From IMG/VR virus record IMGVR_UViG_3300045988_124363: a stretch of DNA of 58,818 bases; one strand, given 5' to 3'. Origin of the DNA: a virus. Each line of letters begins with the position of its first letter. Positions within the stretch are counted from its first letter, which is position 1. The translations under genes were made by a program, and so were the position numbers. Shown piece by piece: positions 1 to 58,818 of the stretch. The notes beneath the pieces are model-generated. The model made no database searches and was not told the origin of the DNA. It saw only the letters and a list, made by a program, of their open reading frames with translations.

Positions 1-1130
1 ATGACAGCGACGCCAACCGTCAGATGCTTCTGATCCGCGAGGCTTTCAAGAACGCAAACAAGGTGCTGGTCTACATCGTAAAGGATGGCACGAAAGCAAC
101 CGCGACCAATGAAGCCACGCCCACCCTGACCGCCACCGCAAAATACGGCGGCAGCCGTGGCAATGCTCTGACCGTCACCGTGGCCGCAAACCCCGTGGAA
201 GGCTATGACGTCACCGTCAGTCTGGCGGGCAACACCGTTGCGTTCTACGAGAGCCTGACCACCGTGGACGACCTGATCGCCCAGAACTGTGAATACGTCA
301 CCTTTACTGGTTCCGGCGCACTGGCAGCCGTCGCCGCGATGAACCTCACCGGCGGCACGGACGCCACCCCGCAGAACTCCGACGTCACTGCATTTCTGGA
401 CACGCTGGAGGGCGTCAAGTTCAACACCGTCGCCATTCCCACCACCGACAGCAGCTTGCAGGCGGCCATCAAGACGAAGATCAAATATCTGCGTGAAAGC
501 ATGGGCCGCGGTGTACAGGCCGTCGTTCCTGACTTTGCCGCAGACTACGAGGGCATTATCTCCGTCAAGAATGGCTACTCCATCGACGACGACAACCTGT
601 CCGCTGCTGAAGCCTGTGCATGGGTGGCAGGCGCAACCGCTGGCGCGTCCTACACCGAAAGCCTGACCTATAAGGCAGTTGATGGCGCAACTGGCCTGAA
701 CCCGGCTCTGACCCACGAGGAATATGTGGACGCCATCAACAAGGGACACTTTGCTTTCTCTGTGTCCGAGGAAAACAAGATCATCGCCGAGTACGACATC
801 AACAGCCTGACCAGCTTTAAGCAGCCGAAGGATGAAACCTACCGCAAGAACCGTGTCATCCGCGTTATGGACACGTTCCAGGAATCCGTGCAGCTCAACT
901 TCCCGCCCAACAAGTATGCCAACAGCTCTGTCGGCTGGGACATCATGGAGGGCGTCGGTAAGTCCATCCTGAAGCAGTTTGAGGACGTCGGCGCGATCAC
1001 CAACGTGGATTATGACGCGGATTTCCTTGTTGACCGTGAAGCGTCCTATGGCGATAAGACCTATTTCGATGTCAACCTACAGCCTGTGGACAGTGCAGAA
1101 AAGCTGTTCTTCACCGTCCACACCCACTAA
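1..1130 (+). CDS. contractile tail sheath protein, C-terminal part (the ORF starts at 58550 and wraps across the contig ends)
   Basis: Reading frame is continuous with 58550..58818 once the 55-bp end overlap is collapsed. It lies just upstream of the tube gene, and the size (about 450 aa in total) and order match XkdK-like sheath proteins. Confidence 0.8.
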   Translation, partial: DSDANRQMLLIREAFKNANKVLVYIVKDGTKATATNEATPTLTATAKYGGSRGNALTVTVAANPVEGYDVTVSLAGNTVAFYESLTTVDDLIAQNCEYVTFTGSGALAAVAAMNLTGGTDATPQNSDVTAFLDTLEGVKFNTVAIPTTDSSLQAAIKTKIKYLRESMGRGVQAVVPDFAADYEGIISVKNGYSIDDDNLSAAEACAWVAGATAGASYTESLTYKAVDGATGLNPALTHEEYVDAINKGHFAFSVSEENKIIAEYDINSLTSFKQPKDETYRKNRVIRVMDTFQESVQLNFPPNKYANSSVGWDIMEGVGKSILKQFEDVGAITNVDYDADFLVDREASYGDKTYFDVNLQPVDSAEKLFFTVHTH

Positions 1131-1149
1131 ACGGAAAGGAGCGTAAACC

Positions 1150-1578
1150 ATGGAATATAACGTGCGCCCGATTTCTATCCGCGATGGTAAAATCATCATC
1201 GACGGTGTCGAAGCTGGTGATTCTGTCAGCGCAAGCGGCGTTTTCACCCCCGATACTTGGAGCGGCAAGCAGCTGGGCGACAAGTCGAACAGCACCCGCT
1301 GGCTGGGCTACAACATCACCGTCGCTCTGACCCGCCACCGCTCTAATCCTTGGATTAAGGAAGTCATCAAGAAGTATAAGGACACTGGCAAGACCCCGGA
1401 AATCACTATTCAGGGCATCATGTGTGACGGCGATTCCGACTTTTTCGACAAGTATGGCAACGACGTCTGTACCTTTGTTGGCTGCGTCCCGACTGGTGCA
1501 ATGCCGCTGACCTCTCTGGACAGCAACGGCGATGTCGTCACCGACAGCCTGACCTTTAACGCCCGCAACTTCCTGTAA
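1150..1578 (+). CDS. tail tube protein (XkdM-like)
   Basis: 142-aa ORF with an AGGAG Shine-Dalgarno (SD) sequence, directly after the sheath gene and before the chaperone and tape-measure genes. Confidence 0.7.
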   Translation: MEYNVRPISIRDGKIIIDGVEAGDSVSASGVFTPDTWSGKQLGDKSNSTRWLGYNITVALTRHRSNPWIKEVIKKYKDTGKTPEITIQGIMCDGDSDFFDKYGNDVCTFVGCVPTGAMPLTSLDSNGDVVTDSLTFNARNFL

Positions 1579-1646
1579 GCCGCCACAGCGGTGAAAAAGG
1601 GCGATTTTTACCGCTGTGAAAACATCACAACAACAAGCTGAATGCA

Positions 1647-1698
1647 AAGCCGCCCCTTTTGACGAATCACGTTTGAAAGGGGCGGCTTTTTCTTTTTA
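1647..1698 (+). terminator. Rho-independent terminator after the sheath and tube genes
   Basis: 13-bp stem aagccgccccttt/aaaggggcggctt followed by a T-run. A second 9-bp hairpin lies at 1584..1618. Confidence 0.6.
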
Positions 1699-1714
1699 TG
1701 GAGGTTTTAACATT

Positions 1715-2185
1715 ATGGCTACTGCAAACAAAAGTCTGAAATTCTTCATGCGTCCGCAGGAGGAGCAGATCGTCACCTTTACCGGCCCCGAATCCTTTAA
1801 GGACGATGAGGGCAACCCCATCGAGTTTGAGGTCAAGGTACTTCCCCAGCGCGAGATCGACAAGATCAATAACATCTACCGCAAGCGCAGCATTGCCACC
1901 GACAAGAAGGGCAACCCGATTGTCGATGGCGGCGAAATCGTCTGGCGTACCGAGCGCGACCCTGCGCGTTCCCTGCGGCATATCGTCGTGGCCGCCTTGC
2001 AGTACCCGAAGCTGGACGACAAGTCCCTGATGGACTACTACAAGTGCGTGGACATCACCGATATGCCCCTGCTTGTGTTCAACAACCACAAGGACTACGA
2101 CTACGTTACCAAGCACGTTCTGCAGGCTCTTGGTATTGTCGAAGCTCCGAAGGATGAAGACACCCTGAACGATGCAAAAAACTGA
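1715..2185 (+). CDS. tail assembly chaperone (XkdN-like), zero-frame product
   Basis: ATG at 1715 preceded by GGAGG. It sits between the tube and tape-measure genes and ends in the slippery heptamer A_AAA_AAC followed by TGA. Confidence 0.75.
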   Translation: MATANKSLKFFMRPQEEQIVTFTGPESFKDDEGNPIEFEVKVLPQREIDKINNIYRKRSIATDKKGNPIVDGGEIVWRTERDPARSLRHIVVAALQYPKLDDKSLMDYYKCVDITDMPLLVFNNHKDYDYVTKHVLQALGIVEAPKDEDTLNDAKN

Positions 2186-2364
2186 TAAAGGCGGCTGGCT
2201 CTGATGGCTACTGGGCACACACGCTTTGGCAGCGTCACGGCCTACGCCCGGAAGAGTACGACGCCATGCCGCGAAAGATGCAGCTTTTTTATATCGCATC
2301 CGAGCTTGTTGTCGATGAAGAACAGCAACTTGCCCGCATACAAGCTGAAGCCGCGAGGAGGTGA
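2182..2364 (+). CDS. -1 frameshift extension of the tail assembly chaperone (fusion product join 1715..2182,2182..2364)
   Basis: The -1 frame is open from the slippery site to TGA at 2362..2364. It encodes a plausible helical 60-aa tail (GYWAHTLWQRHGLRPEEYDAMPRKMQLFYIASELVVDEEQQLARIQAEAARR) and has no start codon or SD of its own. Confidence 0.65.
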   Translation: MIKAAGSDGYWAHTLWQRHGLRPEEYDAMPRKMQLFYIASELVVDEEQQLARIQAEAARR

Positions 2365-2371
2365 GAACTAA

Positions 2372-5300
2372 ATGGCAAACTTAACAGCAAAATTCCAGCT
2401 TATCGACGAAATGAGCCAAAAGCTGGAGGGCATTGCCGCAACTGGCGAAGCTATGCTGGACAACTGGGAATCGGCAGGAGATGCAGCGAGTGCGGCCCTG
2501 GATGGAATTTCATCCTCTGCAAGCTCTGTTGAATCGTCCTTGGACGGGGCGACAAGCATCCTCGAAAAATACAATGCAGCAGCGGACGACGCGGCCCAGA
2601 AAACCGACTACTGGACGAACGCGGTCGGCGGCTACGATAAAGCCATGATGGAAGCCACATACTCCACGCAGGAGCTTGTCGATATGGGCGTCAAGTCCAC
2701 CGCCGCGCTGGACGACCTGAACGACATGATGGCCCTCTGCGAAAAGTCGTCCGATGAACTCTCGAAGTCCGTCGAAGCATCGGCCGGCATCCATGACGAG
2801 CTGACCGCGTCCATCAAGAAAACGGGCGACCAGCTCGATGACCTCATGCAGAACGAAAAGCTCTCTGCCGAAACAAAGGACGAACTGAAAGCCGCCAGCG
2901 ATGCAGCAGCGGAAGCCCTCAAAGAACTTGCACAGGCCCAGCTTGACGCCGACGCCGCGATGCAGAACTACCAGCAGGTCATGGCATCCGGCACCGAAGA
3001 CCTTGACAAGCTGGAAGCCGCCGCAGAGCAGGCGGGCCATGCTGCCGAATCTCTGGCAGCCGCCAACGGCAAGGCCAGCGACGCCACCGACGCGCTGGCA
3101 AAGTCCACCCAAAAGGCAAGCGACGAAGCGGACAAGGCCGGCAAGACCGGGGCTGAAGCAGTTGAAACCATCGCCCAGGCCCTTGCAGCGGCCGGCATAA
3201 CGGCCACCATCAAGGAGATCACCTCTGCGGTCTACGACTTGACCGATACTTACAGCAACGCGGAAAAAATCATCGTCAACGCCACCGGCGCGACCGGGGA
3301 CGCGCTGGACAGTCTGGGCGCAAGTATGCTCAAAGCCTACTCCGGCAATGACGATGCACTCGACGCCGTGGCCGGAGCAGTTGGCGAAATCAATACCCGA
3401 CTGGGCTACACTGGCGACACGCTGTCCGAAGTCACCGGGGAATTTCTGGACTTTGCCGACATCACCGGGCAGGATGTCGTCGGCTCTGTGCAGCTCGTCA
3501 CAAAGGTGATGAACAAATGGGGCGAGGATTCTTCCAAGCTACCGAACGTCCTTGATGATTTGGCCTATGCGGGCCAAATCTCTGGCCTGTCCGTCACGAC
3601 CCTGAGTAATACCCTGATCACCGGCGCATCGTCCTTGCAGGAAATGGGCCTATCGCTCGAAAACGCCATCGGCCTGCTGGCAAAAATGGAGCTTTACGGC
3701 GTCGAGGGCACGTCCACCATCACGGCCATGCGCACCGCCGTCAAGAACTTTGCCGCCGACGGTCTGGATGCACAGGAAGCCCTGCAAGATACCATCACCG
3801 AAATTGCCAACATGAAAGACAGCTCCGAAGCCACCACAAAGGCCGTGGAAGTCTTTGGAAGCAAGGTCGGCGTGGACTTTGCGCGGGCTATCCGGGACGG
3901 TGCTATCACCACCGACACCCTGACGGGATCTCTGGATGAAGCGGCCGGGACGTTGGAACGCACCGCCGCGGCCGGCGAAAGCCTGTCCGAGAAATGGGAA
4001 AAGGCCAACAACAAGATGAATGTCGCCTTTACGCAGGTCTTGGAGCCTACCATCCATGACGCATCTGCTGAACTGGCCGAACTCTACGGCAACGTGGGCG
4101 ACTTCCTCTCTGAGCATCCCAATGTGGTAAAGGCCCTGACTGCGGTCGGCACAGGTCTTGGAACCGTGGCTATTGGCGTCGCTGGCGTTTCCGCATCTTT
4201 CGTCTTTGCAAGCTCCACCGTCAAAGCGTTCGTGTCGGCTATTTCGCCATTTGCCCCCGGCCTGTTGGTGGCTGCCGCTGCTGTTACGGCTCTGACCGCC
4301 GCCGTCACCATGCTTGGCGACAAGTATGAGGATACCTACGACGAAGCCATGTCCATGACCGCCACCACCGCCGCGCAGACCAAAGAACTGGAATCCCTCA
4401 AAGAGCAGTATGACAAAGCCTGCCGCACCTACGGCGACACGTCCGATCAGGCATCCACCCTGAAATACCGCATCGACGAGCTTTCCGCATCGCTGGACAA
4501 CAACGGTCAGAGTGTGGACGAGTATGTGGCCCGGATCGACGCTGTAATCAGCAAGCACGATGACCTGATCGACAGTTTCGGCAGCAGCACACAGAGCATC
4601 CACGACAGCGAGGTGCAGAACCTCGCGCTTGTCGCCCAGCTCGACGCGCTGGCAAGCTCCACTGGCAACAGCACCGAGAAGCAGACCCAGATGGAAGCCA
4701 TCATCAAGGAGCTAAACGGCAGCATTGACGGCCTGAACCTCACCTACGAAGACCTGACCACCAATCAGGAAAAGGCCATTGCCAGCGTTAAGGAAATGGC
4801 AAAGCAGCAGGCCCAGCAGGAACTCCAGAACGAAAAGTATCAGGAGTATGTAGACCTGCTGAAGCAGCAGGCCACCGAGCAAGAAGCTATCAAAGAAAAT
4901 AATGACGCCATCGCCGCCGCGCAGGAGCGCGTGAACGAGGCCCAGAAAGTCTATGATGACTACATTGCCGACCTCTACGCGCAAGACCCCACCGGCATGG
5001 CTACCATTTCGGCCCAGTGGTCTGAGCAGGCCGCCGCGCTCGATGCTGCCAACGATGAATTACGGCAGTACACCGACAAACAAGTCGAGCTGCAAAAGAC
5101 CCTTGGCGATACCACCGACCGGCTCGAAGTCATCGACAAGTATTACAACCAGCAGGCCGAGGACGCCAAAGCCGCAGGCGACGAGATTGTTTCTGCACAG
5201 GAAGCTGTATCGCAGGCTTACAGCGATGTCCGCTCTGACGTGGAAAAGCTCTGCGAAGCCTACAACACCGCCTACGAAGCCGCAAAGGACAGCTTTGAGG

Positions 5301-6472
5301 GCCAGTTCGGGCTATTCGATGAAGCGTCCACTAAATCCGAGGACTATCTGAACTCCAACGTCAAGGCGGCGCAAGCTGCGCTTGATTCTCAGCTCAACTA
5401 CTGGAACACCTACACGGCCAACATCGAAACCCTGAAAGCTACCTCTGCCGACGATCTGGGCATCACCGAGGAGAACTACAAGGCTTTGATGTCCTACGTC
5501 CAGGATGGCAGCGAACAGGCCGCAGGCTTGGCTGCCAGCATGGTGAGTGCCATCAACAGTGGCAACAAGGACGCCGTGTCGAAGCTGGCAAACACGCTGG
5601 CTGACGTCACCGCGAAGCAGGACGCCGCAGCGCAGGCTACCGCCGACTGGGTAACGGACTACGAGGGCCAGCTGGACGAGTTTCAGGCAAAAATGGAGGG
5701 CACGGTAGACGCTCTCGATATGTCCGACGAAGCCGGGAAGGCTGCAAAGGACACCATTGCCGAGTACGTCCAGAAGCTGAAGGATGGCAAAAAGGACGCC
5801 GTAGCCGCTGCAAAGGATGTGGCCGCATCTGTGGCCCTTGCTTTGCAGAACAGCACCACCTACACGCCGTCCGCCACTCCAACGACCACTGTGCCCGGCC
5901 ATGCAGGCGGCACAACCGACGCTGAAAATGTTTTCATCGCTGGCGAGAATGGCCCGGAGCTGATTGTCGGCAAGCAGGGGAGCACCGTTTTCCCGACCGA
6001 AGAAACCGACCGCATCTTGCAAGCTATCTCTGGCATAAGTCTGGACATCCCGGACAGATCTTCCCCGGAATCTATGCTTTCCGGCGTCCTCTCCAAAGCC
6101 TATGACGTCGTATCCGGCAAAAACTCCGACCTGTCCGCAATCGACGCGGCCTATACCAGCGTTGAAAGCGGCTTTTCCCGCCCGGCAGCTGCCTACAACA
6201 GCGTTTTGGATTCTGCCCCGCTCAACGTACCGCCTGCCACGAATGCTGCGGTATCGGGCGCACAGAACGCCCAGAGCGCACCCGGCGAGACCGTCAAGAA
6301 AATTATCCTTGAGCTTGTCGGAAAAGGTTCTGTGGAGGTTTCTGGCGGCTCTGGCAGCGGTATGAACGCAAACGACGTTCTGGAGATGATCACCGACAAC
6401 GTCAAACCTGTTCTGATGGGCATCTTGAAGCAGGAGATTTTTGAGGAGGGCCAGCTGTCGTATGAGTATTAA
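2372..6472 (+). CDS. tail tape measure protein
   Basis: 1366-aa Ala/Glu/Asp-rich coiled-coil protein with a central hydrophobic segment, in the canonical position after the chaperone. Confidence 0.85.
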   Translation: MANLTAKFQLIDEMSQKLEGIAATGEAMLDNWESAGDAASAALDGISSSASSVESSLDGATSILEKYNAAADDAAQKTDYWTNAVGGYDKAMMEATYSTQELVDMGVKSTAALDDLNDMMALCEKSSDELSKSVEASAGIHDELTASIKKTGDQLDDLMQNEKLSAETKDELKAASDAAAEALKELAQAQLDADAAMQNYQQVMASGTEDLDKLEAAAEQAGHAAESLAAANGKASDATDALAKSTQKASDEADKAGKTGAEAVETIAQALAAAGITATIKEITSAVYDLTDTYSNAEKIIVNATGATGDALDSLGASMLKAYSGNDDALDAVAGAVGEINTRLGYTGDTLSEVTGEFLDFADITGQDVVGSVQLVTKVMNKWGEDSSKLPNVLDDLAYAGQISGLSVTTLSNTLITGASSLQEMGLSLENAIGLLAKMELYGVEGTSTITAMRTAVKNFAADGLDAQEALQDTITEIANMKDSSEATTKAVEVFGSKVGVDFARAIRDGAITTDTLTGSLDEAAGTLERTAAAGESLSEKWEKANNKMNVAFTQVLEPTIHDASAELAELYGNVGDFLSEHPNVVKALTAVGTGLGTVAIGVAGVSASFVFASSTVKAFVSAISPFAPGLLVAAAAVTALTAAVTMLGDKYEDTYDEAMSMTATTAAQTKELESLKEQYDKACRTYGDTSDQASTLKYRIDELSASLDNNGQSVDEYVARIDAVISKHDDLIDSFGSSTQSIHDSEVQNLALVAQLDALASSTGNSTEKQTQMEAIIKELNGSIDGLNLTYEDLTTNQEKAIASVKEMAKQQAQQELQNEKYQEYVDLLKQQATEQEAIKENNDAIAAAQERVNEAQKVYDDYIADLYAQDPTGMATISAQWSEQAAALDAANDELRQYTDKQVELQKTLGDTTDRLEVIDKYYNQQAEDAKAAGDEIVSAQEAVSQAYSDVRSDVEKLCEAYNTAYEAAKDSFEGQFGLFDEASTKSEDYLNSNVKAAQAALDSQLNYWNTYTANIETLKATSADDLGITEENYKALMSYVQDGSEQAAGLAASMVSAINSGNKDAVSKLANTLADVTAKQDAAAQATADWVTDYEGQLDEFQAKMEGTVDALDMSDEAGKAAKDTIAEYVQKLKDGKKDAVAAAKDVAASVALALQNSTTYTPSATPTTTVPGHAGGTTDAENVFIAGENGPELIVGKQGSTVFPTEETDRILQAISGISLDIPDRSSPESMLSGVLSKAYDVVSGKNSDLSAIDAAYTSVESGFSRPAAAYNSVLDSAPLNVPPATNAAVSGAQNAQSAPGETVKKIILELVGKGSVEVSGGSGSGMNANDVLEMITDNVKPVLMGILKQEIFEEGQLSYEY

Positions 6473-7118
6473 ATACCAAATCTGGTTTACATGGAACGCG
6501 GAGCGGGAAAAAATCAGGCTGCCCGTGCTGCCTGAAAAATTCAACGTCAAGAACGGCTCCAATAACCAGAGCATTGACCTTACCGGGCTGGGAGAAATCA
6601 CGATCATGCAGAGCCGCCCGGCACTGCAGTTCAGCTTTTCCAGCTTTTTCCCGGCGGGCTATTTCCCCGGCATCAAGTCCATCATCACCGTGCCGCCCAT
6701 CCTCTACATCCGCATGATTGAGCGATGGAAGAAAAGCAAAGTGCCAATTCACTTTATCAGCACCGGGAACTATATCAACCTGTACTGCACCATCGAGAGC
6801 TTCAACTACTCTGAAAGCGGCGGCGATGTGGGCACATTCTCCTACGACATCACCTTGAAAGAGTATAGGGAAGTTTCCTTGAAAGCAGTTTCGATTGATT
6901 CTTCCCTCATTGCAACCGTGCAGAACACCACCGCCCGCGTTGACAGCACGTCCACCCCAAAAACCTACACGGTCAAAAAGGGAGACTGCCTGTACAACAT
7001 CGCAAAGTCTGTCTATGGTGACGGTGCAAAGTATTCCAGCATCTACACCGCAAACAAGTCTCTGATCGGCAGCAACCCGAATCTGATCCGGCCCGGGCAG
7101 GTCTTGAAGATTCCGTAA
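6462..7118 (+). CDS. LysM-domain tail protein (XkdP-like)
   Basis: C-terminal LysM motif YTVKKGDCLYNIAKSVYGDGAKYSSIYTANKSLIGSNPNLIRPGQVLKIP. ATG at 6462 overlaps the end of the tape-measure gene. Confidence 0.75.
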   Translation: MSIKYQIWFTWNAEREKIRLPVLPEKFNVKNGSNNQSIDLTGLGEITIMQSRPALQFSFSSFFPAGYFPGIKSIITVPPILYIRMIERWKKSKVPIHFISTGNYINLYCTIESFNYSESGGDVGTFSYDITLKEYREVSLKAVSIDSSLIATVQNTTARVDSTSTPKTYTVKKGDCLYNIAKSVYGDGAKYSSIYTANKSLIGSNPNLIRPGQVLKIP

Positions 7119-7133
7119 AGGAGGGGGCTGCAC

Positions 7134-8135
7134 ATGGCAAAAATCCAGTTGCTTTTGATTCAGGGCGACACCACAACGGACATGACCGCCCTTGTGAAGT
7201 CCGTCCACTGGAAAGGCCGCAAGGGAAGTTCTGCCCGCACTCTGACCGTGACCATGATTGACGACAACGGCTACAAACACGCCCGCAGCGGTATTGACGT
7301 AGAAGACGGCAACCAGTGCGTTTTCTATGTGGACGGACAGGAACGCTTTCGCGGCATCCTGCTGAATCAGGGTCAGAGCAGCAAAAAGCAGCTCAAGTAC
7401 ACAGCCTACGACAACGGCATCTACCTTGCCAACAATAAGGATACCTTCGTCTATAAAGGGAAAACCGCTGATGAAGTCTTTGCCGACGTCTGCTCTCGTT
7501 TCGGCATCCCGACCGGGGACGTGGCAAAGTGCAGCTACAAAATCCCGGAGCTTACCAAGAGCAAAACCACCGGGCAGGACGCCGTGCTGGACGCTTTAAG
7601 CCTTGACTATAAGGCAACTGGCACCCGGCACTATGTCAGCAGCGACGGCGGCAAGCTCTCCCTTTTGCAGCGCAAAGATCAGGTTATTTCCTTTGTTGTC
7701 GATGGGGAAGCCAACCTGTATGACTACTCCTACACTAAAAGCATCGAGAACATCAAGACCCGCGTCAAGATGATCTCGAAAGAGGGAACGACCATCGCAG
7801 AAAAAACGAACGCTGATCTTGAAAAAAAGATCGGCATTTTCCAGGAAATCCAGCAACCGAACGAATCGCTCACCAAAGCGCAGGTCACTGATCTTGTGGG
7901 AAGCGTCCTTGAAACGCTGGATAAGCCCGAAGAAACGCTCGGCCTCAACATCTTGGGCGACGCCGACGTCATATCTGGCAAGGCCATTTTGGTACGCATT
8001 CCGCATCTGAACATCAACCGCGCCTACTATGTGGACGACGACGACCACTATTTTGAGGACAATCTGCACACCATGAGCGTGACCCTCACCACGGCGGCAG
8101 AAATCAAAGAACAGGAGGACAAAGCCAATGGCTGA
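7134..8135 (+). CDS. baseplate hub / XkdQ-like (late control D-like) protein
   Basis: 333-aa ORF with a strong SD. Position and N-terminal sequence resemble the XkdQ/YqbQ family. Confidence 0.6.
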   Translation: MAKIQLLLIQGDTTTDMTALVKSVHWKGRKGSSARTLTVTMIDDNGYKHARSGIDVEDGNQCVFYVDGQERFRGILLNQGQSSKKQLKYTAYDNGIYLANNKDTFVYKGKTADEVFADVCSRFGIPTGDVAKCSYKIPELTKSKTTGQDAVLDALSLDYKATGTRHYVSSDGGKLSLLQRKDQVISFVVDGEANLYDYSYTKSIENIKTRVKMISKEGTTIAEKTNADLEKKIGIFQEIQQPNESLTKAQVTDLVGSVLETLDKPEETLGLNILGDADVISGKAILVRIPHLNINRAYYVDDDDHYFEDNLHTMSVTLTTAAEIKEQEDKANG

Positions 8136-8580
8136 AACCAGTTTGAAGCAGATGTTTCAGAGCATGATACCAGTTGGCTCTGCCATCCTGCAGGGCACCG
8201 TTACAAAGGCAGACCCTTTGGAGATCACCGCCGAAAACGACAGCAAGCTCATTATCTCCGGCAATCAGCTTATCGTACCTTGGCACCTTACTGACTATAC
8301 TACTCACGCGGACTATACGATGGGGGACAGGGGCGAGCTGCGGAATGAAACATACACGAAAGTTGACGGCGGCCATCTGCACGTCGATTCTCGCGGCGGA
8401 AACACATCCGAAGTTAAGCACAAGCACTACATCGAAAAGCTAAATGCCTACAAAATGACCCTGAAAGTCTATAACCACCTGCAAAAGGACGATAAAGTCT
8501 ACCTGCTTTCGCTCTGCAATGGCAAGGTCTACTACGTCCTCGACCGCGTCGCGGGGCAGGTAGCAGGAAAGGACATCTAA
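8128..8580 (+). CDS. baseplate spike-like protein (XkdR / DUF2577-like)
   Basis: 150 aa, overlaps the upstream gene; assigned from its position in the Xkd order. Confidence 0.45.
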   Translation: MAETSLKQMFQSMIPVGSAILQGTVTKADPLEITAENDSKLIISGNQLIVPWHLTDYTTHADYTMGDRGELRNETYTKVDGGHLHVDSRGGNTSEVKHKHYIEKLNAYKMTLKVYNHLQKDDKVYLLSLCNGKVYYVLDRVAGQVAGKDI

Positions 8581-8581
8581 A

Positions 8582-8986
8582 ATGGCCGTTTATATCCCTA
8601 TCAACATAGCGGGTGTTCAGGACGCACAGGAAAAGCCGTCCAAAACGTACCGCCTTGACCTTGACGCGGGGAGAATCATCGGCTTTGTGGACAACATTGA
8701 AGCTGTGCAGCAGGCCATCCGAAAAGCCATCATTACCCCGCGTTTTAAGTGCCTGATCTATGATACCCAATATGGGAGCGAGATCGAGGACGCGGTCATT
8801 GCAAAGGACGCCAGCCGCGAGTATGCCGAATCCGTCATCGAGGGATTTGTCAAAGACGCGCTGGCCCCGGACACCCGCATTCTCGAATGCCACGACTTTT
8901 CGATTGAGTTTGAAAAAGACCACGCAAACATTGAGTTTATCGCCGACACCATTTACGGCGAAGCCAAAATCGAGGAGGTGATCTAA
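8582..8986 (+). CDS. baseplate wedge protein (XkdS / gp25-like, DUF2634-like)
   Basis: 134 aa, directly upstream of the baseplate J-like gene. Confidence 0.5.
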   Translation: MAVYIPINIAGVQDAQEKPSKTYRLDLDAGRIIGFVDNIEAVQQAIRKAIITPRFKCLIYDTQYGSEIEDAVIAKDASREYAESVIEGFVKDALAPDTRILECHDFSIEFEKDHANIEFIADTIYGEAKIEEVI

Positions 8987-10083
8987 TGAGCAAATCCTAT
9001 GAAGACATCCTGAAAGAAGTCTTAAACAACGCGCCGCCGGGCATTGACACCCGGCAGGGCAGCATCTACTACGATTCTATTGCTGGCATCTGCCTCACCA
9101 TCGCGCGGCTTTACACGGATATCGAAACGCAGGGCAGGCTTGTGACTATCGTCCGCGCAGTTGGCGAGGAGCTGACCGTAAAGGCAGCAGAGTACGGTAT
9201 TGTCCGCCATCCTGCGGCCCCTGCAAAGTATCATTTCTCCTATGAGGGCGAAAAGCCGTCCGTCGGCGAACGATTTTACAATGATGGCTCCTATTTCGTC
9301 CTCGCGTACAGCGACGACGGCTACTATTACCTGCAAGCCGAAGCAGCCGGGGCTACACCGCTTATCAGCAGTGGAACGGCTGCCATCCCTGTAAACGAAA
9401 TCGCGGGCATGACAGCTGCGACCTTTGGCGAGCTGATCGAAAGTGGCACAGAGGAAGAGGACGACGACAGCCTGCGCACCCGCGTGCAAGAAAAAATTGC
9501 AGGCCCAGCCGAAAACGGAAACAAGCAGCACTACAAATCGTGGTGCGAGTCCATCGACGGCATCGGACACGCCAGAATCTACCCTCTTTGGAACGGCCCG
9601 AACACGGTCAAGGCTGTGCTGATTGATTCGTCCGGCCGGGCCTGTTCCAGCGAAAAGGTCAAGGAAGTGCAGGACTACATCGACCCGGCCACGCGCGGCT
9701 ATACCGCCAACGTGGACGGCTACACCTACACCGTCGGCGACGGAACGGGGGACGGCGTTGCAAACCTTGGCGCACATTTCACCGCCGTTTCTGCCCGTGA
9801 ATTGAGCATCAATATTTCTTTTGCGGCTGATCTTGCCAGCGGCTACACAAAGGACATCGCCAAAAGTCAGGTAAAGGAAGCTGTGGCTGCATACCTCGAA
9901 GATCTCGCACTGAACGTTGCGGCCGCCGAAGATGTTATCATCCGCGCCGCTCGCATCGGTGCAATCATCATCGAGCAAGATGCTATTCTGGACTACTCCG
10001 ACCTTACCATCAACGGCGGCACAAGCAACATCGTCCCCGGCGATAACGCTATCCCCGTTCTGGGGGAGGTGACCGTTTCTTGA
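8986..10083 (+). CDS. baseplate J-like protein (XkdT-like)
   Basis: 365 aa; size and position are typical of the baseplate J/gp47 family. ATGA overlap with the upstream gene. Confidence 0.65.
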   Translation: MSKSYEDILKEVLNNAPPGIDTRQGSIYYDSIAGICLTIARLYTDIETQGRLVTIVRAVGEELTVKAAEYGIVRHPAAPAKYHFSYEGEKPSVGERFYNDGSYFVLAYSDDGYYYLQAEAAGATPLISSGTAAIPVNEIAGMTAATFGELIESGTEEEDDDSLRTRVQEKIAGPAENGNKQHYKSWCESIDGIGHARIYPLWNGPNTVKAVLIDSSGRACSSEKVKEVQDYIDPATRGYTANVDGYTYTVGDGTGDGVANLGAHFTAVSARELSINISFAADLASGYTKDIAKSQVKEAVAAYLEDLALNVAAAEDVIIRAARIGAIIIEQDAILDYSDLTINGGTSNIVPGDNAIPVLGEVTVS

Positions 10084-10937
10084 GATTCTACGGAAACCAG
10101 TTCGGCAGCAGCTATGAAGAGCTGATCTCCTACTACCCGCGCTACTACCGCAACGTTTTAGAAATGGTCGCCATCCTCAACGCGCAAGGAAAGCTGCTGG
10201 ACGACGCGAAAGCCCAGATCGAGCAAAACTACCTGAACAACTTCATCGAATACATGGACGAAGCTGCCATTTCAGACCTTGAGGAGTTTCTTGAGATTCA
10301 CAATGACGGCACAAAAACGCTCGACGAGCGGAAGAAAATCGTCAAGCCTTACTTTGCAGGCGTTGGCCGCATTTCCTCGACCACCATCAAGGAGATGATA
10401 GCAGCCTATTCCGATGCCACGGCAGATGTCCGGCTTGAGCCGTTCGACGAAGCCGGAAATAATATGCTCTACATCGACCTGACCTGCGGGCAGGGCGCGA
10501 CCGTCCTTATCAACGACGTTTTGAATATGCTCTCCAAAAAGATACCTGCTCACATCATGTACAGGCTATTTTTGCGCTATACGTCGTCGGCCGCTCACTC
10601 CTACATCGGCGCAGGCTACCACGGCACGGCCCAGCGCGTGGCCGTGCCCATCGTGGGCACGCTGCGCCCCCGCGAACTGCTTTCCACCACCTACGCGAAA
10701 GCCGGGCTGTGGAGTATCAGGCAGCAGGAAGCCGCCCGAATCGCTGGCACTCTGCGGCCGAAAGACCACAAGGCCACCACATACGCCCCGGCGGGCTGCA
10801 CCGCCTACCGTATACAGATGGCAGCATACATCAAGGGCGACATTCGCCCGGCAGACCATACCGCAACGGCCCCGGCCCCGGTGGGCGTGGCGGCTTTCCG
10901 GCAGCAAATTGAAATCAAAATTGGAGGTAACACATGA
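10080..10937 (+). CDS. baseplate/tail protein (XkdU / DUF2313-like) with C-terminal tandem repeats
   Basis: TTG start overlapping the upstream stop. N-terminus (YYPRYYRNVLEM...) is typical of this family. The C-terminus carries 3-4 repeats of about 30 aa. Confidence 0.5.
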   Translation: MRFYGNQFGSSYEELISYYPRYYRNVLEMVAILNAQGKLLDDAKAQIEQNYLNNFIEYMDEAAISDLEEFLEIHNDGTKTLDERKKIVKPYFAGVGRISSTTIKEMIAAYSDATADVRLEPFDEAGNNMLYIDLTCGQGATVLINDVLNMLSKKIPAHIMYRLFLRYTSSAAHSYIGAGYHGTAQRVAVPIVGTLRPRELLSTTYAKAGLWSIRQQEAARIAGTLRPKDHKATTYAPAGCTAYRIQMAAYIKGDIRPADHTATAPAPVGVAAFRQQIEIKIGGNT

Positions 10938-12268
10938 GCTGGAACAATTCCCTCTATACCAACGTTGGCACGGACATGATGTCCGAAGTGCTTTCCGGCG
11001 CGACCATGACGATCACCAAAGCCGTGGGCGGCGCAGGCACTACGGCCGCCGAATCGCTGGCCGCGCTGACCGACGTAAAAGACCAGAAGCAGACCCTTAA
11101 AATTCTTGGCATCGAGGACGCGACCGACAGCACCGGCAACGACGCTGGCAAGCGCATCAAAATCCAGATCACCAATGAGGACGTGGAAACCGGGTACATT
11201 CTGCATCAGGTCGGCATCTATGCAAAGCTGGCAGACGGCGACGAAACCCTGCTGATTATTATGCAGGACGACCGCGGCGTGGAAATCCCTTCCCACACGG
11301 AAAACAGCGATTTTGAGATTGAGCTTTACGGCATTATGGCAATCTCGAACGTTGCCAACATTTCCGTGACCGTTGACCCGAACGCCGTTGCATCCGTGGC
11401 GATGGTGAACAAGCAGATTGCGCAGGTCAACACCAAAATCGACAAAGCCAAAGAGGATTTGCAGAAGGAAACGCAGGAAACCTATCTGCCCCTGACCGGC
11501 GGCGAGCTGAAAGGCCCGCTGGTTATGCCCGGCGGCGGCACTGCCCTTAGTATTGAGGACAACGCCGCAACGCACAACATGGTCTATCGCGGCAAGGCAC
11601 TGGGCGGCAGCGTCACGAGCGAGCAGTGGGCAGCCATCAAGGCGGGCACGTTCAAAGACCTGTACCTTGGAGACTACTGGTCTATCGGCGGCGTGGACTA
11701 CCTGATCGCCGCTTTCAACTACTGGCTTACCTGCGGTGACACTGCCTGCAACACGAACCATCTGCTTGTTGTGCCGCGGAACAATCTGTACACCTACAAG
11801 TTCAATCCGACCAACACGACCGAGGGCGGCTACGTTGGCTCTGACCTGTACAAAAACGGTCTGACGCAGGCAAAGACCACCATCAACAGCGCGTTTGGCT
11901 CCGCGCACATCCTGAGCCATAGGCAGTATCTGGTGAATGCCGTCACCAACGGAAAGCCCACTGGCTCCGACTGGTACGACAGCACGGTGGAGCTGATGAA
12001 CGAGAACATGGTCTATGGTGGCAGACAGTTCAGCCCCATGCCGGACGGCACTGACCCGTGGAACACCTGCCGTAACTACACCATCGACAAATCGCAGCTG
12101 CCTTTGTTCCACCTTGCCCCGTGGCTGATCTGTAACAGGAACTGGTATTGGCTGCGAGACGTCGTCTCGGCAGCCCGTTTCGCGAATGTCCACAGCTACG
12201 GCGGTGCGGACTGCTACAACGCCGGCAATGCCGGTGGCGTTCGTCCCGTCGTCGGGCTGATCGGCTGA
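10934..12268 (+). CDS. tail fibre / receptor-binding protein, the DGR target (VR in the last 37 codons)
   Basis: 444 aa, last gene of the baseplate block. The C-terminus ...WLRDVVSAARFANVHSYGGADCYNAGNAGGVRPVVGLIG matches the TR except at adenines. Confidence 0.85.
   Translation: MSWNNSLYTNVGTDMMSEVLSGATMTITKAVGGAGTTAAESLAALTDVKDQKQTLKILGIEDATDSTGNDAGKRIKIQITNEDVETGYILHQVGIYAKLADGDETLLIIMQDDRGVEIPSHTENSDFEIELYGIMAISNVANISVTVDPNAVASVAMVNKQIAQVNTKIDKAKEDLQKETQETYLPLTGGELKGPLVMPGGGTALSIEDNAATHNMVYRGKALGGSVTSEQWAAIKAGTFKDLYLGDYWSIGGVDYLIAAFNYWLTCGDTACNTNHLLVVPRNNLYTYKFNPTNTTEGGYVGSDLYKNGLTQAKTTINSAFGSAHILSHRQYLVNAVTNGKPTGSDWYDSTVELMNENMVYGGRQFSPMPDGTDPWNTCRNYTIDKSQLPLFHLAPWLICNRNWYWLRDVVSAARFANVHSYGGADCYNAGNAGGVRPVVGLIG
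12159..12257 (+). repeat. DGR variable repeat (VR)
   Basis: 99-nt match to 12901..12999. All 11 mismatches are at TR adenines. Confidence 0.9.
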
Positions 12269-12274
12269 TCGAAC

Positions 12275-12299
12275 ATCCTGCGGGCTTGTACCGCAGGAT
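12275..12299 (+). promoter_or_regulatory. hairpin just 3' of the VR (possible DGR target-recognition element and/or terminator)
   Basis: Perfect 9-bp stem atcctgcgg/ccgcaggat with a 7-nt loop, 17 nt after the end of VR homology. Confidence 0.5.
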
Positions 12300-12320
12300 T
12301 GAGAGCAAGGAAGTGAGAAA

Positions 12321-12878
12321 ATGTCCATCCCGAAACACCAACGATCGCCGTCCCGATTGAATGCGCAGCACATGGCAAAGAAAATCAGTCTTGAAATCAC
12401 AACTGAGCTGGCCCGGACATTCGGTTACAGCAAGGCAAAGTTTGAAAAGCACGTCGAGGCCATGACAAAGCATCTTCCTCCCGGCCCAGACCGAGAGCAG
12501 GCGGCGCAGCAAATCAGAGAGCAGGAACAGGAATTTAACCTGTGGCTGATTGAGCAGGAAAGAAAGAAAATGCACGATCTCTCACGGGACATCCCGCTCC
12601 ATCTCCGTGGAGCAAATAGTATCTGGCCGAGTTGCCAACTAGAATTGGACGAACGGAGGCTTGAACTGGACAAAGCCATTGCTGCCTGCGGGAAATTGCA
12701 AGATGAACTAGAATATGTTGCCGAAGCTATTCCGGCAGATTTCAACAAGTATACGGGAATTGTGCTTGAGATTGACAAGCTGGTTGCCCATATCAAGAAC
12801 TTGAGGAAGTCTGACGCAAAGCGGTTCAAGGCCGCTGCGGAGAAAGCCGCCGCACCGCAGAAAATTAAGTCCGAATAA
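12321..12878 (+). CDS. putative DGR accessory protein (Avd-like by position; longer than usual at 185 aa)
   Basis: Helical, basic ORF with an AAGGAAG SD, located between the target gene and the TR as avd is in canonical DGRs. Confidence 0.45.
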   Translation: MSIPKHQRSPSRLNAQHMAKKISLEITTELARTFGYSKAKFEKHVEAMTKHLPPGPDREQAAQQIREQEQEFNLWLIEQERKKMHDLSRDIPLHLRGANSIWPSCQLELDERRLELDKAIAACGKLQDELEYVAEAIPADFNKYTGIVLEIDKLVAHIKNLRKSDAKRFKAAAEKAAAPQKIKSE

Positions 12879-12900
12879 TAACACACTGGGCAGTCTTTGT

Positions 12901-12999
12901 ACGTCGTCTCGGCAGCCAATTTCGCGAATGTCAACAGCAACGGCAATGCGAACTGCAACAACGCCAGCAATGCCAATGGCGTTCGTCCCGTCGTCGGGC
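12901..12999 (+). repeat. DGR template repeat (TR)
   Basis: Rich in AAY codons (virtual translation YVVSAANFANVNSNGNANCNNASNANGVRPVVG). Non-coding position just upstream of the reverse transcriptase (RT). Confidence 0.9.
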
Positions 13000-13112
13000 C
13001 TTTGGATTTCGCAACTGCGCATGATGAGCAAAGCTCGGTGCAGCTCTGCGAAAGGAAAGGCTGTCCATTCGTGGGAACACCACGATAAACGCCCTGCGGG
13101 GCATCAACGGGG

Positions 13113-14396
13113 ATGGCTCTGGTTACGACCAATGAGCCTAGCACTCCGTTTATTTTTATGACAAAGTTTGAAGATGCAAATATCCTGTATGAAGCAGGAA
13201 CCAAAGCCATGAAACCATCCCCGTACAAGTACGGAACACAACTCTATGAGATGAACCATCTTCTGGAAACGGCAAAGCTTCAGAAAGCTTTTCGGGAAGG
13301 AACTTATAAGCCGCAGCCGGGAGTGAAGTTCGAGATCAAAGAGCGTGGACATGAGAGGTATATTACCAGCACCGAAACGGCGGACAAGGCAGTATCGCAC
13401 ATCGTGTGCGACGAGTACCTGACCCCACTGCTGGGAAAATACCTGCAATACGATAACTCAGCATCACAGGTGGGCAAGGGCGTGGCGTTCCACCGCAAAC
13501 GCTTTGAGATCCATCTGCGGCAGTATTACGAGCAGGAGGGAACCAATGAGGGCTATATTCTGTTTTCTGACTTCTCCGGCTACTATGCTAATATCTTGCA
13601 TGAGGTCGCACTTGCACAGCTGGAAACGTATCTGGCGAAAGAAATCGCTGACCCGAAAGAACTGGCACAAGTTCTGGCGGTACTGCGGGAAACATTCAAA
13701 AGCTATGAGCTGGACGTATCCCGGTTCTCCGACGAGGAAATCCAGCGGATGTACCGGGAGAAGATCAGTTCCACGTTTAACATGGGTATTCCCTCGTCCG
13801 CCCTGACCGGGGAGAAGATGCTGCGTAAGGGAGTGGACATCGGCAACCAAATTTCGCAGAACATCGGAATCTTCCTGCCAGTGCCCGTGGATAACTATGT
13901 GAAGATCGTCTGCGGTATCCGGCACTACGCCAGATACTCGGACGATTTTTATATTATCGCCCGGACAAAAGAGCAGCTGCACCAAGTATTTGCAGGAGTA
14001 CGCCGGGAGGCGGAAAAGCTGGGGCTCATCATCAACGAGAAGAAGACCCACATTTGCAAGCTGGGCGGCCAATACCGCCACCTGCAAATGCTCTACTCCC
14101 TGCACCCGGATGGCGAAATTACCTGCAAGATTAACCCGAAAGCTATCACCCGCGAGCGGCGAAAGCTCAAAGCCTATAAGCGTTTGCTGGATGGTGGCCG
14201 GATGGAATTCATCGAGATTGAGAACAATTTCAAATCGTGGCTCTGTGCGAATTATAAGTACATGAGCCGATTACAGATTCAGAACATGGTAGCTCTGTTC
14301 AAAGAGCTGTTTGGAAAGGAACCAACATGGAAAAAGAAAAAAGGACATGGACGGTTACGCTGGCTGATGGGACAAAGCTCGAAAAGCTGGCCCTGA
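13113..14396 (+). CDS. DGR reverse transcriptase
   Basis: YxDD box (RYSDDFYIIA) and the DGR-type motif IGNQISQ ([I/L/V]GxxxSQ). 427 aa, immediately after the TR. Confidence 0.9.
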   Translation: MALVTTNEPSTPFIFMTKFEDANILYEAGTKAMKPSPYKYGTQLYEMNHLLETAKLQKAFREGTYKPQPGVKFEIKERGHERYITSTETADKAVSHIVCDEYLTPLLGKYLQYDNSASQVGKGVAFHRKRFEIHLRQYYEQEGTNEGYILFSDFSGYYANILHEVALAQLETYLAKEIADPKELAQVLAVLRETFKSYELDVSRFSDEEIQRMYREKISSTFNMGIPSSALTGEKMLRKGVDIGNQISQNIGIFLPVPVDNYVKIVCGIRHYARYSDDFYIIARTKEQLHQVFAGVRREAEKLGLIINEKKTHICKLGGQYRHLQMLYSLHPDGEITCKINPKAITRERRKLKAYKRLLDGGRMEFIEIENNFKSWLCANYKYMSRLQIQNMVALFKELFGKEPTWKKKKGHGRLRWLMGQSSKSWP

Positions 14397-14689
14397 ACCC
14401 CGGTGCGAATACGTTCCACTCTGAAACCGAGATCACCCCGGAAATGTTTGACGGCAACCTGTCGGAGGTGCATATCTCTGCCAGCGACGGCGATATGACC
14501 GGGTGCGCCTACCCGGACACCCTGCACGATGCAGAGCTTGTGCAGATCATGCAGCCCACTGATACCCCGGACAGCCAGTGGGCTTTTATCCTGCGGGAAA
14601 TCCCGGCAGATGATCTTTTCAAGGCGAAGATTCAGGCACAGCTTGACTATATCGCCATGAGCGCGGACGTGGATTTGGAGGATATGTAA
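14327..14689 (+). CDS. hypothetical protein (XkdW-position)
   Basis: 120-aa ORF with an AAAGGA SD. Its first 70 nt overlap the 3' end of the RT gene. Confidence 0.5.
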   Translation: MEKEKRTWTVTLADGTKLEKLALNPGANTFHSETEITPEMFDGNLSEVHISASDGDMTGCAYPDTLHDAELVQIMQPTDTPDSQWAFILREIPADDLFKAKIQAQLDYIAMSADVDLEDM

Positions 14690-14690
14690 C

Positions 14691-14843
14691 ATGGAGACCG
14701 AACACAGCAAGAAATTCAATGACATCAAGTTCTACTACGATCACCACATCTGGAGCAAAGCCACCGTAAAGAAAGCCTGCAAAACTGGCCGCATTACGGC
14801 TGCAGAGTATGAGGAGATCGTGGGGGAGCAGTATGCGGCATAA
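14691..14843 (+). CDS. XkdX-like small protein
   Basis: 50-aa ORF (too short for the supplied track): METEHSKKFNDIKFYYDHHIWSKATVKKACKTGRITAAEYEEIVGEQYAA, a typical XkdX-family pattern. Confidence 0.6.
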   Translation: METEHSKKFNDIKFYYDHHIWSKATVKKACKTGRITAAEYEEIVGEQYAA

Positions 14844-15015
14844 AAGCTGGCCCGACCTGTGCGAAAGCCTATTGGACAGGCTTGAAGCAGCAGGAGAGCC
14901 GACCGTCACGGAGCGGGCCGAATTTGGCGTTCTTATGGTGGATTGCTGCATGAAGGACTGCGGCGCAGACCTGCGGCCCAAATCCGAACAGATGGGAGGA
15001 GGTGAACCGAAATGA
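14833..15015 (+). CDS. hypothetical small protein
   Basis: 60-aa ORF overlapping both neighbouring genes. Confidence 0.35.
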   Translation: MRHKSWPDLCESLLDRLEAAGEPTVTERAEFGVLMVDCCMKDCGADLRPKSEQMGGGEPK

Positions 15016-15470
15016 GCCTGAAAGCCATCTGGGAAGCATGGGGGCCTGTCATGGTCACGCCTGCCGTCATCGTCCTGCTGTCCCTTGTCGAGATCGCACC
15101 CATCAAAATCAATCCGTGGTCGGCCATTATGAAGTTTTTGGGCAGCCGCCTAAACTCCGACGTGACGGCCCGCCTCGACACGATGCAGCAGTGCCAGGCT
15201 GAAACGCGAAAAAAGCTGGACGAACATATAGCAAAGGACGACGCCCAGACCGCCAGCCTTTGGCGAACCCAAATCCTGCGGTTTAATGATGAACTGCTGC
15301 ACGACCGGCGGCACACCAAAGAACACTTTGACGAAATCCTTGGCACGATCAAGGACTACGAGGGCTACTGCTCCACGCACAAGAACTTCCCGAACGGCAA
15401 GTGCGTCCACGCCATCGACAACATCAACCGCGTATATGACGAGCTTTTGGAAAGTCACGATTTTCTGTGA
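15012..15470 (+). CDS. membrane protein of the lysis cassette (possible holin or holin accessory)
   Basis: Strong SD (GGAGGAGGTG) and one N-terminal transmembrane (TM) segment (WGPVMVTPAVIVLLSLVEIAPI). Directly upstream of the endolysin. Confidence 0.45.
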   Translation: MSLKAIWEAWGPVMVTPAVIVLLSLVEIAPIKINPWSAIMKFLGSRLNSDVTARLDTMQQCQAETRKKLDEHIAKDDAQTASLWRTQILRFNDELLHDRRHTKEHFDEILGTIKDYEGYCSTHKNFPNGKCVHAIDNINRVYDELLESHDFL

Positions 15471-15484
15471 AAGGAGCTGATTTT

Positions 15485-16153
15485 ATGAGCATCGTAACCT
15501 TTACCGCCGGGGACAAAACGCCCTTGACAAAAGACTTTAAGCGCAGCGAGTTTGAATGTCCCTGCGGCTGCGCCGCCCAGATGATCGACACAGAGCTTGT
15601 GGAAAAGCTGCAGCGCATCCGGGACGTGCTGGGCGTCAAAATCAAAGTGACCAGCGGCTACCGCTGCATCACCCACAACGCAAGCAAGGCCGTACAGGGC
15701 AGCCGAACCAGTAAGCACCTGTATGGCTTTGCGGCAGACTGGCGCACCCTCAACCGCACCGTCAACCCGGTCGCGCTTGGCATCATCGCACAGGCGGTCG
15801 GCTTTGGCGGCATCGGCATCTACTGGCACCCCAAAGCGGCCATGTGCCACGCGGACACCCGCGCAGGCAAGGCAACGTGGCTTTGCACGTCGCCGGGGGT
15901 ATACCCCTCGACCACATACAACGCCTTTATTCTGCCCACCATCCGGCAGGGCAGCACCGGGGCCGCCAACCGTTCCGCAATCATCCTGCTGCAAAAGCTC
16001 TTGAAGCTCAAAGAGGATGGCAATTTCGGGCCTGCTACCACGCAGGCCTTTATTTATGCCCAGAAGCAGCACGGCTTGACCGCTGACGGTATCTGTGGCC
16101 CTGCATCGTGGCGGGCGTTGTCCGGCGCGGACAAGTACCTGAAAAAGCTGTGA
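15485..16153 (+). CDS. endolysin: M15-type peptidase domain plus C-terminal peptidoglycan-binding domain
   Basis: Motifs SGYRC..HN, SKH and HAD, typical of zinc D-Ala-D-Ala carboxypeptidase-like (M15) enzymes. C-terminal PG_binding_1-like repeat (LQKLLKLKEDGNFGPATTQAFIYAQKQHGLTADGICGPASW). Confidence 0.8.
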   Translation: MSIVTFTAGDKTPLTKDFKRSEFECPCGCAAQMIDTELVEKLQRIRDVLGVKIKVTSGYRCITHNASKAVQGSRTSKHLYGFAADWRTLNRTVNPVALGIIAQAVGFGGIGIYWHPKAAMCHADTRAGKATWLCTSPGVYPSTTYNAFILPTIRQGSTGAANRSAIILLQKLLKLKEDGNFGPATTQAFIYAQKQHGLTADGICGPASWRALSGADKYLKKL

Positions 16154-16164
16154 GGTGATGCACC

Positions 16165-16461
16165 GTGCAGGAAGTTCACATCAACATCAACCCAACCACA
16201 CGCCACCAGCGCAAGAGAAAGGACACACAGCGCGGTTTTATGGATAAAGCCGTAATCTATTGCCTTTTCATGTGTACCGTACTGGACGCCGCGATTCTGG
16301 CCCTCTACTGGCACAGCGTCACAGCCCCGGACAGTCTGGCTATTGCTGCAATGGCCGCCCCTTGGATGGTCGAGTTTGGAGCGATGGCAACCATTAAGAA
16401 GCACAAGATCACAACCCCGGCCGACGACAGCCAGCCGGACGATGAAAACAAAGGAGAATAA
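16165..16461 (+). CDS. holin-like small membrane protein
   Basis: GTG start with a GAGGTG SD, two predicted TM helices and a charged C-terminus. Confidence 0.5.
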   Translation: MQEVHININPTTRHQRKRKDTQRGFMDKAVIYCLFMCTVLDAAILALYWHSVTAPDSLAIAAMAAPWMVEFGAMATIKKHKITTPADDSQPDDENKGE

Positions 16462-16463
16462 TC

Positions 16464-16844
16464 ATGGATGAATTTCTGAAAGTCGCTATTACCGCCTGCA
16501 TTCCTGCCTTTACCGTCATTTTCGGCTGGGGCGTCAATAAGGCCGCCAGCATCGCCAACAGCTATGTGCATAACCAGTTTGTGCAGCATTGCATCCAGAA
16601 CGCCGCCAACGCGGTTTTTAACGCCGTTTCTGACGTCAACCAGACCTATGTTGACAGCCTGAAAGAAGCCGACAAATTCGACGAAGCAGCCCAGAAGCGG
16701 GCCTTTGCCGACGCTCTGGCTACTGCAAAGAAGTCCCTCACCGATGAAACCATCCTGTTCATCAAGCAGACCTTTGGCGACGTGGACGCCTACCTGACCC
16801 CCATGATCGAAGCACAGGTGCGCAGCCAGAAAACCTATATGTGA
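16464..16844 (+). CDS. holin, LL-H-like
   Basis: N-terminal TM segment (VAITACIPAFTVIFGWGV) followed by a helical soluble domain, the typical LL-H holin architecture. Confidence 0.5.
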   Translation: MDEFLKVAITACIPAFTVIFGWGVNKAASIANSYVHNQFVQHCIQNAANAVFNAVSDVNQTYVDSLKEADKFDEAAQKRAFADALATAKKSLTDETILFIKQTFGDVDAYLTPMIEAQVRSQKTYM

Positions 16845-17055
16845 TGTTTTCCTGACGCCGCGAAAACATGACCATTTTCGGCACCTCACGAAAATGGTAT
16901 GCTCCCGACATAAATGCCGGGAACATCCGGCCTTAAACGCGCTTTTTGCAAAAAGTCAGCGTAAAATCAGCGCAAAACGCGCGATTTGCGCGTATTAAAT
17001 GCGCGCCGCGCGATTCCATGCAATTATCGTGCAATCTCCGTGCGATTCCTGCAGC

Positions 17056-17084
17056 TTGACACCCGGCCGAAATCCGGGTAAAAT
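17056..17084 (+). promoter_or_regulatory. sigma-70-type promoter with no downstream ORF
   Basis: TTGACA, a 17-nt spacer (containing the palindrome cccgg..ccggg), then TAAAAT. Confidence 0.5.
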
Positions 17085-17090
17085 AGAGCC

Positions 17091-17354
17091 ACTTGAAAGG
17101 CTCCGGCCTTTGTAGAGAGCGGCCCGCCCGGTCTGGGCGTGTTTCGCTCTTGATTTTTATTTGGCCGCTATGGCAGCACAAAATCACCTGATCTGACCGA
17201 AGCCCAACGCGCCGCGCCGGGTACATCGTTGGCAGACCGGGGGGTTTTTTATTTGCTACTTGCATAGAGCTTGATTAAAACTTGCTTAAAACTCAATCAA
17301 GCAAAGGCCCATCTTTGAGCATTTTTCGCTCGTAGATGGGCCTTTTTTCTTTTG
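17091..17354 (+). ncRNA. candidate non-coding transcript(s)
   Basis: Bounded by the promoter at 17056 and a strong terminator at 17303..17354. An internal terminator-like hairpin lies at 17120..17160. Longest + strand ORF is 8 codons. Confidence 0.35.
17303..17354 (+). terminator. Rho-independent terminator
   Basis: Stem aaaggcccatct/agatgggccttt followed by a T-run (ttttttctttt). Confidence 0.7.
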
Positions 17355-17375
17355 CATATTTTGTTATCACACCTG

Positions 17376-17404
17376 TTGACTTTCAATCAAAATCGGAGGA
17401 TAGT
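17376..17404 (+). promoter_or_regulatory. promoter (diverged copy of the repeated promoter cassette)
   Basis: cacctgTTGACT, 17-nt spacer, GATAGT. Confidence 0.45.
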
Positions 17405-17452
17405 ATTCTTGTAAGGCAGAGATAAAATCTCTTACAGAAAGGAATGAGGTGA

Positions 17453-17569
17453 ATGGACTTGAACGTAAGTGAAGCACTTCTCCGGGCCATCTTGGTTCTG
17501 ATCAAGAAGTGCGAAACCCTTGACGAACTGCGCGACGCTGTCGAGGAGATCGTTGGCGAGGGCAAATAA
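17453..17569 (+). CDS. 38-aa hypothetical peptide
   Basis: MDLNVSEALLRAILVLIKKCETLDELRDAVEEIVGEGK with an SD (GGAATGAGGTG). Followed by two hairpins (17570..17600 and about 17617..17655). Confidence 0.35.
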   Translation: MDLNVSEALLRAILVLIKKCETLDELRDAVEEIVGEGK

Positions 17570-17745
17570 AAAGAGCGGCAGCCCCCTAAGACAACCGCTC
17601 TAAACGCCCCACAATGAAGGCGGATCGGAAGCATTACTCCGACCGCCTTTATTTTATTACATCCAGCCTTTGAAATCAAGATGCTTTTTCACATTTTGCA
17701 CCGAGTTTTCCACACAAATGAGAGCAAAAAATATTATCATAGCTG

Positions 17746-17774
17746 TTGACGAACTCGCAAATAGGAGTGATAAT
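17746..17774 (+). promoter_or_regulatory. early promoter with embedded operator (copy b)
   Basis: TTGACG, 17-nt spacer (aactcgcaaataggagt), GATAAT. An extra operator-like site cacacaaatgagagc lies at 17711..17725. Confidence 0.55.
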
Positions 17775-17832
17775 ATACTTGTAAGAACGAAGTACGCAAC
17801 ACAACATTGATTATGTTTCGGAGGTATTCACC

Positions 17833-18297
17833 ATGAAGAAGTTTGAAGTCGGCCACGTCTACTTTGACCAGTACGCTTGCGACCATGAGACCATTTCCAC
17901 CATCAAGATCATCAAGCGCACCCCGAAGACGGTCGTCTTTGAGCGCAACGGCAAGACCCGCCGCGCAAAGCTCTACGAGGACGGCAACGGCGAGTATATC
18001 ATTCCCGACCACTACTCCATGGCCTGCGTCTACCGCGCAGAGCGGGAGCTGCTGGACGAAAAGCCGGAGCAGGTCAACGCCCCTGTCGAGCAGGAGCAGC
18101 CCGCCGCAGCGAATAACACCATCCGTTTCCCGGCTGCTGCACAGGCCCCGGCCACCGGCTACGCTGTCGCCCGCACGCTGGTTGACTACACCATGCGCGA
18201 AATGGTGCTTGCCATCTTTGACAAAAGTGACCTGCGGGCAAAGGAGCTGGACTTCCTTGCGGCTCTCACCGACCGCGCCAGCAGCGTGGCCCGATAA
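17833..18297 (+). CDS. hypothetical protein
   Basis: 154-aa ORF with a GGAGG SD. Confidence 0.6.
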   Translation: MKKFEVGHVYFDQYACDHETISTIKIIKRTPKTVVFERNGKTRRAKLYEDGNGEYIIPDHYSMACVYRAERELLDEKPEQVNAPVEQEQPAAANNTIRFPAAAQAPATGYAVARTLVDYTMREMVLAIFDKSDLRAKELDFLAALTDRASSVAR

Positions 18298-18309
18298 TGC
18301 ACATACAGC

Positions 18310-18358
18310 AAGGGGCTGTTGCACAAGGAAGAAAGCCTGTGCAACAGCCCCTTTTCTC
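18310..18358. terminator. bidirectional terminator hairpin
   Basis: Perfect 16-bp stem aaggggctgttgcaca/tgtgcaacagcccctt between convergent genes. Confidence 0.7.
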
Positions 18359-18655
18359 TTACTTTTTCAGCTTGACGGCCGTTCCCATTGAGTATGTATA
18401 GCTGGTTTTCATCCCAAAACCGACGTTCTGAAAACGAACTCCGATTATGGCGTCCGCTCCAACCTTTTCACCTGCGCGTGTCAGATCGGCCACGAGAGCA
18501 GCGTTCACGTTTTCGCCGACGACGGAATAATCACCGTTCCGGCACTTTACCATTTCTTTCATGCTTGGCCCGTCCGCAGCGGTAGCTACCGTCACAAGGC
18601 CGATATATTCGGCAATTTCGATGCCCTGCAAAGTGTCCGTTGTTGTAATGAGCAT
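18359..18655 (-). CDS. YbjQ/UPF0145 (DUF74)-family protein
   Basis: 98 aa: MLITTTDTLQGIEIAEYIGLVTVA...GADAIIGVRFQ...GTAVKLKK, the typical YbjQ-family pattern. Confidence 0.65.
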   Translation of the reverse strand: MLITTTDTLQGIEIAEYIGLVTVATAADGPSMKEMVKCRNGDYSVVGENVNAALVADLTRAGEKVGADAIIGVRFQNVGFGMKTSYTYSMGTAVKLKK

Positions 18656-18695
18656 GATACATTCTCCTGTCTGTGGCGGGCATTTCTGCCCTGTA

Positions 18696-18893
18696 TTATT
18701 CCGCGCCAGCGGCGCGATGCGACTTGATGAAATCGGCCATAGCCTTTTTGATAACCGCATTGGGCGACGTTCCTGCAGCTTTGCAGGCGGCCTTGAACTC
18801 CGCTGCAAATTCCTTGCGAACCTTTGCCCCGACGATCATCATGTTTTCCCTGTCCCATTTCGCGCTGGCTCTTTTCTGCGATTCACAAATCAC
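18696..18893 (-). CDS. ribbon-helix-helix (RHH) DNA-binding protein
   Basis: KRASAKWDRENMMIVGAKVRKEFAAEFKAACKAAGTSPNAVIKKAMADFI fits a beta-strand plus two helices (RHH pattern). The start is uncertain (GTG 18893 or ATG 18842). Confidence 0.5.
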   Translation of the reverse strand: MICESQKRASAKWDRENMMIVGAKVRKEFAAEFKAACKAAGTSPNAVIKKAMADFIKSHRAAGAE

Positions 18894-18921
18894 GAAAAGC
18901 ACCGCCTTTCTTTTGCATAAC

Positions 18922-18950
18922 AGTATAACGCGACGAAAGCCCATTTGCAA
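18922..18950 (-). promoter_or_regulatory. promoter of the minus-strand moron
   Basis: On the minus strand: TTGCAA, 17-nt spacer, TATACT. Confidence 0.55.
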
Positions 18951-19240
18951 CGTGGGAAATGTGTCGTTTTTCGTTGACATCGGATACAAAAACTGCCGAA
19001 ACGCACCCGGAAACATTGACGTTTTACCTGTTGGAATCTCTGTTCAACAGTAGGACAATAAAGGCACAGCGAGGGAAGCACGACCGGAAGGCAAGGGGCG
19101 AAGTATGAGCCGGGAGCGCAGTAAGTCGTGAGCGCGTGCTAAGTCAGTAACCCACTTCCCACACTGTTTTGGAAATCTGGGCAGCAGGGCCGACCGTCCA
19201 GAATTTCCAAATTTTTTTGAAAATTATCTTTTCGCGCCTG

Positions 19241-19269
19241 TTGACAAACTCACAAATGAGAGCGATAAT
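19241..19269 (+). promoter_or_regulatory. early promoter with embedded operator (copy c)
   Basis: TTGACA, 17-nt spacer (aactcacaaatgagagc), GATAAT. Confidence 0.6.
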
Positions 19270-19314
19270 ACAATCACAAGATGATTTACAGCTCACGAAA
19301 GAGAGGAAACAACG

Positions 19315-19587
19315 ATGACAGTTTGCAGCATGAAAGAAGCATGGGAAGCGGCCGACAAGATGTTCCCGACCGACTACCAGATCAGCGAAACCGCAAGCCA
19401 GAACGCTGGCTATCCCATCTACCGCAGCCCTATCAACTTCTATGACACCATCTGCGATCTGGGCGACCGGCTGGAAGTCAACGTCGCTGGCAAGAGCGTG
19501 AACATCTGGGTGGCCGACCCCATCGAGCGGGCGATGGCAAAGATGGGCTTTCATCGCAACGACCGCGGCATTTTCGTAATGGCATAA
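19315..19587 (+). CDS. hypothetical protein
   Basis: 90-aa ORF with an SD; first gene after promoter c. Confidence 0.55.
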   Translation: MTVCSMKEAWEAADKMFPTDYQISETASQNAGYPIYRSPINFYDTICDLGDRLEVNVAGKSVNIWVADPIERAMAKMGFHRNDRGIFVMA

Positions 19588-19601
19588 AGGAGGACAAAAC
19601 A

Positions 19602-20060
19602 ATGCTGGACAAGAACGGAATCGAAATCAAGACCGGGGACATCGTGAGAATCACCGGCGCATACTTCAAAACCGACAACGCGCTCTATTTCGTGGAGCAC
19701 AGCGACGGAGACCCCGATTGGTGCGGCAAAGACCACTGCCTGCTGAAGATCAAGCACAACGGCGAGTTGAGCAAGGCGAAGAACTCCACCTGCTTCTGGC
19801 CGATCATGGTCACGGTCAACGGCTACGAGAAGTACACCACCGCAAAGCTGTGGAACAAAGAACACGCACAGATCGAGATTGTCGAGGGCATCGACAAGGC
19901 CCACATCGCCGAATATTTCCGCGACCAGTCGCAGCAGTGCGACAAGTGGATTGAGCGGTACTCTTGGGACTTTGGCGAGAATAGCCGCTCCGTCAACGAC
20001 CAGAAGCAGTACAAGGCGTTTTATGATTCCGTCGTGGCAAGATTGGAGGGTATGGCATGA
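19602..20060 (+). CDS. hypothetical protein
   Basis: 152-aa ORF with an AGGAGG SD. Confidence 0.6.
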   Translation: MLDKNGIEIKTGDIVRITGAYFKTDNALYFVEHSDGDPDWCGKDHCLLKIKHNGELSKAKNSTCFWPIMVTVNGYEKYTTAKLWNKEHAQIEIVEGIDKAHIAEYFRDQSQQCDKWIERYSWDFGENSRSVNDQKQYKAFYDSVVARLEGMA

Positions 20061-20287
20061 TCTACACCATCGAAAAGCGGCACGTTTTCGGCTGCTATGA
20101 TGGCAGCTATATGCAGAGCCATTATGAAGTCATCGCACACACGCACAGGCTCCCGAATGGCTGCTTGGCATCCACTGGCGCGCTGACCATCCACACCTGC
20201 AAATACAAAATGGAAGCGACGGCATACTGCAAAGCCCACGGCATCGAGCCGCAGCCGCCTTTTATTTCACCCGAAGAACCCGCCTGA
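20057..20287 (+). CDS. hypothetical protein
   Basis: 76-aa ORF with an ATGA overlap onto the upstream gene. Confidence 0.5.
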   Translation: MIYTIEKRHVFGCYDGSYMQSHYEVIAHTHRLPNGCLASTGALTIHTCKYKMEATAYCKAHGIEPQPPFISPEEPA

Positions 20288-20363
20288 CGATGGCTGCATG
20301 GCAGCAGCCGAAACGCTCCACCCGGAGCGTCGCGGGAGCCAACCGCAAGAAAGGAGCATCCAC

Positions 20364-20615
20364 ATGAAAGCGAAAACCTACATTCTGCAGGCCGGGTTCC
20401 TGCCCATCGGTCAGACCGACGTGACAGGCTGGCGCACCTATTCTTTCCACACTGGCCGCGGTGCATACGACAACGCCGTGGCCGCCTACCGCAGCGAGAT
20501 GAACCACAACAAGAACCCGAATGTCAAGTATCGCATCGTCAGCGCACATGACACCACCCGCAAGGACACCTATGTCCCGGTATTTGGCTTTAAGAGCGCA
20601 GCCTGCACCCTGTAA
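20364..20615 (+). CDS. hypothetical protein
   Basis: 83 aa; ATG preceded by AAAGGAG. Confidence 0.5.
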   Translation: MKAKTYILQAGFLPIGQTDVTGWRTYSFHTGRGAYDNAVAAYRSEMNHNKNPNVKYRIVSAHDTTRKDTYVPVFGFKSAACTL

Positions 20616-20667
20616 TTTGCCGGTAACTTGCCGAAAGGCCCGAAATATCATAATAGGCGGTGAAAGA

Positions 20668-20877
20668 TTGAACTATAAATACATCTGGGCGTGGGAAATC
20701 CTCAAAGGAACGACCAGCGCGGACATCGTGCGCGGTATCGTTTCACTTGCCCGGGAAGAAAACGCACCGGCCCGGGCTATCATGCGGCTGCATGATGGCC
20801 GCTGGCTGACTCTCGAAGACCTGTCAAACGAAGAACTTGTGCAACAAATCGAGAATGAAGCAAAAAGCATGATATAA
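20668..20877 (+). CDS. hypothetical protein (TTG start, tentative)
   Basis: 69-aa ORF with weak start signals. Confidence 0.3.
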   Translation: MNYKYIWAWEILKGTTSADIVRGIVSLAREENAPARAIMRLHDGRWLTLEDLSNEELVQQIENEAKSMI

Positions 20878-20883
20878 CGTCAA

Positions 20884-21000
20884 ACCACCACAATCCGATA
20901 CCCTATCCATACATCTGTCAGAATCTGGTGCTGGTACTGGTGGTACTTAAAGGTTATATCAATTTAATCTAAGAAGGAGAACGTAAAGGTTACGATAAAT
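20884..21000 (+). repeat. about 100-bp non-coding direct repeat, copy 1
   Basis: atacatctgtcagaatctggtgctggt...aaaggttatatcaatttaatctaagaaggagaacgtaaaggttacgataaa is matched at 23955..24086. Confidence 0.8.
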
Positions 21001-21012
21001 GGAGAACCCGCA

Positions 21013-21678
21013 ATGAATGACCTGACCATTTTTCAAAACCCTGACTTTGGCCGAATCCGGGGCCTAAAGATCAGCGGTGAGCCTTGGCTTGTTGGGAAAG
21101 ATGTCGCAACCGCCCTTGGCTACAAAAACCCGCAAAAAGCAATTCGAGACCATGTCGATGATGAGGACAAGGGGATGAACGAATTATTCACCCCGGGCGG
21201 AAAGCAAAATTTGCTCATCATCAACGAAAGCGGCCTGTACAGTCTGATGCTGAAAAGCAAGCTCCCCGGTGCGAAGAAGTTCAAACGGTGGGTGACGTCC
21301 GAAGTTCTGCCCAGTATCCGCAAAACTGGAACATACATCACGCCAGCAGCCGCACCCGCAGACGACGCCGTATTTGAAAGGCTCTGGGCCGAATTGGAGC
21401 GGAAGCAGAAGTTCAACGGCTACGTCGGGAAGTTCTGCGACTATTTCGGCTGGAGCCGCCGCTATTACCTGTCCGGGATGTACAACCTGATGAAGCGGGC
21501 AGGCTGCAATGTCGATGCACTGACCCTGCGGATGCAGGCCGCCACCCATGATTATGCAATGTCCACCGCGCAGGCGGTCATCATGGACGAGCAAGCATTT
21601 AGCCTGTTCTGCAAAATCGCAGAATACGGCATCCAGCGAAACCACATCCCCAAAACCATGGAGGAAGCATTTTTATGA
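21013..21678 (+). CDS. antirepressor (Bro-N domain protein)
   Basis: N-terminus FGRIRGLKISGEPWLVGKDVATALGYKNPQKAIRDHVDDEDKG...INESGLYSLMLKSKLPGAKKFKRWVTSEVLPSIRKTG is a typical Bro-N/KilAC antirepressor. Confidence 0.8.
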   Translation: MNDLTIFQNPDFGRIRGLKISGEPWLVGKDVATALGYKNPQKAIRDHVDDEDKGMNELFTPGGKQNLLIINESGLYSLMLKSKLPGAKKFKRWVTSEVLPSIRKTGTYITPAAAPADDAVFERLWAELERKQKFNGYVGKFCDYFGWSRRYYLSGMYNLMKRAGCNVDALTLRMQAATHDYAMSTAQAVIMDEQAFSLFCKIAEYGIQRNHIPKTMEEAFL

Positions 21679-21926
21679 ATAACACCCTGACCGCCTTGAA
21701 CAATTACCTGTTTGAAGAGCTGGAACGCCTGAACGATGATAGCCTGTCCCCGGAGCAGCTGAAGCAGGAGATCGACCGTTCCCGCGCCGTCACGCAGGTG
21801 TCGCAGCAGATCGTGAACAACGGCAAGCTGGCCCTGTCGGCCATCCGCTGCGCCAACGAGTGCTTGGCCCCGAATGAAAAGCTGCCGCCCATGCTGGAGG
21901 TCGAAACCAATGCCCCGAAAGTATAA
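21675..21926 (+). CDS. hypothetical protein
   Basis: 83-aa ORF with an ATGA overlap. Confidence 0.5.
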   Translation: MNNTLTALNNYLFEELERLNDDSLSPEQLKQEIDRSRAVTQVSQQIVNNGKLALSAIRCANECLAPNEKLPPMLEVETNAPKV

Positions 21927-22716
21927 GCCGGAGGTACACGCCTTTATAGCTGCCCACGTCGCCGGGACGACCACACAAGAGCTGGCCCGAATCACAAATG
22001 CAACCTTTGGCACGAACTTCACGGCTGCGTCCATGAAATCCTACAAGGCGAATCACAAGCTGCGCAATGGCCGCGGCACTGGGCAGGTCAAGGGCGCAGC
22101 GACGAAACGCTTTCCGCAGCAGGTCAAGGATTATGTGTTCGCCCACTACAAGGGCACAGGCCACCGCCAGATGTGCGACCAGCTCTTTGAACAGTTCGGC
22201 ATCCAGTACACGCCGGAGCAGATCAAGCAGTATTACGCCCGCCACGGCCTGAACAGCGGTCTGACCGGGTATTTCAAAAAGGGCTGCTGCCCCTATAAGC
22301 CGCAGCCGGGAACACACGCACAGGGCTGTGAGAAAACATGGTTCAAGCCCGGATGCACCCCGCACAACCTGAAACCCATCGGCTACGAGCGCGTCACACA
22401 GGACGGCTATATCGAAGTCAAGGTCAGGATGAAGAAGTCCCGGCCGAACTGCAATGACAACTTTGTGCCAAAGCACCGGCTGATCTGGGAGCAGGCGAAC
22501 GGCCCGCTGCCGCCGGGATATGTCGTCATCTTCAAGGACGGCAACAAGCGAAACTTTGCGCTGGACAACCTTGCAGCCATCACCAAAAAGGAACGGCTGG
22601 ACATGAACCGTCACGATCTGTTCAGCAGCGACCCGCAGGCGACAGAAACCGGCATCCTGCTGGCCCGCCTGCGCACCACCATCCACCAAAAAGAAAAGGA
22701 GATCAAACATGGGTAA
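21910..22716 (+). CDS. HNH (HNH_3-type) homing-like endonuclease
   Basis: C-terminal motif VPKHRLIWEQANGPLPPGYVVIFKDGNKRNFALDNLAAITKKE. Confidence 0.7.
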   Translation: MPRKYKPEVHAFIAAHVAGTTTQELARITNATFGTNFTAASMKSYKANHKLRNGRGTGQVKGAATKRFPQQVKDYVFAHYKGTGHRQMCDQLFEQFGIQYTPEQIKQYYARHGLNSGLTGYFKKGCCPYKPQPGTHAQGCEKTWFKPGCTPHNLKPIGYERVTQDGYIEVKVRMKKSRPNCNDNFVPKHRLIWEQANGPLPPGYVVIFKDGNKRNFALDNLAAITKKERLDMNRHDLFSSDPQATETGILLARLRTTIHQKEKEIKHG

Positions 22717-23191
22717 GCTGGTAGACGCTGAAATCACTCTGAAATATTCCAACGGTCAGTTGACCATCGCATCCACGCCGAACACCATCAAGGGCGACGG
22801 CCTTTTGACATACCTCGACTTGGCCGAATGTGCCATCATCGGGGCCAACTACAAGAACCTGAACGAAGCGATGGACATTGCTGCCGAACACGCATCCGCG
22901 ATCATCGCGGCCACTATGCAGACCGCAGGCGACGAAAAGACCAGCCCGAAGATGGGAGCCATCGTCCACGCCGCGCAGGTTTCACCCTTTTACCTGCAAT
23001 GCGTCATCCAGAAGCCGGACGCGCCTGCATCCAAAGGCAAGTTCTTTGCCGAAGAGGGCAATTTGTACGTCGGTGTCGATAACTCCGACGGCAACGCCTG
23101 GACGGAAGAGTTTTCCGACCGGCAGCAGCTTTTCCTTTGGTTTGCTGGCGCACCTTGCCACGACGCCCACGGGCAGGCCCTCAACGAGTGA
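22709..23191 (+). CDS. hypothetical protein
   Basis: 160-aa ORF. Confidence 0.55.
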   Translation: MGKLVDAEITLKYSNGQLTIASTPNTIKGDGLLTYLDLAECAIIGANYKNLNEAMDIAAEHASAIIAATMQTAGDEKTSPKMGAIVHAAQVSPFYLQCVIQKPDAPASKGKFFAEEGNLYVGVDNSDGNAWTEEFSDRQQLFLWFAGAPCHDAHGQALNE

Positions 23192-23295
23192 TATTCTATC
23201 CATAGCCCCGCAACACGGCGGGCAAATAAAAACGCGGCACAGGAGCCGCCAGACGCCCACCCGGCGGGCAAAAGCCGGGAGAAAGGACTTTCCCC

Positions 23296-23547
23296 ATGGA
23301 AAGCATGATTGACATCCTCTTTGACCAGCTCGTTGACAATGACGCCGCATGGGACACCCAGCATGATAAGGCCACGCAGGACGCGCTTGCTGAACTTTGC
23401 GAAAAGCTCAACCTGCCAACCGTCCACGAAACCAAGCTGGGCGAGCTGATCAGCACCGAAGCCGTGGCACAGGCCCGCGCCGGATTCCGCGCTGGCTTTG
23501 TGGCCGCGATGAAGCTCTGCGAGGAGGTCAAGAACAAGGCTGAGTAA
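23296..23547 (+). CDS. hypothetical protein
   Basis: 83-aa acidic ORF. Confidence 0.5.
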   Translation: MESMIDILFDQLVDNDAAWDTQHDKATQDALAELCEKLNLPTVHETKLGELISTEAVAQARAGFRAGFVAAMKLCEEVKNKAE

Positions 23548-23615
23548 TCAGCCGCCACACCGGGACAAGCTCTGCAAACGTGGGGCTTGCCCTTTGTCTG
23601 AAAGGAGATCACACC

Positions 23616-23942
23616 ATGCCCAACAAACGCGAAGTGGCTTACAACGCCACGCACGGCCGCTGCGCTTACTGCGGCTGTATCGTCAACCCGATGCACTTCT
23701 TTCTGAATCAGGCAAAGCCGGGGCAGCAGGTCGCCGCCTGCCCGGATTGCGCCCGCTTCAAAGGTTCCGACGATCTGGAAACATTTCGCGCCCGCTTGTA
23801 TGACCTGCCGGAGGTTTCCATCCAGTCCCGCCTTGCTCTCAAATATTCGGATTCTATCCTCAACCCGGAGGAGCCTATCAAGGAGGGCTATTACCACGGA
23901 TTCGGCAAAATCTGCTTTTATTTTGAAAATATGGACGAGTAA
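23616..23942 (+). CDS. small HNH/zinc-finger nuclease-like protein
   Basis: AAAGGAG SD. Cys pairs HGRCAYCGC ... ACPDCARFKG resemble the HNH zinc-binding core. Confidence 0.4.
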   Translation: MPNKREVAYNATHGRCAYCGCIVNPMHFFLNQAKPGQQVAACPDCARFKGSDDLETFRARLYDLPEVSIQSRLALKYSDSILNPEEPIKEGYYHGFGKICFYFENMDE

Positions 23943-23954
23943 GGCCGACACCCA

Positions 23955-24086
23955 TACCACCACTACGGCCCGACATACGGTATGTGTACCGTATGGATAC
24001 ATCTGCCAGAATCTGGTACTGGTGGTGGTAAAGATTATATTAAACTTAATCTTAGAAGAAGAAACGTAAAGGTTACTATAAAATAA
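23955..24086 (+). repeat. about 100-bp non-coding direct repeat, copy 2 (with an extra 9-bp-stem hairpin at 23974..23995)
   Basis: Aligns with 20884..21000. The hairpin is catacggta-tgtg-taccgtatg. Confidence 0.8.
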
Positions 24087-24124
24087 AGCAGCCGAAAAAA
24101 CATCGAGAAAAGTTTCCTTTGCTG

Positions 24125-24153
24125 TTGACTTACTCACAAATAAGAGTGATAAT
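24125..24153 (+). promoter_or_regulatory. early promoter with embedded operator (copy d)
   Basis: TTGACT, 17-nt spacer (tactcacaaataagagt), GATAAT. Confidence 0.6.
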
Positions 24154-24200
24154 ATAGTTACAGAATGAATCACAACTCACAACTGCGAAAGGAGAACACT

Positions 24201-24428
24201 ATGAAAGCACTGAAAGAGCTTATGAACCGCCTGACCGCCGAGGGCCGCGACCTGTCCGAGCTGAAGCGCATGATCGACGATCTGGACGCCGCCGGAACCA
24301 TGGGCGAGATCAACTACTACGAGGGCCAGATCTACGGCGTTCTGGTGGGCCTGTCCATCATGGGTTACATCACCCCGGAGGAAGCCGATGAACTTCAGAA
24401 CAGCGTTGAGGAAGATGCTGTTATCTAA
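24201..24428 (+). CDS. small acidic hypothetical protein
   Basis: 75 aa with an AAAGGAG SD. Confidence 0.55.
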   Translation: MKALKELMNRLTAEGRDLSELKRMIDDLDAAGTMGEINYYEGQIYGVLVGLSIMGYITPEEADELQNSVEEDAVI

Positions 24429-24489
24429 GCTGCACACCGGGCAGGGGAACCGCAAAGCCCCCGCAGCCCCGCTTACAGGAGGAAGAACC

Positions 24490-24744
24490 ATGATGACCAA
24501 TCTTTTCATGCTGGCCGGGTACACCCAGTATCAGGCCCAGTGCATTGCACCGTTCGGCTACGTCGTCGCCGCCGGGATTCTGGTGCAGGCCGTCGCCCCG
24601 GCCGTTGACCGCTACATCTACCGCCGCCGCTGGGAAGAAGTCCAGCAGCGGGAAGCGGCAGCGGCAGCAGCCCGCGCCGCTGAACAGCGCAAGGAAGCTC
24701 ACCGCCGCGAGGTGATGAACTTCCTGCTGAACGAGGCCGCCTGA
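24490..24744 (+). CDS. small membrane protein
   Basis: 84 aa with an AGGAGG SD, one TM segment (FGYVVAAGILVQAVAPAV) and an Ala/Arg/Glu-rich tail. Confidence 0.5.
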   Translation: MMTNLFMLAGYTQYQAQCIAPFGYVVAAGILVQAVAPAVDRYIYRRRWEEVQQREAAAAAARAAEQRKEAHRREVMNFLLNEAA

Positions 24745-24840
24745 TGGCCTGATTTTTTATGCCCTTATCGCTCATAAATAAGAGTGAAAAGCACCAAACA
24801 AAATCAAAAAACGCTCACAAACAAAAAAGGAGGTCTGTGA

Positions 24841-25161
24841 ATGGACATCAACACGAAACTGAAAAAGCTGCTGGAAGATTCCGGCCAGCGGCAGGCAGAG
24901 GTGGCCCAGAAGTGCGGCTTGACCCCTGCCAACCTTAGCCGCGCACTGACCCGCGATCACAATCTCAACCTGTCCACGGCTCTGAGAATCGCCGACGGTA
25001 TCGGCTTGGAGCTGCGCATCGAGGACGCCAACGGCAACCGCCACCCGGCAGCCGACCCGCAAAAGTTCGCGGAAGCCGCGGCTGATACGTCGCTGAACTG
25101 GGACGACGTGGAAGCTATTATCAGTTCGCTGGGCTTTTATCTTGAATTCGACTGGAGGTAA
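24841..25161 (+). CDS. XRE-family helix-turn-helix (HTH) regulator
   Basis: LLEDSGQRQAEVAQKCGLTPANLSRALTRDHNLNLSTALRIADGIGLEL is a typical HTH_3 pattern. Operator-like sites lie at 24770..24786 and 24813..24822. Confidence 0.7.
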   Translation: MDINTKLKKLLEDSGQRQAEVAQKCGLTPANLSRALTRDHNLNLSTALRIADGIGLELRIEDANGNRHPAADPQKFAEAAADTSLNWDDVEAIISSLGFYLEFDWR

Positions 25162-25166
25162 ACCAC

Positions 25167-25895
25167 ATGACCGACAAAGAAATCACGGAGCTGAACCTGA
25201 AAAGTGCCACCTACTACGGCGCACAGCTCCAGATGAACCACTTCACCGAAGAGCTGGCCGAACTCATTCAGGCCGCCGCCGAGGGCGACCCGCAGCACAT
25301 CGCCGAGGAAATCGCCGACGTGGAAGTCATGGTCGAGCAGATGGAATATTTGCTTTCTCTCGATACGATCTACATTGAGAGCTGGGCAACGCACATCCTG
25401 CTTGCAAACGATAGTGAATCCTGCATCTGGCATCTGGCTGCGCCCATCAAGAGCATCAACAAGCTGCGCCGTGTCAATCTGGCGACCGCCGCCGACCCGG
25501 ATATGTCAAAAAGCGAAGTTCAGATCAAACGGCAAACCGCAAACCACGACCTTGAAACCGACATTGGAGAGCTGGTTTCCTATCTGAACTGGCTGGCCGG
25601 ACGTTATAGCATCGCTGCCGAGGAAATCCGGGAAATCAAGTCCTACAAGGTGCAGCGCACCCGCGACCGCATCGAACTTGAAACCGGCTCCATCTGCAAA
25701 AAAGTTGTTGACGACAAGGCGGCTGCACAGGCCCAGGATTTAGCCGACTACTGCAAACAGCAAACAGAGTGTGAACCCGGTGGCTGCATCTTTGCCACGA
25801 CTGGCGAGGGCTGCATCTTATCTGATTATGTTCGGCCTGAACTTTGGTCCGATGCCATCGCCAAACAGCAGCAGGAGGGGCGGAAGAATGGATAA
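25167..25895 (+). CDS. MazG-like nucleotide pyrophosphohydrolase domain protein
   Basis: N-terminal EELAELIQAAAEG...EEIADVEVMVEQMEYLL matches the MazG EExxE/D helix pattern. The C-terminal domain is unknown. Confidence 0.5.
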   Translation: MTDKEITELNLKSATYYGAQLQMNHFTEELAELIQAAAEGDPQHIAEEIADVEVMVEQMEYLLSLDTIYIESWATHILLANDSESCIWHLAAPIKSINKLRRVNLATAADPDMSKSEVQIKRQTANHDLETDIGELVSYLNWLAGRYSIAAEEIREIKSYKVQRTRDRIELETGSICKKVVDDKAAAQAQDLADYCKQQTECEPGGCIFATTGEGCILSDYVRPELWSDAIAKQQQEGRKNG

Positions 25896-26226
25896 GCCCG
25901 AAAAAATCAAAATCGGCTGCTGTCCGTTCTGCGGCGGCAACATCAAGCGGGCCAACATGAAAGCCTTTTCCCGGCAAAGCCAGATTTACGGCTTCAACCT
26001 TGCGCTGGATGGCGTGGACGCCACATGGGGCGCACTGATCTATAACTTTTCCGCAGAGCTGGAATTGAGCGCAGAACAGACCGCAAAGCTCACCACGCTG
26101 GGCGAAGAATATGACAAGATGATTCGCTCTTTCCGGGAAGCCGACCTGCCGCCGGAAGAATTTGCCGAATACGTCGTTGCAAAGGCCGAGGAATGCAAGG
26201 CACGTCTGAAAGAAAGGTGGGGCTGA
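25888..26226 (+). CDS. zinc-ribbon protein (CPFCGG motif)
   Basis: 112 aa; MDKPEKIKIGCCPFCGGNIK... Confidence 0.5.
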   Translation: MDKPEKIKIGCCPFCGGNIKRANMKAFSRQSQIYGFNLALDGVDATWGALIYNFSAELELSAEQTAKLTTLGEEYDKMIRSFREADLPPEEFAEYVVAKAEECKARLKERWG

Positions 26227-26228
26227 TT

Positions 26229-26489
26229 ATGGCACTGACAAAATTTGTGAACGTCTACAAATGCCGCCTTTGCGGGGAAGTGTTTACCAGCAGCGGCACG
26301 AACAGCGAGATTGCAGCATGGAAAGGCACTCTCCATGAGATTATGAAAGCAAGCGGCCTTGATACGCCGTGTTCAACGCCCGAAGTTACGCCGACCATGT
26401 TCGAGATGCACAGCTGCAAGAATGGCAGCTACGGCGTGGCAGACTTTCAGGGCACACGAAAGGCGGCCGGCAATGATGCAAGCCTGTGA
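26229..26489 (+). CDS. hypothetical protein
   Basis: 86-aa ORF. Confidence 0.45.
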   Translation: MALTKFVNVYKCRLCGEVFTSSGTNSEIAAWKGTLHEIMKASGLDTPCSTPEVTPTMFEMHSCKNGSYGVADFQGTRKAAGNDASL

Positions 26490-26760
26490 GCAGCTCTCTT
26501 TATTCTCCATCGTCCCGCAGGCGGCCCGGACGGCCATCTGCTGCATGGATGGGGAGTGCAAGGCTGCTGCGCCTGCCGAAAGCTGGATGGCTGACCTTGT
26601 GCCCGGTGGGGAATATGTGATCAGCATCGCGGGACACACGCTGGTTTTGAAGCCTGTGCCCGGTACGCCTGCCGGCATCCAGCGGGGGCACGAATACTAT
26701 CACTACACCATCGGCCCGCGCCTGTACGCGGGAACATTCGTCGGGAGGATGCAGCATTGA
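26473..26760 (+). CDS. hypothetical protein
   Basis: 95-aa ORF overlapping its neighbours. Confidence 0.4.
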   Translation: MMQACEQLSLFSIVPQAARTAICCMDGECKAAAPAESWMADLVPGGEYVISIAGHTLVLKPVPGTPAGIQRGHEYYHYTIGPRLYAGTFVGRMQH

Positions 26761-27131
26761 GAACTCTTGAAGAAATCGACCGCGATCTTGAAATCGCCTA
26801 CGCCGACATGAGGAACTTTATTCACAGCGGCTTCTCGATCTCCCCGGTGCTGGAAGATGACATCGACGAGCTGCGGGACGAACGTGCCGCTGTGGTCAAG
26901 GCCATTCGGGACGCGGGCCTGATGCGATATGAAGTCTGCATCCTGCCGAAGCCGGAAAACACGTCCAGCTATTGTGCCGCGTTCTACAAGATCACGGCCA
27001 CAAGCCAAAATCAGGCTTTCGAGCATGGCAAAGAAACCTTTATCCGTGGTTTTGCGAACTGCGGCGTCACCGCCGAAAATTTTGACGCTGAATATGACAT
27101 CGGCGTCACGAGAGGGGAAAAGATCGAATGA
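26757..27131 (+). CDS. hypothetical protein (TTG start)
   Basis: 124-aa ORF. Confidence 0.4.
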   Translation: MRTLEEIDRDLEIAYADMRNFIHSGFSISPVLEDDIDELRDERAAVVKAIRDAGLMRYEVCILPKPENTSSYCAAFYKITATSQNQAFEHGKETFIRGFANCGVTAENFDAEYDIGVTRGEKIE

Positions 27132-27346
27132 AAGCACACGTTTCCAACGGCTGCAAACCCTGTCCGTTTTGTGGCGCACCTGTCACGGTGCGCCTTATGA
27201 AGAAAGGCCCCGACTTCATTGCCTGCACCAACAAGCAGGAGTGCGGCGCAATCGTCAGCTTTAACAATATCCCGTGCGACTGTTTCGGTGCATCCCCGGT
27301 GGATTACTTCAACAGGAGGGCCAGCGATGAGCAAGTATCTGAATGA
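27128..27346 (+). CDS. Lar-family restriction alleviation-like protein
   Basis: CKPCPFCGAPVTV...IACTN.QECGA...VDYFNRR fits the Lar family pattern (CPFCG ... C..C ... WN.R). Confidence 0.55.
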   Translation: MKAHVSNGCKPCPFCGAPVTVRLMKKGPDFIACTNKQECGAIVSFNNIPCDCFGASPVDYFNRRASDEQVSE

Positions 27347-27755
27347 TCACCCGGACGATGACCGCAAGACCGTGACCGAGGATTGTCCCACCTGCGGCAA
27401 TGAGGTCACGATGGTCTGGGACGTCGAACGGAACGGCTACAAGGCCACCTGCCCCTTTTGCGGCGGCCGCCTGATGCTCTGCGACGAGTGCCAGCATCCA
27501 AACGGCGTATACTCCGACGACTGCGATTATGACGCCATGACCCAAAGCTGCCGCTATAACTGTGCTGCCAACTATCGGGAAGCTGAAAAAGCGGTCAAGC
27601 TCCTGTCCCAGTTCTGCAAGGGGCGGACGCAGCAAGCAGCACGGCTGAAGCAGCACTCTGCCTGCATCGGCTGCGGCTATGAGCCGCTTTGCTCCAAATG
27701 GAGCGGCGCGAACACGCCACTTATGTGGAACTTCAAGGAGGATGCGAATGGCTGA
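27327..27755 (+). CDS. Cys-rich zinc-binding protein
   Basis: CPTCGN...CPFCGG...CDEC motifs. Confidence 0.5.
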   Translation: MSKYLNDHPDDDRKTVTEDCPTCGNEVTMVWDVERNGYKATCPFCGGRLMLCDECQHPNGVYSDDCDYDAMTQSCRYNCAANYREAEKAVKLLSQFCKGRTQQAARLKQHSACIGCGYEPLCSKWSGANTPLMWNFKEDANG

Positions 27756-28095
27756 TTATATCGAGCGGGAGCCGCTTCTGAAAGCGTTCAAAGAAAGGTG
27801 CTGTCAAGACTGCCCCGGTGGATACAGCCGCCAGAAGTGCCACAGTTGGTGTGATGCAGCAAGCGAAATCGAGATGATAGAAAATGCGCCTGCGATCAAC
27901 AATACGCCGCAGCAGTGGCAGAATTCCAGGCTGCACCCGCCGACAGAAGCGGATGCAGATAGGACGGGCGGCATAATCGTTTGGGCAGCAGCAAGCAAGC
28001 ACCTTGATGTTGTGTTCTGGCAGAACGTCGTACTCTACCCCGAAGATCTTCCGTTCTGGATGCCTGCACATGAACCGAGCAAATCAAAGGAGTAA
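27748..28095 (+). CDS. DUF551-like protein
   Basis: C-terminal W..(x)..PP......IIVW pattern. It has paralogues at 28099 and 29024. Confidence 0.35.
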   Translation: MADYIEREPLLKAFKERCCQDCPGGYSRQKCHSWCDAASEIEMIENAPAINNTPQQWQNSRLHPPTEADADRTGGIIVWAAASKHLDVVFWQNVVLYPEDLPFWMPAHEPSKSKE

Positions 28096-28098
28096 AAA

Positions 28099-28443
28099 AT
28101 GAACTCTATTCTCTACATTGACGATACCGGCAAAGCCGAACTTTACGATGATGACTACAACATCACGATCTTTTGCAAGGACGAGCAAGAGCAGCAGCGG
28201 GCTATGAAGCGGCTGGAAGTCGCAAACCGTATGCGCTGGCATGACGCCAAAACCGACCCGCCGCAGGACAGCCGGGACGTCATTGTGTACCGCGATGGCA
28301 TCGGCTCCGTGATGGGATTCTTTGACCACGAAATACACAAGAGGTGGCTGGACGCCAACACCTGCGCATTTCTGGACGACGTCACACACTGGATGGAGAA
28401 GCCGGAAGACCCGGAAAAAACGGAAGAGGGGGATTCTGAATGA
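28099..28443 (+). CDS. DUF551-like protein
   Basis: RWHDAKTDPPQDSRDVIVY...THWMEKPEDP. Confidence 0.4.
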   Translation: MNSILYIDDTGKAELYDDDYNITIFCKDEQEQQRAMKRLEVANRMRWHDAKTDPPQDSRDVIVYRDGIGSVMGFFDHEIHKRWLDANTCAFLDDVTHWMEKPEDPEKTEEGDSE

Positions 28444-28685
28444 AATGTACTTTAGAAAAGCCGAAACCGTGTCCATTTTGCGGCGAACAGTTGCAACTCG
28501 TCACTGAGCTTTCGCCCATTGAAACGACATCCGGGAAGGTCATCTCGGAATTTCGCATGAACTACTACAAGCACACCGAAACGGACAAGTGCCCGCTTGG
28601 GTATGGATTCGTGCTTGACGCATCTCCCGTCGAGGTCAGGAAGTGGAACACCAGAAAGGAGCAGGCACATGAGAAAGAGAATTGA
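28440..28685 (+). CDS. Lar-family restriction alleviation-like protein (second copy)
   Basis: KPKPCPFCGEQLQLV...DKCPLGY...VEVRKWNTR. Confidence 0.55.
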   Translation: MKCTLEKPKPCPFCGEQLQLVTELSPIETTSGKVISEFRMNYYKHTETDKCPLGYGFVLDASPVEVRKWNTRKEQAHEKEN

Positions 28686-29046
28686 TTCTTACATCCTGCT
28701 TGACTTTCTCGAAGGATGGCGCACAAGGCTTAAAAACGAGCAGATCATAGCCATCAATGGCATTTGGGCCGCAAAAGTCGAGCAGTCCATTAAAGACCTG
28801 TCCTGCATCATCGACTTTGTCAAGACCCACACAAAGACCTACACGGACGATAAAAAACAGCCGGCAGAAGTCAACGAGCAAACCATTGAAGCCGTCCGAG
28901 ACTATATGCTGGACGACCTTAAACAATACGGTGCATCCAGCGTCAAATACCAGTGGACAAAAAGCACCGGCGAAGTCGTGACGCTGGAAGCCAGCATTCA
29001 AAAGTCTGAACAGGAGGATGGCCATGAAGAAACAGCGGGCGATTGA
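28669..29046 (+). CDS. hypothetical protein
   Basis: 125-aa ORF. Confidence 0.45.
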   Translation: MRKRIDSYILLDFLEGWRTRLKNEQIIAINGIWAAKVEQSIKDLSCIIDFVKTHTKTYTDDKKQPAEVNEQTIEAVRDYMLDDLKQYGASSVKYQWTKSTGEVVTLEASIQKSEQEDGHEETAGD

Positions 29047-29446
29047 CGCCATCGCCTTATATGAGCAGCTTTCAACCGAAGTAGGCTCCATGCTGAAACA
29101 ACCGCCGGGCATCATCGTGTCAAAGATCATGGCAATGGTCTTGCAGGCCCCGACCATCTCCCGGCAGCCTGACCCTTGGACGAATGTTGAAGATGGTATG
29201 CCCAGCATTCCGGGCGACGTCAGCGGCCACGGCGAAATCACCGTCGCCGTCATGTTTAAGACCGAGCAGCGAGTACACACGATGATTTATGAGCGGGCCA
29301 TCGTCCGCGGCAAAACCGTATACCGCTGGAAATGGCCGTGGGACAGGATTTACAGCGACGGCGGCATTATCCGATGGGCATACCTGCCGCAGCCGCCCAA
29401 AAAACAGGAGGACGCCACCAATGGAACAGCTGAACCGCAATGCTGA
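29024..29446 (+). CDS. DUF551-like protein
   Basis: PDPWTNVEDGMPSIPGD...ITVAVMF...RWAYLPQPP. Confidence 0.35.
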   Translation: MKKQRAIDAIALYEQLSTEVGSMLKQPPGIIVSKIMAMVLQAPTISRQPDPWTNVEDGMPSIPGDVSGHGEITVAVMFKTEQRVHTMIYERAIVRGKTVYRWKWPWDRIYSDGGIIRWAYLPQPPKKQEDATNGTAEPQC

Positions 29447-29630
29447 ACACTACGCCGACCCGACACCCGCAGCAGCCTTGAAAAACATCTATGCCAAAGA
29501 GGAAGCCGACCGCCTGCGCAAAATCAGCACCATGATGGCAACGCTCAAACAGGCCGCCGATCTTGCAGGGCTAGAAGTCGTGGGCCGCGTCGTTTTCAGG
29601 GACAAGGCCACCGGAAAGGAGTACCGCTGA
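29421..29630 (+). CDS. hypothetical protein
   Basis: 69-aa ORF. Confidence 0.45.
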   Translation: MEQLNRNAEHYADPTPAAALKNIYAKEEADRLRKISTMMATLKQAADLAGLEVVGRVVFRDKATGKEYR

Positions 29631-30208
29631 TGAATCGCATCCAGACCGTTATTGTGACTGCTCTGCTGGCCGGGGCTGTCCCGCTGGCCGTACAGGGCAA
29701 CATCCTGAACCACCGTATCAATGAGCTGGAAACCTATTACACTATCTACGCCAGCCGCTTTGAAAACTGGTCGAACCGAGCCTTGCAGGACGAGCAGATC
29801 ATCGAGAACTTACAGCAGGTCAACACCACCGCCCAGCAGCAGCCCGCGCCGGAAAGCGACTTGCCCGCCGGTATGGTCGCCGAATATGCCGGCGAGTACA
29901 CCTGCACCGCTTACTGTACCGAAAAGCGGCCGCACATCTGTGGCACTGGTACAGGCATCACCGCCAGCGGCGCACCCATCACGGCAGACCTGACCGTGGC
30001 TGCAGATCAAAGCCTGCTGCCGTTCGGCACCGTGATCTACATCGAGGGCGTCGGCGTCCGTGTCGTGCAGGATAAAGGCTCCGGCGTACAGGGAAAGCAC
30101 CTTGACGTGGCAGTGCCCGGTAGCCATTCGGACGCCCTGAACTGGGCAGGATACGGAACGCACAAGGTCTGGATCTTGAAAGGGGACGCCAGCAATGACG
30201 AAGGATGA
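29630..30208 (+). CDS. secreted/membrane-anchored 3D-domain (RlpA/MltA-like) protein
   Basis: N-terminal TM/signal segment, then C-terminal FTCTAYC...GTGITASG...VAAD.SLLPFGT.IYIEGVG.RVVQDKG..V.GKHLDV, a typical 3D domain. Confidence 0.7.
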   Translation: MNRIQTVIVTALLAGAVPLAVQGNILNHRINELETYYTIYASRFENWSNRALQDEQIIENLQQVNTTAQQQPAPESDLPAGMVAEYAGEYTCTAYCTEKRPHICGTGTGITASGAPITADLTVAADQSLLPFGTVIYIEGVGVRVVQDKGSGVQGKHLDVAVPGSHSDALNWAGYGTHKVWILKGDASNDEG

Positions 30209-30866
30209 AACCAAACAGGAGCAGGCACGAAGCCTGCGGTATAAACGCCCTGCGCTGGCCTTGATGGGCTGGGAAACAATAACGAGCGAGCTTTCGGAAA
30301 TCCAGTCAGCGTGTGACGATGTTTCTTACAGCATGAGCGCGGATTCGATTTTGGACGCTTTCGACGGCGACGAAGAACGTGCATGGGAATTTCAAATGGC
30401 CTTTGCAGATCTTTCGGCGAAGTGCGAACAGCTATCCAACTGCCTATATGACCATGACGAACTGTCAGAATATTTTGACGACTGCACCGTCGCCCTTATC
30501 GGAAACCGTTACAAATCGATCGGCTACGATGACTACGAGGAAGATTATTACCAGCTCACCAACTACGAAGAAGAGCTTGCACAATCCGAAGCCGGGAAGC
30601 GCGTCTGCCGCTGGACTAAAAAAGATATGCTGACCAACATCGGGCAGTGCATGGGCGTCCTGCTGGCCTTTTATGACCTGCGGCAGCAATACGACTACCT
30701 CAAGACAGAACTTGACATTTTGCGAGGGGAAAACGCCGCTGTGCTGCAAACCATCAAGGAGATTGAAAAGGCCTATGATAGGCAGTCCGATTTGATGGAA
30801 TGGCAGGACGACCCGGAGTTTGAAAAGCTGCTGCGCCTGCTGCCGGATAGAATCTGGATTGAGTAA
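30195..30866 (+). CDS. hypothetical protein
   Basis: 223-aa acidic ORF. Confidence 0.55.
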   Translation: MTKDETKQEQARSLRYKRPALALMGWETITSELSEIQSACDDVSYSMSADSILDAFDGDEERAWEFQMAFADLSAKCEQLSNCLYDHDELSEYFDDCTVALIGNRYKSIGYDDYEEDYYQLTNYEEELAQSEAGKRVCRWTKKDMLTNIGQCMGVLLAFYDLRQQYDYLKTELDILRGENAAVLQTIKEIEKAYDRQSDLMEWQDDPEFEKLLRLLPDRIWIE

Positions 30867-30883
30867 AGGGGGAGATAACATTG

Positions 30884-31192
30884 ATGTATCAAACTGGAAT
30901 CGAACTCAGAACGACATCTTTTGACCTGACGAAACCTTTGGCCGCAATGGCCAAACGTGCCGAGCAGGACGGTTTTGAATTCTACTACACCCGGCACATC
31001 GCCGAGAACGTTTTTGAACTGGAACTGCGCAAGGACTACATCGGCGTCAAAACCAAAGTGCCCGCTGGATACCTGCAAAAGTACATCCCGCACAGTTGCT
31101 TAGAGGGCTTTTTGATGGGCGAATATGACCGCCTGTCCTATATGCTGGGAGCTGTCACCGGCTGCAACAATGCCCCGGAGGACTTGAAATGA
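30884..31192 (+). CDS. hypothetical protein
   Basis: 102-aa ORF. Confidence 0.45.
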   Translation: MYQTGIELRTTSFDLTKPLAAMAKRAEQDGFEFYYTRHIAENVFELELRKDYIGVKTKVPAGYLQKYIPHSCLEGFLMGEYDRLSYMLGAVTGCNNAPEDLK

Positions 31193-33693
31193 CCTACAAA
31201 GAATTTTTGGAAAACAAGATAGACATCGCGCCGCTGTCCGGTATCGAAATTGACCCGTCGGAAATCAACCCGGTATTGAAGCCCCACCAGCGCACCAGTG
31301 TTTTGTGGGCCTTGCGCGGGGGCCGCCGGGGCATCTTTGCCCGGTTTGGCCTTGGCAAGACTGTAATGCAGATCGAATGGTGTCACCAGCTCCAAAAGCA
31401 CGAGGGCGGGCAAACGCTGATCGTGATGCCGCTGAACGTCATGCCCGAATTTCGGGCCGACGCTGTAAACTTGTTGGGGATGCAGGAGCCGCCATACTGC
31501 CGCACCATGGCTGAGGTCAAGGCCAGCGACGCGCCGATCATCCTCACCAACTATGAGCGTATCCGCGATGGCGACATCGACCCGCGCTACTTCACGGCCG
31601 TGTCACTGGACGAAGCGGCCACCCTGCGCAGTTTCGGCAGCAAGACCTATCAGGAGTTCATGCTGAAATTCAAGGGCGTCCGCTACAAGCTCACCAACAC
31701 GGCCACGCCTAGCCCCAACCGATACAAGGAGCTGATACACTATGCAGGCTTCCTTGAAGTCATGGACACCGGGCAGTCCCTCACACGCTTCTTTAAGCGC
31801 GACAGCACAAAAGCAAACAATTTGACGCTTTACCCCGGCCGCGAAAAGGAGTTCTGGATTTGGTGCGCATCGTGGGGCCTGTTCCTGCAGAAGCCCTCTG
31901 ATCTGGGCTTTTCCGATGCAGGATACAGACTGCCGCCGATGAACATTCGCTATCACAAGCTGCCCAGCATCGAGCGGCCAGATGAATTTGACCCGGACGG
32001 CCAAATGAAGCTGGGCCATGATGCCGCAATGGGTCTGACCGACGCCGCAAGGGAAAAGCGTGACAGCATCGAAATCAGGGCAGCAGAGTGCGCCGCCATC
32101 GTAAACGAAAGCCCGGATGAACACTTTGTCATCTGGCATGACCTCGAAGATGAGCGCAAAGCTCTGAAAAAGGCCATCCCCGATATGGTGGACATCTACG
32201 GCAGCATGGAGCTAGAAACCCGCGAGAAGCGCGTCATGGACTTTGCGCAGGGCCGCACCCGACTGTTCGGCACAAAAAAGAGCCTGTCCGGCTCCGGCTG
32301 CAATTTCCAGCGTTTTTGTCACCGGGCAATCTTCATGGGCATTGACTACGAATTCAACGATTTTATTCAGGCGGTGCACAGAATCTACCGCTTTTTGCAG
32401 GATGAGCCGGTTATAATCGACATCCTGTACATGGACACGGAAAGTGAAATCCTGCTGGCCTTGCAGCGCAAGTGGCATCAATACGACGAACTCAGCGAGA
32501 AGATGGAGCAGATTATCAAAAAATACGGCCTTGGCAGCCTTGCCTTGGAATCCCTCAAGAGAACGATAGGATGTGAGCGCGTGGAAATCACCGGAAAGAG
32601 CTATATGGCCATCAACAACGATTGCGTCGAGGAGATCAAGAACTGGGAGACAGACAGCATTGACCTGTATGTGACCAGCATCCCATTTGGCAATCACTAC
32701 GAATACAGCCCCAGCTATAACGACTTTGGCCATAACCCTGACGACAACGCATTCTTTGAGCAGATGAACTATCTGACGCCGGAGCTGCTGCGCACCATCA
32801 AGCCTGGCCGAGTGGCCGCAATCCACGTCAAAGACCGCGTCCAGTTTGGCAACGTCACCGGCATGGGGATGCCGACTATCGAACCTTTTCACGCCGACTG
32901 CATCTCCCACTTTATCAAGCACGGCTTTGCCTATTTCGGCATGATCACCGTCGTGACCGACGTCGTGCGAGAAAATAATCAAACTTACAGATTGGGATGG
33001 TCGGAGCAGTGCAAGGACGGCACCAAGATGGGCGTCGGCTGCCCAGAATACATCTTACTTTTCCGCAAGCTCCCCACAGACCACAGCAAGGGATATGCGG
33101 ACGTCCGCGTCGCAAAGAGCAAGGACGAATACACCCGCGCACAATGGCAGCTCGATGCACACGCATTCTGGCGCAGCAGCGGCGACCGTCCTTTTGGCCG
33201 CGAAGACCTTGAAAAGGTTCCGACATCGAAGCTGCAAAGCCTGTACCGCAAGTTCAGCCGCGAGAACGTCTACTCCTACGACGAGCACGTTAAGCTGGCC
33301 GAAAGTCTGGATAGGGACGGCCGCCTGCCATCCACGTTTATGGTCGTCGCCCCGGGCAGCTGGGATATGACCGTCTGGGACGACATCAACCGTATGAAGA
33401 CCCTGAACACCAGCCAGAGCCAGCGGCGCAAGCAGATGCACGTCTGCCCCTTGCAGATCGACATCGTGGAGCGGCTTATCAACCGATACTCCAACCCCGG
33501 CGATCTTGTGGCTGACCCCTTTGCCGGACTTTTCACCGTTCCGTATGAAGCGGTCAAGATGGGCCGCAGGGGAAAGGGCGTCGAGCTGAACCCGGACTAT
33601 TTCCGCGACGGCGTCGGCTACCTCGAAGCAGCAGACGCCCAGCAGAACGCGCCGACCCTCTTTGACCTGCTGGAAAGCATGGAAGGAGCTTGA
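31189..33693 (+). CDS. SNF2-family helicase fused to an N6/N4 DNA methyltransferase
   Basis: Helicase motifs GLGKT, LDEAA and TATPSPN plus a helicase-C region. Methyltransferase motifs IDLYVTSIPFG (motif IV-like) and DLVADPFAGLFT (motif I, FxGxG). Confidence 0.75.
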   Translation: MTYKEFLENKIDIAPLSGIEIDPSEINPVLKPHQRTSVLWALRGGRRGIFARFGLGKTVMQIEWCHQLQKHEGGQTLIVMPLNVMPEFRADAVNLLGMQEPPYCRTMAEVKASDAPIILTNYERIRDGDIDPRYFTAVSLDEAATLRSFGSKTYQEFMLKFKGVRYKLTNTATPSPNRYKELIHYAGFLEVMDTGQSLTRFFKRDSTKANNLTLYPGREKEFWIWCASWGLFLQKPSDLGFSDAGYRLPPMNIRYHKLPSIERPDEFDPDGQMKLGHDAAMGLTDAAREKRDSIEIRAAECAAIVNESPDEHFVIWHDLEDERKALKKAIPDMVDIYGSMELETREKRVMDFAQGRTRLFGTKKSLSGSGCNFQRFCHRAIFMGIDYEFNDFIQAVHRIYRFLQDEPVIIDILYMDTESEILLALQRKWHQYDELSEKMEQIIKKYGLGSLALESLKRTIGCERVEITGKSYMAINNDCVEEIKNWETDSIDLYVTSIPFGNHYEYSPSYNDFGHNPDDNAFFEQMNYLTPELLRTIKPGRVAAIHVKDRVQFGNVTGMGMPTIEPFHADCISHFIKHGFAYFGMITVVTDVVRENNQTYRLGWSEQCKDGTKMGVGCPEYILLFRKLPTDHSKGYADVRVAKSKDEYTRAQWQLDAHAFWRSSGDRPFGREDLEKVPTSKLQSLYRKFSRENVYSYDEHVKLAESLDRDGRLPSTFMVVAPGSWDMTVWDDINRMKTLNTSQSQRRKQMHVCPLQIDIVERLINRYSNPGDLVADPFAGLFTVPYEAVKMGRRGKGVELNPDYFRDGVGYLEAADAQQNAPTLFDLLESMEGA

Positions 33694-33962
33694 CCATGAG
33701 CGTGATGCCTTATGAACGCGCCGCCGAAATCCTCGACCCGGCCCGGGGCGAAAGATTCACCGACATGGAGCCGGTAAACAAAGCCCTCTATATGGGCCGG
33801 GATGCCCTGCTGCTGCGAATCCCGCGCAGCCCTTACCCGGATGGCGACAAAAATATTCTGGCCTGCCCCAACTGCGGGAGCGGCGAATACCTGCACAATC
33901 AGGATGAAGCCGAGAACACCTGCTGTGGAAAATGCGGGCAGGCTATCAAATGGGAGGACTAA
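33690..33962 (+). CDS. zinc-ribbon protein
   Basis: CPNCGS...CCGKCG. Confidence 0.5.
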   Translation: MTMSVMPYERAAEILDPARGERFTDMEPVNKALYMGRDALLLRIPRSPYPDGDKNILACPNCGSGEYLHNQDEAENTCCGKCGQAIKWED

Positions 33963-34041
33963 CCATGAACAATAAAACCGAAACCCGTCTCTGCCCGTTC
34001 CGAATCACCGTTGCAAGCGGCTGGAAAAATCGGAAGAGCTG

Positions 34042-34050
34042 TGATATAAT
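34042..34050 (+). promoter_or_regulatory. extended -10 promoter (TGaTATAAT)
   Basis: tgATATAAT at 34042..34050; the -35 is weak. Confidence 0.4.
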
Positions 34051-34056
34051 ATCCCC

Positions 34057-34258
34057 ATCAAGCGAAACAGCACGGAAGCCCTTACGATACCAGCTCTTTA
34101 ATTTTGGAAGCGACGAATTACAGAATCGCTCACATTTGTGAGTATATGGTTTGCTCCCGTTATCATGCGGGATGCGATGTTGATAGAATAACCCCCACGA
34201 GTTACAAATGTAAATCAAACTCAGCCGCAAGGTTTAACCGCCTTGCGGCTTTTCTTTT
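34057..34258 (+). ncRNA. candidate about 200-nt non-coding RNA (alternative: 58-aa ORF 33965..34141)
   Basis: A low-GC segment bounded by the promoter above and a strong terminator (stem 34223..34232/34241..34250 plus T-run). It contains operator palindromes at 34129..34142 and 34202..34215. Confidence 0.35.
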
Positions 34259-34279
34259 GCAAAAATAATATCACACCTG

Positions 34280-34308
34280 TTGACTTGCTCACAAATAGAA
34301 GTGATAAT
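34280..34308 (+). promoter_or_regulatory. early promoter with embedded operator (copy e)
   Basis: cacctgTTGACT, 17-nt spacer (tgctcacaaatagaagt), GATAAT. Confidence 0.6.
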
Positions 34309-34359
34309 ACAATCACAGAATGATTTACAAACACACAACGGAGAGTAGAGGGCACAAAA

Positions 34360-34542
34360 ATGATGATTACATACAAAACCAACAGCGCAGTCGATACCAA
34401 GGAATCCGTTGAATGGTATTTTGGAAAATCTTTCGTCGCAAGCTCCACTGCATCCGCAAAGTATGAACACAAGAAGACCGGGAAAAGCATCTTCAAGTTC
34501 TGGCAGGATGGAACCGGTTGCCTCACCATCAAAATCAACTAA
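34360..34542 (+). CDS. hypothetical protein
   Basis: 60-aa ORF after promoter e. Confidence 0.45.
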   Translation: MMITYKTNSAVDTKESVEWYFGKSFVASSTASAKYEHKKTGKSIFKFWQDGTGCLTIKIN

Positions 34543-34556
34543 AAGGGGAAATGGAA

Positions 34557-34721
34557 ATGTTTAAGAAGCTGGCCAAAATGATTTCCGAAATCAAAACCGA
34601 AAACGACCGAGATGCTACATTCTGGCAGATCGACCGTGAGTTTGAGCAGGAGAAGATCTCCGCAGCAGACCACGAGCTGCTTTACAAGCTGGCCGGAATG
34701 GTCGAAGTCGAGGAGGGCTAA
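34557..34721 (+). CDS. hypothetical protein
   Basis: 54-aa ORF with a GGGGA SD. Confidence 0.45.
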   Translation: MFKKLAKMISEIKTENDRDATFWQIDREFEQEKISAADHELLYKLAGMVEVEEG

Positions 34722-34724
34722 AAA

Positions 34725-34949
34725 ATGACTGTCAAGATCGCGCTGAAGAAAAAGTTCAACAAGAACGCCACCACCTGCTTTTATACCGAATACGCAAAGA
34801 GCGTCACCTGCAAGACCATCCAGGCCGCCGAGATCATGGCGATGGGCTTTGACGAAACCGACCCGCACGACCAGTACGTCGTTGTCAAGGACGAGGACGG
34901 AAGCGAAAGCACGTTCCGCAACAGCTACGTTGACGTTTTTATTTCCTGA
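34725..34949 (+). CDS. hypothetical protein
   Basis: 74-aa ORF. Confidence 0.5.
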   Translation: MTVKIALKKKFNKNATTCFYTEYAKSVTCKTIQAAEIMAMGFDETDPHDQYVVVKDEDGSESTFRNSYVDVFIS

Positions 34950-34964
34950 ACAGGAGGGAGCAAC

Positions 34965-35180
34965 ATGAAAACATCTAAGAAAATGGCAAAGGCCCTGCTG
35001 ACCAGCGGCCAGCACCGCACCAAAAAGTACCTCTACACGCTGGGCTACAACATATACGGTCAAGAGATCGTACAACGCACCCAGATCGACAGCGAGGGCC
35101 ACAGAATCGGCAACACATACTCAGCAGGATTTTTCAACGCCTATGACTACCCGGAAGAATGGAGAGAGAAAAATGTTTAA
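34965..35180 (+). CDS. hypothetical protein
   Basis: 71-aa ORF with an AGGAGGGAG SD. Confidence 0.5.
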   Translation: MKTSKKMAKALLTSGQHRTKKYLYTLGYNIYGQEIVQRTQIDSEGHRIGNTYSAGFFNAYDYPEEWREKNV

Positions 35181-35568
35181 TATCACTGATACCGAAAAGC
35201 TGCGGGATGCCTATATCTTCCTGACATTCGCTCAGAACGCCCCCGCCGCTGCACCTGAGAAAAAGGCCAACCGCGAAATCTTTATCACCAACACGAAGCG
35301 GGAAATCCGGGAATACAACAACCGCCCGATCTCCAACACGCGCATTATAAGCGCAGACTACGATGGGCGCCTTGAACTTGTCCGCCTGCCTGACGAGCTG
35401 GACAAGGCGCACAAGGTAGCAGCGGCCGACTGGTTCCGGGACAACTGCTATCTGGAAGCCTACGACAGCCCCTACGACTGCACCGGGCAAGAATTTACAA
35501 CCCATTACAAACTGTTCCGCCGCCGGGGTCACTGGTACGCATATCACAGAGTCAGCAGGGACGTTTAA
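35173..35568 (+). CDS. hypothetical protein
   Basis: 131-aa ORF. Confidence 0.5.
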   Translation: MFNITDTEKLRDAYIFLTFAQNAPAAAPEKKANREIFITNTKREIREYNNRPISNTRIISADYDGRLELVRLPDELDKAHKVAAADWFRDNCYLEAYDSPYDCTGQEFTTHYKLFRRRGHWYAYHRVSRDV

Positions 35569-35582
35569 TACCGAATACAGCA

Positions 35583-35622
35583 AAAAGGCCCAGAACCGCA
35601 GGAAAGCGGCTCCGGGCCTTTT
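35583..35622. terminator. bidirectional terminator between convergent genes (also an attP candidate)
   Basis: 17-bp imperfect inverted arms aaaaggcccagaaccgc/gcggctccgggcctttt around aggaaa. It overlaps the integrase stop codon. Confidence 0.6.
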
Positions 35623-37345
35623 ATATTGCCTTATAAGTGAACTTGTGAGAAATTCCATTCTTGAACGTCAGCATTTCCACATGGCCGTTTCTCATGCGTA
35701 CAGAATCGACGATCGACAGAAAGAACGACCGCAGCACAGACGGCTCCGTACATTCGGCCAACCCCTGAAAATAAATATACTCACGTTCCTGCAACCGCTG
35801 GGACATGATGAAGCTGCTGGCCTGTTCCAAAAAATCGTCATCCGAGAGCGACTGCGCCCACGATTCCGATGTCAGCAGGCCGATGGACTTGTCCTGTTCT
35901 TTCAGATCGTTCATCAAGTCGTTTTTCTTTATCAGGTATTCTTTATCCGACATCTGCTTGTTTGAATACAGGTAGATGTGATCGAGCCGTGCGAGGGCGC
36001 GTTCCGTCTTTCGCTTATCTGCCCGTAGTTTGCGCAGCTCCGGGTCGAGATTCTTTTTAACTGTCGGCTTTTTCAGAAGCACCGAATCAGCGGGGGAGTA
36101 TTCGGCCAGCATTTCATACAGGGCGGCCACGCTGGCCGAATCTATTCCGGCCACGTTCTTGAACGTATCGCCGCGCAGAAGCCGTGCTTCCAGATCAGCG
36201 GGGGATTTTATCTGGTCGAAGCTCTTTTGAGCATTTATCACGTTCAGGATGAAGTTTAGCAGAAATTCGCCTAGCACCGTGTCCGAGGTATATTTCGCAT
36301 TGCAGGTCTTTGTCTTGCGCACGTTCGGGCAGCCATATTTGGCCGACCGATACCCGGACGCATGGAGCTTGCCCGGAGAAGCCGTAAAAGCGGCCCCACA
36401 GCAGGCGCACCATATAAGCCCGGAAAAGATATTGACGTTCTTCTGTGTCGCGCTCCTGCCGGGCGTATTGCGGTATCTGGCGTTTGAATCCAGCATCTTC
36501 TGAACCCTGTCGAATCGTTCCTTGCTCACAAGTGGGGTGTGATGATCTGGTATCACGACCCATTCGGATTCGTCCTTGATGGCCTTGCGCCCCGGTATCT
36601 TGTAATAATTATAGCGGTATGTGCCGATATACCACGGATTCCGAAGAATCGTCCAGACAGACACAGGGGAGAACGGATTGTGCTGGCGTGACACATAGCC
36701 GCGGTCGTTCAGCTCCCGCGCCGTGTGAACCAGCGAATCCGTCTTTTCGTACAAGTCGTACATTTCCAGCACAATGAAACTTTCATCGCCATTGACGGAA
36801 AACGTCTGGGTTTCTTTGTTGTAATCATACCCAAACGGAACCCGGCCGCCATTCCATGTGCCATCGTTCGCCCTGCTGATCATCGTGGCCGTGACGCGCT
36901 CTGCTGTTGTCTTACGCTCCAACTCTGCAAAGATCAGCACCATTTTGAGCATTGCTTCACCCATCGCCGTAGACGTGTCGAATTGCTCATTGCGCGAGAT
37001 AAACGTCACGCCGAGCATCTTCAATTCCTCATACATCTGGGCGAAGTCGAGCAGGTTTCGGCTGATACGGTCAATCTTCCAGACGAGCAGATGGGAGTAC
37101 ATACCATTCCGAATCTGCATCATCATTTTTTGAAAGGCCGGCCGATCAGTATTCTTTCCCGAATAGCCTGCATCCTCAAAAATGGTATAGTCGCTGATGT
37201 TCAAAGCATATTCGCAGTAGCCGACAAGGTCTTTCCGCTGCATGGGCAGGCTGTCACGGTCTATCTGATACGCGGTCGAAACACGCAGGTATATGGCCGC
37301 CCGCTGCGGCTTTTCTTTTGGCGCATCGATTTTCTTCTTTCTCAT
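35621..37345 (-). CDS. large serine recombinase (integrase)
   Basis: N-terminal resolvase catalytic motif AAIYLRVSTAYQ, a recombinase domain, and a zinc-ribbon/coiled-coil C-terminus (CACCGA...C). 574 aa. Confidence 0.9.
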   Translation of the reverse strand: MRKKKIDAPKEKPQRAAIYLRVSTAYQIDRDSLPMQRKDLVGYCEYALNISDYTIFEDAGYSGKNTDRPAFQKMMMQIRNGMYSHLLVWKIDRISRNLLDFAQMYEELKMLGVTFISRNEQFDTSTAMGEAMLKMVLIFAELERKTTAERVTATMISRANDGTWNGGRVPFGYDYNKETQTFSVNGDESFIVLEMYDLYEKTDSLVHTARELNDRGYVSRQHNPFSPVSVWTILRNPWYIGTYRYNYYKIPGRKAIKDESEWVVIPDHHTPLVSKERFDRVQKMLDSNARYRNTPGRSATQKNVNIFSGLIWCACCGAAFTASPGKLHASGYRSAKYGCPNVRKTKTCNAKYTSDTVLGEFLLNFILNVINAQKSFDQIKSPADLEARLLRGDTFKNVAGIDSASVAALYEMLAEYSPADSVLLKKPTVKKNLDPELRKLRADKRKTERALARLDHIYLYSNKQMSDKEYLIKKNDLMNDLKEQDKSIGLLTSESWAQSLSDDDFLEQASSFIMSQRLQEREYIYFQGLAECTEPSVLRSFFLSIVDSVRMRNGHVEMLTFKNGISHKFTYKAI

Positions 37346-37476
37346 TGCTGGGCCTTATCTTTCGGAACGTATTTTGCCAAAATCTGCATGACCTTTTCAC
37401 GATCTTCTACGCTGGCCGCTTGATATGCAGCAAGCATCGTTTGAAGCTCCTGAATGAATTCTTCCTGCGAAACCAT
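37342..37476 (-). CDS. 44-aa hypothetical protein, translationally coupled to the integrase
   Basis: MVSQEEFIQELQTMLAAYQAASVEDREKVMQILAKYVPKDKAQQ. Its stop codon overlaps the integrase ATG (ATGA). Confidence 0.4.
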   Translation of the reverse strand: MVSQEEFIQELQTMLAAYQAASVEDREKVMQILAKYVPKDKAQQ

Positions 37477-37493
37477 AGCACACCTCTTATATT

Positions 37494-37895
37494 TTACTCT
37501 TTCTTTTCGGCATCCACGGCAGGATCGGCGACAGCCGCAACGTGGGTGCGCAAAAAGTCCTTGCACATGGAACGCTTTTCCACCGGGATGGAGCGGTAAA
37601 TCGAAAGCAGCTCTTTTTCGTCAGCGTCCAGCACGTCAAGGTTTTTGCGGCCGTTTGCTTTAAGCCGCTGCTTTTCGGTATCGGTCAAGATCACAATGCC
37701 GTCCCGGCCGTAAACCAGTTCGTCGATACTCATGCCCAGCCGTTCGGCCATGCCCTGAATCATATCCAGATGGGGAGCCTTGCCTTTTTTCAGGCGGGCG
37801 ATGTTGGAACTCGCAAATCCGCTCTCAATAATGAGTCTGCTGGGTGCGATGTCGTGCCGTGCGCAGGCGTCCAAAATGTTTTCGTACAAGCCCAT
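37494..37895 (-). CDS. CI-like repressor (XRE HTH)
   Basis: HTH ILDACARHDIAPSRLIIESGFASSNIARLKKG. Divergent from a Cro-like gene, with a GAGGTG SD before the ATG at 37895. Confidence 0.75.
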   Translation of the reverse strand: MGLYENILDACARHDIAPSRLIIESGFASSNIARLKKGKAPHLDMIQGMAERLGMSIDELVYGRDGIVILTDTEKQRLKANGRKNLDVLDADEKELLSIYRSIPVEKRSMCKDFLRTHVAAVADPAVDAEKKE

Positions 37896-37907
37896 AATAT
37901 AAAACAC

Positions 37908-38040
37908 CTCACAAATTTACTCACAAATGAGAGCAAAAGCTGTTGACTCACTCACAAATGAGAGCTATAATAACAAATGTAAACCGACGAAAGCTCACAA
38001 AGTCGTTTACAAATGTAAGTATACCCTAAATATAGCATAG
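37908..38040. promoter_or_regulatory. lysis-lysogeny switch region: rightward promoter plus multiple operators
   Basis: TTGACT (37943..37948), 17-nt spacer, TATAAT (37966..37971). Operator actcacaaatgagagc at 37919..37934 and 37950..37965, with partial sites at 37908..37919 and 37993..38002. TTACAAATGTAA-type palindromes at 37970..37983 and 38006..38019. Confidence 0.7.
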
Positions 38041-38077
38041 CTCACCAAAAAAAGCAAAGGAGGTCAAGAATTAAAAT

Positions 38078-38299
38078 ATGAAGCTCGAACTGCATCTGGA
38101 CTGGAAGCGCACGGTCAAGACCATTATGACCATGAGAGGTCTGTCCAACAGCGATCTGGCGCAGGCTGCCGGTACTACCGACGCAACCATGCGGCAGGTC
38201 ATCAACAAATCGGTCAAGGGAGCCGTGATGAACAAAGTCAGCGAGTATCTTGGTATCACCAATGCCGAAGTTCATCACGTCGTGATCGAGGTCGAATAA
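38078..38299 (+). CDS. Cro-like HTH protein
   Basis: MRGLSNSDLAQAAGTTDATMRQVIN HTH; first gene of the rightward operon. Confidence 0.6.
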   Translation: MKLELHLDWKRTVKTIMTMRGLSNSDLAQAAGTTDATMRQVINKSVKGAVMNKVSEYLGITNAEVHHVVIEVE

Positions 38300-38336
38300 C
38301 CTTACATCTATTTTACAGCATTGGAGCCGAGAAGAT

Positions 38337-38837
38337 ATGCAGAATGAGTGCAGCAAAGGCAATGACAACTATTACTTTTTGTGTCGGAAAAAAGCATCGG
38401 AACACAACGACGCACTGAGCAGCCGCCTTGGAGCGGCATCCCGCCTGAATATTTCGGAATCCGCTTTGCGCAATTATGAAGTCGATACCGCGAACGTGCC
38501 CCAGGACATCGTCTGTGCGATGGCTGGCCTGTATGGTATGCCCGAAATGGAAACTCATTATTGCAAGACCGACTGTCCCATCGGGAAGCACGTCGGCGGT
38601 GCCCTTACCTGCGAAGTAAAGAGCATCGAAAGCGTGGCAGTCAACTTCCTGACCCACACCAACGGCAACGACATTCAGGCCATGCAGAACGCTGTCCTGA
38701 AAATCGCCCTCGACGGAAAAGTCAGCGAGGAGGAGCGTGACCAGCTCCGGCAGATCGTCAAATTCATCGAAAACATCGCGCGGGACGCCAGCGATATGCG
38801 GCTGATGCTCGAAAGGAAGTGCCAGAATGGAGCTTAA
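38337..38837 (+). CDS. XRE-family HTH regulator with a C-terminal domain
   Basis: LSSRLGAASRLNISESALRNYE HTH; 166 aa. Confidence 0.6.
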   Translation: MQNECSKGNDNYYFLCRKKASEHNDALSSRLGAASRLNISESALRNYEVDTANVPQDIVCAMAGLYGMPEMETHYCKTDCPIGKHVGGALTCEVKSIESVAVNFLTHTNGNDIQAMQNAVLKIALDGKVSEEERDQLRQIVKFIENIARDASDMRLMLERKCQNGA

Positions 38838-38979
38838 AGACATTTTGCGCGACATCCTGAAGCGCGATTATGGCATCGAAACGGACGCCCAGCTCATGCA
38901 GGCTATTCGTGAGCAGAAGCCGCTTGACATCGGGATTTTCGTTTCGCAGCCTGCAAGCCAACAGGCGAAAGCCTGCTGA
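38827..38979 (+). CDS. 50-aa hypothetical protein
   Basis: MELKDILRDILKRDYGIETDAQLMQAIREQKPLDIGIFVSQPASQQAKAC; too short for the supplied ORF track. Confidence 0.4.
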   Translation: MELKDILRDILKRDYGIETDAQLMQAIREQKPLDIGIFVSQPASQQAKAC

Positions 38980-39001
38980 ATCATCCACAGGAGGTATGAA
39001 C

Positions 39002-39949
39002 ATGGAAGAACTCACCGTCCAGATTCAGAAACCCATCATCCCGCCGCTGGTCTGGAACAAAGAAGCCGTTGAAGCCTACGTCAACGAAGCTCTGGAAAAG
39101 TACGTCGGCATTGTCTACACCGATGACATGATCGACGACGCAAAGAAAGACCGGGCGAAGCTCAACGCGCTGGAAAAGCAGCTGGCAAAGGCTTTCACGG
39201 CCACGAAAGACGTTTACCTTGGCCCGCTGACCGAACTGGAAACCGTAACCAAAGACCTGCGGCAGAAAATCAAGAAAACGTCCGGGGAAATCGACACACA
39301 GGTCAAATCTTACGAGGACGCACTGAAGCAGGACAAAAAGAACGACCTCTATCGTGTTTACACCACCGCCGCTGGCGCGCTGGCCGTTCTCGTACCGTTC
39401 GAGAAAATTTTCAATGAACGCTGGCTTAACAAGACCTACGCTTTCAGCACCGCAGAAAAGGAGCTGAAAACCATCATCGAGGAAAAGCGGCTGGAGCTGG
39501 ACGATCTGGCCGACGACTGCGAACCCGGCGAGGAATACGAAGCCGTAAAGCGGGCCTACCTCAAGAACCTGTCCATGAAAGAAGCCCGCGCCGAGCGCAA
39601 GGCGTTCCGCGACTTCAAAGCCCAGCAGGAGCAGGCAGCGGCAGCAAAGGCCGCCGAGGAAGCCGCCCGCCGCGCCGCGCCTGTTATCCAGCGTCCCACC
39701 GCCGAAGACCTTGAAATCAAAGCGCAGGCCGCCCAGAACGTCGAGATGTCAAAGATCATCGACGACAACGGCCGTCTGGACTTTTCCTCTCTCCGCGCCG
39801 CGCAGCCTGAACAGGCCGCTTCGGTCGAAGAACCTGCGCAGCAGCCCAAAATCTTTGAGCGCACTCTTCACGTCCGCTATACCGCCGAGCAGGGCCGTGA
39901 GCTGATCGAAGCTCTGAACAAAATCGGCCTTGAATACAAACTGATCTAA
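39002..39949 (+). CDS. DUF1351-like phage protein (RecT-associated)
   Basis: AGGAGG SD; coiled-coil 315-aa protein directly upstream of recT, as in many Firmicute phages. Confidence 0.5.
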   Translation: MEELTVQIQKPIIPPLVWNKEAVEAYVNEALEKYVGIVYTDDMIDDAKKDRAKLNALEKQLAKAFTATKDVYLGPLTELETVTKDLRQKIKKTSGEIDTQVKSYEDALKQDKKNDLYRVYTTAAGALAVLVPFEKIFNERWLNKTYAFSTAEKELKTIIEEKRLELDDLADDCEPGEEYEAVKRAYLKNLSMKEARAERKAFRDFKAQQEQAAAAKAAEEAARRAAPVIQRPTAEDLEIKAQAAQNVEMSKIIDDNGRLDFSSLRAAQPEQAASVEEPAQQPKIFERTLHVRYTAEQGRELIEALNKIGLEYKLI

Positions 39950-39964
39950 CAGGAGGTCAATATT

Positions 39965-40867
39965 ATGGGATTTTCCGTACCGGGGCAGCCCCAAAACACC
40001 GCGCCGCGTGGCGCACCCGTCGCAACTTCCCGCGCCGGTGGCTATGCAGCTCCCACCACCCGCCAGCAGGAAGCCGCCCTTGCAACCGTCGCACCGTCTG
40101 AGCCTGTCAAGTATGAAGCAGGCGGCGAAGAAATCGAGCTTTCGCCGGAACTTATCAAGACGTATCTGGTCAACGGCGACGCCGACAAGGTCACAGATCA
40201 GGAAGTCATGATGTACTTGAATCTGTGCCGCTTCAACCACCTGAATCCTTGGCTGAAAGAGGTCTATCTTATCAAGTACGGCGATAAGCCCGCAACGATG
40301 GTTCCAGGCAAGGAATCTTTTATGAAGCGGGCCGAGCGCAACCAGCACTTTGCAGGCATTGAAAGCGGCATCGTCGTCCACAACTCCAACAATAACCAAA
40401 TCGAGTACCGCGAGGGCAGCGCGGTCTATGAAGATTTTGGTGAAAAGCTGATCGGCGGCTGGGCCAAAGTCTACCGCACCGACCGTCAGTTCCCGAACTA
40501 CTCTGAATGTGCCCTCTCTGAATACCTTGGCAAAAAGGGCAACGGCGAGGTCAACCAGCAGTGGAGCACCAAACCTGCGACCATGATTCGCAAAGTTGCA
40601 ATGGTGCAAGCTCTCCGCGAAGCGTTCCCGACCGACCTTGGCGCGATGTATGCAGCAGAGGAGCAGGGCGTAGAGGAGCCGGACAGCCTGCCGCAGGGCA
40701 GCCAGACCGAGCCGACCTTTAACCGCCGCCCGCGCAAGCCGAAAGCCCCGGCGCGGCCTGACGTCGAAATCATCGACGCCACCCCGAACGATGAAGCCGA
40801 CCCGCTGGCAGCTCTCGAAAACGCTGGCCCCGAAAACAGCGATATGCAGGAAGGACAGGAAAAATGA
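39965..40867 (+). CDS. recT: RecT-family single-strand annealing recombinase
   Basis: Motifs LNPWLKEVYLIKYGDKPATMVPG and QQWSTKPATMIRKVAMVQALREAFP. Confidence 0.85.
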   Translation: MGFSVPGQPQNTAPRGAPVATSRAGGYAAPTTRQQEAALATVAPSEPVKYEAGGEEIELSPELIKTYLVNGDADKVTDQEVMMYLNLCRFNHLNPWLKEVYLIKYGDKPATMVPGKESFMKRAERNQHFAGIESGIVVHNSNNNQIEYREGSAVYEDFGEKLIGGWAKVYRTDRQFPNYSECALSEYLGKKGNGEVNQQWSTKPATMIRKVAMVQALREAFPTDLGAMYAAEEQGVEEPDSLPQGSQTEPTFNRRPRKPKAPARPDVEIIDATPNDEADPLAALENAGPENSDMQEGQEK

Positions 40868-41424
40868 TCTGCACAAGTAAAACAGGCGTCCTTGTTTATG
40901 GTGAGCTTGCCAAAGAGCCGGAATTTAAGCGGCTCCAGAATGGCAGCTACCTGATGAAGCTGAACATCCGCTATGACAGCGAAAAGAACGAAGCAGGGAA
41001 GTGGCTTGGAAAATTCATTGACGTCAATATCTGGCGTGTGGACGTTGACCTCTGGGATGATATGCTCCACAAGGGCGATAATGTCATTGCCAGCGGCAAA
41101 AAGGTCGAGCCGCACGAATACAACGGCAAAACCTATTACCAGCTCGACGCCGAGGACGTCACACCATCCGGCAAAACACAACTGCGCTGGCTGCAACAGG
41201 CCATCAACGCCGTTTGGAGCGCAGGCCCCACACCGGCAGAGCAGCCACCGGCAGCCACTGAACCGCCCCAGCCGGAACCGCAGCAGCAGGCCGCCCCACC
41301 CGCGTCCCGCGCTACTGCACCTGCACAACCCGCCCAGCAGCCCGAAAGCACTCAGCCTGCCCGCCAGTACACCGAGGACGAAATGCGAATCATCGAGGGC
41401 GACGACGATGATCTGCCGTTCTAA
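40864..41424 (+). CDS. ssb: single-stranded DNA-binding protein
   Basis: OB-fold-like N-terminus, Pro/Gln/Ala-rich linker and an acidic tail ending DDDDLPF. Confidence 0.8.
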   Translation: MICTSKTGVLVYGELAKEPEFKRLQNGSYLMKLNIRYDSEKNEAGKWLGKFIDVNIWRVDVDLWDDMLHKGDNVIASGKKVEPHEYNGKTYYQLDAEDVTPSGKTQLRWLQQAINAVWSAGPTPAEQPPAATEPPQPEPQQQAAPPASRATAPAQPAQQPESTQPARQYTEDEMRIIEGDDDDLPF

Positions 41425-41436
41425 GGAGGGCGCACG

Positions 41437-42264
41437 ATGGCAACATACAGACAGATATACATATCCTTTTGGAGCGACACGAAAGTCTGTGATGACTTTT
41501 CGCCGGAGGACAAGTATTTCTACATCTACCTGCTGACCAACCCTCACACCAATATCTGCGGATGCTACGAGATCAGCTCCAGCCAGATGGCGCAGGAGCT
41601 TGGCTACAACGAAGAATCGGTCAAAAAGCTGCTGCGCCGCATGGAGCAGACGCATGATGTCATCCGCTACAACTGGCAGAAAAAAGAACTCCTGATTCTG
41701 AACTGGCACAAGTACAACTGGACGAAAAGCCCGAAAATGGTTTCAGCCGTCCGCGCCGTGGCCCAGTACATCAAGACCGACGAATACCGGGTCTACATCC
41801 TGTCCACGCTCGAACGCACCATCAACGGCCAGAAAGAACCCGCCCCGCAGCCTGCGGCGGCGGGCACTCTTTCCACGGCGGCCCCTGCACAGCCCGCCGC
41901 CATCACCGCACACCAGAAGACTGACGAGGAAGAAACCATGAGCCGCATGGTAGCATCCTACGAGCAGAACATCGGCCCAATCAAACGCGCCGTGTTCGAC
42001 GCTATGCGGATGTGGTGGCTGTCAAAGGGCGTCGAGCCTGACATGATCTGCGCCGCGATGGATGAAGCCGCTATGCAGAACGCTCCGAACTGGACATACG
42101 CCGAGGGCATCTTGCGCCGCTGTCTTTCCGCAGGTATCACCACGCTGGCCGGATTCCGGGCAGATCAAAAGCACTTCCAGAGCAAACGAAAAGGAGGTAC
42201 GCCCGCCGCGACCGCTGACCAGCAGGAAGAACCCAGCCTGTACGCGGCGTTTGGCATGAACTGA
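41437..42264 (+). CDS. replication initiation/organiser protein with a DnaD-like domain
   Basis: N-terminal phage replisome-organiser-like region. C-terminal YEQNIGPI.....D.M..W........D.I..A.DEA......NW.YAEGILRRC. Confidence 0.7.
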   Translation: MATYRQIYISFWSDTKVCDDFSPEDKYFYIYLLTNPHTNICGCYEISSSQMAQELGYNEESVKKLLRRMEQTHDVIRYNWQKKELLILNWHKYNWTKSPKMVSAVRAVAQYIKTDEYRVYILSTLERTINGQKEPAPQPAAAGTLSTAAPAQPAAITAHQKTDEEETMSRMVASYEQNIGPIKRAVFDAMRMWWLSKGVEPDMICAAMDEAAMQNAPNWTYAEGILRRCLSAGITTLAGFRADQKHFQSKRKGGTPAATADQQEEPSLYAAFGMN

Positions 42265-42265
42265 T

Positions 42266-43114
42266 ATGAGCATCGAATCCGCATTGAATCAGGTCGTGCA
42301 GCAGGCGCAGGCCGCCCAGAGCGTCGCCCCTGACGACTACAAAGACCCCAAAACCGGGCTTTTGATGTGCGGCAAGTGCCATACCCCGAAGCAGTACCAT
42401 TTCCACAATGCCGCCTTTGACTTGGGCCTTGTCCCGGTGATGTGTGACTGCCAGCGGGCAGCCCATGACGCCGAACAGCAGAAACGCCGGGAAGCCGAGC
42501 GGGAAATACTCACAGCGCGGCGCAAAGCGGCCTGTTTTGGAGCCAACGACCGAAAAGCGGCATACACCTTTGACACCGACGACCGTGCCAATACAGCGGC
42601 CACCAATGCGGCACAGGGCTATGTCCGGCACTTCACCGAAATGCGGGAAAAGGGACGCGGCCTGTTTTTCATCGGGCCGTGCGGCACTGGCAAAACCTTT
42701 TTGGCCTGCTGCATCGCAAACGCCCTGCTAGATAAAGGCTACACCGTCAAGGTGTCTACCTTTGCCGACATCGCCAACCGCCTGCAAGGGACGTTCGACA
42801 AAGAATCCATCTACGACGACCTGAACGCCGTAGATCTTCTGATACTGGACGACCTCAACGCCGAGCGCGATACCTCTTTCATGCAGGAAATCGTGTTCAC
42901 GGTCATTGACAACCGCTGCGCCGCTCAAAAACCCCTGATCGTCACGTCCAACATCACGCCGTCCGAATTTGCAAACCCCGACACCATCGAACGCCGCCGC
43001 GTTTTCAGCCGCCTGCAGGAGGTCTGCATCCCGGTTGAAGTCAACGGCAAAGACCGCCGCCGTGAAGCCATGATGAAAAGTTGCCGCGACGATCTCGCAT
43101 TCCTCAACACATAA
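42266..43114 (+). CDS. DnaC/IstB-like helicase loader ATPase
   Basis: Walker A GPCGTGKT and Walker B LLILDDL. Confidence 0.8.
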   Translation: MSIESALNQVVQQAQAAQSVAPDDYKDPKTGLLMCGKCHTPKQYHFHNAAFDLGLVPVMCDCQRAAHDAEQQKRREAEREILTARRKAACFGANDRKAAYTFDTDDRANTAATNAAQGYVRHFTEMREKGRGLFFIGPCGTGKTFLACCIANALLDKGYTVKVSTFADIANRLQGTFDKESIYDDLNAVDLLILDDLNAERDTSFMQEIVFTVIDNRCAAQKPLIVTSNITPSEFANPDTIERRRVFSRLQEVCIPVEVNGKDRRREAMMKSCRDDLAFLNT

Positions 43115-43126
43115 AGGAGAATCCGT

Positions 43127-43312
43127 ATGAAGTACGATATTGAACTCCGCATATTCAGCAAGGAAGATCGCCGCACCATCGCGGCCATCCTGTCAGACAA
43201 CGGCTATGACGTCGGCCAGCATACCAAAAAGGCCGGCAAAACTGGCCGCTCGACCGTCTATTGCATCCATGCAACAGACATGAAAAAGGAGGATACCCAG
43301 AATGACATATAA
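43127..43312 (+). CDS. hypothetical protein
   Basis: 61-aa ORF with an AAGGAG SD. Confidence 0.45.
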   Translation: MKYDIELRIFSKEDRRTIAAILSDNGYDVGQHTKKAGKTGRSTVYCIHATDMKKEDTQNDI

Positions 43313-43604
43313 GCACACCGAAACCACCACCGACGCCTACCAGCTCACCAAAAACTACGCCAGCGACGCCCCCAAATGGGTGCGTGACCGCATCGGCACC
43401 CGGCTTTTTGAGAATACCACCATCCGGGACGGCGCAATCCGCTTTGATGGCTTGACGTCCATCATCCAGAACCGCAAGCTGCGCGAACGCATGACTGCCC
43501 GCCCCGGCGACTACCTTGTGCGCCTGCCCGACGGTAACGTCGTCGTCTACACGAAGCGCAACTTTGAAGCCCTCTACACCCCGGCAGAGGGGCAGCAGGC
43601 ATGA
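43302..43604 (+). CDS. hypothetical protein
   Basis: 100-aa ORF with an AGGAGG SD. Confidence 0.5.
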   Translation: MTYKHTETTTDAYQLTKNYASDAPKWVRDRIGTRLFENTTIRDGAIRFDGLTSIIQNRKLRERMTARPGDYLVRLPDGNVVVYTKRNFEALYTPAEGQQA

Positions 43605-44020
43605 TTATTGCTTTCGCTGTCCCCGGAGAGCCGAAAGGCAAGGCCCGCCCACGCACCGTCCAAATCGCGGGCCATGCCAGCACCTACACCCCAAAGGAAA
43701 CGGTCATGTATGAAAATCTGGTGCGGCTCTATTACCAGCAGGCCGCCAGAGGATTGCGGCTTTCCGGCCCCATACAGGCCGAAATCGTCAGCTATTCATC
43801 CGTCCCGAAATCCACCTCAAAAAAGAAAAGAGCCTTGATGCTTGACATCAAGACCCTTTGCCAGAAGAAGCCAGACGTTGATAATCTGGCGAAAATCGTT
43901 TTGGACTCTCTGAATAAAATCGCCTACGACGACGATGCGCAGGTCTGCCGCCTGCTGGTCGAAAAGCGATACGGGGGGACCCCTCAAGTGCTTGTCAGAT
44001 TGAGCGAGCTGGAACCATGA
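43601..44020 (+). CDS. rusA: RusA-family Holliday junction resolvase
   Basis: GEPKGKARPR ... KPDVDNLAKIVLDSLNKIAYDDDAQV. Confidence 0.85.
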   Translation: MIIAFAVPGEPKGKARPRTVQIAGHASTYTPKETVMYENLVRLYYQQAARGLRLSGPIQAEIVSYSSVPKSTSKKKRALMLDIKTLCQKKPDVDNLAKIVLDSLNKIAYDDDAQVCRLLVEKRYGGTPQVLVRLSELEP

Positions 44021-44166
44021 AGATTTTATACTACATCTTAGCATTTGCCATGGGCTATTTTTTCCGCAAATACGGGCAAGCCCACAAAAAGCACGACGAG
44101 CTGGACAGCCATGCAGAAGAGCTTATCCGGCGCGAACAGGAAGCCGAAACTTTCGGCGATCTTTGA
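44017..44166 (+). CDS. 49-aa small membrane protein
   Basis: MKILYYILAFAMGYFFRKYG...; ATGA overlap with rusA; too short for the ORF track. Confidence 0.4.
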   Translation: MKILYYILAFAMGYFFRKYGQAHKKHDELDSHAEELIRREQEAETFGDL

Positions 44167-44179
44167 AAGGAGCATCACA

Positions 44180-44668
44180 ATGGCCATCACCAACTATGAA
44201 GAAATGTCCATCACGTCCCCGGCCTTTAACACAGTCCGCGAAGCCTTTGACGTGGCCTTGCAGCGGCTTTTGAAGAAGATGGAGAAGTCCAAAATGGACG
44301 AGGGCCAGATTGCCCTGAACATCACCGTCACCAACGAGGACGTCTTTACCGATGACGATGCAGAGCTGGGCGACACCGACGGCCCGGAAAAAAAGCCTGT
44401 CCTGAAGTACAAGATCACGACCACCGTGCCCATAAAGGACACCGACGACGGCAAGGCCGATACCGGCATGGCCCTTGTCTGGGACAAAGACCTTGGCCGC
44501 TATGTGCTGGTCTATATGCAGACCAACCAGACCTCTATGTACGACAACCCGCCCGCAGGCGCCCCCCAGCAGACCACCATGAACCCAGCGCAGCAGATCG
44601 GGCAGGGGAGCGGCGCACTGATCGACATCCGCGCTTTCAGGCCGGACGACGACGGCGACGACGAATAA
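44180..44668 (+). CDS. hypothetical acidic protein
   Basis: 162 aa with an AAAGGAG SD. Confidence 0.55.
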   Translation: MAITNYEEMSITSPAFNTVREAFDVALQRLLKKMEKSKMDEGQIALNITVTNEDVFTDDDAELGDTDGPEKKPVLKYKITTTVPIKDTDDGKADTGMALVWDKDLGRYVLVYMQTNQTSMYDNPPAGAPQQTTMNPAQQIGQGSGALIDIRAFRPDDDGDDE

Positions 44669-44779
44669 CCCCCATCGGGCAGCTTTTGGGCATAAAAAGA
44701 GCCGCCCACCCTCAAACCTCAAATGGCCTAAGAATGAACGGCGCCGGACAACCGTTATTATACCATTTGAGCGGAGGAA

Positions 44780-45250
44780 ATGCAAGTGCAGCAGTCAGCG
44801 AAAGATCGGCTTTCTGAATACCTGCCGATGGCAATGGAAAATAAAAATCGGCTTGCCCGCTTGAATGATATGCGGGACGCCGCCGGGGGCCTGACAGGTA
44901 TACCCGAAAGCGACGGCAGCGCACACACGGCCGGGAACAGTCATAAGATGGAAGCCGCGGTCGAACGCTACCTCGAATACGAAAAGAAGATTCAGCCGCT
45001 TTTGAAAGCCAACGCCGACAAGATGGCCAAGCTGGAAAGCATGGTCGATTCCATCCCCGACGGCTTACAGCGCGAAGTCCTGCGCCTGCGGTACATGGAC
45101 GCCGAAAGTGAGGACACCTGCCGGCCGAAAAAATGGAACGCCGTTGCCCTCACGCTTTACGGCAGCGACGACCGAAAATACATCGAAGCTGTCCACCGCA
45201 TCCACAAAAAAGCCATTTTGACCCTAGAAAACACAGAAAATGTACCATAA
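44780..45250 (+). CDS. late-gene transcriptional activator (sigma-70 region-4-like; RinA/ArpU/DUF1492-type)
   Basis: C-terminal LQREVLRLRYMD......W..VA..LYGSDD.KYIEAVHRIHKKAILTLEN. Last gene before the packaging and morphogenesis operon. The start may be GTG at 44786. Confidence 0.6.
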   Translation: MQVQQSAKDRLSEYLPMAMENKNRLARLNDMRDAAGGLTGIPESDGSAHTAGNSHKMEAAVERYLEYEKKIQPLLKANADKMAKLESMVDSIPDGLQREVLRLRYMDAESEDTCRPKKWNAVALTLYGSDDRKYIEAVHRIHKKAILTLENTENVP

Positions 45251-45277
45251 ATGAGTGTAAATGAGTATAAATGAGGT
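45248..45277 (+). repeat. three tandem 10-bp repeats (TAAATGAGTN), probably an activator binding array
   Basis: taaatgagtg taaatgagta taaatgaggt. The array starts at the stop codon of the activator gene and lies just upstream of promoter-like elements. Confidence 0.75.
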
Positions 45278-45280
45278 AGA

Positions 45281-45310
45281 TTGCACATACAAATCTGTGA
45301 TACTATCACA
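45281..45310 (+). promoter_or_regulatory. candidate late promoter with a 15-bp perfect palindrome
   Basis: TTGCAC at 45281..45286; extended -10-like TGtGATACT at 45296..45304; palindrome TGTGATA-C-TATCACA at 45296..45310. Confidence 0.45.
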
Positions 45311-45392
45311 ATGCGAAAAGCGAAAGGGAGCTTCCGACACTCCCAGACGCCGGATGCAAAGAGAATAGCGCACTCATTCTTTTCTCTGCCCT

Positions 45393-45430
45393 ACCACCTG
45401 ACCGCAGCAGCGGCCGGGTGGTTCTTTTTT
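45393..45430 (+). terminator. leader terminator/attenuator upstream of the late operon
   Basis: accacc..ccgc-agca-gcgg..ggtggt stem followed by TTCTTTTTT, about 60 nt before the first late ORF. Confidence 0.5.
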
Positions 45431-45492
45431 GCGCAGAAATCGGGATGGGCAAGCGCAAAAGGGCAAAATAAACCTGAAAGGAGGAAAGAACT

Positions 45493-45828
45493 GTGTACTA
45501 CATCATTTGCAAACTGGACGTTCCCGGCTTTCATAACTGGCCGGACGCCCCGGCGGGCCTTGAATACCTGCGCAGCATCCACCGCCATGTGTTCAATATC
45601 ACCGCCAGGATTCCCGTTACCCACGACAACCGCGATCTGGAAATCATCCAGACACAGAACCGCATCCACCATTTTCTGTCCGACCGTTTCGGCGACGAAA
45701 ACGGCCACATGATGCTTGGCTCTATGTCCTGCGAAATGCTTGCGAAGCTGATTGCTGATACTTTCGGCTGCACCGAAGTCACCGTGCAGGAAGATGGGCA
45801 GGGAGGTGGCGTCTATGTTAGGGAGTAA
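45493..45828 (+). CDS. QueD-like (6-pyruvoyl-tetrahydropterin synthase fold) protein
   Basis: GTG start with an AAGGAGG SD. The pattern FHNWPDAP....YLRSIHRHVFNI and the C-terminal VQEDG.GGGVY parallel QueD (F.AAHRLP....HGH.F.V ... V.ET...G..Y). Confidence 0.45.
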   Translation: MYYIICKLDVPGFHNWPDAPAGLEYLRSIHRHVFNITARIPVTHDNRDLEIIQTQNRIHHFLSDRFGDENGHMMLGSMSCEMLAKLIADTFGCTEVTVQEDGQGGGVYVRE

Positions 45829-46708
45829 CGTCAAAGTTCATTTTGCCGGAAGCGATGGCAGCAAGGAAAACTTTTGCGCCCTTGTTGCGGCAGATACCCG
45901 CTACCGCCTGTACAGCTGCTATAACTACATCGTCAACAAGAAGCCCGACGATGATTTCAGGCTGCCGGAAGATGATATTATTCTGGAACAGCAGAAGCAG
46001 CAGAAACACGTCATTCAGGATTCGGGCCTGTTCACCCTGATGTTTGGTGCCAGCAAGGGCCAGCAGCAGACCATCTCGACCCTGACCGAATGGCAGGACA
46101 AGCTCATTGCCTTTGTCAAGCAGAACCACATCACCGCATCCTGCGTCGAGATCGACTGTCAGAAAGTCCTTGGCCCGGAAGAAGCGTGGTATTTCCGTCA
46201 GCGCATGAGAGATCTTCTGCCCGAAAACAAGCAAATCAACGTCTTTCATTTTGAGGACGGCTTGAAAGGCCTTGACCGCCTGATCGAATTTGCCGATTAC
46301 ATCGCCGTCAGCGTCCCGGAATGGCGCATTGTAAAGCCCGCAACCCACAAGCAGGATATACGCTACATCACCCACTACATCAAAAACAAGAAGCCGGAGA
46401 TCGACATCCATTTGCTTGGCTGCACCGACTTCAAAATCATCCGCGAGAACAATTTCTGCACATCGGCCGATAGCACGAGCTGGCTGTCCGGCGTGAAGTA
46501 CGGATATTTCAACGATGGTATCAAAAAAGAACACATCCGCAATTTTAAGCGCAGCCTGTACAACGAGCGCGAAGCACAGGTAAAGGCTATGATGCTGGCC
46601 CGTGGCATCGAGCCGACAGGCAAAAAGCTGATATATACCACAAACGCCAGCCTTTGCGCGACCATCTGCAAAGACCTGTATGCCCGCACCTGCGGCCCGC
46701 AGGACTGA
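45815..46708 (+). CDS. dpdA: DpdA-like DNA-guanine transglycosylase (TGT superfamily)
   Basis: DSGLFT (compare TGT DSGGFQ) and HLLGCTD....TSADSTSW motifs. Adjacent to the QueD-like gene and the preQ0/preQ1 transporter gene. Confidence 0.55.
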   Translation: MLGSNVKVHFAGSDGSKENFCALVAADTRYRLYSCYNYIVNKKPDDDFRLPEDDIILEQQKQQKHVIQDSGLFTLMFGASKGQQQTISTLTEWQDKLIAFVKQNHITASCVEIDCQKVLGPEEAWYFRQRMRDLLPENKQINVFHFEDGLKGLDRLIEFADYIAVSVPEWRIVKPATHKQDIRYITHYIKNKKPEIDIHLLGCTDFKIIRENNFCTSADSTSWLSGVKYGYFNDGIKKEHIRNFKRSLYNEREAQVKAMMLARGIEPTGKKLIYTTNASLCATICKDLYARTCGPQD

Positions 46709-46726
46709 ACCAAAAGGAGAAGCACA

Positions 46727-47437
46727 ATGAAAAAAAACGACAAGAACTATTCCATCCTGCTGACCCTGTTCGTGATCTCCATCGTCATTGCGAACGTCGT
46801 CGGCAGTCGCACCATTACCACCGGCATCCACCTTGGCCCCATCACCCTGTCCACATCCGGCGGCGCGATCACCTACGCTGTCACGTTCCTGTGTACCGAC
46901 ATCGTCGGCGAAATCTGGGGCCGCAAGAAAGCGCAGAGCATGGTTTTCTTTGGCTTTGTAGGCCAGATTTTCGCAACCATCGCAATTATCCTTACAGGCT
47001 GGTGCAGAGCAGTAGACCCTGTTATTGATGGCGCATACCAGACGCTTTTAGGCCAGAACTGGGTTTTCGTCATCGGCAGCCTGTGCGCCTACTACGCATC
47101 CCAGAGCTGGGACGTCTTTGTGTTCCACAAAATCCGCGATGCCTACATCCGCAAGCACGGCGACGTCAAGGGCGGTCGCTGGATTTGGAACAACGGCTCC
47201 ACCTGCACAAGCCAGATCATCGACACCGCCATTTACGCCTTTATCAGTTTTGGTCTGGGCCTTGGCTGGGCATTTACCCCGGAGGGCCGCATGAACCTTA
47301 TCGGCATGATGATCGGTCAGTATCTGCTTAAAGCCTGCCTTGCTCTAGCAGATACGCCGTTCTTCTATTTCTTCACCCGCCGGGAGGTAACAGAACATGG
47401 CAATGAATATCAGGAGAATGCAGCTTGCCGATCTTAA
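46727..47437 (+). CDS. yhhQ: queuosine-precursor (preQ0/preQ1) transporter, YhhQ/DUF165 family
   Basis: Multi-TM protein with GAITYAVTFLCTDIVGEIWG, SQSWDVFVFHKIR and STCTSQIIDTAIYAFISF motifs, as in YhhQ. Confidence 0.8.
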   Translation: MKKNDKNYSILLTLFVISIVIANVVGSRTITTGIHLGPITLSTSGGAITYAVTFLCTDIVGEIWGRKKAQSMVFFGFVGQIFATIAIILTGWCRAVDPVIDGAYQTLLGQNWVFVIGSLCAYYASQSWDVFVFHKIRDAYIRKHGDVKGGRWIWNNGSTCTSQIIDTAIYAFISFGLGLGWAFTPEGRMNLIGMMIGQYLLKACLALADTPFFYFFTRREVTEHGNEYQENAACRS

Positions 47438-48014
47438 CCCGGCAGACTACAACCCCCGCAAAGACTTACAGCCGGACGACCCCGCATACCTGAAGATCAA
47501 ACAGAGCCTTGAAACCTTTGGCATGGTCGAGCCTATCATCTGGAACGAAAGAACCGGGCACATCGTGGGCGGCCACCAGAGAATCAAGGCCCTGCGCGAT
47601 ATGGGCGAAGCCGAAACCGACGTTGTCGTCATAAACGAACCCCTCAAAGAGGAAAAGAAGCTGAACGTCATCCTCAACCGCGCCAAAGGCCGCTGGGATA
47701 ATGAAAAGCTGGCCCCCTTGATGCAGGAGCTTTCCGAACGCGGCGACGTTTCCCTCACAGGCTTTGAGGACTACGAGCTGCAAGGACTGATCGACCAGTA
47801 CCAAAACCGTCTGGCCGACATCCTCGATTATTCACCGCCTGAACCGCAGCCGGACAACGAGCAGGAAGAAGAAACCCCTGCCGACGCCACATTCTCAATG
47901 ATCTTTTCCATCCCGGCACAGTACAAGGACGCCGTGGACGCATACCTCGAACAGGACGACGCCCGCGAAACCCTCGCCGCTGCCATCATGGAAAAAATCA
48001 GAGGGGAGGACTAA
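47397..48014 (+). CDS. ParB-like nuclease-domain (ParB/Srx) protein, paralogue 1
   Basis: LNPADYNPRKDL....Y..IK.SLETFGMVEPIIWN.RTGHIVGGHQRIKAL. Confidence 0.75.
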   Translation: MAMNIRRMQLADLNPADYNPRKDLQPDDPAYLKIKQSLETFGMVEPIIWNERTGHIVGGHQRIKALRDMGEAETDVVVINEPLKEEKKLNVILNRAKGRWDNEKLAPLMQELSERGDVSLTGFEDYELQGLIDQYQNRLADILDYSPPEPQPDNEQEEETPADATFSMIFSIPAQYKDAVDAYLEQDDARETLAAAIMEKIRGED

Positions 48015-48017
48015 CGC

Positions 48018-48596
48018 ATGGAATTTGAAGTAAAGCGCATCGCGGACATGAACCGCGCCGCCTATAACCCCCGCGTCGATCTCCAACCCGAAGACGAAGA
48101 ATATCAGGCCATCGAGCGCAGCTTGAAGCGTCACGGTCTGGTACAGCCCGTCGTTTGGAACTGTCGTACCAATACCGTTGTTTCCGGCCACCAGCGTTTG
48201 ACCGTCCTTGAAGCGCAGGGCGAAACCGAAGTCACCGTTTCCGTTGTCGATCTGGACGACATCCAGGAAAAAGAGCTGAACGTCGCCCTGAACAAAATCA
48301 CCGGCGAATGGGACGACGATAAACTTTCCGTCATCCTCAACGAGCTGGGCGAAGAAGCGGCTGACACTGGTTTCACACTCCCGGAAATCGACGTTTTGAG
48401 GGATGAACTCAAATCCTACTTTGACGACGTGACCGCACCCGACGAAGAAGAACCCACCGAGGAGCCGGAAGAATCTTTCCTGCTTAGCCTGACCTTTGAT
48501 GCAGCCGACGAAAAGCCTCTGAAAGCCTACATCAAGGAGCACAGCGAAGATGCTGTCGTGAGGATCATCGTCGATACCGTCACCGCGTCGGCATGA
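48018..48596 (+). CDS. ParB-like nuclease-domain protein, paralogue 2
   Basis: MNRAAYNPRVDL....Y.AIERSLKRHGLVQPVVWN.RTNTVVSGHQRLTVL; clearly paralogous to 47397..48014. Confidence 0.75.
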   Translation: MEFEVKRIADMNRAAYNPRVDLQPEDEEYQAIERSLKRHGLVQPVVWNCRTNTVVSGHQRLTVLEAQGETEVTVSVVDLDDIQEKELNVALNKITGEWDDDKLSVILNELGEEAADTGFTLPEIDVLRDELKSYFDDVTAPDEEEPTEEPEESFLLSLTFDAADEKPLKAYIKEHSEDAVVRIIVDTVTASA

Positions 48597-48637
48597 CCGG
48601 GCTGTTTCTCCCTGCATGACCCTGTAAGGAGAATGCC

Positions 48638-49141
48638 ATGGAAAAACAGGTCAAAACAAAGGTCTGGGAGCAGCAGCCGAAAGAGAGCGACCCGGCCTAT
48701 GCTGCGTTCTCCATCTACCGGGACATGGGCAAAAACCGCACCGTCGCGGCGGTGGTAAGGGAGTGCGGCAAGAATCGGAGCTTAATCGACCGCTGGCACA
48801 AGGGCCACAACTGGGCCGCCCGCTGTCGGGCCTACGATAACAGCATCGACGAAGAAGCCCGCAAAAAGGCCGCCGTAGAAGCGGCCAACATCCGCAAAAC
48901 GCACCTGCAAATAGCTGCCCAGCTCCAACTAAAGGCACTGAACGCGCTGAACCTGTTGGCCCCGGAGGATATGACGCCCCGCGACATCAAGGAAATGCTG
49001 AAGCTGGCCCTTGAAGTCGAAAACAACCTCGTACTGGAAAAGGCCCCGCAGGAGGACGCCACAGCCGCGCCCACCCTGATGCAGACCATCGAAGAAGCCT
49101 ATCAGCGCAGAATGGACGGTGAAACCCCACATGACGAGTGA
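48638..49141 (+). CDS. putative terminase small subunit
   Basis: 167-aa HTH-like protein immediately upstream of, and overlapping, the large terminase gene. Confidence 0.5.
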   Translation: MEKQVKTKVWEQQPKESDPAYAAFSIYRDMGKNRTVAAVVRECGKNRSLIDRWHKGHNWAARCRAYDNSIDEEARKKAAVEAANIRKTHLQIAAQLQLKALNALNLLAPEDMTPRDIKEMLKLALEVENNLVLEKAPQEDATAAPTLMQTIEEAYQRRMDGETPHDE

Positions 49142-50540
49142 CGCTGTTCTGTTCTACGCTGACCACCCGGTCGAGTTTGTCGAGGACGTCATAGGAGCAA
49201 AGCCGGACACGGAGCAGGCCAAAATCCTGCGAAGTCTGGCCGCCAACCCCATGACCGCCGTTCGGTCTGGACACGGCATCGGCAAGAGCGCGGTGCAGGC
49301 GTGGGCGATTATCTGGTTTATCTGCACCCGGCCCTATCCGAAAATCCCCTGCACAGCCCCCACGCAGCACCAGCTGTATGACATCCTCTGGGCCGAGGTG
49401 TCAAAATGGCTGCGCAGTAACCCCGCATTGCAGCGGGAAATCATCTGGACGCAGGAGCGCGTCTACATGGCCGGGGCAAAAGAAGAATGGTTTGCCGTTG
49501 CCCGAACGTCAAACACCCCGGACGCCCTGCAAGGCTTCCACTCCGAAAGCCTGCTGTTCATCATCGACGAAGCATCCGGCGTGGACGACAAGGTCTTTGA
49601 GCCTGTATTGGGCGCACTGTCCACAGAGGGAGCGCGGCTGCTGATGTGCGGAAACCCCACACAGCTGCAAGGCTTTTTCTATGATGCGTTCCATAAGAAC
49701 CGGGCCGAATATCACACCATCCACGTTGACGACCGAAACAGCCCCCGCGTGTCGCAGGAGTATATAGACCGCATCCGCACCATGTACGGCGAGGATTCCG
49801 ACGTTTTCCGCGTCCGCGTCGCCGGGGATTTTCCGAAGTCTGAAAAGGACGTCTTTATCCCGCTGTCGATGGTCGAGAAGTCCATCAACACCGACTGGAA
49901 AGAGCCGGAAAAGCCGCTATCCGTGCATATCGGCTGCGATGTCGCCCGATTCGGCGATGATAAAACCGTCATCGGCTACAAGATCGACGAGAAGATCTAT
50001 TTCCACCAGAAGATACAGGGACAGGACACCGTGCGAACCGCGCATGAAATAGCCCTGCTGGGATGCAGGCTTGTTGACAAATACCACCTCGAAACCGCTA
50101 TCCCGGTCAAAATCGACGACGGCGGCGTCGGCGGTGGCGTGACCGACAACCTGCGCCAGATAAAACGCTCTGACCCTGACCGTTTCTGGTGGCTCTCCAT
50201 CGTCCCGGTGAAATTCGGCCAGATCATCAAACACAAATACTATCACGACACGACCACCTACATGATGGCCGTTGTTAAAAAGCTACTCCAAACCATTGAC
50301 GACGACGGCAACGAAAAGCCTGTCGAACTTATCCTGCCCGACGATGCAGACTTGGCTGCGCAGCTCTCCACCCGCAAATACGGCATCACGGAGAAAAGCA
50401 AGGTCAAAATCGAAAGCAAAAAGGACGTCAAGGCCAGAGGTCAGCCGTCCCCGGATGAAGCTGACTGCGTCCTGCTTTTGTGCTTGCCCGTCAAGCCCTC
50501 AAAGGCCCACCCGCCAAAGGGCACAGGAAGAAAGGAGTAA
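49131..50540 (+). CDS. terL: terminase large subunit
   Basis: Walker A-like GHGIGKS, Walker B LLFIIDEASG and a C-terminal nuclease domain; about 470 aa. Confidence 0.85.
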   Translation: MTSDAVLFYADHPVEFVEDVIGAKPDTEQAKILRSLAANPMTAVRSGHGIGKSAVQAWAIIWFICTRPYPKIPCTAPTQHQLYDILWAEVSKWLRSNPALQREIIWTQERVYMAGAKEEWFAVARTSNTPDALQGFHSESLLFIIDEASGVDDKVFEPVLGALSTEGARLLMCGNPTQLQGFFYDAFHKNRAEYHTIHVDDRNSPRVSQEYIDRIRTMYGEDSDVFRVRVAGDFPKSEKDVFIPLSMVEKSINTDWKEPEKPLSVHIGCDVARFGDDKTVIGYKIDEKIYFHQKIQGQDTVRTAHEIALLGCRLVDKYHLETAIPVKIDDGGVGGGVTDNLRQIKRSDPDRFWWLSIVPVKFGQIIKHKYYHDTTTYMMAVVKKLLQTIDDDGNEKPVELILPDDADLAAQLSTRKYGITEKSKVKIESKKDVKARGQPSPDEADCVLLLCLPVKPSKAHPPKGTGRKE

Positions 50541-50546
50541 ACCACA

Positions 50547-52136
50547 TTGTCAACGAAAAAGAACCCCCGGCCCATGCAGGCCCGCATCATCAAGGGCAAG
50601 AACTACACGCCACCCTTGCAGCCCATCAAAAAGGCCGACACCACGACGCAGGTCACGGAGCAGGAAGCCTTTAACGCGGGCGACTGGATTGAGCCGCCCT
50701 ATGAGCTGGCTGGCTTGCATGATCTTGTCCGGGAATCGACCATCCTGCCGCAGTGCATCCGCGCCTACAAAGACAACATTGCAGGCTTTGGCATCGGCGT
50801 CCGCTATGCTGAGGACGTCAAAGAGAACGATGAAGCCAATGTGGAATATAATCGCATGGCCCAGATCATCGAGCTGCTGAACACCGAGCAGGACACAAAG
50901 GAAGTCTTTGAAGACCTCATTGAAGCCCGCGAAACCTACGGCGTGGCCTACCTCGAAGTTATCCGCAATCTGGATGGGGAAGTGCAGCAGATCGAATTTC
51001 TGCATGATACGCCATCCATCCGAATGACCGTCCCACTGGAGCCGCGCATCGAAACCACCTATTTCAACCACGGCGAAGCTGTGCAGCGCAAGAAGAAGTT
51101 TCGCAAGTTCCGGCAGCAAGTCGGCGGCAAGACCGTCTATTTCAAAGAGTTCGGCGACCCGCGCCGCATGGACTGGCGCGATGGCCGTTACCTCGAAGAT
51201 GGCGAAGCCCTCGACCTTTCCTATGAAGCGAACGAGATCCTGGACTTCTCTATCGGCATCCAGCCCTACGGCGAAGTGCGCTGGATAGGGCAGGTCTTGG
51301 GCGTCGATGGTAGCCGCCGCGCCGAACGGCTCAATAATAACTACTTCATCAACGGCCGGCATACGCCCCTGATGATTATGATTCAGGGTGGCACACTGAC
51401 CGACGAGAGCTATGACAAGCTCACGAAGTACATGGACGACATCAAGGGCGAAGCAGGGCAACACGCCTTTATTGTCCTTGAAACCGAATCCACCGACAGC
51501 AAGACCGACTTTGACGAAACCGAGAAGCCGAAAATTGAGGTCAAGGATTTGGCGTCCATCCTGCAAAAAGATGAACTGTTCCAGTCCTACATGGACAACA
51601 ACCGCAAAAAGGTACAGTCGTCTTTCCTGCTGCCTGACCTGTACACCGGGTACACGACCGACTTCAACCGTGCCACCGCGCAGACCGCGCAGGAGGTCAC
51701 GGAGAAGCAGGTTTTCCAGCCGGAGCGCAAGAGCCTTGCATGGGCCATCAATAACCGGCTCCTGAACGCCTACGGCTTTAAGTATGTCGAAGCCTATTTC
51801 TTGGAGCCGAACATCTCCAACCCGGACGACATCACGAAGCTGCTGACCGCCGCAACAGCCGCAGGCGGCGTCACCCCCAACAAGGCGAAAGAGATCCTCT
51901 ACAAGTATCTTGGCGAGGATTCCGACGACTACGACGAAGAGTGGGGCAACGTCCCGCTGTCCATCACCAACAGCCCCAGCAGCGGCGGCTTTGACCTTGG
52001 CGCACTCACGATGGCCCTTGATGGCAAAATCCAGAAAGCGGCCAGCCGCCCGGAGGATGCGCAGGTCTACGCCGTGATGAAAGAAGTTCGGAAGCTGCTG
52101 GTCGATCTCAAACAGCAGCAGGAGGGCGAACAGTGA
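50547..52136 (+). CDS. portal protein (PBSX-type)
   Basis: 529 aa directly after terL. TTG start with an AAAGGAG SD (alternative ATG at 50574). Confidence 0.8.
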   Translation: MSTKKNPRPMQARIIKGKNYTPPLQPIKKADTTTQVTEQEAFNAGDWIEPPYELAGLHDLVRESTILPQCIRAYKDNIAGFGIGVRYAEDVKENDEANVEYNRMAQIIELLNTEQDTKEVFEDLIEARETYGVAYLEVIRNLDGEVQQIEFLHDTPSIRMTVPLEPRIETTYFNHGEAVQRKKKFRKFRQQVGGKTVYFKEFGDPRRMDWRDGRYLEDGEALDLSYEANEILDFSIGIQPYGEVRWIGQVLGVDGSRRAERLNNNYFINGRHTPLMIMIQGGTLTDESYDKLTKYMDDIKGEAGQHAFIVLETESTDSKTDFDETEKPKIEVKDLASILQKDELFQSYMDNNRKKVQSSFLLPDLYTGYTTDFNRATAQTAQEVTEKQVFQPERKSLAWAINNRLLNAYGFKYVEAYFLEPNISNPDDITKLLTAATAAGGVTPNKAKEILYKYLGEDSDDYDEEWGNVPLSITNSPSSGGFDLGALTMALDGKIQKAASRPEDAQVYAVMKEVRKLLVDLKQQQEGEQ

Positions 52137-53143
52137 AGCAGCGTCTTGTTATCCGTCCGTGCTACTGCGACCGCATAACAAAGGCCATTGACGCCTATAT
52201 CCGCAAGGCCGACAACGACCTGTCGAAGCAGCTGGGAAAGGAAGGCTATGCGAAACCAAAGAAAACGCTCCAATACGCGCAAGATATTGAGGACGACGTG
52301 GCCGACATACTCACCGAGGAAACGGACTACTTTGTGCGAGAAGCTAAAGCGGCTGGCAGTCTGGATGAGTTTGAAAAGAAGCTCCCGGCTGTAACCGCTG
52401 CCACCCCTGCAACCGCCAAATTGAGCAAAGCCTTTGCCGCCCGCCTGTCGAAGTTCCTGCCCGAATACGCGGCCTACTACCTGAAGCAGACCGACAAGAG
52501 CCTGAAACTTGACCGGGTATCAAAGCGCACGACCGCATGGATTGAAAGCTGGAGCGACGAGCTGGCCGACCTTATGAGGACGACCAGCAAAGACCAACTG
52601 GAAGCCATGCTCAAAAAGGAAATCAACAACGGCGGCAACATCTCCCAGTTTTGCGTTGACCTCATAAACTCCGGCATGGAAAAAGAGGGCAAGGGCGAAT
52701 ACTGGACATCCCACTACCGCGCCCGCCGGGTGGCGGTCACTGAAATTCTGGGAGCGCACAGCGTCGCCCAGCAGGAAGCCTTTATGCAGTCCCCGGCCGT
52801 TGAAAGCAAAGGCTGGCTGCACACCGGCAACTACCGCAACGAACCCCGGCAAAATCATATCGACATGGACGGTCAAATCGTCGCCAAAGACCAGCCCTTT
52901 GAGCTGATCGGGGCCGACGGTATCGTCTACCATCCCATGTACCCGCGTGACGTTATCCTGCCCGCAGGCGAACGCATCAACTGCCACTGCATCCAGCAGC
53001 CTATTGTTTCGGAGGACATTCTGGGCCTGCCCTTGGAAGAGCGGAAAAAGCTCCAACAGCAGGCTATTGATGACATGGACGACGAATGGGAAGCCGAGCT
53101 GGACGCACGAAATAAGGCGAAAGCCGGAATTGAGGATGAATAA
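52133..53143 (+). CDS. head morphogenesis protein (SPP1 gp7 / Mu F-like)
   Basis: C-terminal W.HTG.....R..H..MDGQ.V....PF.L.......YP.......INCHC. Confidence 0.7.
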   Translation: MKQRLVIRPCYCDRITKAIDAYIRKADNDLSKQLGKEGYAKPKKTLQYAQDIEDDVADILTEETDYFVREAKAAGSLDEFEKKLPAVTAATPATAKLSKAFAARLSKFLPEYAAYYLKQTDKSLKLDRVSKRTTAWIESWSDELADLMRTTSKDQLEAMLKKEINNGGNISQFCVDLINSGMEKEGKGEYWTSHYRARRVAVTEILGAHSVAQQEAFMQSPAVESKGWLHTGNYRNEPRQNHIDMDGQIVAKDQPFELIGADGIVYHPMYPRDVILPAGERINCHCIQQPIVSEDILGLPLEERKKLQQQAIDDMDDEWEAELDARNKAKAGIEDE

Positions 53144-53144
53144 C

Positions 53145-53399
53145 ATGATCGTAACCATTGATGAAGCCCGCGTAGGTCATCCCAGTATCAAGCTGGACAG
53201 CATGGAGCTTTCCGGCATGATCAGGTCTTACACCCTGCACCATGCTGTCGATGAAGTCCCCACGTTGGAGCTGGAACTTTTACCTGGCACCGATCTGGCC
53301 GAGGTCAAGGCCATTCTGGACAACCCGAATGTGGCCATCATCCCGCCCGCCGCAATGTCGGACGAAGCAACCGAACCCCCGGCTGAACCCAATACCTGA
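53145..53399 (+). CDS. hypothetical protein
   Basis: 84-aa ORF with a GAGGA SD. Confidence 0.45.
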   Translation: MIVTIDEARVGHPSIKLDSMELSGMIRSYTLHHAVDEVPTLELELLPGTDLAEVKAILDNPNVAIIPPAAMSDEATEPPAEPNT

Positions 53400-53404
53400 T
53401 AAAG

Positions 53405-53428
53405 AGCAGCGGCAACGCTGCTTTTTAT
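53405..53428 (+). terminator. hairpin plus T-run within the late operon
   Basis: agcagcg-gcaa-cgctgct followed by tttttat. Confidence 0.45.
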
Positions 53429-53460
53429 ATTGCCCGAAAACAGGAAAAGGAGGTGAGCAC

Positions 53461-54954
53461 ATGGCAAAACCTGTAAACAAGGCAAAAGAAATCACAGACG
53501 CGCGAATCTCTTTCGTGTCCCTTGTCGATAAGGCCGCCAACAAGCGGCCTTTTCTTATCGTCAAAAACGAGGACGGCAAGGCGGCCTTTACCACCTATGG
53601 CAGAATCATCAAGTCCGACGACAACCGCCATTTTGTGACTGGCATCGTCTACGAACCTATGACCGAGGACGCCCACGGCAACTATATGACCGCCGACGAA
53701 ATCGCAAAGGCAGCCTTTTGGTTTGCCAAAAACGGCAACAAGGTCGATTTACAGCACAACTTTGTGTCCGAAGAGGGAACCGCCGTCGTCGAAAGCTGGA
53801 TTGCAAAATCCGACTGCGACATCGGCGGCGAAACCGTCAAAGAGGGCACTTGGCTGATGACCGTAGAAATCAATGACGACAGCCTTTGGCAGTCCATCCA
53901 GAACGGCGAAATCACCGGGCTTTCGATGGGCGGCCTTGGCGTATACGCACAGGAGGACACCGATTTGAGTAGCGCATCTGTAACCAAAGCACAGGGCCGC
54001 GTCGAAAAGGGCGCGGTCACTGACAATTTCAAGCAGTCGAACACGAGCAGCAGCTTTTGGAACGCCTTTGACGCTCTGCGCAGTGCCTTGTACAGCTACA
54101 ACAGCTACACTGGGGCCTACACCTACCAGACCGACGAAGACACCATCAAGGCCGCGCTGGAAGAGTTCGGCACGATTATCACCAACCTGCTGACCGATGC
54201 AAGCAGCGAAAAGCCCCTGACCAAATCCCTGTTCGAGTGCAAGCCCACCCCGGAGCTGGGCCGCATCGAAAAGGCCGGCCGCAGCCTGAGCGCAAAGAAC
54301 CGGGAAGCCTTGCAGGGCTTGTATGACAGTCTGGGCACGTTCCTTGCGTCCGTCGATGCAGACCCCGACAAGGATAAACCCGGCGGCGATACTGGCACGG
54401 CCGAGGACGACCAGCAGGCCGACAAGGGCAAGGACGAGGACAAGAAGCAGGCAGCGGACGATAACAAAAAGGCCGCTGCTGGCAACGATTCTGCCGCGTC
54501 CGATAACAAAACCGACGACCCCGACAACAAAACGTCGGGCGACGATACATCCATCGAAACCACCAAAACCACTAAGGAGGGCAAAACCATGACCAAGAGC
54601 GAAGCCGAAAAGCTGGTGCAGGAAGCCGTTGCAAAGGCACTGGGCCAGCAGCAGACCGAGCAGCAGGCCCCGGCCGCCGTCGCAAAGGCAGCGGACGAGG
54701 AAATCACCCCGGACTTTGTCCAGAACGCCGTTGACGCAGCCATCAAAAAGGCACTGGGCCAGCAGGAGCCGGAACAGAAGCAGGAGCAGCAGCTCACCAA
54801 AGCCGACCTGCCCGACCTGATCGACGGCATCGTCGCAAAGTCCGTCAGCGCAGTGCTGAACAGCCGCGCCAACCCCACCAACCTGAACGGTGCATCCGGC
54901 ACTGTCCAGAAGTCCGCCGCGCAGGATGAATGCTACCTGCACGGCATCCTGTAA
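53461..54954 (+). CDS. prohead protease (XkdF-like) fused to a scaffold-like C-terminal region
   Basis: N-terminus ISFVSLVDKAANKRPFLIVK...VTGIVYEP...DAHGNYMTADEI..AAFWFAKNG..VDLQHNF is typical XkdF. The C-terminus is charged and low-complexity. Confidence 0.7.
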   Translation: MAKPVNKAKEITDARISFVSLVDKAANKRPFLIVKNEDGKAAFTTYGRIIKSDDNRHFVTGIVYEPMTEDAHGNYMTADEIAKAAFWFAKNGNKVDLQHNFVSEEGTAVVESWIAKSDCDIGGETVKEGTWLMTVEINDDSLWQSIQNGEITGLSMGGLGVYAQEDTDLSSASVTKAQGRVEKGAVTDNFKQSNTSSSFWNAFDALRSALYSYNSYTGAYTYQTDEDTIKAALEEFGTIITNLLTDASSEKPLTKSLFECKPTPELGRIEKAGRSLSAKNREALQGLYDSLGTFLASVDADPDKDKPGGDTGTAEDDQQADKGKDEDKKQAADDNKKAAAGNDSAASDNKTDDPDNKTSGDDTSIETTKTTKEGKTMTKSEAEKLVQEAVAKALGQQQTEQQAPAAVAKAADEEITPDFVQNAVDAAIKKALGQQEPEQKQEQQLTKADLPDLIDGIVAKSVSAVLNSRANPTNLNGASGTVQKSAAQDECYLHGIL

Positions 54955-54975
54955 GTGAAAAAGGAGGACACCAAT

Positions 54976-56037
54976 ATGCCGCGTTCCATTGAAGACATCA
55001 TCTGCAACGCCATCAACACCGGTGACTTTACCCCCAGCGCAGGCGCGGGCATCCTGTCCAGTGAGCAGGCCCGCAAGTTCATTCAGCAGACCTTTGAAGC
55101 CACCACGCTGGGCGGCCTTGTTCGCCACGAAATGCGCACCGCACGTTCCGGCGAGATCGACAAGATCGGCATTGCATCCCGCCTGCTGCGTGAGAAGACC
55201 GAGGACACCGACGACGGCTACCGCGCAGGCGTGAACACCACCTCGATCAAGTACGCCTGCACCCCTGTTCGTCTGCCTTGGGAAATCACCGAGGAAACTC
55301 TGCGCGAGAACATCGAGGGCCAGAACCTTGAGAACATCATCACCAACATGATGACCACCCAGACCGGCATTGACGCGCTCGACCTGTACCTGAACGGCGA
55401 CGAGAAGTTCGCAAAGGTCAAGACTTTCAGCGCGTCCACCGCCTACCAGAAAGGCGACCTCGTTTCCAACGACGGCAAGGTCTACGAGTTCACCGCAGCC
55501 CACAGCGCAGGCGCATGGACTGGCACTGATGCCGTGGCCCTTGGCACTACCGGCGACGCCGACTTCCTGAAAGTCAATGACGGCTGGATTAAGCAGCTGC
55601 GTGAGGGCGCACACGTCGTGGACGCCACCGCGAACAACTCCATGACGCTGGATATGTTCTACAACTCCCTGCACGCTATGCCGAACAAGTACAACAACGG
55701 CAAGCTGCGCTGGCTGATGTCCCCCCATCGTGCGCAGGAGTGGGAGCTGCACCTGCTGAACCAGATCATCGACAAGGGCGGCGCGGTGCCTGATTCCATC
55801 TACAACAGCCCCGCAAAGGTGCCTGTCGTCGAGTGCCCGTCCCTGCCTGATGACAAGATCATTCTGACCGACCCGAAGAACCTGATCGTCGTCAACACCT
55901 ACGGCATGAAGATCAGAAAGACCGTGGAGGGCAAGGAAGCCATTATGAAGGACAAGCGTTTCTACGTTGTCCACTTTGACTTTGACCCCATCATCGAGGA
56001 GCTGGACGCGGCTGCCATCATCACCAACATTAAGTGA
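54976..56037 (+). CDS. major capsid protein
   Basis: 353 aa with an AAAGGAGG SD; follows the protease/scaffold gene. Confidence 0.8.
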   Translation: MPRSIEDIICNAINTGDFTPSAGAGILSSEQARKFIQQTFEATTLGGLVRHEMRTARSGEIDKIGIASRLLREKTEDTDDGYRAGVNTTSIKYACTPVRLPWEITEETLRENIEGQNLENIITNMMTTQTGIDALDLYLNGDEKFAKVKTFSASTAYQKGDLVSNDGKVYEFTAAHSAGAWTGTDAVALGTTGDADFLKVNDGWIKQLREGAHVVDATANNSMTLDMFYNSLHAMPNKYNNGKLRWLMSPHRAQEWELHLLNQIIDKGGAVPDSIYNSPAKVPVVECPSLPDDKIILTDPKNLIVVNTYGMKIRKTVEGKEAIMKDKRFYVVHFDFDPIIEELDAAAIITNIK

Positions 56038-56072
56038 TCTGGCCCCGCTGATACGAAAGGCAGGAGAACAGA

Positions 56073-56492
56073 ATGACGTACCACCTCAGACTGAAAAACG
56101 CTATGTCCTACACTGGCGTGGTCGATGCCACGCGGGAGGAACCCGATGTTTTTACCGCAGATGAAATCATTAAAACCGCCGCCCTGCGCAGCGGCTACTT
56201 TGATCTGGTCGATGTTCTGGCTGAACAGGACACGGCCGCCCCCGCTGACGCCGACACCATCCCGCTGACCCCGGCAGGGGAGCAGGCCGACGATGGCAGC
56301 ACCCCGGCCACCCTTGACCGGGCCTACCTCGAAAGCCTGTCCTTTGCCGAGCTGAAGCGTCTGGCAAATGACATGGACGTCCCGGTCACGAAGACCACGA
56401 AAAAGGCCGAGCTAATCGACACGCTGGCCGCCGAGACCGTCACCGTCCCGGCAGAAGCCGACGACACCGAGCCGGATTTTGGGGAGGTCTGA
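56073..56492 (+). CDS. hypothetical head-associated protein with a SAP/Rho-N-like motif
   Basis: LSFAELKRLANDMDVPVTKTTKKAELIDTLA. Confidence 0.4.
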   Translation: MTYHLRLKNAMSYTGVVDATREEPDVFTADEIIKTAALRSGYFDLVDVLAEQDTAAPADADTIPLTPAGEQADDGSTPATLDRAYLESLSFAELKRLANDMDVPVTKTTKKAELIDTLAAETVTVPAEADDTEPDFGEV

Positions 56493-56495
56493 CCC

Positions 56496-56885
56496 ATGCC
56501 CGCACGTCCTTGGATAACCCCGGAACAGGTGCGTGAATACTCCGAAACGCCGGAAGTCGTCGCACGGACGGACGCAAAGCTGACCGTGGACATCTCCCGC
56601 GCTGAACAGTACATCCTGACCTACACCCACAACAAGGGGCTGCTGGACATGGACGAGCTGCCGGAGAGCGTCAAGACCGCCTGCATCCTGCTGGCCGAAG
56701 CCTACGCCCACAATGCCGCGCTGACGTCCTCTAAAACGCTGAAATCCGAAACCTTTGACGATTACAGCTATTCGGCCGATCATTCGGACATCGAAGTCCG
56801 CAACCTCGATCTGGCCGCCCTGCTGGACGACTACGTCGTGGCAGCAGCCAACGGCGCAGTCACCATGCGTATGCGGCGGCTGTAA
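56496..56885 (+). CDS. head-tail connector protein (gp6-like)
   Basis: Position and N-terminal ITPEQVREY...D.KL...I..AE.YI pattern. Confidence 0.5.
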   Translation: MPARPWITPEQVREYSETPEVVARTDAKLTVDISRAEQYILTYTHNKGLLDMDELPESVKTACILLAEAYAHNAALTSSKTLKSETFDDYSYSADHSDIEVRNLDLAALLDDYVVAAANGAVTMRMRRL

Positions 56886-56896
56886 GGGGGCACAAC

Positions 56897-57262
56897 ATGG
56901 CATTTGAACAATTTCTCAACGACCTGTGCAACATCTACCATGTGCAGAAAGACACAGGCTCCCCCGGCTATGGCCTGAACAAACAGCCGACCTTTTCCTA
57001 CCCGGCAGAGCCGGACGTCCCCGGCGTCGCCTGTCATTTCGGCGTCAAGAGCGAAAGCACATCCATCAACCAGACCGCCCCGGTCAACGTCAAGGAATCC
57101 CGCATCAAGCTGACCCTGCCCACCGGGACGGACGTGCGCCTGAACGATAAGATCATCGACAAGAAGAACGGCTATGAGTACATCGCGGAAATCCCGCACG
57201 ACGTCCACGGCCACCACATTTTTGTCTATGTCACCGCAAAGGGCCAGCAGAGGTATTTGTGA
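56897..57262 (+). CDS. head closure / head-tail adaptor protein
   Basis: 121 aa; assigned from position. Confidence 0.4.
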   Translation: MAFEQFLNDLCNIYHVQKDTGSPGYGLNKQPTFSYPAEPDVPGVACHFGVKSESTSINQTAPVNVKESRIKLTLPTGTDVRLNDKIIDKKNGYEYIAEIPHDVHGHHIFVYVTAKGQQRYL

Positions 57263-57777
57263 TGGCGACCGTCAACGTGGACGTTTCCGAATTTCGCGCC
57301 TTTTTCCAGAAGATGGGCAAAGCCGCATCCGGGGATTTTAAGCGCGAAATGGAGCTTTTCTTGGAGGGCCTTGGCAACGAGCTCTTGCGCATCCTGCAAG
57401 ACGAAATTGTCCGGCGAAAGGTCATGGACACACGCCAACTGCTGGCGTCCTTTGAGAAAGGGGAGCAGGGCAACGTCTGGGAGCTTTCCGACGGCGACCT
57501 GACGCTTGAAGTCGGCACAAACGTCGATTATGCGTCCTACGTCAACGACGGCCACTGGACGAACCCCAAAGGCGTACAGTACCGCTTTGTCCCCGGCTAC
57601 TGGCTGGACGATGGCCGCTTCATTTACGACCCATCCTCAGAGGGCGGCATGGTGCTGAAACAGCACTGGGTCGAGGGCAAGCACTACTGGGAAAGCGCGT
57701 TGCGCATCCTCGACAAGATGATGCCCGACCTGCTGGACGCAAAGCTCCAAACTTGGCTTGATGAATATTTCGAGTAA
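57259..57777 (+). CDS. HK97 gp10-like tail-completion protein
   Basis: V.VDVSEFRAF..K.......F.RE...FLE.LG......LQDEI pattern plus NVDYASYVNDGH. Confidence 0.55.
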   Translation: MMATVNVDVSEFRAFFQKMGKAASGDFKREMELFLEGLGNELLRILQDEIVRRKVMDTRQLLASFEKGEQGNVWELSDGDLTLEVGTNVDYASYVNDGHWTNPKGVQYRFVPGYWLDDGRFIYDPSSEGGMVLKQHWVEGKHYWESALRILDKMMPDLLDAKLQTWLDEYFE

Positions 57778-57812
57778 TCGACTTTCCAGCACCGGGAAGT
57801 CGATTTCATTTT
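57777..57812 (+). terminator. hairpin plus T-rich tail
   Basis: 11-bp stem atcgactttcc/gggaagtcgat (one G-U pair) followed by ttcatttt. Confidence 0.45.
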
Positions 57813-57871
57813 GCCATCATGCCAGTTTTGGGGCCATCTGACCGAACGAAACCCACAAAAAAGGAGAACTC

Positions 57872-58378
57872 ATGCTGGAACAGGACTTAGCCAGCATCAT
57901 GCGTTTTCTGACCGAAAAGAGCGGCAGCCCCGCGCCGTACTACAACAACGTGCCTGAACAGTTCCGCATCCCGGCGGTCTACTTTCCCCGGCCGGAGATC
58001 GGCAGCAGCGGCGACACGCTGAACACCTACGCACTGGATTTTTCCCTTTTCGTCAAGTTCTTTCACCGCACGAAAGAGGACGCATACGAGCTTGGCTACA
58101 CGGCCCTGAACGCCCTGCTGGAACGTCGCAACAGGATCCCGCTGATCGACGAATCCGGCAAGCCGACAGGGAAGTATATCCGCATCCGCGACCCCACCCT
58201 GCGGGCCGTGGACGAAAGCGCGGTACAGCTGCAAATCGACTGGACAGCCCGAAAGCCATTTGCAGACGCACCCGAAACAATGATGCAGACCTACGAGATC
58301 GAAACCCAGATCAAGAGGTCTTATGATGCTGCAAAAGCAGAACAGGAGGTTTTGTATGGCATCCAAAGCAACCCCTGA
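57872..58378 (+). CDS. tail terminator-like protein (XkdJ position)
   Basis: 168-aa ORF with an AAGGAG SD, upstream of the sheath gene. Confidence 0.4.
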   Translation: MLEQDLASIMRFLTEKSGSPAPYYNNVPEQFRIPAVYFPRPEIGSSGDTLNTYALDFSLFVKFFHRTKEDAYELGYTALNALLERRNRIPLIDESGKPTGKYIRIRDPTLRAVDESAVQLQIDWTARKPFADAPETMMQTYEIETQIKRSYDAAKAEQEVLYGIQSNP

Positions 58379-58550
58379 ACAGGCAGCGGCGAAGTTCCCG
58401 CTGGAATCCCTGCGCAAGAACTGCCGTGCAGTCTTTGGCGTGTCGTCCTGCGTCTTTGCAGGCGCGACCGCCGACCTGCCCGACGGCGAATACACCAAAG
58501 AGGACATTAAGGCCCGCATCGACGCATGGGCCGCAAAGGAGGTCAAATAA
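58356..58550 (+). CDS. hypothetical small protein
   Basis: 64 aa with an AGGAGG SD. Its stop overlaps the sheath ATG (TAATG). Confidence 0.45.
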   Translation: MASKATPEQAAAKFPLESLRKNCRAVFGVSSCVFAGATADLPDGEYTKEDIKARIDAWAAKEVK

Positions 58551-58818
58551 TGGCTGGTGGTAAGTTTGACAAGCTGGCCGGAAAGACCCGGCCCGGCACC
58601 TACATCAATTTCAAGAGCGAGCGCACCGATACCGTCGGCACCAGCGAGCGCGGTACCGCCATCATCCCGCTGATGAAGCCCGCCTATGGCCCCGCTGGCA
58701 CCTACATCGAGCTGACCAACGCTGGCCCGGATGCAGCCTATGCAAAGCTGGGCTTTAGTGTCTATGACAGCGACGCCAACCGTCAGATGCTTCTGATCCG
58801 CGAGGCTTTCAAGAACGC
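58550..58818 (+). CDS. tail sheath protein, N-terminal part (continues at 1..1130)
   Basis: MAGGKFDKLAGKTRPGTYINFKSERTD... runs off the window end and is in frame with 3..1130 via the overlap. Confidence 0.8.
   Translation, partial: MAGGKFDKLAGKTRPGTYINFKSERTDTVGTSERGTAIIPLMKPAYGPAGTYIELTNAGPDAAYAKLGFSVYDSDANRQMLLIREAFKN
58764..58818 (+). repeat. 55-bp exact copy of positions 1..55 (circularisation overlap)
   Basis: atgacagcgacgccaaccgtcagatgcttctgatccgcgaggctttcaagaacgc is present at both ends. Confidence 0.95.

Follow-up and report, generated by a model that had tools for sequence, protein, structure and literature searches.

The stretch of viral DNA analysed here, called the window below, is 58,818 nucleotides long (IMG/VR record IMGVR_UViG_3300045988_124363). 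It carries phage genes for a tail sheath, a tape measure protein, baseplate J, a Mu gp48-like protein, a serine integrase, terminase and portal. Upstream of the tail-fibre gene lie the sheath, the tape measure, XkdP/Q-like proteins, baseplate J and the gp48-like protein, and PHROG and Pfam matches to tail-module proteins were obtained for ORFs 24-1130, 2372-6472, 6441-7118, 7134-8135, 8986-10083 and 10080-10937. We take this gene order to correspond to that of the PBSX xkd genes. The initial annotation had described a PBSX-like phage with a contractile tail, and the sheath, tape measure, baseplate J and Mu gp48-like genes bear this out. The nearest genomic matches were Faecalibacterium MAGs and an isolate of F. 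tardum; the host is Faecalibacterium. Among annotated phages, megablast of positions 8000-16500 returned a single match of 210 nt in the baseplate region. The following features were located downstream of the baseplate genes:

10934..12268, + strand: target gene of a diversity-generating retroelement (DGR), a 444-aa tail fibre (ORF and PHROG tail-fibre matches)
12159..12257, + strand: VR, 99 nt at the end of the homology in the fibre gene, 11 nt short of its stop codon
12275..12299, + strand: GC-rich hairpin/cruciform, 17 nt 3' of VR, ATCCTGCGG-GCTTGTA-CCGCAGGAT
12306..14322, + strand: approximate extent of the accessory-TR-RT cassette, missing as a block in 17 other viral contigs
12321..12878, + strand: accessory gene, 185-aa protein predicted to be all-helical (AF2 model, Foldseek, linkage to RT)
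12901..12999, + strand: TR, non-coding, 99 nt with 24 adenines
13005..13152, + strand: structured spacer RNA between TR and RT, beginning at an invariant GATTTC, candidate analogue of the BPP-1 'Sp' region
13113..14396, + strand: DGR reverse transcriptase (RT), ORF from the first ATG at 13113 (Pfam, PHROG, PDB profile, motifs)

The repeat pair and the tip of the fibre

In an ungapped comparison, TR and VR aligned over 99 nt at an offset of 742 with 11 mismatches, at TR positions 12918, 12919, 12933, 12939, 12945, 12946, 12951, 12957, 12966, 12975 and 12976. All 11 are adenines in TR; 13 of the 24 TR adenines are unchanged in VR, and the 75 positions with another base are all identical. The probability that 11 mismatches fall on adenines by chance is C(24,11)/C(99,11) = 2e-8. 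The coordinates and the mismatches listed in the initial annotation were thus reproduced to the base, and an adenine-specific pair lies at the 3' end of the tail-fibre gene. The homology ends sharply at both edges. An independent repeat search of positions 10900-14700 found this pair as the sole long direct repeat, and no third TR-like copy or second VR target was present on either strand of the whole window.

The changed codons, read in the frame of ORF 10934-12268, are AAT, AAC or AGC in TR (N N N N N N S N) and encode R H Y G D Y G G in VR, the same residues that had been reported before. The TR adenines fall within 13 codons of the VR frame, namely 10 AAY, 2 AGC and one other, so that about 3.7e13 variants of the fibre tip without a stop codon are possible from this TR.

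Residues 1-171 of the fibre match PHROG tail-fibre families (best E 1.7e-47). Judging by its sequence relatives, the C-terminal part of about 235 aa is a receptor-binding tip with a putative, divergent DUF6273-type domain. Of 27 sampled members of the tip family, which numbers over 6700 relatives, 12 matched Pfam DUF6273 (best E 4.5e-7); the window fibre itself had no match in Pfam. For the nd4 and nd12 targets, published models give the DUF6273 domains a C-type-lectin fold and place VR at the surface (PMC10743442), which is indirect support for such a fold in the window tip. A search of the PDB with the tip-family profile matched no relevant chain. The tip family and Mtd showed no resemblance in profile-profile comparison (probability 0.1-0.2), Mtd being a single sequence, which limits sensitivity. 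The AF2 model of the tip domain, built from a 27-sequence alignment, had a pLDDT of 49, and Foldseek matches to it were rejected as meaningless, so that the model gave no confirmation of a C-type-lectin fold.

Reverse transcriptase, accessory protein and RNA elements

The next gene after TR encodes a reverse transcriptase, as had been proposed: ORF 13113-14396 matches Pfam RVT_1 (4e-10) and PHROG 1423 reverse transcriptase (3e-45), and contains both the DGR motif IGNQISQ, which fits IGxxxSQ, and the catalytic YSDD. The ORF is full length and keeps every family-invariant catalytic residue (I243, G244, Q246, Q249, Y275, D277 and D278). When the family profile was searched against the PDB, the best match was bRT (8ub7, 3.6e-15), followed by Cas6-RT-Cas1 (1.7e-7) and a group II maturase (4e-7); chain 8ub7_A and BPP-1 Brt agree at every residue of the stretch shown in both alignments. 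The nearest phage RTs come from phages with described DGRs. On profile matches, the RT therefore groups with bRT and not with group II intron, retron or defence RTs, which speaks for a DGR. Since the RNA structure described below spans 13005-13152 and more distant homologues start at the equivalent methionine, the conserved start of the protein is probably the ATG at 13158.

The accessory ORF stands in the position of Avd, and its family co-occurs with the window RT family in 111 of 115 loci. By sequence the protein is not recognisable as an Avd. Pfam, NCBIfam, PHROG and PADLOC gave nothing meaningful for the protein, its family profile found nothing relevant among PDB sequences, and hhalign of the family against bAvd gave a probability of 0.1-0.2, bAvd being a single sequence, which limits sensitivity; one of 47 family members matched Pfam 23S_rRNA_IVP (E 0.015). 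In the AF2 model (pLDDT 82), the predicted fold resembles Avd-like helical bundles. The top Foldseek matches were PDB 2gsc and 2rld and an 'Avd-like protein' in BFVD, with a probability of 1.0, a target TM of 0.67-0.81 and weak E values of 0.02-0.1. The model also predicts an additional N-terminal segment of about 55 residues beyond the Avd-like fold. The family comprises at least 872 unannotated clusters at 50% identity.

The hairpin at 12275..12299 has a predicted 9-bp stem (-16.7 kcal/mol) and is kept across clades with compensatory stems (CCTGCGG/CCGCAGG, CCCACGG/CCGTGGG, GGCGGC/GCCGCC and GCGCCCC/GGGGCGC). Homing of the BPP-1 element requires a hairpin at this position (PMC3240598), and by analogy the window hairpin is a probable target-recognition element. 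Its 7-nt loop, GCTTGTA, departs from the 4-nt 5'-GRNA consensus reported for phage DGRs. In one sister clade the hairpin has a T-run on its 3' side and could be no more than a terminator. A promoter and terminator consensus scan yielded nothing beyond shuffled expectation. TR and VR share GC-rich 3' ends, and since these ends are identical there is no IMH/IMH* difference inside the repeat to explain directionality.

For the spacer RNA between TR and RT, RNAalifold predicted 39 pairs, 15 of them with compensatory changes. Pairing was found in 98.3% of cells, compared with 40-49% when the partners were slid, and none of 500 shuffles scored as high as observed. No Rfam family was detected in positions 12000-14500 at E <= 1, including any intron or msr/msd RNA.

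Variation among relatives and loss of the element

TR and VR are paired in the same architecture in 62 related loci; of the 805 mismatches counted there, 781 (97%) fell on TR adenines. Among cassette-bearing pairs of genomes whose 400-nt flanks are 95-100% identical, the VRs differ at 8-17 of the 24 A sites and at 0-4 of the other 75 positions; for the window and locus L010, with 100% identical flanks, the values are 16 of 24 and 2 of 75. When 19 distinct VRs were compared, taken from relatives whose TR is window-like, variation was seen at every one of the 24 TR-A sites, with a mean minor-allele fraction of 0.42 against 0.03 at the other 75 sites. In contrast to VR, the TR is nearly invariant among 52 related TRs from viral and metagenome contigs (24 unrelated chance matches were thrown out of the metagenome TR-flank pattern scan). 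Across related genomes, VR diversifies while TR stays constant. The initial annotation had set variation by position as a test beforehand, and among these genomes VR variation is concentrated on the TR-adenine sites, an outcome in favour of a DGR.

The nearest relatives whose TR is identical to that of the window are L001 (95.6% nucleotide identity) and L077 (RT 98% identical), and each has its own VR, differing only at A sites. The 24 adenines of the window TR are the maximum in the census of its TR sub-clade. It is from relatives that we infer present activity in the window phage itself.

In some relatives the TR is without two, about half or all of its adenines, while the flanks and the RT are intact. 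An adenine-free TR would be the expected product of iterated self-homing, in which TR is copied into TR, and this would be irreversible. A tentative reading, less likely than not, is that TR in this DGR lineage is incompletely shielded from its own machinery, and the identical 3' ends of TR and VR are part of it. Taken with the VR-plus-hairpin tips on unrelated phages that have no cassette and with the large unannotated accessory family, this would turn the lineage into a natural system whose genomes record how DGRs keep their direction and decay, and possibly how they diversify targets in trans among co-resident phages.

The 17 viral contigs that carry the same fibre tip and no cassette belong to otherwise unrelated phages, with a tip of 79-94% nucleotide identity. 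In these loci the homologue of ORF 14327-14689, with its ribosome-binding site, comes immediately after the fibre stop codon and the hairpin, and no accessory or RT homologue was found in any of them. A cassette at another site on these contigs was also considered. The RT scan of viral contigs picked up none of them and none has a second copy of the 22-mer, though such pattern-based scans would not prove absence. Closely related copies of the tip without a cassette mostly have near-identical VRs. In addition, locus L030 has a VR from another clade than its TR, with 40 mismatches, just 13 of them at A. Eroded TRs and targets without a cassette are natural experiments on the one-way information flow of DGRs and on their death.

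Interpretation and comparison with known systems

The TR/VR pair, the accessory ORF, the DGR-type RT and their order were all found, and we are highly confident that the locus is a complete DGR on a temperate, contractile-tailed Faecalibacterium phage. The proposal that a complete DGR rewrites the tail-fibre tip is thereby supported, and the element is apparently functional. Such an element would work as follows. A transcript spanning the accessory gene, TR 12901-12999 and the spacer 13005-13152 would be bound by the RT and the helical accessory protein, and the cDNA made by the RT would be true to TR at every position but the adenines, opposite which any base may be inserted. The cDNA would then replace VR 12159-12257 at the 3' end of the fibre gene, a step for which the GC-rich 3' end common to both repeats and the hairpin at 12275-12299 would serve as guides, and the resulting variants of the fibre tip may let the phage change its receptor specificity. 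What we propose by analogy with BPP-1 is the RNA-protein complex, cis-priming by the spacer, the function of the hairpin and the switching of receptors.

An unlikely alternative is a fossil element, its parts still recognisable, that no longer diversifies in the window genome, so that the 11 differences record past activity. Decay does occur in relatives, some of whose TRs have lost some or all adenines, the VRs of cassette-less relatives are mostly 'frozen', and Gulyaeva et al. saw no DGR signal at read level in several Faecalibacterium prophages (PMC11792537). The window, however, has a full-length RT with all the invariant catalytic residues, a TR with the maximal adenine number, and an intact hairpin and spacer RNA, and the identical TRs of L001 and L077 stand beside different VRs with A-site differences only.

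It is considerably less likely still that the VR differences arose mainly by recombination among circulating alleles of the fibre tip rather than by retrohoming in this lineage. The tip is clearly a mobile module, since the same tip is found on unrelated phages without the cassette, and the VR and TR of L030 come from different clades. Recombination would nevertheless bring in linked differences at positions other than A, whereas here identity in the flanks runs right to the edge of the repeat, and it is at TR-A sites that the VRs differ; ordinary recombination also leaves the 97% adenine specificity over 805 mismatches unexplained.

We consider it extremely unlikely that the RT belongs to another retroelement or a defence system (group II intron, retron or DRT/Abi) and that the repeat pair is a coincidental duplication: the weak partial NCBIfam and PADLOC matches to group II, retron and DRT models are expected for any RT, the NCBIfam ones are far under the curated family cut-offs (PADLOC lists none), bRT has the same top PADLOC model ('RT' PDLC01136) and leads the PDB matches by 8 orders of magnitude, the motif IGxxxSQ is present, intron and msr/msd RNA families were not detected, and the adenine specificity has p = 2e-8.

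A complete DGR thus remains the preferred reading. On this reading, the part being rewritten is the receptor-binding tip of a Faecalibacterium prophage lineage that is abundant and uncultured, a finding that bears on host-range prediction and on gut virome assembly. DGRs are frequent in Faecalibacterium prophages and already well described (PMC5883640, PMC11792537), and the window element is a real further example of a well-documented type of system. The catalogue of Faecalibacterium phage DGRs gains an RT lineage at most 27% identical to those described, with a spacer RNA conserved within it and an accessory family of its own that goes unrecognised in domain databases.

BPP-1 is a short-tailed phage, whereas the window phage is a myovirus. 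The canonical gene order proposed for the window, target, accessory ORF, TR and RT, was found and is that of BPP-1 (mtd-avd-TR-brt). In both systems VR lies at the 3' end of the gene for a tail receptor-binding protein, the TR-to-VR differences are adenine-specific, the repeat has a GC-rich 3' end, a GC-rich hairpin stands 3' of VR, and a structured RNA lies between TR and RT. The BPP-1 RT is the nearest solved homologue of the window RT, yet the two are only 24% identical; the window protein is longer (427 or 412 aa, compared with 328 aa), with an insertion of about 59 aa between SDFSGYY and IGNQISQ and a longer C-terminus. The accessory protein has 185 aa compared with 128 aa in bAvd, and no sequence similarity was detected between them. 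Unlike in BPP-1, there are no IMH/IMH* mismatches inside the window repeat and the 7-nt hairpin loop is not GRNA, and the putative DUF6273-type tip is without sequence similarity to Mtd.

The described DGRs of Faecalibacterium phages are those of Roos, Pioen, Lelie, CP11, Taranis, Toutatis and Brigit (PMC5883640, PMC11792537), temperate phages of the same host genus as the window phage. Roos, Pioen, Lelie and CP11 have DUF6273-type targets with VR at the C-terminus of the domain, and in Toutatis, Taranis, Brigit and Epona an Avd homologue was likewise not found by sequence. The window RT is only 24-27% identical to the RTs of the seven phages listed first and is therefore a separate lineage, and the window has no nucleotide similarity to any of the seven genomes. 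The gut phages nd4 and nd12 ('tentaclins') and Roseburia phage Shimadzu carry further DGRs of gut Bacillota phages, with RTs 25-30% identical to that of the window; each of these elements has a pair of targets, and in one of the pair the VR domain is N-terminal, in contrast to the single C-terminal VR of the window.

The nearest cultured relative of the window cassette is Acutalibacter phage Fontainebleau (ON453893). Its RT is 55.7% identical to the window RT, the same accessory family lies upstream, the order target-accessory-TR-RT is shared, and its TR/VR pair has 19 mismatches, 16 of them at A. Fontainebleau differs from the window phage as a 39-kb phage of another host genus with annotated minor tail proteins, and its target, a hypothetical protein, is shorter (about 311 aa). 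In its deposited record, the DGR-related annotation is on the RT only.

The repeat pair and the genes around it

The variable repeat (VR) in the fibre gene and the template repeat (TR) downstream of it form a gapless alignment of exactly 99 nt, and a repeat search identified this pair as the sole long direct repeat in 10900-14700. The elements concerned are:

10934-12268, tail fibre of 444 aa, the target of the diversity-generating retroelement (DGR)
12159-12257, VR
12321-12878, accessory ORF of 185 aa
12901-12999, TR
13113-14396, reverse transcriptase (RT)

The two copies differ at 11 positions, and the TR carries A at each of them (12918, 12919, 12933, 12939, 12945, 12946, 12951, 12957, 12966, 12975 and 12976). 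Thirteen of the 24 TR adenines are unchanged in the VR and the non-A positions are identical (75/75); the random chance that 11 mismatches among 99 positions would all fall on the 24 A is 2e-8. Read in the target-gene frame, the altered codons are AAT, AAC or AGC in the TR and encode R H Y G D Y G G in the VR; the stop codon lies 11 nt beyond the end of the repeat. The initial annotation, which had described the pair and its adenine-only mismatches, was accurate in every detail, including the TR coordinates of the mismatches. No other TR-like copy was found when both strands of the window were searched. The 3' ends of TR and VR are identical and diverge only past the repeat (TGATCGG... after the VR, CTTTGGATTTC... 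after the TR), whereas in Bordetella phage BPP-1 they differ.

The target's N-terminal domain (residues 1-171) matches PHROG tail-fibre families, and its gene is placed after baseplate J and a Mu gp48-like gene. The fibre tip, formed by the C-terminal ~235 aa, is one of a very large family (more than 6700 matches) whose members occur behind several different N-terminal parts. Pfam DUF6273, modelled by others as a C-type lectin (PMC10743442), was matched by 12 of 27 sampled members of the tip family (best E 4.5e-7), the window target itself being below threshold. The C-type-lectin fold was not confirmed for the tip, as its AlphaFold2 model was unusable (pLDDT 49), and sequence comparison of the tip with Mtd, the BPP-1 target, gave no match; support for the fold is indirect and comes through DUF6273. 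Another ORF (14327-14689, plus strand, 120 aa), which shares its first 70 nt with the RT 3' end, matched no family. It always accompanies the fibre-tip module, with the accessory-TR-RT cassette present or absent, and therefore may encode a fibre assembly or chaperone protein.

The RT matches RVT_1 and PHROG 1423 and contains IGNQISQ and YSDD; residues I243, G244, Q246, Q249, Y275, D277 and D278 were invariant in a 12-member alignment of the family. When the family profile was compared with the PDB, bRT (8ub7) was matched at 3.6e-15, followed by Cas6-RT-Cas1 (1.7e-7) and group II maturase (4e-7). Chain 8ub7_A and BPP-1 Brt agree at every residue in the part of the sequence that both alignments show. 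Matches to the NCBIfam group II, retron and DRT models were far under the curated cut-offs, and those to the PADLOC DRT models were weak. The order target-accessory-TR-RT is the same as mtd-avd-TR-brt in BPP-1.

The accessory ORF had no match in Pfam, NCBIfam, PHROGs or PADLOC, nor in the PDB by sequence. Its family comprises 872 clusters at 50% identity (E <= 1e-3), and in a local HMM search it adjoined this RT family in 111 of the 115 fetched loci holding either (RT identities 39-100%). The AlphaFold2 model was all-helical (pLDDT 82; helices 14-31, 38-49, 56-99, 106-136 and 141-177). Its best Foldseek matches in the PDB were 2gsc and 2rld (probability 1.0, target TM 0.67-0.81); 2rld is entered there as 'S23 ribosomal protein family'. 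Avd was first compared to these two four-helix-bundle proteins. In BFVD, Foldseek matched the model to two gut-phage 'Avd-like protein' entries (probability 1.0, target TM 0.79 and 0.67). The Foldseek E-values were weak (0.02-0.1), hhalign of the family against bAvd, the BPP-1 accessory, gave no signal, and only 1 of 47 family members reached Pfam 23S_rRNA_IVP (E 0.015). The accessory is likely to be a divergent member of the Avd-like bundles, lengthened at its N-terminus by ~55 residues. This reading agrees with Cornuault et al., who found Avd homologues in only two of the Faecalibacterium phage types and proposed that a different small protein acts in the rest (PMC5883640).

Variation and erosion among related loci

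Related loci were collected in three scans: a 22-mer of the repeat 3' end gave 24 viral contigs, the RT protein gave 52 viral and 10 genomic loci, and a TR-flank pattern gave 19 viral and 57 metagenome stretches. The TR-flank matches, pooled with the loci already collected, included 52 segments that were TRs of the family; 24 further segments matched by chance and were unrelated. When repeats were detected de novo, 62 loci showed a TR/VR pair with the same architecture, and 781 of their 805 mismatches (97%) were at TR adenines. Where two cassette-bearing loci were 95-100% identical over the 400 nt upstream of the VR, 8-17 of the 24 TR-A sites differed between their VRs, against 0-4 of the 75 others. 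The window and related locus L010, with a 100% identical flank, differed at 16/24 A and 2/75 non-A sites, both non-A differences tracking a TR variant. Among 19 distinct VRs whose TR resembles that of the window, all A sites varied, with a mean minor-allele fraction of 0.42 versus 0.03 elsewhere; the TR was nearly invariant among 52 copies. It had been proposed to look for VR polymorphism confined to TR-A sites in sequencing reads; assembled relatives, used here in place of reads, show this pattern. The DGR is probably active or recently active, which in this very genome is judged from the relatives.

The fibre tip was also found in 17 viral contigs (L002, L004, L005, L007-L009, L011, L012, L014, L016-L019 and L021-L024), which were compared with window 11600-12311 and 14313/14388-14604. 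They contain the same tip module (11600-12311, 79-94% identity), a VR and usually the hairpin downstream of it, which was missing from L008 and had a disrupted 3' arm in L004 and L009. The accessory-TR-RT block (about 12306-14322) was absent, and a homologue of ORF 14327-14689 lay directly 3' of the tip. Beyond this they have little in common with the window at the nucleotide level, and the fibre tip is therefore a mobile module. In seven of eight close pairs of these contigs the VRs differed at no more than 4 positions, which fits frozen alleles; the exception was L005 versus L009, with differences at 11/24 A sites.

Some related loci carry a changed template:

L028 (IMGVR_UViG_3300045988_010864), 3785-3883, adenine-free copy at the TR position (0 A); same allele in L098 and L121
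L031 (IMGVR_UViG_3300045988_057662), 3766-3864, copy at the TR position with 1 A; also in L089

All canonical A sites are substituted in both (canonical relatives have 22-24 A), together with 10-17 non-A changes, while the flanks (accessory 3' end, spacer RNA) are near-identical to their counterparts in canonical relatives, and full-length RT ORFs are present. One homing event would leave about half of the adenines unchanged, and the VR, always re-templated from the TR, would be unable to accumulate adenine losses; on these premises an adenine-free copy would imply repeated rewriting of the TR from the TR, and the L028 and L031 templates look like the result of erosion by repeated self-homing. 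The adenine-free allele occurs in three loci, all with the same VR, which are probably one genotype. The L068 TR (3770-3860) has 12 A (clade norm 22-26), and the L068 VR stems from this eroded TR (7 mismatches, 6 at A). Smaller changes were AA to GG at TR positions 75-76 in L006/L054, loss of three A in L109 and loss of A14 in L118. In L030, VR 3031-3129 and TR 3766-3864 differ at 40 positions, only 13 of them at A; its TR belongs to the L029 clade and its VR and fibre tip to the L041 clade. The cassette and target of L030, a recombinant, are no longer a matching pair.

Hairpin and spacer RNA

Two elements lie next to the repeats:

12275-12299, hairpin ATCCTGCGG-GCTTGTA-CCGCAGGAT, 17 nt past the VR, -16.7 kcal/mol
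13005-13152, spacer RNA structure (RNAalifold)

A GC-rich hairpin located 4-34 bp past the VR is needed for efficient homing in BPP-1, and hairpins of this kind, with a 4-nt GRNA loop, are common in phage DGRs (PMC3240598). The window hairpin has the loop GCTTGTA instead of GRNA. Its stem showed compensatory changes across clades, and the CTTG(T) loop core was kept. A T-run follows the hairpin in a sister clade (RT 58% identical), where it could double as a terminator.

Downstream of the TR, beginning at an invariant GATTTC, 15 diverse sequences gave a structure of 7 helices and 39 pairs, 15 of which had compensatory changes. Paired cells amounted to 98.3%, versus 40-49% when the partners were slid by 1-3 columns, and 0 of 500 shuffles reached the observed values. 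No Rfam family matched. Because distant RT homologues begin at a Met equivalent to window 13158 and the conserved RNA structure fills the region before it, the true RT start is probably 13158, not 13113. According to Handa et al. (bioRxiv 10.1101/2023.10.23.563531), BPP-1 and many other DGRs have essential RNA structure downstream of the TR, with tetraloop-capped stem-loops among its parts; the predicted spacer RNA fits this picture.

In the spacer RNA and the homologous positions of L003-L087, the motifs GATTTC, GAAAGGAAAGG and GGTTACGACC were invariant. A further stem capped by a tetraloop occurs in one sub-clade (GCCC-UGCG-GGGC in the window, GCCC-CGAAA-GGGC in relatives). In helix 1, UUUC right after the TR pairs with a GAAA run; this helix might be a template-primer duplex.

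Phage genome, host and known systems

The window comprises the ~59 kb genome of a temperate myovirus:

24-1130, sheath
2372-6472, tape measure
35621-37345, minus strand, large serine recombinase
49119-50540, large terminase

It also encodes XkdP/Q-like proteins, baseplate J and portal and, downstream, an M15 peptidase with a peptidoglycan-binding domain. With head genes at 49-53 kb and the sheath at the other end, it looks like an entire phage genome, circularly permuted. A relative, IMGVR_UViG_3300045988_088646 (59,904 bp), was 95.6% identical across the 14.4 kb compared. ORF 31189-33693 (plus strand, 834 aa) has PHROG matches among DNA helicase as well as DNA methyltransferase families, suggesting that the two enzymes are fused in it.

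The DGR interpretation of the initial annotation held: the adenine-specific repeat pair, the bRT-like RT, the BPP-1 gene order and VR variation at A sites in relatives all agree with it, and the element is almost certainly a DGR. The nearest genomic relatives were Faecalibacterium MAGs, with an RT 98% identical, and the F. tardum isolate CLA-AA-H175, with one 59% identical. Acutalibacter phage Fontainebleau has the nearest cultured phage cassette, with the same architecture (RT 55.7%), and the RTs of described Faecalibacterium phages were only 24-27% identical to the window RT. DGRs were reported in 10 of 18 phages among Faecalibacterium prophages (Cornuault et al., PMC5883640), and DUF6273-type targets with a C-terminal VR in Faecalibacterium phages (Gulyaeva et al., PMC11792537). 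Because DGRs are so common in these prophages, the window DGR is a further example of a known system, ordinary for the phages of this host apart from its unannotated Avd-like accessory family and its non-consensus cis elements.

Follow-up and report, generated by a model that had tools for sequence, protein, structure and literature searches.

We asked whether a single phage repressor could silence several operons at once through operators placed in the spacers of their early promoters, and our analysis of the sequence indicates that this is probably the case. The window, meaning the whole stretch of 58,818 nucleotides analyzed here, is the complete, circular 58.8-kb genome of an uncultured temperate phage of the human gut, which encodes a serine integrase and carries an attP whose target is the 3' end of the host queA gene. 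Its early/accessory arm is one contiguous 20 kb adjoining the immunity region. This arm (17.4-38 kb, one third of the genome) would be read from five promoters, Pa, Pb, Pc, Pd, and Pe, predicted to be near-consensus sigma-A-type promoters in paralogous cassettes.

We looked for these promoters with the pattern TTGAC-N18-DATAAT. Results showed matches exactly at 17746, 19241, 24125, 34280, and 37943, where shuffles gave 0.04 expected, in full agreement with the five copies listed in the initial annotation. All five are on the + strand with the form TTGACN-17-(G/T)ATAAT and a CTCACAAATGAGAG-like spacer, and the spacing of 17 nt between -35 and -10 is true of every copy, as had been proposed. Each promoter opens a + strand operon from within a big intergenic gap, often with a terminator before it. 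The cassettes, together with the first gene of the lytic operon and a degenerate sixth copy, are as follows.

17376..17404, + strand: cassette f, TTGACT-17-GATAGT, with a degenerate spacer without operator; heads a 38-aa ORF (17453-17569).
17746..17774, + strand: cassette a, TTGACG-17-GATAAT; its spacer contains operator 17754-17767; heads the gene 17833-18297.
19241..19269, + strand: cassette b, TTGACA-17-GATAAT; its operator (19249-19262) is perfect and has a weak second site (19292-19305); heads the operon 19315-23942, with genes for a Bro-N/Ant protein and an HNH endonuclease, among others.
24125..24153, + strand: cassette c, TTGACT-17-GATAAT; its operator is 24133-24146, with a weak second site (24176-24189); heads the operon 24201-33962, with genes for HTH106, for MazG-like, Lar-like, and 3D-domain proteins, and for an SNF2 helicase-DNA methylase, among others.
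34280..34308, + strand: cassette d, TTGACT-17-GATAAT, with operator 34288-34301, degenerate in its right half, and a weak partner (34332-34345); a terminator (34223-34250) before it and the operon 34360-35568 after it.
37943..37971, + strand: switch promoter e (Pe), TTGACT-17-TATAAT, with a perfect operator (37951-37964) in the spacer; heads the early lytic operon, starting with the Cro-like gene.
38078..38299, + strand: Cro73, a Cro-like 73-aa HTH protein, first gene of the early lytic operon.

Two details of the earlier description had to be revised. Cassette f had been presented as a diverged copy of the whole element, which is correct for its promoter hexamers, but no operator is recognizable in it. 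The leaders of c, d, and e had been considered alike; the leader ATAATAcAATCACAgAATGAtTTACA is indeed common to 24125 and 34280, where it is joined by 19241, but the leader of 37943 is different.

The operator is a 14-16 bp quasi-palindrome, CTCAC-N4-GnGAG, placed exactly in the 17-nt spacer. Allowing up to 3 mismatches, the 14-mer CTCACAAATGAGAG had 15 matches versus 5.1 expected, and a position weight matrix (PWM) gave 10 matches scoring 12 or more versus a shuffle mean of 1.3. Considering as strong operators those with a PWM score above 20, we found nine 18-mers, at 17709, 17752, 19247, 24131, 24769, 34127 (- strand), 34286, 37918, and 37949. When the whole genome was scanned, these strong operators, 9 of 9 intergenic, were confined to 17.7-38.0 kb; the idea that they are spread around the genome was therefore overstated, as every site belongs to one contiguous 20-kb arm. 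The same operator is thus found at the switch and at other transcription units, in six intergenic regions, with five sites embedded in promoters. Six of the nine lie inside or beside promoters, and the only intra-operon pair is 24771/24814. The promoter-less operators at 17711, 24771, and 37920 and the 6-2-6 palindrome at 34129-34142 were all found as previously described.

17711..17724, + strand: operator a-up, promoter-less, CACACAAATGAGAG; precedes the spacer operator of cassette a by 43 bp.
24771..24827, + strand: operator pair c2, promoter-less, in operon c; a strong site (24771-24784) and a weak one (24814-27), 43 bp apart; 3' of a terminator-like hairpin (24734-24750), with the HTH106 gene immediately after it.
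24841..25161, + strand: HTH106, a 106-aa protein, second Cro/C1-type HTH protein, in operon c; matches HTH_26, HTH_31, and HTH_3.
34129..34142, no strand assigned: perfect palindrome CTCACATTTGTGAG; to the left of the attP core, at a distance of 29 bp.
34171..34184, no strand assigned: attP core, the stretch common to both prophage junctions.
37920..37933, + strand: operator e-up, promoter-less and perfect; 31 bp upstream of the spacer operator, with a weak half-site at 37908-37921.

We also observed that for five of seven strong sites the best secondary site is exactly 43-44 bp away, on either side, a regularity missed in the initial annotation.

We asked which protein could recognize these operators. 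The gene of a putative immunity repressor, here named Rep133, is divergent from Pe and is adjoined by the integrase gene.

37494..37895, - strand: putative immunity repressor Rep133; a Cro/C1-type HTH of five helices is predicted at the N-terminus, followed by a helical C-terminal part.
35621..37345, - strand: integrase, large serine type, with Resolvase, Recombinase, and Zn_ribbon_recom domains.

Rep133 faces the Cro-like gene at 38078 (+) over the operators 37920 and 37951 and Pe, so that the two strongest operators abut its gene in a classic divergent layout. Its similarity to Cro/C1 HTH proteins is weak, though consistent: the HTH_26 match (17.9 bits) is below the 22-bit cut-off; the best sequence match among solved structures, in a profile search of PDB sequences, is the controller protein C.Csp231I (E = 8e-4), and the AF2 model has five N-terminal helices, with low confidence (mean pLDDT 58). 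Neither a Peptidase_S24 nor an integrase-family domain was matched in its 133 aa, the C-terminal part being short and helical, and a consensus scan gave no convincing promoter for its gene.

The main new evidence comes from relatives of this phage, in which operator and repressor covary, and supports the reading that one repressor would recognize operators in several early promoters. In a sister lineage (type 2), the repressor is 58% identical to that of type 1, while neighboring proteins are 77-94% identical and the integrase, Cro73, and reg166 are 85-90% identical. At six orthologous sites (e, e-up, a-up, b, c, and c2), the type-2 operator CTCACAATA(A/G/C)TGAG replaces CTCACAAAT(G/A)AGAG, the form kept in type-1 contigs at the cassettes recovered in each contig. 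Over these six sites, positions 8, 9, and 11 of the operator differ in 18 of 18 cases, versus 5 of 66 for the remaining positions (Fisher p = 4e-14); the three positions bear identical substitutions at all six sites. The promoter-less sites, a-up and the strong site of c2 among them, have no shared cassette flanks, yet their variant switches with the repressor type too. In one 60.3-kb contig, the type-2 repressor is found together with type-2 sites e, d, and c. Dyad symmetry is suited to a dimer, type 2 being a perfect ACTCAC-AATA-GTGAGT palindrome and type 1 an imperfect one, in which symmetry holds for 5 of 7 pairs. In a third lineage, MT835491, the repressor is 33% identical and its recognition helix is a different one; ACTCA-N6-TGAGT is present there in the switch-promoter spacer plus twice around a distal promoter. 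Types 1, 2, and 3 each have their own operator variant at switch and distal sites. That one repressor would act over several operons, as initially proposed, is supported by a 58%-identical allele going with a changed operator not only at the switch but also at dispersed sites orthologous to those of the window.

Site d does not discriminate between types, its spacer being type-1-like in one type-2 contig. The palindrome at 34129 differs in behavior from the other operators: it lies close to the attP core and has the same sequence in the two immunity types, without covariation with the repressor. It could be an operator of universal type or, alternatively, an accessory site of attP. Moreover, the predicted recognition helix ASSNIARLK is identical in both Rep133 alleles. 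A change of specificity would consequently have to lie in other residues or in DNA-shape reading at the operator center, and the ORF 37494-37895 is assigned from where it lies and from how exceptionally it diverges within the immunity region. Divergence alone does not single out Rep133, since some accessory-arm proteins are equally diverged (51-62%).

From the motif, its placement, its restriction to the early arm, and its covariation with the repressor allele, all directly observed, we infer the binding protein, its oligomeric state, repression itself, and its timing as follows. Rep133 would bind the operators, probably as a dimer, with pairs of dimers cooperating; at most promoters a weaker second site lies about 43 bp off, roughly four helical turns. 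The repressor bound in the spacer would exclude RNA polymerase. In the lysogen, one protein would keep silent, along with the lytic early operon, four accessory units encoding the Ant/Bro anti-repressor, HNH nucleases, MazG-like and Lar-like proteins, the SNF2 helicase-methylase, and many genes without known relatives, and the promoter-less pair in operon c may additionally block read-through. On infection, before repressor build-up, or after induction, all promoters would fire together as immediate-early units. The sole recognizable anti-repressor gene sits itself behind a putatively repressed promoter and, as Rep133 has no cleavage domain, some host input to induction would be needed. The immunity repressor therefore probably holds off, besides the lytic switch, a 20-kb accessory arm.

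The cassettes may possibly have, in addition to this role and without excluding it, that of portable recombination linkers, by which accessory genes would be gained, lost, and exchanged, arriving already wired to the immunity repressor. We consider this proposal tentatively. The precedent is given by the PeSLs (promoter-stem-loop cassettes) of T4-type phages, repeated terminator plus early-promoter units that bound modules of genes without known relatives and coincide with indels between close relatives (PMC2839356, PMC4122927), although PeSLs, unlike the cassettes described here, belong to virulent phages and are without a repressor operator. In our small sample, three boundaries fit: the f module (17363-17684), which looks like a duplicated cassette that has captured a 38-aa ORF, and of which type-2 relatives have no part; an extra a' cassette and gene in type 2; and the replacement, in several type-1 relatives, of the first gene after cassette b, where the breakpoint 19318 is the end of the cassette leader. 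These are, however, only a handful of events, and the mosaic breakpoints 18297/18350 and 20050/20270 are away from cassettes.

It is unlikely that the operator is read mainly by another HTH protein of the phage, HTH106 or Cro73. In that case, HTH106 would be a negatively autoregulated shut-off factor, or Cro73 would lower the early promoters later in infection, while Rep133 would be limited to the switch or the sites would be shared, as they are by lambda CI and Cro. Besides the unchanged recognition helix of Rep133, several observations point to HTH106: its Cro/C1-type HTH matches are clear, above Pfam cut-offs and stronger than those of Rep133, its gene is directly behind the promoter-less pair, it is 72% identical between types, and a homologue adjoins the distal operator-flanked promoter in MT835491. 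However, HTH106 is badly placed to keep lysogeny, being inside an operon whose promoter bears the operator, and its own recognition helix is likewise nearly unchanged between types. On the other hand, Cro73 is at background divergence (85%), and its site would more plausibly be a separate conserved palindrome, TTACAAATGTAA, on the flank of the Pe start site. The position of the two strongest operators also argues for Rep133.

We regard as very improbable that the spacers have no binding function and are alike as recent duplicates under gene conversion. Paralogy does extend past the spacer, the cassettes having CTGTTGAC, an upstream TTATCA, and similar leaders in common, and cassette-flanked modules come and go among relatives, but outside the 14-mer the cassettes of one genome differ substantially. 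Moreover, three promoter-less copies without cassette flanks bear the same type-specific variant, the change being limited to three positions over the six sites, and the same kind of repetition, with another operator, is seen in a distant relative. Least probable of all is a site borrowed from a host regulator, for example, SOS or a global repressor, for which nothing specific speaks beyond the host input that a repressor without cleavage domain needs for induction, while the motif variant tracks phage lineage and repressor allele and a Gram-positive LexA-box-like motif is not enriched (22 matches versus 31 expected).

Silencing of several operons by Rep133, the reading that we prefer, can be compared with known systems. 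As in lambda, 434, and P22, the gene of a putative Cro/C1-type HTH repressor and a Cro-like gene diverge, and the early promoter has dyad-like operators across it, with additional ones next to them that hint at cooperativity. Lambdoid phages have operators only in OL and OR, with a single PL transcript that antitermination extends; unlike lambda, the "left arm" here consists of four units, each with its own, presumably repressed, promoter. A self-cleaving repressor like LexA or lambda CI does not fit, Rep133 being without an S24 autocleavage domain. The Streptomyces phage phiC31 has very similar early promoters through its early region, each with a conserved inverted repeat bound by the c repressor, and differs from the phage described here in host clade, promoter type, and repressor.

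Dispersed-operator regulons are already known from P1, L5, and SPbeta. The C1 repressor of P1 has about 22 operators, asymmetric 17-mers widely dispersed over the genome (PMC8546580). Similarly to P1, one putative immunity repressor would act here on repeated operators at the promoters of many lytic and accessory operons, with an anti-repressor as part of the circuit; unlike P1, which is a plasmid prophage and whose C1 is not a small Cro/C1-type HTH protein, the sites are quasi-palindromic, in the -35/-10 spacer of paralogous cassettes, and within one 20-kb arm. In L5 and Cluster A phages, 13-bp asymmetric sites, mostly outside promoters, are bound by a monomer and act on elongation (PMC9283540, PMC6550527). 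As in L5, many sites are co-oriented with transcription and the site motif tracks repressor divergence among related phages, and the promoter-less pair at 24771 resembles an L5 stoperator. A stoperator system of the L5 type does not fit, given the dyad-like motif and the placement of most sites within promoters or next to them. The MrpR family of SPbeta does not fit either, the master repressor MrpR having a tyrosine-recombinase fold (PMC10516654) and Rep133 being a predicted HTH protein of 133 aa without integrase-family match. SPbeta, a Gram-positive prophage with a serine recombinase, nonetheless resembles our phage in having a repeated element in intergenic promoter regions: SPBRE, found in about ten of them, was predicted in silico long before its binder, MrpR, was found to silence genes of largely unknown function (PMC10516654).

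The first 55 bases of the window (1-55) are identical to its last 55 (58764-58818), and by this exact terminal overlap the sequence is a circular whole-genome assembly of about 58.76 kb, whose cut point is arbitrary and falls within the structural gene block. A gene call by codon usage placed almost all genes on the plus strand, with the following layout:

up to 16844: tail and lysis genes
17.4-35.6 kb: accessory arm of 18 kb, chiefly small genes without known relatives
35621-37345, minus strand: large serine integrase
minus strand, in one block with the integrase and Rep133: ORF of 44 aa
37494-37895, minus strand: HTH protein of 133 aa (Rep133), the putative immunity repressor
38078, plus strand: Cro-like HTH gene of 73 aa (Cro73)
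after the Cro-like gene, plus strand: replication and recombination genes, then terminase, portal and head genes

Near-identical contigs recur in human-gut metagenomes and in IMG/VR. Judged by sequence, this phage has no close cultured phage relative: megablast with the immunity region gave no match among GenBank phages, and protein searches returned distant relatives only (portal at most about 57-58% and repressor at most 33% identical). A search of the GTDB genome collection with a 15-base pattern, which is too unspecific, gave among the matches listed only chance ones, none with the cassette.

The initial annotation had proposed that one CI-like repressor reads an operator embedded in at least five dispersed, paralogous early promoters. 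A search for TTGAC-N18-DATAAT returned exactly the five cassettes claimed, all on the plus strand, against 0.04 matches expected. Large intergenic gaps are few, and every promoter occupies such a gap; 55-105 nt past the promoter comes a ribosome-binding site and then the first gene of a plus-strand operon:

17746, plus strand: cassette a (promoter Pa), first gene of its operon at 17833, plus strand
19241, plus strand: cassette b (Pb), first gene at 19315, plus strand
24125, plus strand: cassette c (Pc), first gene at 24201, plus strand
34280, plus strand: cassette d (Pd), first gene at 34360, plus strand
37943, plus strand: cassette e (Pe, the switch promoter), first gene at 38078, plus strand

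The cassettes are paralogous outside the spacer too, having in common CTGTTGAC and an upstream TTATCA. A shared leader is indeed present in b, c and d, but the switch cassette, to which it had also been attributed, is not among its carriers. Clear terminators precede cassette d and cassette f, the diverged copy at 17376, which has lost the operator. We then used a position-weight matrix made from the operator copies to scan the window. Results showed nine strong sites (17709, 17752, 19247, 24131, 24769, 34127, 34286, 37918 and 37949), all intergenic and all inside 17.7-38.0 kb; ten sites scored 12 or more, compared with a shuffle mean of 1.3. When the best secondary site was sought up to 120 bp to either side, it sat exactly 43-44 bp off for five of seven strong sites (17711/17754, 19249/19292, 24133/24176, 24771/24814 and 34288/34332), and these secondary sites all score at least 9, the 99.9th-percentile score being 3.4. 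At the switch, the partner site is 31 bp away. A spread of operators around the genome, as first described, is an overstatement, as in the circular form Pa-Pd make up one contiguous arm upstream of the immunity region. This arrangement would best be seen as a lambda-like left arm divided into four separately repressed units.

We asked whether the operator varies together with the repressor. The repressor family is tiny, with 13 proteins found among 5.8 billion, and it contains two full-length alleles, type 1 (that of the window, members 84-99% identical) and type 2 (58% identical to type 1). In type-2 prophages, the proteins neighbouring the repressor are 77-94% identical to those of the window (integrase 90%, Cro73 85%, a 166-aa regulator 90% and the 44-aa ORF 77%), so that, within the immunity region, the repressor is the outlier. 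The promoter hexamers and the leader are retained in type-2 switch regions, with GCTCACAATAATGAGT and ACTCACAATAGTGAGT replacing the two copies of ACTCACAAATGAGAGC. Two pattern scans, one of IMG/VR and one of the metagenome collection, yielded the dispersed cassettes for both lineages. In the type-1 contigs, several of which encode the type-1 repressor as well, the spacers of a, b, c and e remain CTCACAAAT(G/A)AGAG-like. In type-2 contigs, CTCACAATA(A/G/C)TGAG is present at b, c and e, at the promoter-less operators upstream of e and a (37920 and 17711 in the window) and at c2, the promoter-less operator within operon c (24771). A single metagenome contig of 60.3 kb encodes the type-2 repressor and also has sites e, d and c in their type-2 form.

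At six orthologous sites, each of the 18 comparisons made at operator positions 8, 9 and 11 shows a difference, and the substitutions are the same every time; at the remaining eleven positions, 5 of 66 comparisons do (Fisher p = 4e-14, for positions picked post hoc, after the data had been seen). Gene conversion between paralogues is a poor explanation, since three of the sites have no cassette flanks and the cassettes diverge outside the 14-mer; selection on the sites to fit a trans-acting factor, different in the two lineages, would explain the pattern better. This type-1/type-2 covariation supports the proposal that one repressor would read the operator in several promoters. A search with the conserved 166-aa regulator for more immunity types found the same two lineages only. 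A third lineage is represented by MT835491, a 59.5-kb human faecal phage whose repressor, 33% identical, differs in its recognition helix. Its switch-promoter spacer carries ACTCAAAACTATGAGT, and ACTCAATATAGTGAGT and CTCAAAAAATTGAG lie around a distal TTGACA-17-TATATA promoter, 9 kb off on the circle.

We consider it highly probable that a phage-encoded factor uses the motif as its operator. The complete scheme, in which Rep133 would be the binder and the operons would be silenced in lysogens, is likely, with somewhat less assurance. We infer Rep133 as the binder from its canonical position, from the two strongest operators lying at the 5' end of its gene and from its being the most diverged protein within the immunity region. 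A further point in its favour is its tentative assignment as a Cro/C1-type HTH protein, for which the evidence is weak: a Pfam match under the cut-off, C.Csp231I as the best solved relative and a predicted model of five helices at low confidence (pLDDT 58). Against a simple story, helix 3 (ASSNIARLK) is identical in type-1 and type-2 repressors, and a change of specificity would therefore need other parts of the protein or indirect readout of the operator centre. An invariant helix 3 would fit the invariant left half-site CTCAC.

Instead of, or alongside, Rep133, the operators could be bound by two other HTH proteins. One is HTH106 (24841-25161), which scores over the Pfam cut-offs, is 72% identical between types and has a homologue adjoining the distal promoter of MT835491; its gene comes straight after the c2 operator pair. 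As this gene is part of a repressed operon, HTH106 is unlikely to maintain lysogeny, but it could act as a shut-off factor. Cro73 (38078-38299) diverges between types at background level and has a better candidate site of its own in a second palindrome, TTACAAATGTAA, found at 34202-34213, 37971-37982 and 38007-38018 (seven matches with up to two mismatches, against 1.8 expected). Two of these copies flank the Pe transcript start and the third lies just right of attP. As the palindrome is kept in both immunity types, we regard it as a candidate site of the conserved Cro-like protein. An RNA hairpin in the Pe leader was also considered, but the fold is no better than shuffles (z = -0.88), and a site acting at the DNA level is therefore more likely there. 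A LexA-box reading was discarded, with 22 matches against 31 expected and none at the promoters.

Prophage junctions in seven contigs placed the attP core at about 34171-34184, where the two kinds of junction overlap the window (one in L001, L002, L068, L197, L198, L202 and L207, the other in L032, L052 and L204). The integration site is the 3' end of the host queA, for which the integrating phage provides replacement codons (...DAMLIE*). With the core in this position, the left prophage end in a lysogen carries Pd and the right end carries Pa-Pc. The palindrome at 34129, previously grouped with the operators, is a special case that abuts attP and shows no covariation with the repressor type; the palindrome and the adjacent attP block are identical in types 1 and 2, the att core being 29 bp away. 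It may be a universal operator: its minus strand reads CTCAC-AAAT-GTGAG, and an extra cassette of type-2 phages uses CACATTTGTGAG as its spacer. It may instead be an accessory site for recombination.

In the same region, a TG-extended promoter (34022-34050, TGGAAA-17-TATAAT) is directed at attP and is 100% conserved between the two lineages, while about 70 nt downstream of it are not. In a lysogen, transcription from this promoter would leave the prophage at its right end and enter the host DNA downstream of queA, which might compensate for polarity. A small RNA running from it to a terminator at 34250 found no support, as the promoter and the palindrome/attP block are conserved and the intervening transcribed stretch is not; Rfam at curated gathering cut-offs gave no match in 34022-34250.

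The gene content of the regulon looks like infection-time equipment rather than lysogenic conversion. Operon b encodes a Bro-N/Ant anti-repressor and an HNH endonuclease, and operon c encodes HTH106, MazG-like, Lar-like restriction-alleviation and 3D-domain proteins and an SNF2 helicase-N6/N4 methylase of 834 aa; the other products of both operons are without family, and a search for defence systems detected none. An 83-aa ORF of operon b (21675-21926) matches PHROG 2044 ("RNA polymerase beta subunit", E = 4e-26) and may be a small early protein binding or modifying RNA polymerase. Upstream of both the Ant gene (20899-20999) and cassette c (23987-24082) there is a direct repeat of about 100 bp, whose copies are 81% identical; it is kept in relatives and has no Rfam match.

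Two further features have no operator. At 17182-17246, plus strand, we found a match to the DUF3800-VIII candidate RNA (RF03075, 41.8 bits against an Rfam gathering score of 40.2), with a near-consensus promoter upstream (17056-17084, TTGACA-17-TAAAAT) and a bidirectional terminator downstream (about 17306-17345), so that 17056-17345 looks like a stand-alone non-coding RNA gene. A minus-strand gene pair in 18359-18950 encodes proteins of 98 aa (YbjQ_1 family) and 48 aa (weak ParG/ribbon-helix-helix match), with its own promoter-like site (18950-18922) and terminators on either side; it may be a moron expressed in lysogens, or a toxin-antitoxin-like module, set within the repressed arm. In the immunity region, the repressor gene is split in several independent metagenome contigs by a 1-nt deletion in the A6 tract at 37785-37790, in the LKKGK codons (for example contigs L005 and L212; proteins P0003, P0010, P0012 and P0013). 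These could be repressor-defective (clear-plaque-like) gut variants or homopolymer assembly errors.

Cassettes coincide with some module boundaries between relatives. Cassette f and its 38-aa ORF (17363-17684) are missing from type-2 phages, which have an extra cassette a' with its own gene (L203, 1746-1774), and in several type-1 relatives the first gene past cassette b is replaced (window 19318). The pattern is reminiscent, on thin evidence, of PeSL cassettes in T4-type phages (PMC2839356, PMC4122927). We put forward, as a speculative idea, that cassettes are portable, wiring captured modules into the immunity regulon and supplying homology for shuffling, and that a specificity change needed concerted cassette change. 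Each wired module would then be a 'moron' designed to stay silent in the lysogen and become active upon infection. As there are operators at many dispersed places, the step between types 1 and 2 would have required such change at every cassette; if true, this phage family is a natural experiment in how repressor-operator specificity evolves with many operator copies.

An uncultured, recurrent human-gut phage family thus gains a concrete and testable regulatory map, made of one small repressor, five promoters, the attP site and an operator of 14-16 bp that occurs naturally in two specificity variants. On this map, the 18-kb arm is predicted to be an infection-time (immediate-early) regulon rather than a lysogenic-conversion gene set. 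The arm contains genes without known relatives and anti-restriction-like genes, and the prediction alters the reading of such 'accessory' regions in gut prophages. The type-1 and type-2 operator sets are ready material for studying the evolution of immunity specificity and could yield orthogonal repressor-promoter pairs for Clostridia-like hosts.

That one immunity repressor acts at many operators is established for several phages, phiC31 among them. P1 C1 has 22 dispersed operators (PMC8546580), L5 and other Cluster A phages have operators and about 30 stoperators with motifs that follow repressor distance (PMC9283540, PMC6550527), and SPbeta MrpR acts through SPBRE at about ten promoter regions, where in silico prediction came 24 years ahead of the protein (PMC10516654). 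The phage described here is a further case of this functional kind, introducing no new principle and overturning nothing. It functions like P1, L5, SPbeta and phiC31 but lies outside all their protein families, and its own features are the small Cro/C1-type candidate repressor and the dyad-like sites in the spacers of duplicated promoter cassettes, which add a Cro/C1-type example to the P1/L5/SPbeta/phiC31 design.

Follow-up and report, generated by a model that had tools for sequence, protein, structure and literature searches.

A putative salvage-type 7-deazaguanine DNA-modification cassette beside paired ParB-like genes, upstream of the terminase genes of a Faecalibacterium phage

Genes at the locus

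The window, i.e., the whole 58,818-nt stretch of IMG/VR virus record IMGVR_UViG_3300045988_124363, contains at 45493-48596 five co-oriented, near-abutting genes that are followed directly by TerS and TerL (Table 1), with intergenic spacings along the five genes to TerS of −14, +18, −41, +3, and +41 nt. The source phage is a temperate Faecalibacterium myophage whose cassette lies between the early/replication genes and terS. The original prediction of a three-gene 7-deazaguanine module without FolE, QueC, and QueE was borne out by family matches and gene searches: no Pfam match to GTP_cyclohydroI, PTPS, Radical_SAM/QueE, or QueC was found among the 71 other ORFs of the window, and phmmer searches with phage FolE, QueD, QueE, and QueC queries returned nothing from its six-frame ORFs.

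Table 1 Features of the cassette and of the genes downstream
Feature	Position	Strand	Remarks
DpdL-like T-fold protein (QueD paralogue)	45493..45828	+	111 aa, GTG start
DpdA-family DNA guanine transglycosylase, short clade, PHROG 887 type	45815..46708	+	297 aa, ATG start
YhhQ/COG1738 queuosine-precursor transporter	46727..47437	+	236 aa
ParB-N (ParB/Srx NTPase-fold) protein 1	47397..48014	+	205 aa, acidic C-terminal tail
ParB-N protein 2, paralogue of protein 1	48018..48596	+	192 aa
TerS	48638-49141		downstream of ParB-N protein 2
TerL	49119-50540		downstream of TerS
portal	50547-52136		downstream of TerL

The first gene had been called QueD-like, which holds for the fold, as the best PDB match of its AF2 model (pLDDT 94.9) in Foldseek was E. 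coli QueD (4ntk/4ntm, TM 0.69), but not for the enzyme: judged by its residues, the ORF is more precisely a homologue of DpdL, with the metal-binding His retained and Leu at the site of the catalytic Cys. Residues L26-x3-H30-R31-H32-x-F34 correspond to the DpdL signature LxxxHRHxF, which stands in place of the QueD CxxxHGH (PMC10516641, section 16). The protein is 36% identical to DpdL of Cellulophaga phage phiST (CGPG_00067; BLASTP, E 5e-20), both match phrog_17812 (1.4e-18 for the window protein and 3.9e-69 for phiST DpdL), and neither matches Pfam PTPS. In the dDG pathway, DpdL has been proposed to decarboxylate 7-carboxy-7-deazaguanine (CDG) (PMC10516641). Given this identity and the Cys-to-Leu replacement, a processing step is expected before base insertion; thus, of the import-then-insert scheme originally put forward, with dPreQ0, dPreQ1, dADG, or dG+ as the nucleosides to look for, the import is supported, while the presence of DpdL makes dDG a likelier product than dPreQ0 or dPreQ1.

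The second ORF carries 'IQDSGLFTLMFG' and 'FCTSADSTSW' and, at 297 aa, has the length of most of its homologues. Its assignment to the DpdA-like transglycosylases of the TGT superfamily was upheld by a match to phrog_887 'queuine tRNA-ribosyltransferase' (7e-21), by the hhalign alignment of its family profile to Bacillus phage BCD7 gp021 (probability 99.5%, E 3.6e-22), which is listed as DpdA in Suppl. Data 1 of Hutinet et al. (Nat Commun 2019, PMC6884629), and by fold: for the AF2 model (pLDDT 90, pTM 0.87), Foldseek returned Cap10 9ntn (top), TGT 1q2r, and DpdA 7ui4 from the PDB, and phage queuine tRNA-ribosyltransferases and phiST DpdA3 from BFVD. Pfam TGT matched no member of the window DpdA family, and hhalign of the window DpdA against E. 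coli TGT was not significant. The catalytic Asp residues are present on alignment, with D69, D114, and D219, along with F73 and H145, invariant or nearly so across family members of 43-100% identity; their mapping to bDpdA/TGT combines motif correspondence with the alignment to BCD7 DpdA. The protein's 90%-identity cluster has 414 member sequences.

The third ORF proved to be a YhhQ-type transporter as predicted, matching Pfam Vut_1 (3e-41) and exceeding the cut-off of the NCBIfam model TIGR00697 'queuosine precursor transporter' (111 bits vs 51), although it scored merely 31 bits against the cut-off of 252 of the E. coli-type model PRK11212. The two ParB-N proteins align over 142 aa with 42% identity (E 4e-37). 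Both fell under the cut-off of Pfam ParB_N (protein 1 at 5.4e-5, protein 2 just under it) and matched phrog_620 (7e-41 and 5e-38, respectively) and the N-terminal domain of PADLOC MTase_II (3.3e-34 and 3.3e-30), and protein 1 also matched phrog_498, the N-terminus of a DNA methyltransferase (7e-40). In the strict sense they are not the DpdB homologues that had been suggested, having half the length of DpdB and, against the PADLOC DpdB model, an E of 0.014 over 30 residues for protein 1 and no match for protein 2. The nucleotide-binding motif GHxR (G59-H60-x-R62 in protein 1) is present in 63-65 of 65 module-adjacent ParB homologues.

Supply genes and ParB-like neighbours in related loci

The comparison of relatives covered 36 loci in bacterial genomes and 22 IMG/VR DpdA clusters (at least 85% identity within clusters), which share 43-100% identity with the window protein; the same architecture recurred on genome contigs of five bacterial phyla. 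In 17/22 clusters, DpdL is the immediate neighbour of DpdA. The supply genes downstream of DpdL-DpdA are nearly exclusive of each other, 15 clusters having YhhQ alone, 6 having QueD-QueE-FolE alone, 1 having both, and none being without either, which independently supports the earlier reading of import rather than synthesis. DpdL is kept in 10 of the 15 YhhQ-only clusters and in every de novo cluster, QueC occurs in none of the 22, and among the genome loci it is confined to two (L137, L138), from both of which DpdL is missing. This pattern suggests that CDG is consumed by either DpdL or QueC, as has been proposed for phiST, a phage that encodes FolE, QueD, QueE, DpdL, and DpdA3 and no QueC, and in whose DNA dDG (nucleoside mass 267 Da) was detected (PMC10516641). 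Taken together, the alternation of YhhQ with QueD-QueE-FolE and the exclusion between QueC and DpdL suggest that the window holds a salvage version of a dDG-type pathway.

A ParB-like gene adjoins the module in 20/22 clusters, the remaining two having at most 532 nt of upstream sequence, and in 32/36 genome loci; one locus (L122) has 2.7 kb of upstream sequence and no ParB match in it. The gene stands upstream of the module in loci of the de novo type and of the Roos type, Roos being a cultivable relative, and downstream of it in loci of the window type, one relative of which (L011/L099) has a single ParB gene instead of the pair. In loci with the order ParB-DpdL-DpdA-QueD-QueE-FolE-TerS, ParB is five genes away from TerS. 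The adjacency could be inherited synteny, all of the loci being related and ParB-N genes commonly occupying the site ahead of terS.

Comparison with characterized systems

The nearest precedent for the enzymes is the dDG pathway of phiST (Cui/Hutinet et al., NAR 2023, PMC10516641), whose DpdL shares the LxxxHRHxF signature (36% identity). There too, the DpdL gene lies beside a DpdA-superfamily transglycosylase gene and QueC is absent, and the FolE/QueD/QueE set of phiST recurs in sibling loci of the window. The systems differ in the transglycosylase (phrog_20335, DpdA3, vs phrog_887, BCD7 type), in supply (FolE, QueD, and QueE vs the YhhQ importer), and in the partner gene, which in phiST is a P-loop (AAA_18-like) gene between DpdL and DpdA3 and in the window is ParB-like; unlike phiST, moreover, the window phage is temperate, with a gut Firmicute as its host. 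The 'singleton' DpdA phages (PMC6884629) likewise encode DpdA without preQ0 genes. For these, reliance on host preQ0 or uptake has already been suggested and some phages were found to encode YhhQ, which correlated with no phage group (PMC6884629), whereas in the present loci YhhQ, DpdL, and DpdA form a fixed operon-like unit in which YhhQ alternates with QueD-QueE-FolE.

In the bacterial DpdA-DpdB system of S. Montevideo (Gedara et al., NAR 2023, PMC10164549), a TGT-fold DNA transglycosylase is likewise encoded beside a ParB-superfamily NTPase-fold protein, and DpdA requires the DpdB ATPase. DpdB, however, is about 370 aa long vs 192-205 aa for the window proteins, has an SspE-like C-terminal domain of which none is detectable by sequence in them, and carries the motif DGQQR where they have GGHQR/SGHQR; the bDpdA chain of 7ui4, at 413 residues, far exceeds the window DpdA, and the window is without DpdC and without the DpdD-K restriction arm. 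Bacterial dpd islands show a split of supply routes similar to that among the window's relatives, with YhhQ in about 9% and preQ0-synthesis genes co-localised in others (PMC11888242). In 5mYOX176/ParB176 (O'Toole et al., PNAS 2026, PMC13229309), too, a small phage ParB-like gene neighbours that of an enzyme modifying DNA after replication, and this enzyme, an Fe/2OG dioxygenase rather than a transglycosylase, requires the ParB-like activator on dsDNA; for the window the likeness is one of gene context. The closest sequence relatives of the window ParB-N proteins are phage ParB-N::DNA methyltransferase fusions (phrog_498; PADLOC MTase_II PDLC03229; surveyed in PMC12704722), with 50-56% identity over about 130 aa (E down to 9e-39) and a similar site a few genes upstream of the terminase, but the window proteins are free-standing, duplicated, end in a short acidic tail in place of the methyltransferase domain, and have DpdA as the neighbouring enzyme.

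Proposed mechanism and alternatives

A gene of 100% identity lies on a 208-kb contig of a Faecalibacterium MAG. The last of nine columns on prototrophy reads 0 for the F. prausnitzii strains shown (PMC6593275), and F. prausnitzii uses the preQ1-III riboswitch, a class said by a review to govern queT (PMC11625349); the host genus is best read as unable to make queuosine precursors (Q-auxotrophic). We consider it reasonably probable that the cassette is a salvage-type phage 7-deazaguanine DNA-hypermodification unit that would act in five steps during lytic growth. YhhQ would be placed in the host membrane and take up a 7-deazaguanine precursor present in free form in the gut lumen, most likely CDG, with preQ0 or preQ1 as alternatives, that the Q-auxotrophic host could not supply; DpdL would convert this precursor, the proposed reaction being decarboxylation of CDG to 7-deazaguanine; and DpdA would swap guanines of the replicated phage dsDNA for that base by a TGT-type double displacement, with D219 as nucleophile, D69 as general acid/base, D114 and H145 reading the base, and F73 stacking. 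The two small ParB-fold proteins would assist DpdA on dsDNA, loading it onto the DNA or activating it in a nucleotide-dependent manner, in a role analogous to that of DpdB for bacterial DpdA and ParB176 for the phage thymine dioxygenase and orthologous to neither, and the modified DNA would then be packaged and resist restriction in the next host. Both the transported compound and the DpdL reaction are what we infer from the gene patterns, and dDG is our best guess for the final base, held with somewhat less than even confidence. We know of no YhhQ for which CDG transport has been shown, which counts against the proposal, and the phage protein matches the general family model only.

The ParB-like proteins are probably helpers of the DNA-modifying enzyme, the proposed role as partners of DpdA being about an even call. 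The alternative that DpdL, DpdA, and YhhQ modify DNA and the ParB pair merely occupies the pre-terminase slot, serving packaging, pac-site/genome handling, or anti-defence, seems to us rather unlikely. It draws on the wider distribution of ParB-N relatives, found in 196 INPHARED phage records vs 4 for the window DpdA clade and typically a few genes upstream of the terminase, on a tandem pair 45% identical to the window's that lies upstream of TerS with no DpdA in the available sequence (L101/L102), on the lack of DpdB-level similarity, and on the activity of 9g DpdA in E. coli without a ParB partner, which also weighs against the preferred reading. ParB abuts DpdL/DpdA on whichever side in the 20/22 clusters and 32/36 genome loci, however, with four to six genes between it and TerS in Roos-type and de novo-type loci, so that the original placement of the pair in the modification machinery gains from conserved adjacency to DpdA rather than to TerS. 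ParB-N relatives do accompany terminases without dpdA, which the original prediction had named as evidence against it and which counts so in part, but there they are fused to a methyltransferase or lie near Mom-family genes or other candidates for modification; what these settings share is DNA modification, which favours a modification role over packaging.

It is unlikely, though somewhat plausible, that the imported base is inserted directly as dPreQ0/dPreQ1 instead of as dDG, with DpdL otherwise employed in binding or buffering a pterin/purine-like base or in another modification. Both preQ0 and preQ1 are substrates of the characterised YhhQ of E. coli, the host lineage apparently salvages preQ1, judging by its preQ1-III riboswitch, and several YhhQ-type clusters lack DpdL (L047, L069, L070/71, L085, L121, L140), so that DpdA and YhhQ can evidently stand alone; DpdL activity, moreover, is only proposed and never demonstrated, its proposers having detected no dDG upon co-expression of dpdL and dpdA in E. 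coli (PMC10516641). Against this stand the retention of DpdL in 10/15 YhhQ-only clusters and all de novo clusters, the end of the de novo set at QueE, that is, at CDG, with never a QueC where DpdL is present, and the dDG found in phiST, the sole analysed phage with such gene logic. An auxiliary metabolic module that boosts or hijacks queuosine-type modification of host or phage tRNA is highly improbable: the TGT-like fold, the tRNA-guanine transglycosylases among the best PDB matches, and the salvage of Q precursors by YhhQ would fit it, but the window DpdA has 297 aa vs the 375 aa of E. coli TGT, does not match Pfam TGT, aligns with BCD7 DpdA at 99.5% probability, and has an invariant H145 that by motif comparison with bDpdA His181 is the DpdA-type His, while the genes linked to its own encode ParB-like DNA proteins and DpdL, a protein known solely from the dDG pathway of DNA, and QueA, QueG, and QueF are absent. 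Lone-DpdA phages may show no or only trace modification, as in Orion and 7-11, respectively, both of which encode DpdA (Hutinet 2019, PMC6884629), and the DpdA ORF is split in relatives L041, L043, L072, L140, L143, and L145. A decaying or conditionally silent cassette that makes little or no modification nonetheless appears very unlikely here, in that the window genes are intact, the DpdA 90%-identity cluster has its 414 members, no catalytic or motif residue varies over the range of 43-100% identity, and the gene order is preserved in five bacterial phyla.

Gene content and layout of the module

The window covers nearly all of a temperate myophage genome, has nearly all genes on the + strand, and encodes a tail sheath, baseplate, DGR-type reverse transcriptase, serine recombinase, RecT, SSB, and RusA. 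Downstream of a phrog_36 transcription regulator (44780-45250) and upstream of terS (start 48638) are five same-direction ORFs, with gaps of -14, +18, -41, +3, and +41 nt along the module through to terS, and our ORF calls bore out the coordinates and gene order of the original prediction. Megablast of the module region against INPHARED returned no match, a promoter and terminator scan of 43500-49300 found nothing exceeding shuffles on the + strand, and no preQ1 riboswitch was detected in the window at Rfam gathering thresholds.

Coordinates of the module ORFs in the window
Feature	Position	Strand	Length
DpdL-like ORF	45493-45828	+	111 aa
DpdA-like ORF	45815-46708	+	297 aa
YhhQ ORF	46727-47437	+	236 aa
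ParB1 ORF	47397-48014	+	205 aa
ParB2 ORF	48018-48596	+	192 aa

The first of these genes had been described as QueD-like, which holds for its fold: the AF2 model (pLDDT 94.9) has the QueD/PTPS T-fold, and its best Foldseek PDB matches were all E. coli QueD (4ntk, 4ntm, and 3qna; TM 0.66–0.69, E 2e-5). The protein is not a QueD in its signature or homology. Its sequence YLRSIHRHVF reads as L26-x3-H30-R31-H32-x-F34, these five residues are invariant across 14 homologues, and the LxxxHRHxF pattern sets DpdL apart from QueD's CxxxHGH (Cui, Hutinet et al. 2023, PMC10516641). It is 36% identical to CGPG_00067 of Cellulophaga phage phiST, the founding DpdL (BLASTP 5e-20), with which it shares phrog_17812, and tblastn recovered phiST (3e-11, on CGPG_00067) and ACP17 (4e-6). 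On sequence grounds, the protein is a DpdL rather than a QueD; the role of DpdL in decarboxylating 7-carboxy-7-deazaguanine (CDG) is itself a proposal, including for the founding members (PMC10516641). In the Chryseobacterium phage MA9V-3, DpdL forms the C-terminal domain of a fused protein (XQU63047.1, 293 aa; L004:5452-6333; phrog_17812 8e-18) whose N-terminal domain is HNH/endonuclease VII-like (phrog_3322 1e-21).

The second ORF had been assigned to the TGT superfamily as a DpdA-like transglycosylase, and the motifs quoted for it, DSGLFT and SADSTSW, are present. The assignment stood with respect to fold and homology. The AF2 model (pLDDT 90.2) has a TGT-type (beta/alpha)8 barrel, with Foldseek PDB matches to TGT (1q2r and 6ygp, TMq 0.54–0.62), the bacterial DpdA of S. 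Montevideo (bDpdA, 7ui4), and Cap10 (9ntn) at E values of ~1e-4 to 1.5e-3, and with BFVD matches to phage queuine tRNA-ribosyltransferases and phiST DpdA3. The ORF also matched phrog_887, 'queuine tRNA-ribosyltransferase' (7e-21), which includes gp021 of Bacillus phage BCD7, and hhalign of its family profile with the N-terminal 245 residues of BCD7 gp021 gave a probability of 99.5% (E 3.6e-22). BCD7 gp021, which neighbors folE, queC, queE, and queD and is listed as 'DpdA' by Hutinet 2019 (PMC6884629), is thus the accepted DpdA to which the ORF is homologous. The DpdA link is carried only by structure comparison, PHROG membership, and the hhalign match with this protein: searches with the ORF sequence gave no Pfam (including PF01702), NCBIfam, or relevant PDB match, and profiles of 32 or 54 homologues still gave no relevant PDB or Pfam match. 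The missing Pfam TGT match carries no weight, because the accepted DpdAs BCD7 gp021 and phiST DpdA3 are also without one. We did not place the ORF in DpdA3, since hhalign against phiST DpdA3 gave a probability of only 2%.

In the 32- and 54-sequence alignments, residues D69-x3-F73, D114, H145, and D219 are conserved to at least 90%, if not invariant, and hhalign pairs them with DSGAYT, VELD, HEYDG, and GDSTTW of BCD7 DpdA. Judged solely by motif and spacing, they would correspond to Asp95/Phe99, Asp130, His181, and Asp256 of bDpdA, whose catalytic set comprises three invariant aspartates (Asp95, Asp130, and Asp256), His181, and the stacking Phe99 (PMC10164549); this residue equivalence is less firm than the fold. 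The mapping to TGT likewise stays inferential because hhalign against E. coli TGT, although pairing DSGLF with DSGGF, does so at negligible probability (0.3%). The family is large and unannotated, with 1443 proteins in a word-indexed search and 828 representatives at 50% identity in an exhaustive one.

The model's best PDB match was the CBASS TGT-like Cap10 (9ntn, Cap10-CdnD; E 9.5e-5), ranking slightly above the tRNA TGTs and DpdA, and short TGT-fold proteins of defence and counter-defence systems may resemble one another in structure more than they resemble tRNA TGT. The DpdA frame is divided into two ORFs in six relatives (L041, L043, L072, L140, L143, and L145), which points to either pseudogenes or assembly frameshifts.

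The YhhQ-type transporter claim was upheld by matches above curated cut-offs to Pfam Vut_1 (3e-41, 141.8 bits versus a cut-off of 27.2) and TIGR00697 (111.1 bits versus 50.95); the score against the E. coli-type equivalog PRK11212 was 31 bits, below its cut-off of 252. By these models the ORF is unambiguously a YhhQ/COG1738 queuosine-precursor transporter.

Precursor supply in the window and its relatives

The absence of FolE, QueC, and QueE from the window was confirmed, as Pfam scans of 71 further ORFs detected no GTP cyclohydrolase I, PTPS, QueE-type radical SAM, or QueC, and phmmer searches of the six-frame ORFs with phage FolE, QueD, QueE, and QueC found nothing. The window thus has no 7-deazaguanine synthesis genes beside its DpdA-like ORF; orthologues are linked to such genes, with QueD-QueE-FolE downstream in seven of 22 IMG/VR clusters and in many genome loci.

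These clusters, defined at ≥85% DpdA identity, were drawn from 80 IMG/VR loci whose neighbors were scored by phmmer and HMMs. DpdL adjoins DpdA in 17 of the 22, and the genes next downstream are YhhQ only (15), QueD-QueE-FolE only (6), or both (1), with no cluster having neither; QueC occurs in none, and some YhhQ-type clusters carry no DpdL. The same core module was present in 36 bacterial genome loci from Faecalibacterium, Oscillospiraceae, Veillonella, several Bacteroidota, Treponema, Thermoguttaceae, and Chlorobiota, among which QueC was confined to L137 and L138, both without DpdL. Two alternations stand out cleanly: YhhQ trades places with the CDG-making enzymes, and DpdL with the enzyme that takes CDG on to preQ0. 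The two QueC-bearing loci, from a Prevotella MAG (L137, 3692-8739) and Cruoricaptor ignavus DSM 25479 (L138, 4340-8137), are arranged as ParB(-ParB)-DpdA-QueC-(YhhQ)-QueD-QueE-FolE and are predicted to make dPreQ0 rather than 7-deazaguanine as the DNA nucleoside (dDG).

Phage phiST carries FolE, QueD, QueE, DpdL, and DpdA but no QueC, and its DNA contains dDG (PMC10516641). Sibling loci of the window follow the same logic, showing the full DpdL pattern of DpdA, FolE, QueD, and QueE without QueC, whereas the window, which has DpdA and likewise lacks QueC, is without FolE, QueD, and QueE and swaps CDG synthesis for the YhhQ transporter. The two alternations lend comparative support to the proposed DpdL reaction, and the exchange of YhhQ for QueD-QueE-FolE, the sole ground for naming the substrate, suggests that among the candidates preQ0/preQ1, CDG, and queuine, CDG would be the compound transported.

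A gene copy identical to the window's was found on a 208-kb contig of a Faecalibacterium MAG. In a micronutrient survey (PMC6593275), the last of nine phenotype columns reads 0 for the F. prausnitzii strains shown; going by the paper's ordering, we take that column to be the one for Q. The species also has a preQ1-III riboswitch, a class that governs queT according to a review (PMC11625349). These observations on the host fit a module in which a transporter replaces CDG synthesis.

The ParB-like neighbors of DpdA

ParB1 and ParB2 are paralogues (42% identity over 142 aa) that scored 23.6 and 22.4 bits against Pfam ParB_N (PF02195), both under the cut-off of 26.3. They matched phrog_620 and phrog_498 at 1e-37 to 1e-41, the phage DNA methyltransferase N-terminal domain (phrog_498) being matched as well as phrog_620, and the N-terminal domain of the PADLOC MTase_II model at 3e-34 (ParB1) and 3e-30 (ParB2). 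The GHxR nucleotide-binding motif is kept in 63–65 of 65 module-adjacent ParB homologues. The pair had been proposed as possible analogues of DpdB, the ParB-like ATPase partner of bDpdA; adjacency to DpdA favors this, and the family model, length, motif, and C-terminal domain speak against it. Orthology is ruled out by the PADLOC DpdB model (PDLC02811), because ParB1 matched it only at E 0.014 (12.2 bits over 30 residues) and ParB2 gave no match. DpdB is about 370 aa long and combines an N-domain bearing DGQQR/DGQHR with a helical, SspE-like C-domain, whereas ParB1 and ParB2 have 205 and 192 aa, the motifs GGHQR and SGHQR, and a short acidic C-terminal tail without a family match. Adjacency accordingly bears on how the proteins might work, not on membership in the DpdB family. 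A plasmid-partition ParB was rejected, as the phage has a serine integrase, ParA was not detected, and the ParBs have no HTH-domain Pfam match.

In 20 of the 22 IMG/VR clusters, a ParB-like gene lies immediately beside the module, a count reached after two apparent exceptions had been checked against PHROGs and the loci re-scanned with a family HMM, and the remaining two have at most 532 nt of upstream sequence; the PHROG scan placed a phrog_620 gene against the module in the clusters of L066/67 and L078-82. The same holds for 32 of the 36 genome loci, and three of the four exceptions are without flank or are fragments, leaving L122 as the one with adequate flank. Loci of the window type have two copies downstream of YhhQ; elsewhere DpdL or DpdA is preceded by one copy or, in some loci, a tandem pair, as with the ParB-like orf76 directly upstream of DpdL in the cultivable Faecalibacterium phage Roos. 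The DpdA loci of phiST, MA9V-3, and BCD7 have no ParB gene, and the link seems to be particular to the window's DpdA clade. Where that clade has ParB, phiST (CGPG_00066, L003:6290-6769) and MA9V-3 (L004:6333-6803) instead have a ~157-aa gene between DpdL and DpdA3, phrog_19196 in both and Pfam AAA_18 (9.4e-7) in the phiST copy, and BCD7 DpdA has a 500-aa extension; each DpdA subfamily may have its own NTPase partner. In a window-type phage (L011 / L099, IMGVR_UViG_3300045988_088646), one ParB ORF (L099 5995-6582) replaces the pair, matching ParB1 at 76% over residues 1–142 and having ParB2 as best phmmer match, which looks like recombination or deletion between paralogues.

The main rival to a functional partnership is that the adjacency is inherited synteny, in a slot commonly occupied by ParB-N genes. 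The domain is present in 196 INPHARED records versus four for the window's DpdA clade and is thus far from specific to DpdA. The original prediction had counted the occurrence of such genes with terminases independently of dpdA against itself, and such occurrences were found, but the neighbor that recurs there is an enzyme that modifies DNA or is a candidate for doing so. Some DpdA-free relatives are the N-terminal domains of methyltransferases, and a free-standing one lies beside a glycosyltransferase in L109. In L106 (IMGVR_UViG_3300046472_000096), which has no DpdA, a free-standing ParB-N (6001-6492) 47% identical to the ParB1 N-domain is followed directly by a Mom-family protein (6404-7192; PF25680 9.6e-42) and TerL. 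L102 (IMGVR_UViG_3300006217_001685; 879-2046, 2043-3062, 3059-3904), which L101 resembles, has a tandem pair 45% identical to the window's, then a weak radical-SAM-like ORF, a PLP-dependent (PALP) enzyme, and TerS, with no DpdA within the available sequence, and may be another, unfamiliar modification cassette. In loci ordered ParB-DpdL-DpdA-QueD-QueE-FolE-TerS, moreover, ParB adjoins DpdL/DpdA and is five genes from TerS. Precedents for a partnership exist in the requirement of bacterial DpdA for the DpdB ATPase (PMC10164549) and of a phage thymine dioxygenase for a ParB-like activator on dsDNA (PMC13229309), in the ParBc proteins that accompany phage CmoX clusters, and in phage ParB-CTPase folds, which are often fused to N6_N4 MTases. 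We consider the chances that DpdA works together with the ParB-like proteins as partners to be evenly balanced.

Interpretation and significance

We regard the cassette as very probably a 7-deazaguanine DNA-modification module, and its reliance on import as probable. That the product is dDG, formed through DpdL acting on imported CDG, is a tentative proposal that we rate somewhat below even, its main rival being direct insertion of the imported base, with DpdL serving another role. The cassette could also be silent, for which Orion and 7-11 provide precedent (Hutinet 2019, PMC6884629). Taken together, the module, import, dDG, and ParB-partner claims are on balance favored, if with reserve.

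A more ambitious joint reading, which we think unlikely as a whole, would have three parts: that an undescribed, widespread clade of short DpdAs in prophages of at least five phyla works only as a two-component enzyme together with a small ParB-fold NTPase; that this pairing is one case of a scheme common among phages, whereby ParB-N modules, free or fused, load post-replicative modifying enzymes (MTase, Mom, 5mYOX, and DpdA) onto dsDNA just before packaging; and that the window phage makes dDG DNA in a Q-auxotrophic gut host by importing microbiome-derived CDG via its own YhhQ. If true, the phage YhhQ would be the first CDG transporter, and the phage the first example of a virus that hypermodifies its genome with a scavenged, cross-fed micronutrient.

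Modification of DNA with 7-deazaguanines blunts restriction enzymes, with protection against CRISPR-Cas9 in vitro also reported, and most work on it concerns lytic phages that infect Proteobacteria or marine Bacteroidota. With this cassette, such chemistry would extend to the temperate phages of a major commensal of the human gut, Faecalibacterium, and to prophages in five phyla. Gut virome studies that rely on sequencing or restriction would be biased by the modification. Roos, a cultivable, mitomycin-inducible relative (strain FM8; PMC11792537), makes DpdL testable, and the alternation predicts CDG as the specific substrate of a YhhQ subgroup. The strict ParB-DpdA linkage is an independent case for the emerging view of ParB-fold proteins as accessory factors of DNA-modifying enzymes and suggests a reason why DpdB is needed by bacterial DpdA but dispensable for some phage DpdAs. 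No component is without a described relative, and DpdA without synthesis genes, together with possible uptake, is a known idea (PMC6884629). What appears to be new is the window's DpdA clade and its spread in prophages, the fixed DpdL-DpdA-YhhQ unit alternating with QueD-QueE-FolE, the DpdL/QueC exclusion beyond DpdA3 phages, and the near-obligate ParB-like neighbor; among the papers searched, we found none tying ParB-like proteins to phage DpdA, or DpdL to YhhQ.

Elsewhere in the window, one ORF within 30881-44668 has a Pfam N6_N4_Mtase match (9.9e-16), although motif IV, [DNS]PP[YFW], is absent from every window ORF; this MTase, separate from the free ParB-N genes, may be divergent or inactive. 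A DUF3800-VIII RNA (RF03075) was matched at 17182-17246 (+) with 41.8 bits versus the Rfam gathering score of 40.2, and lies in the interval that separates the tail/baseplate block from the genes that follow.
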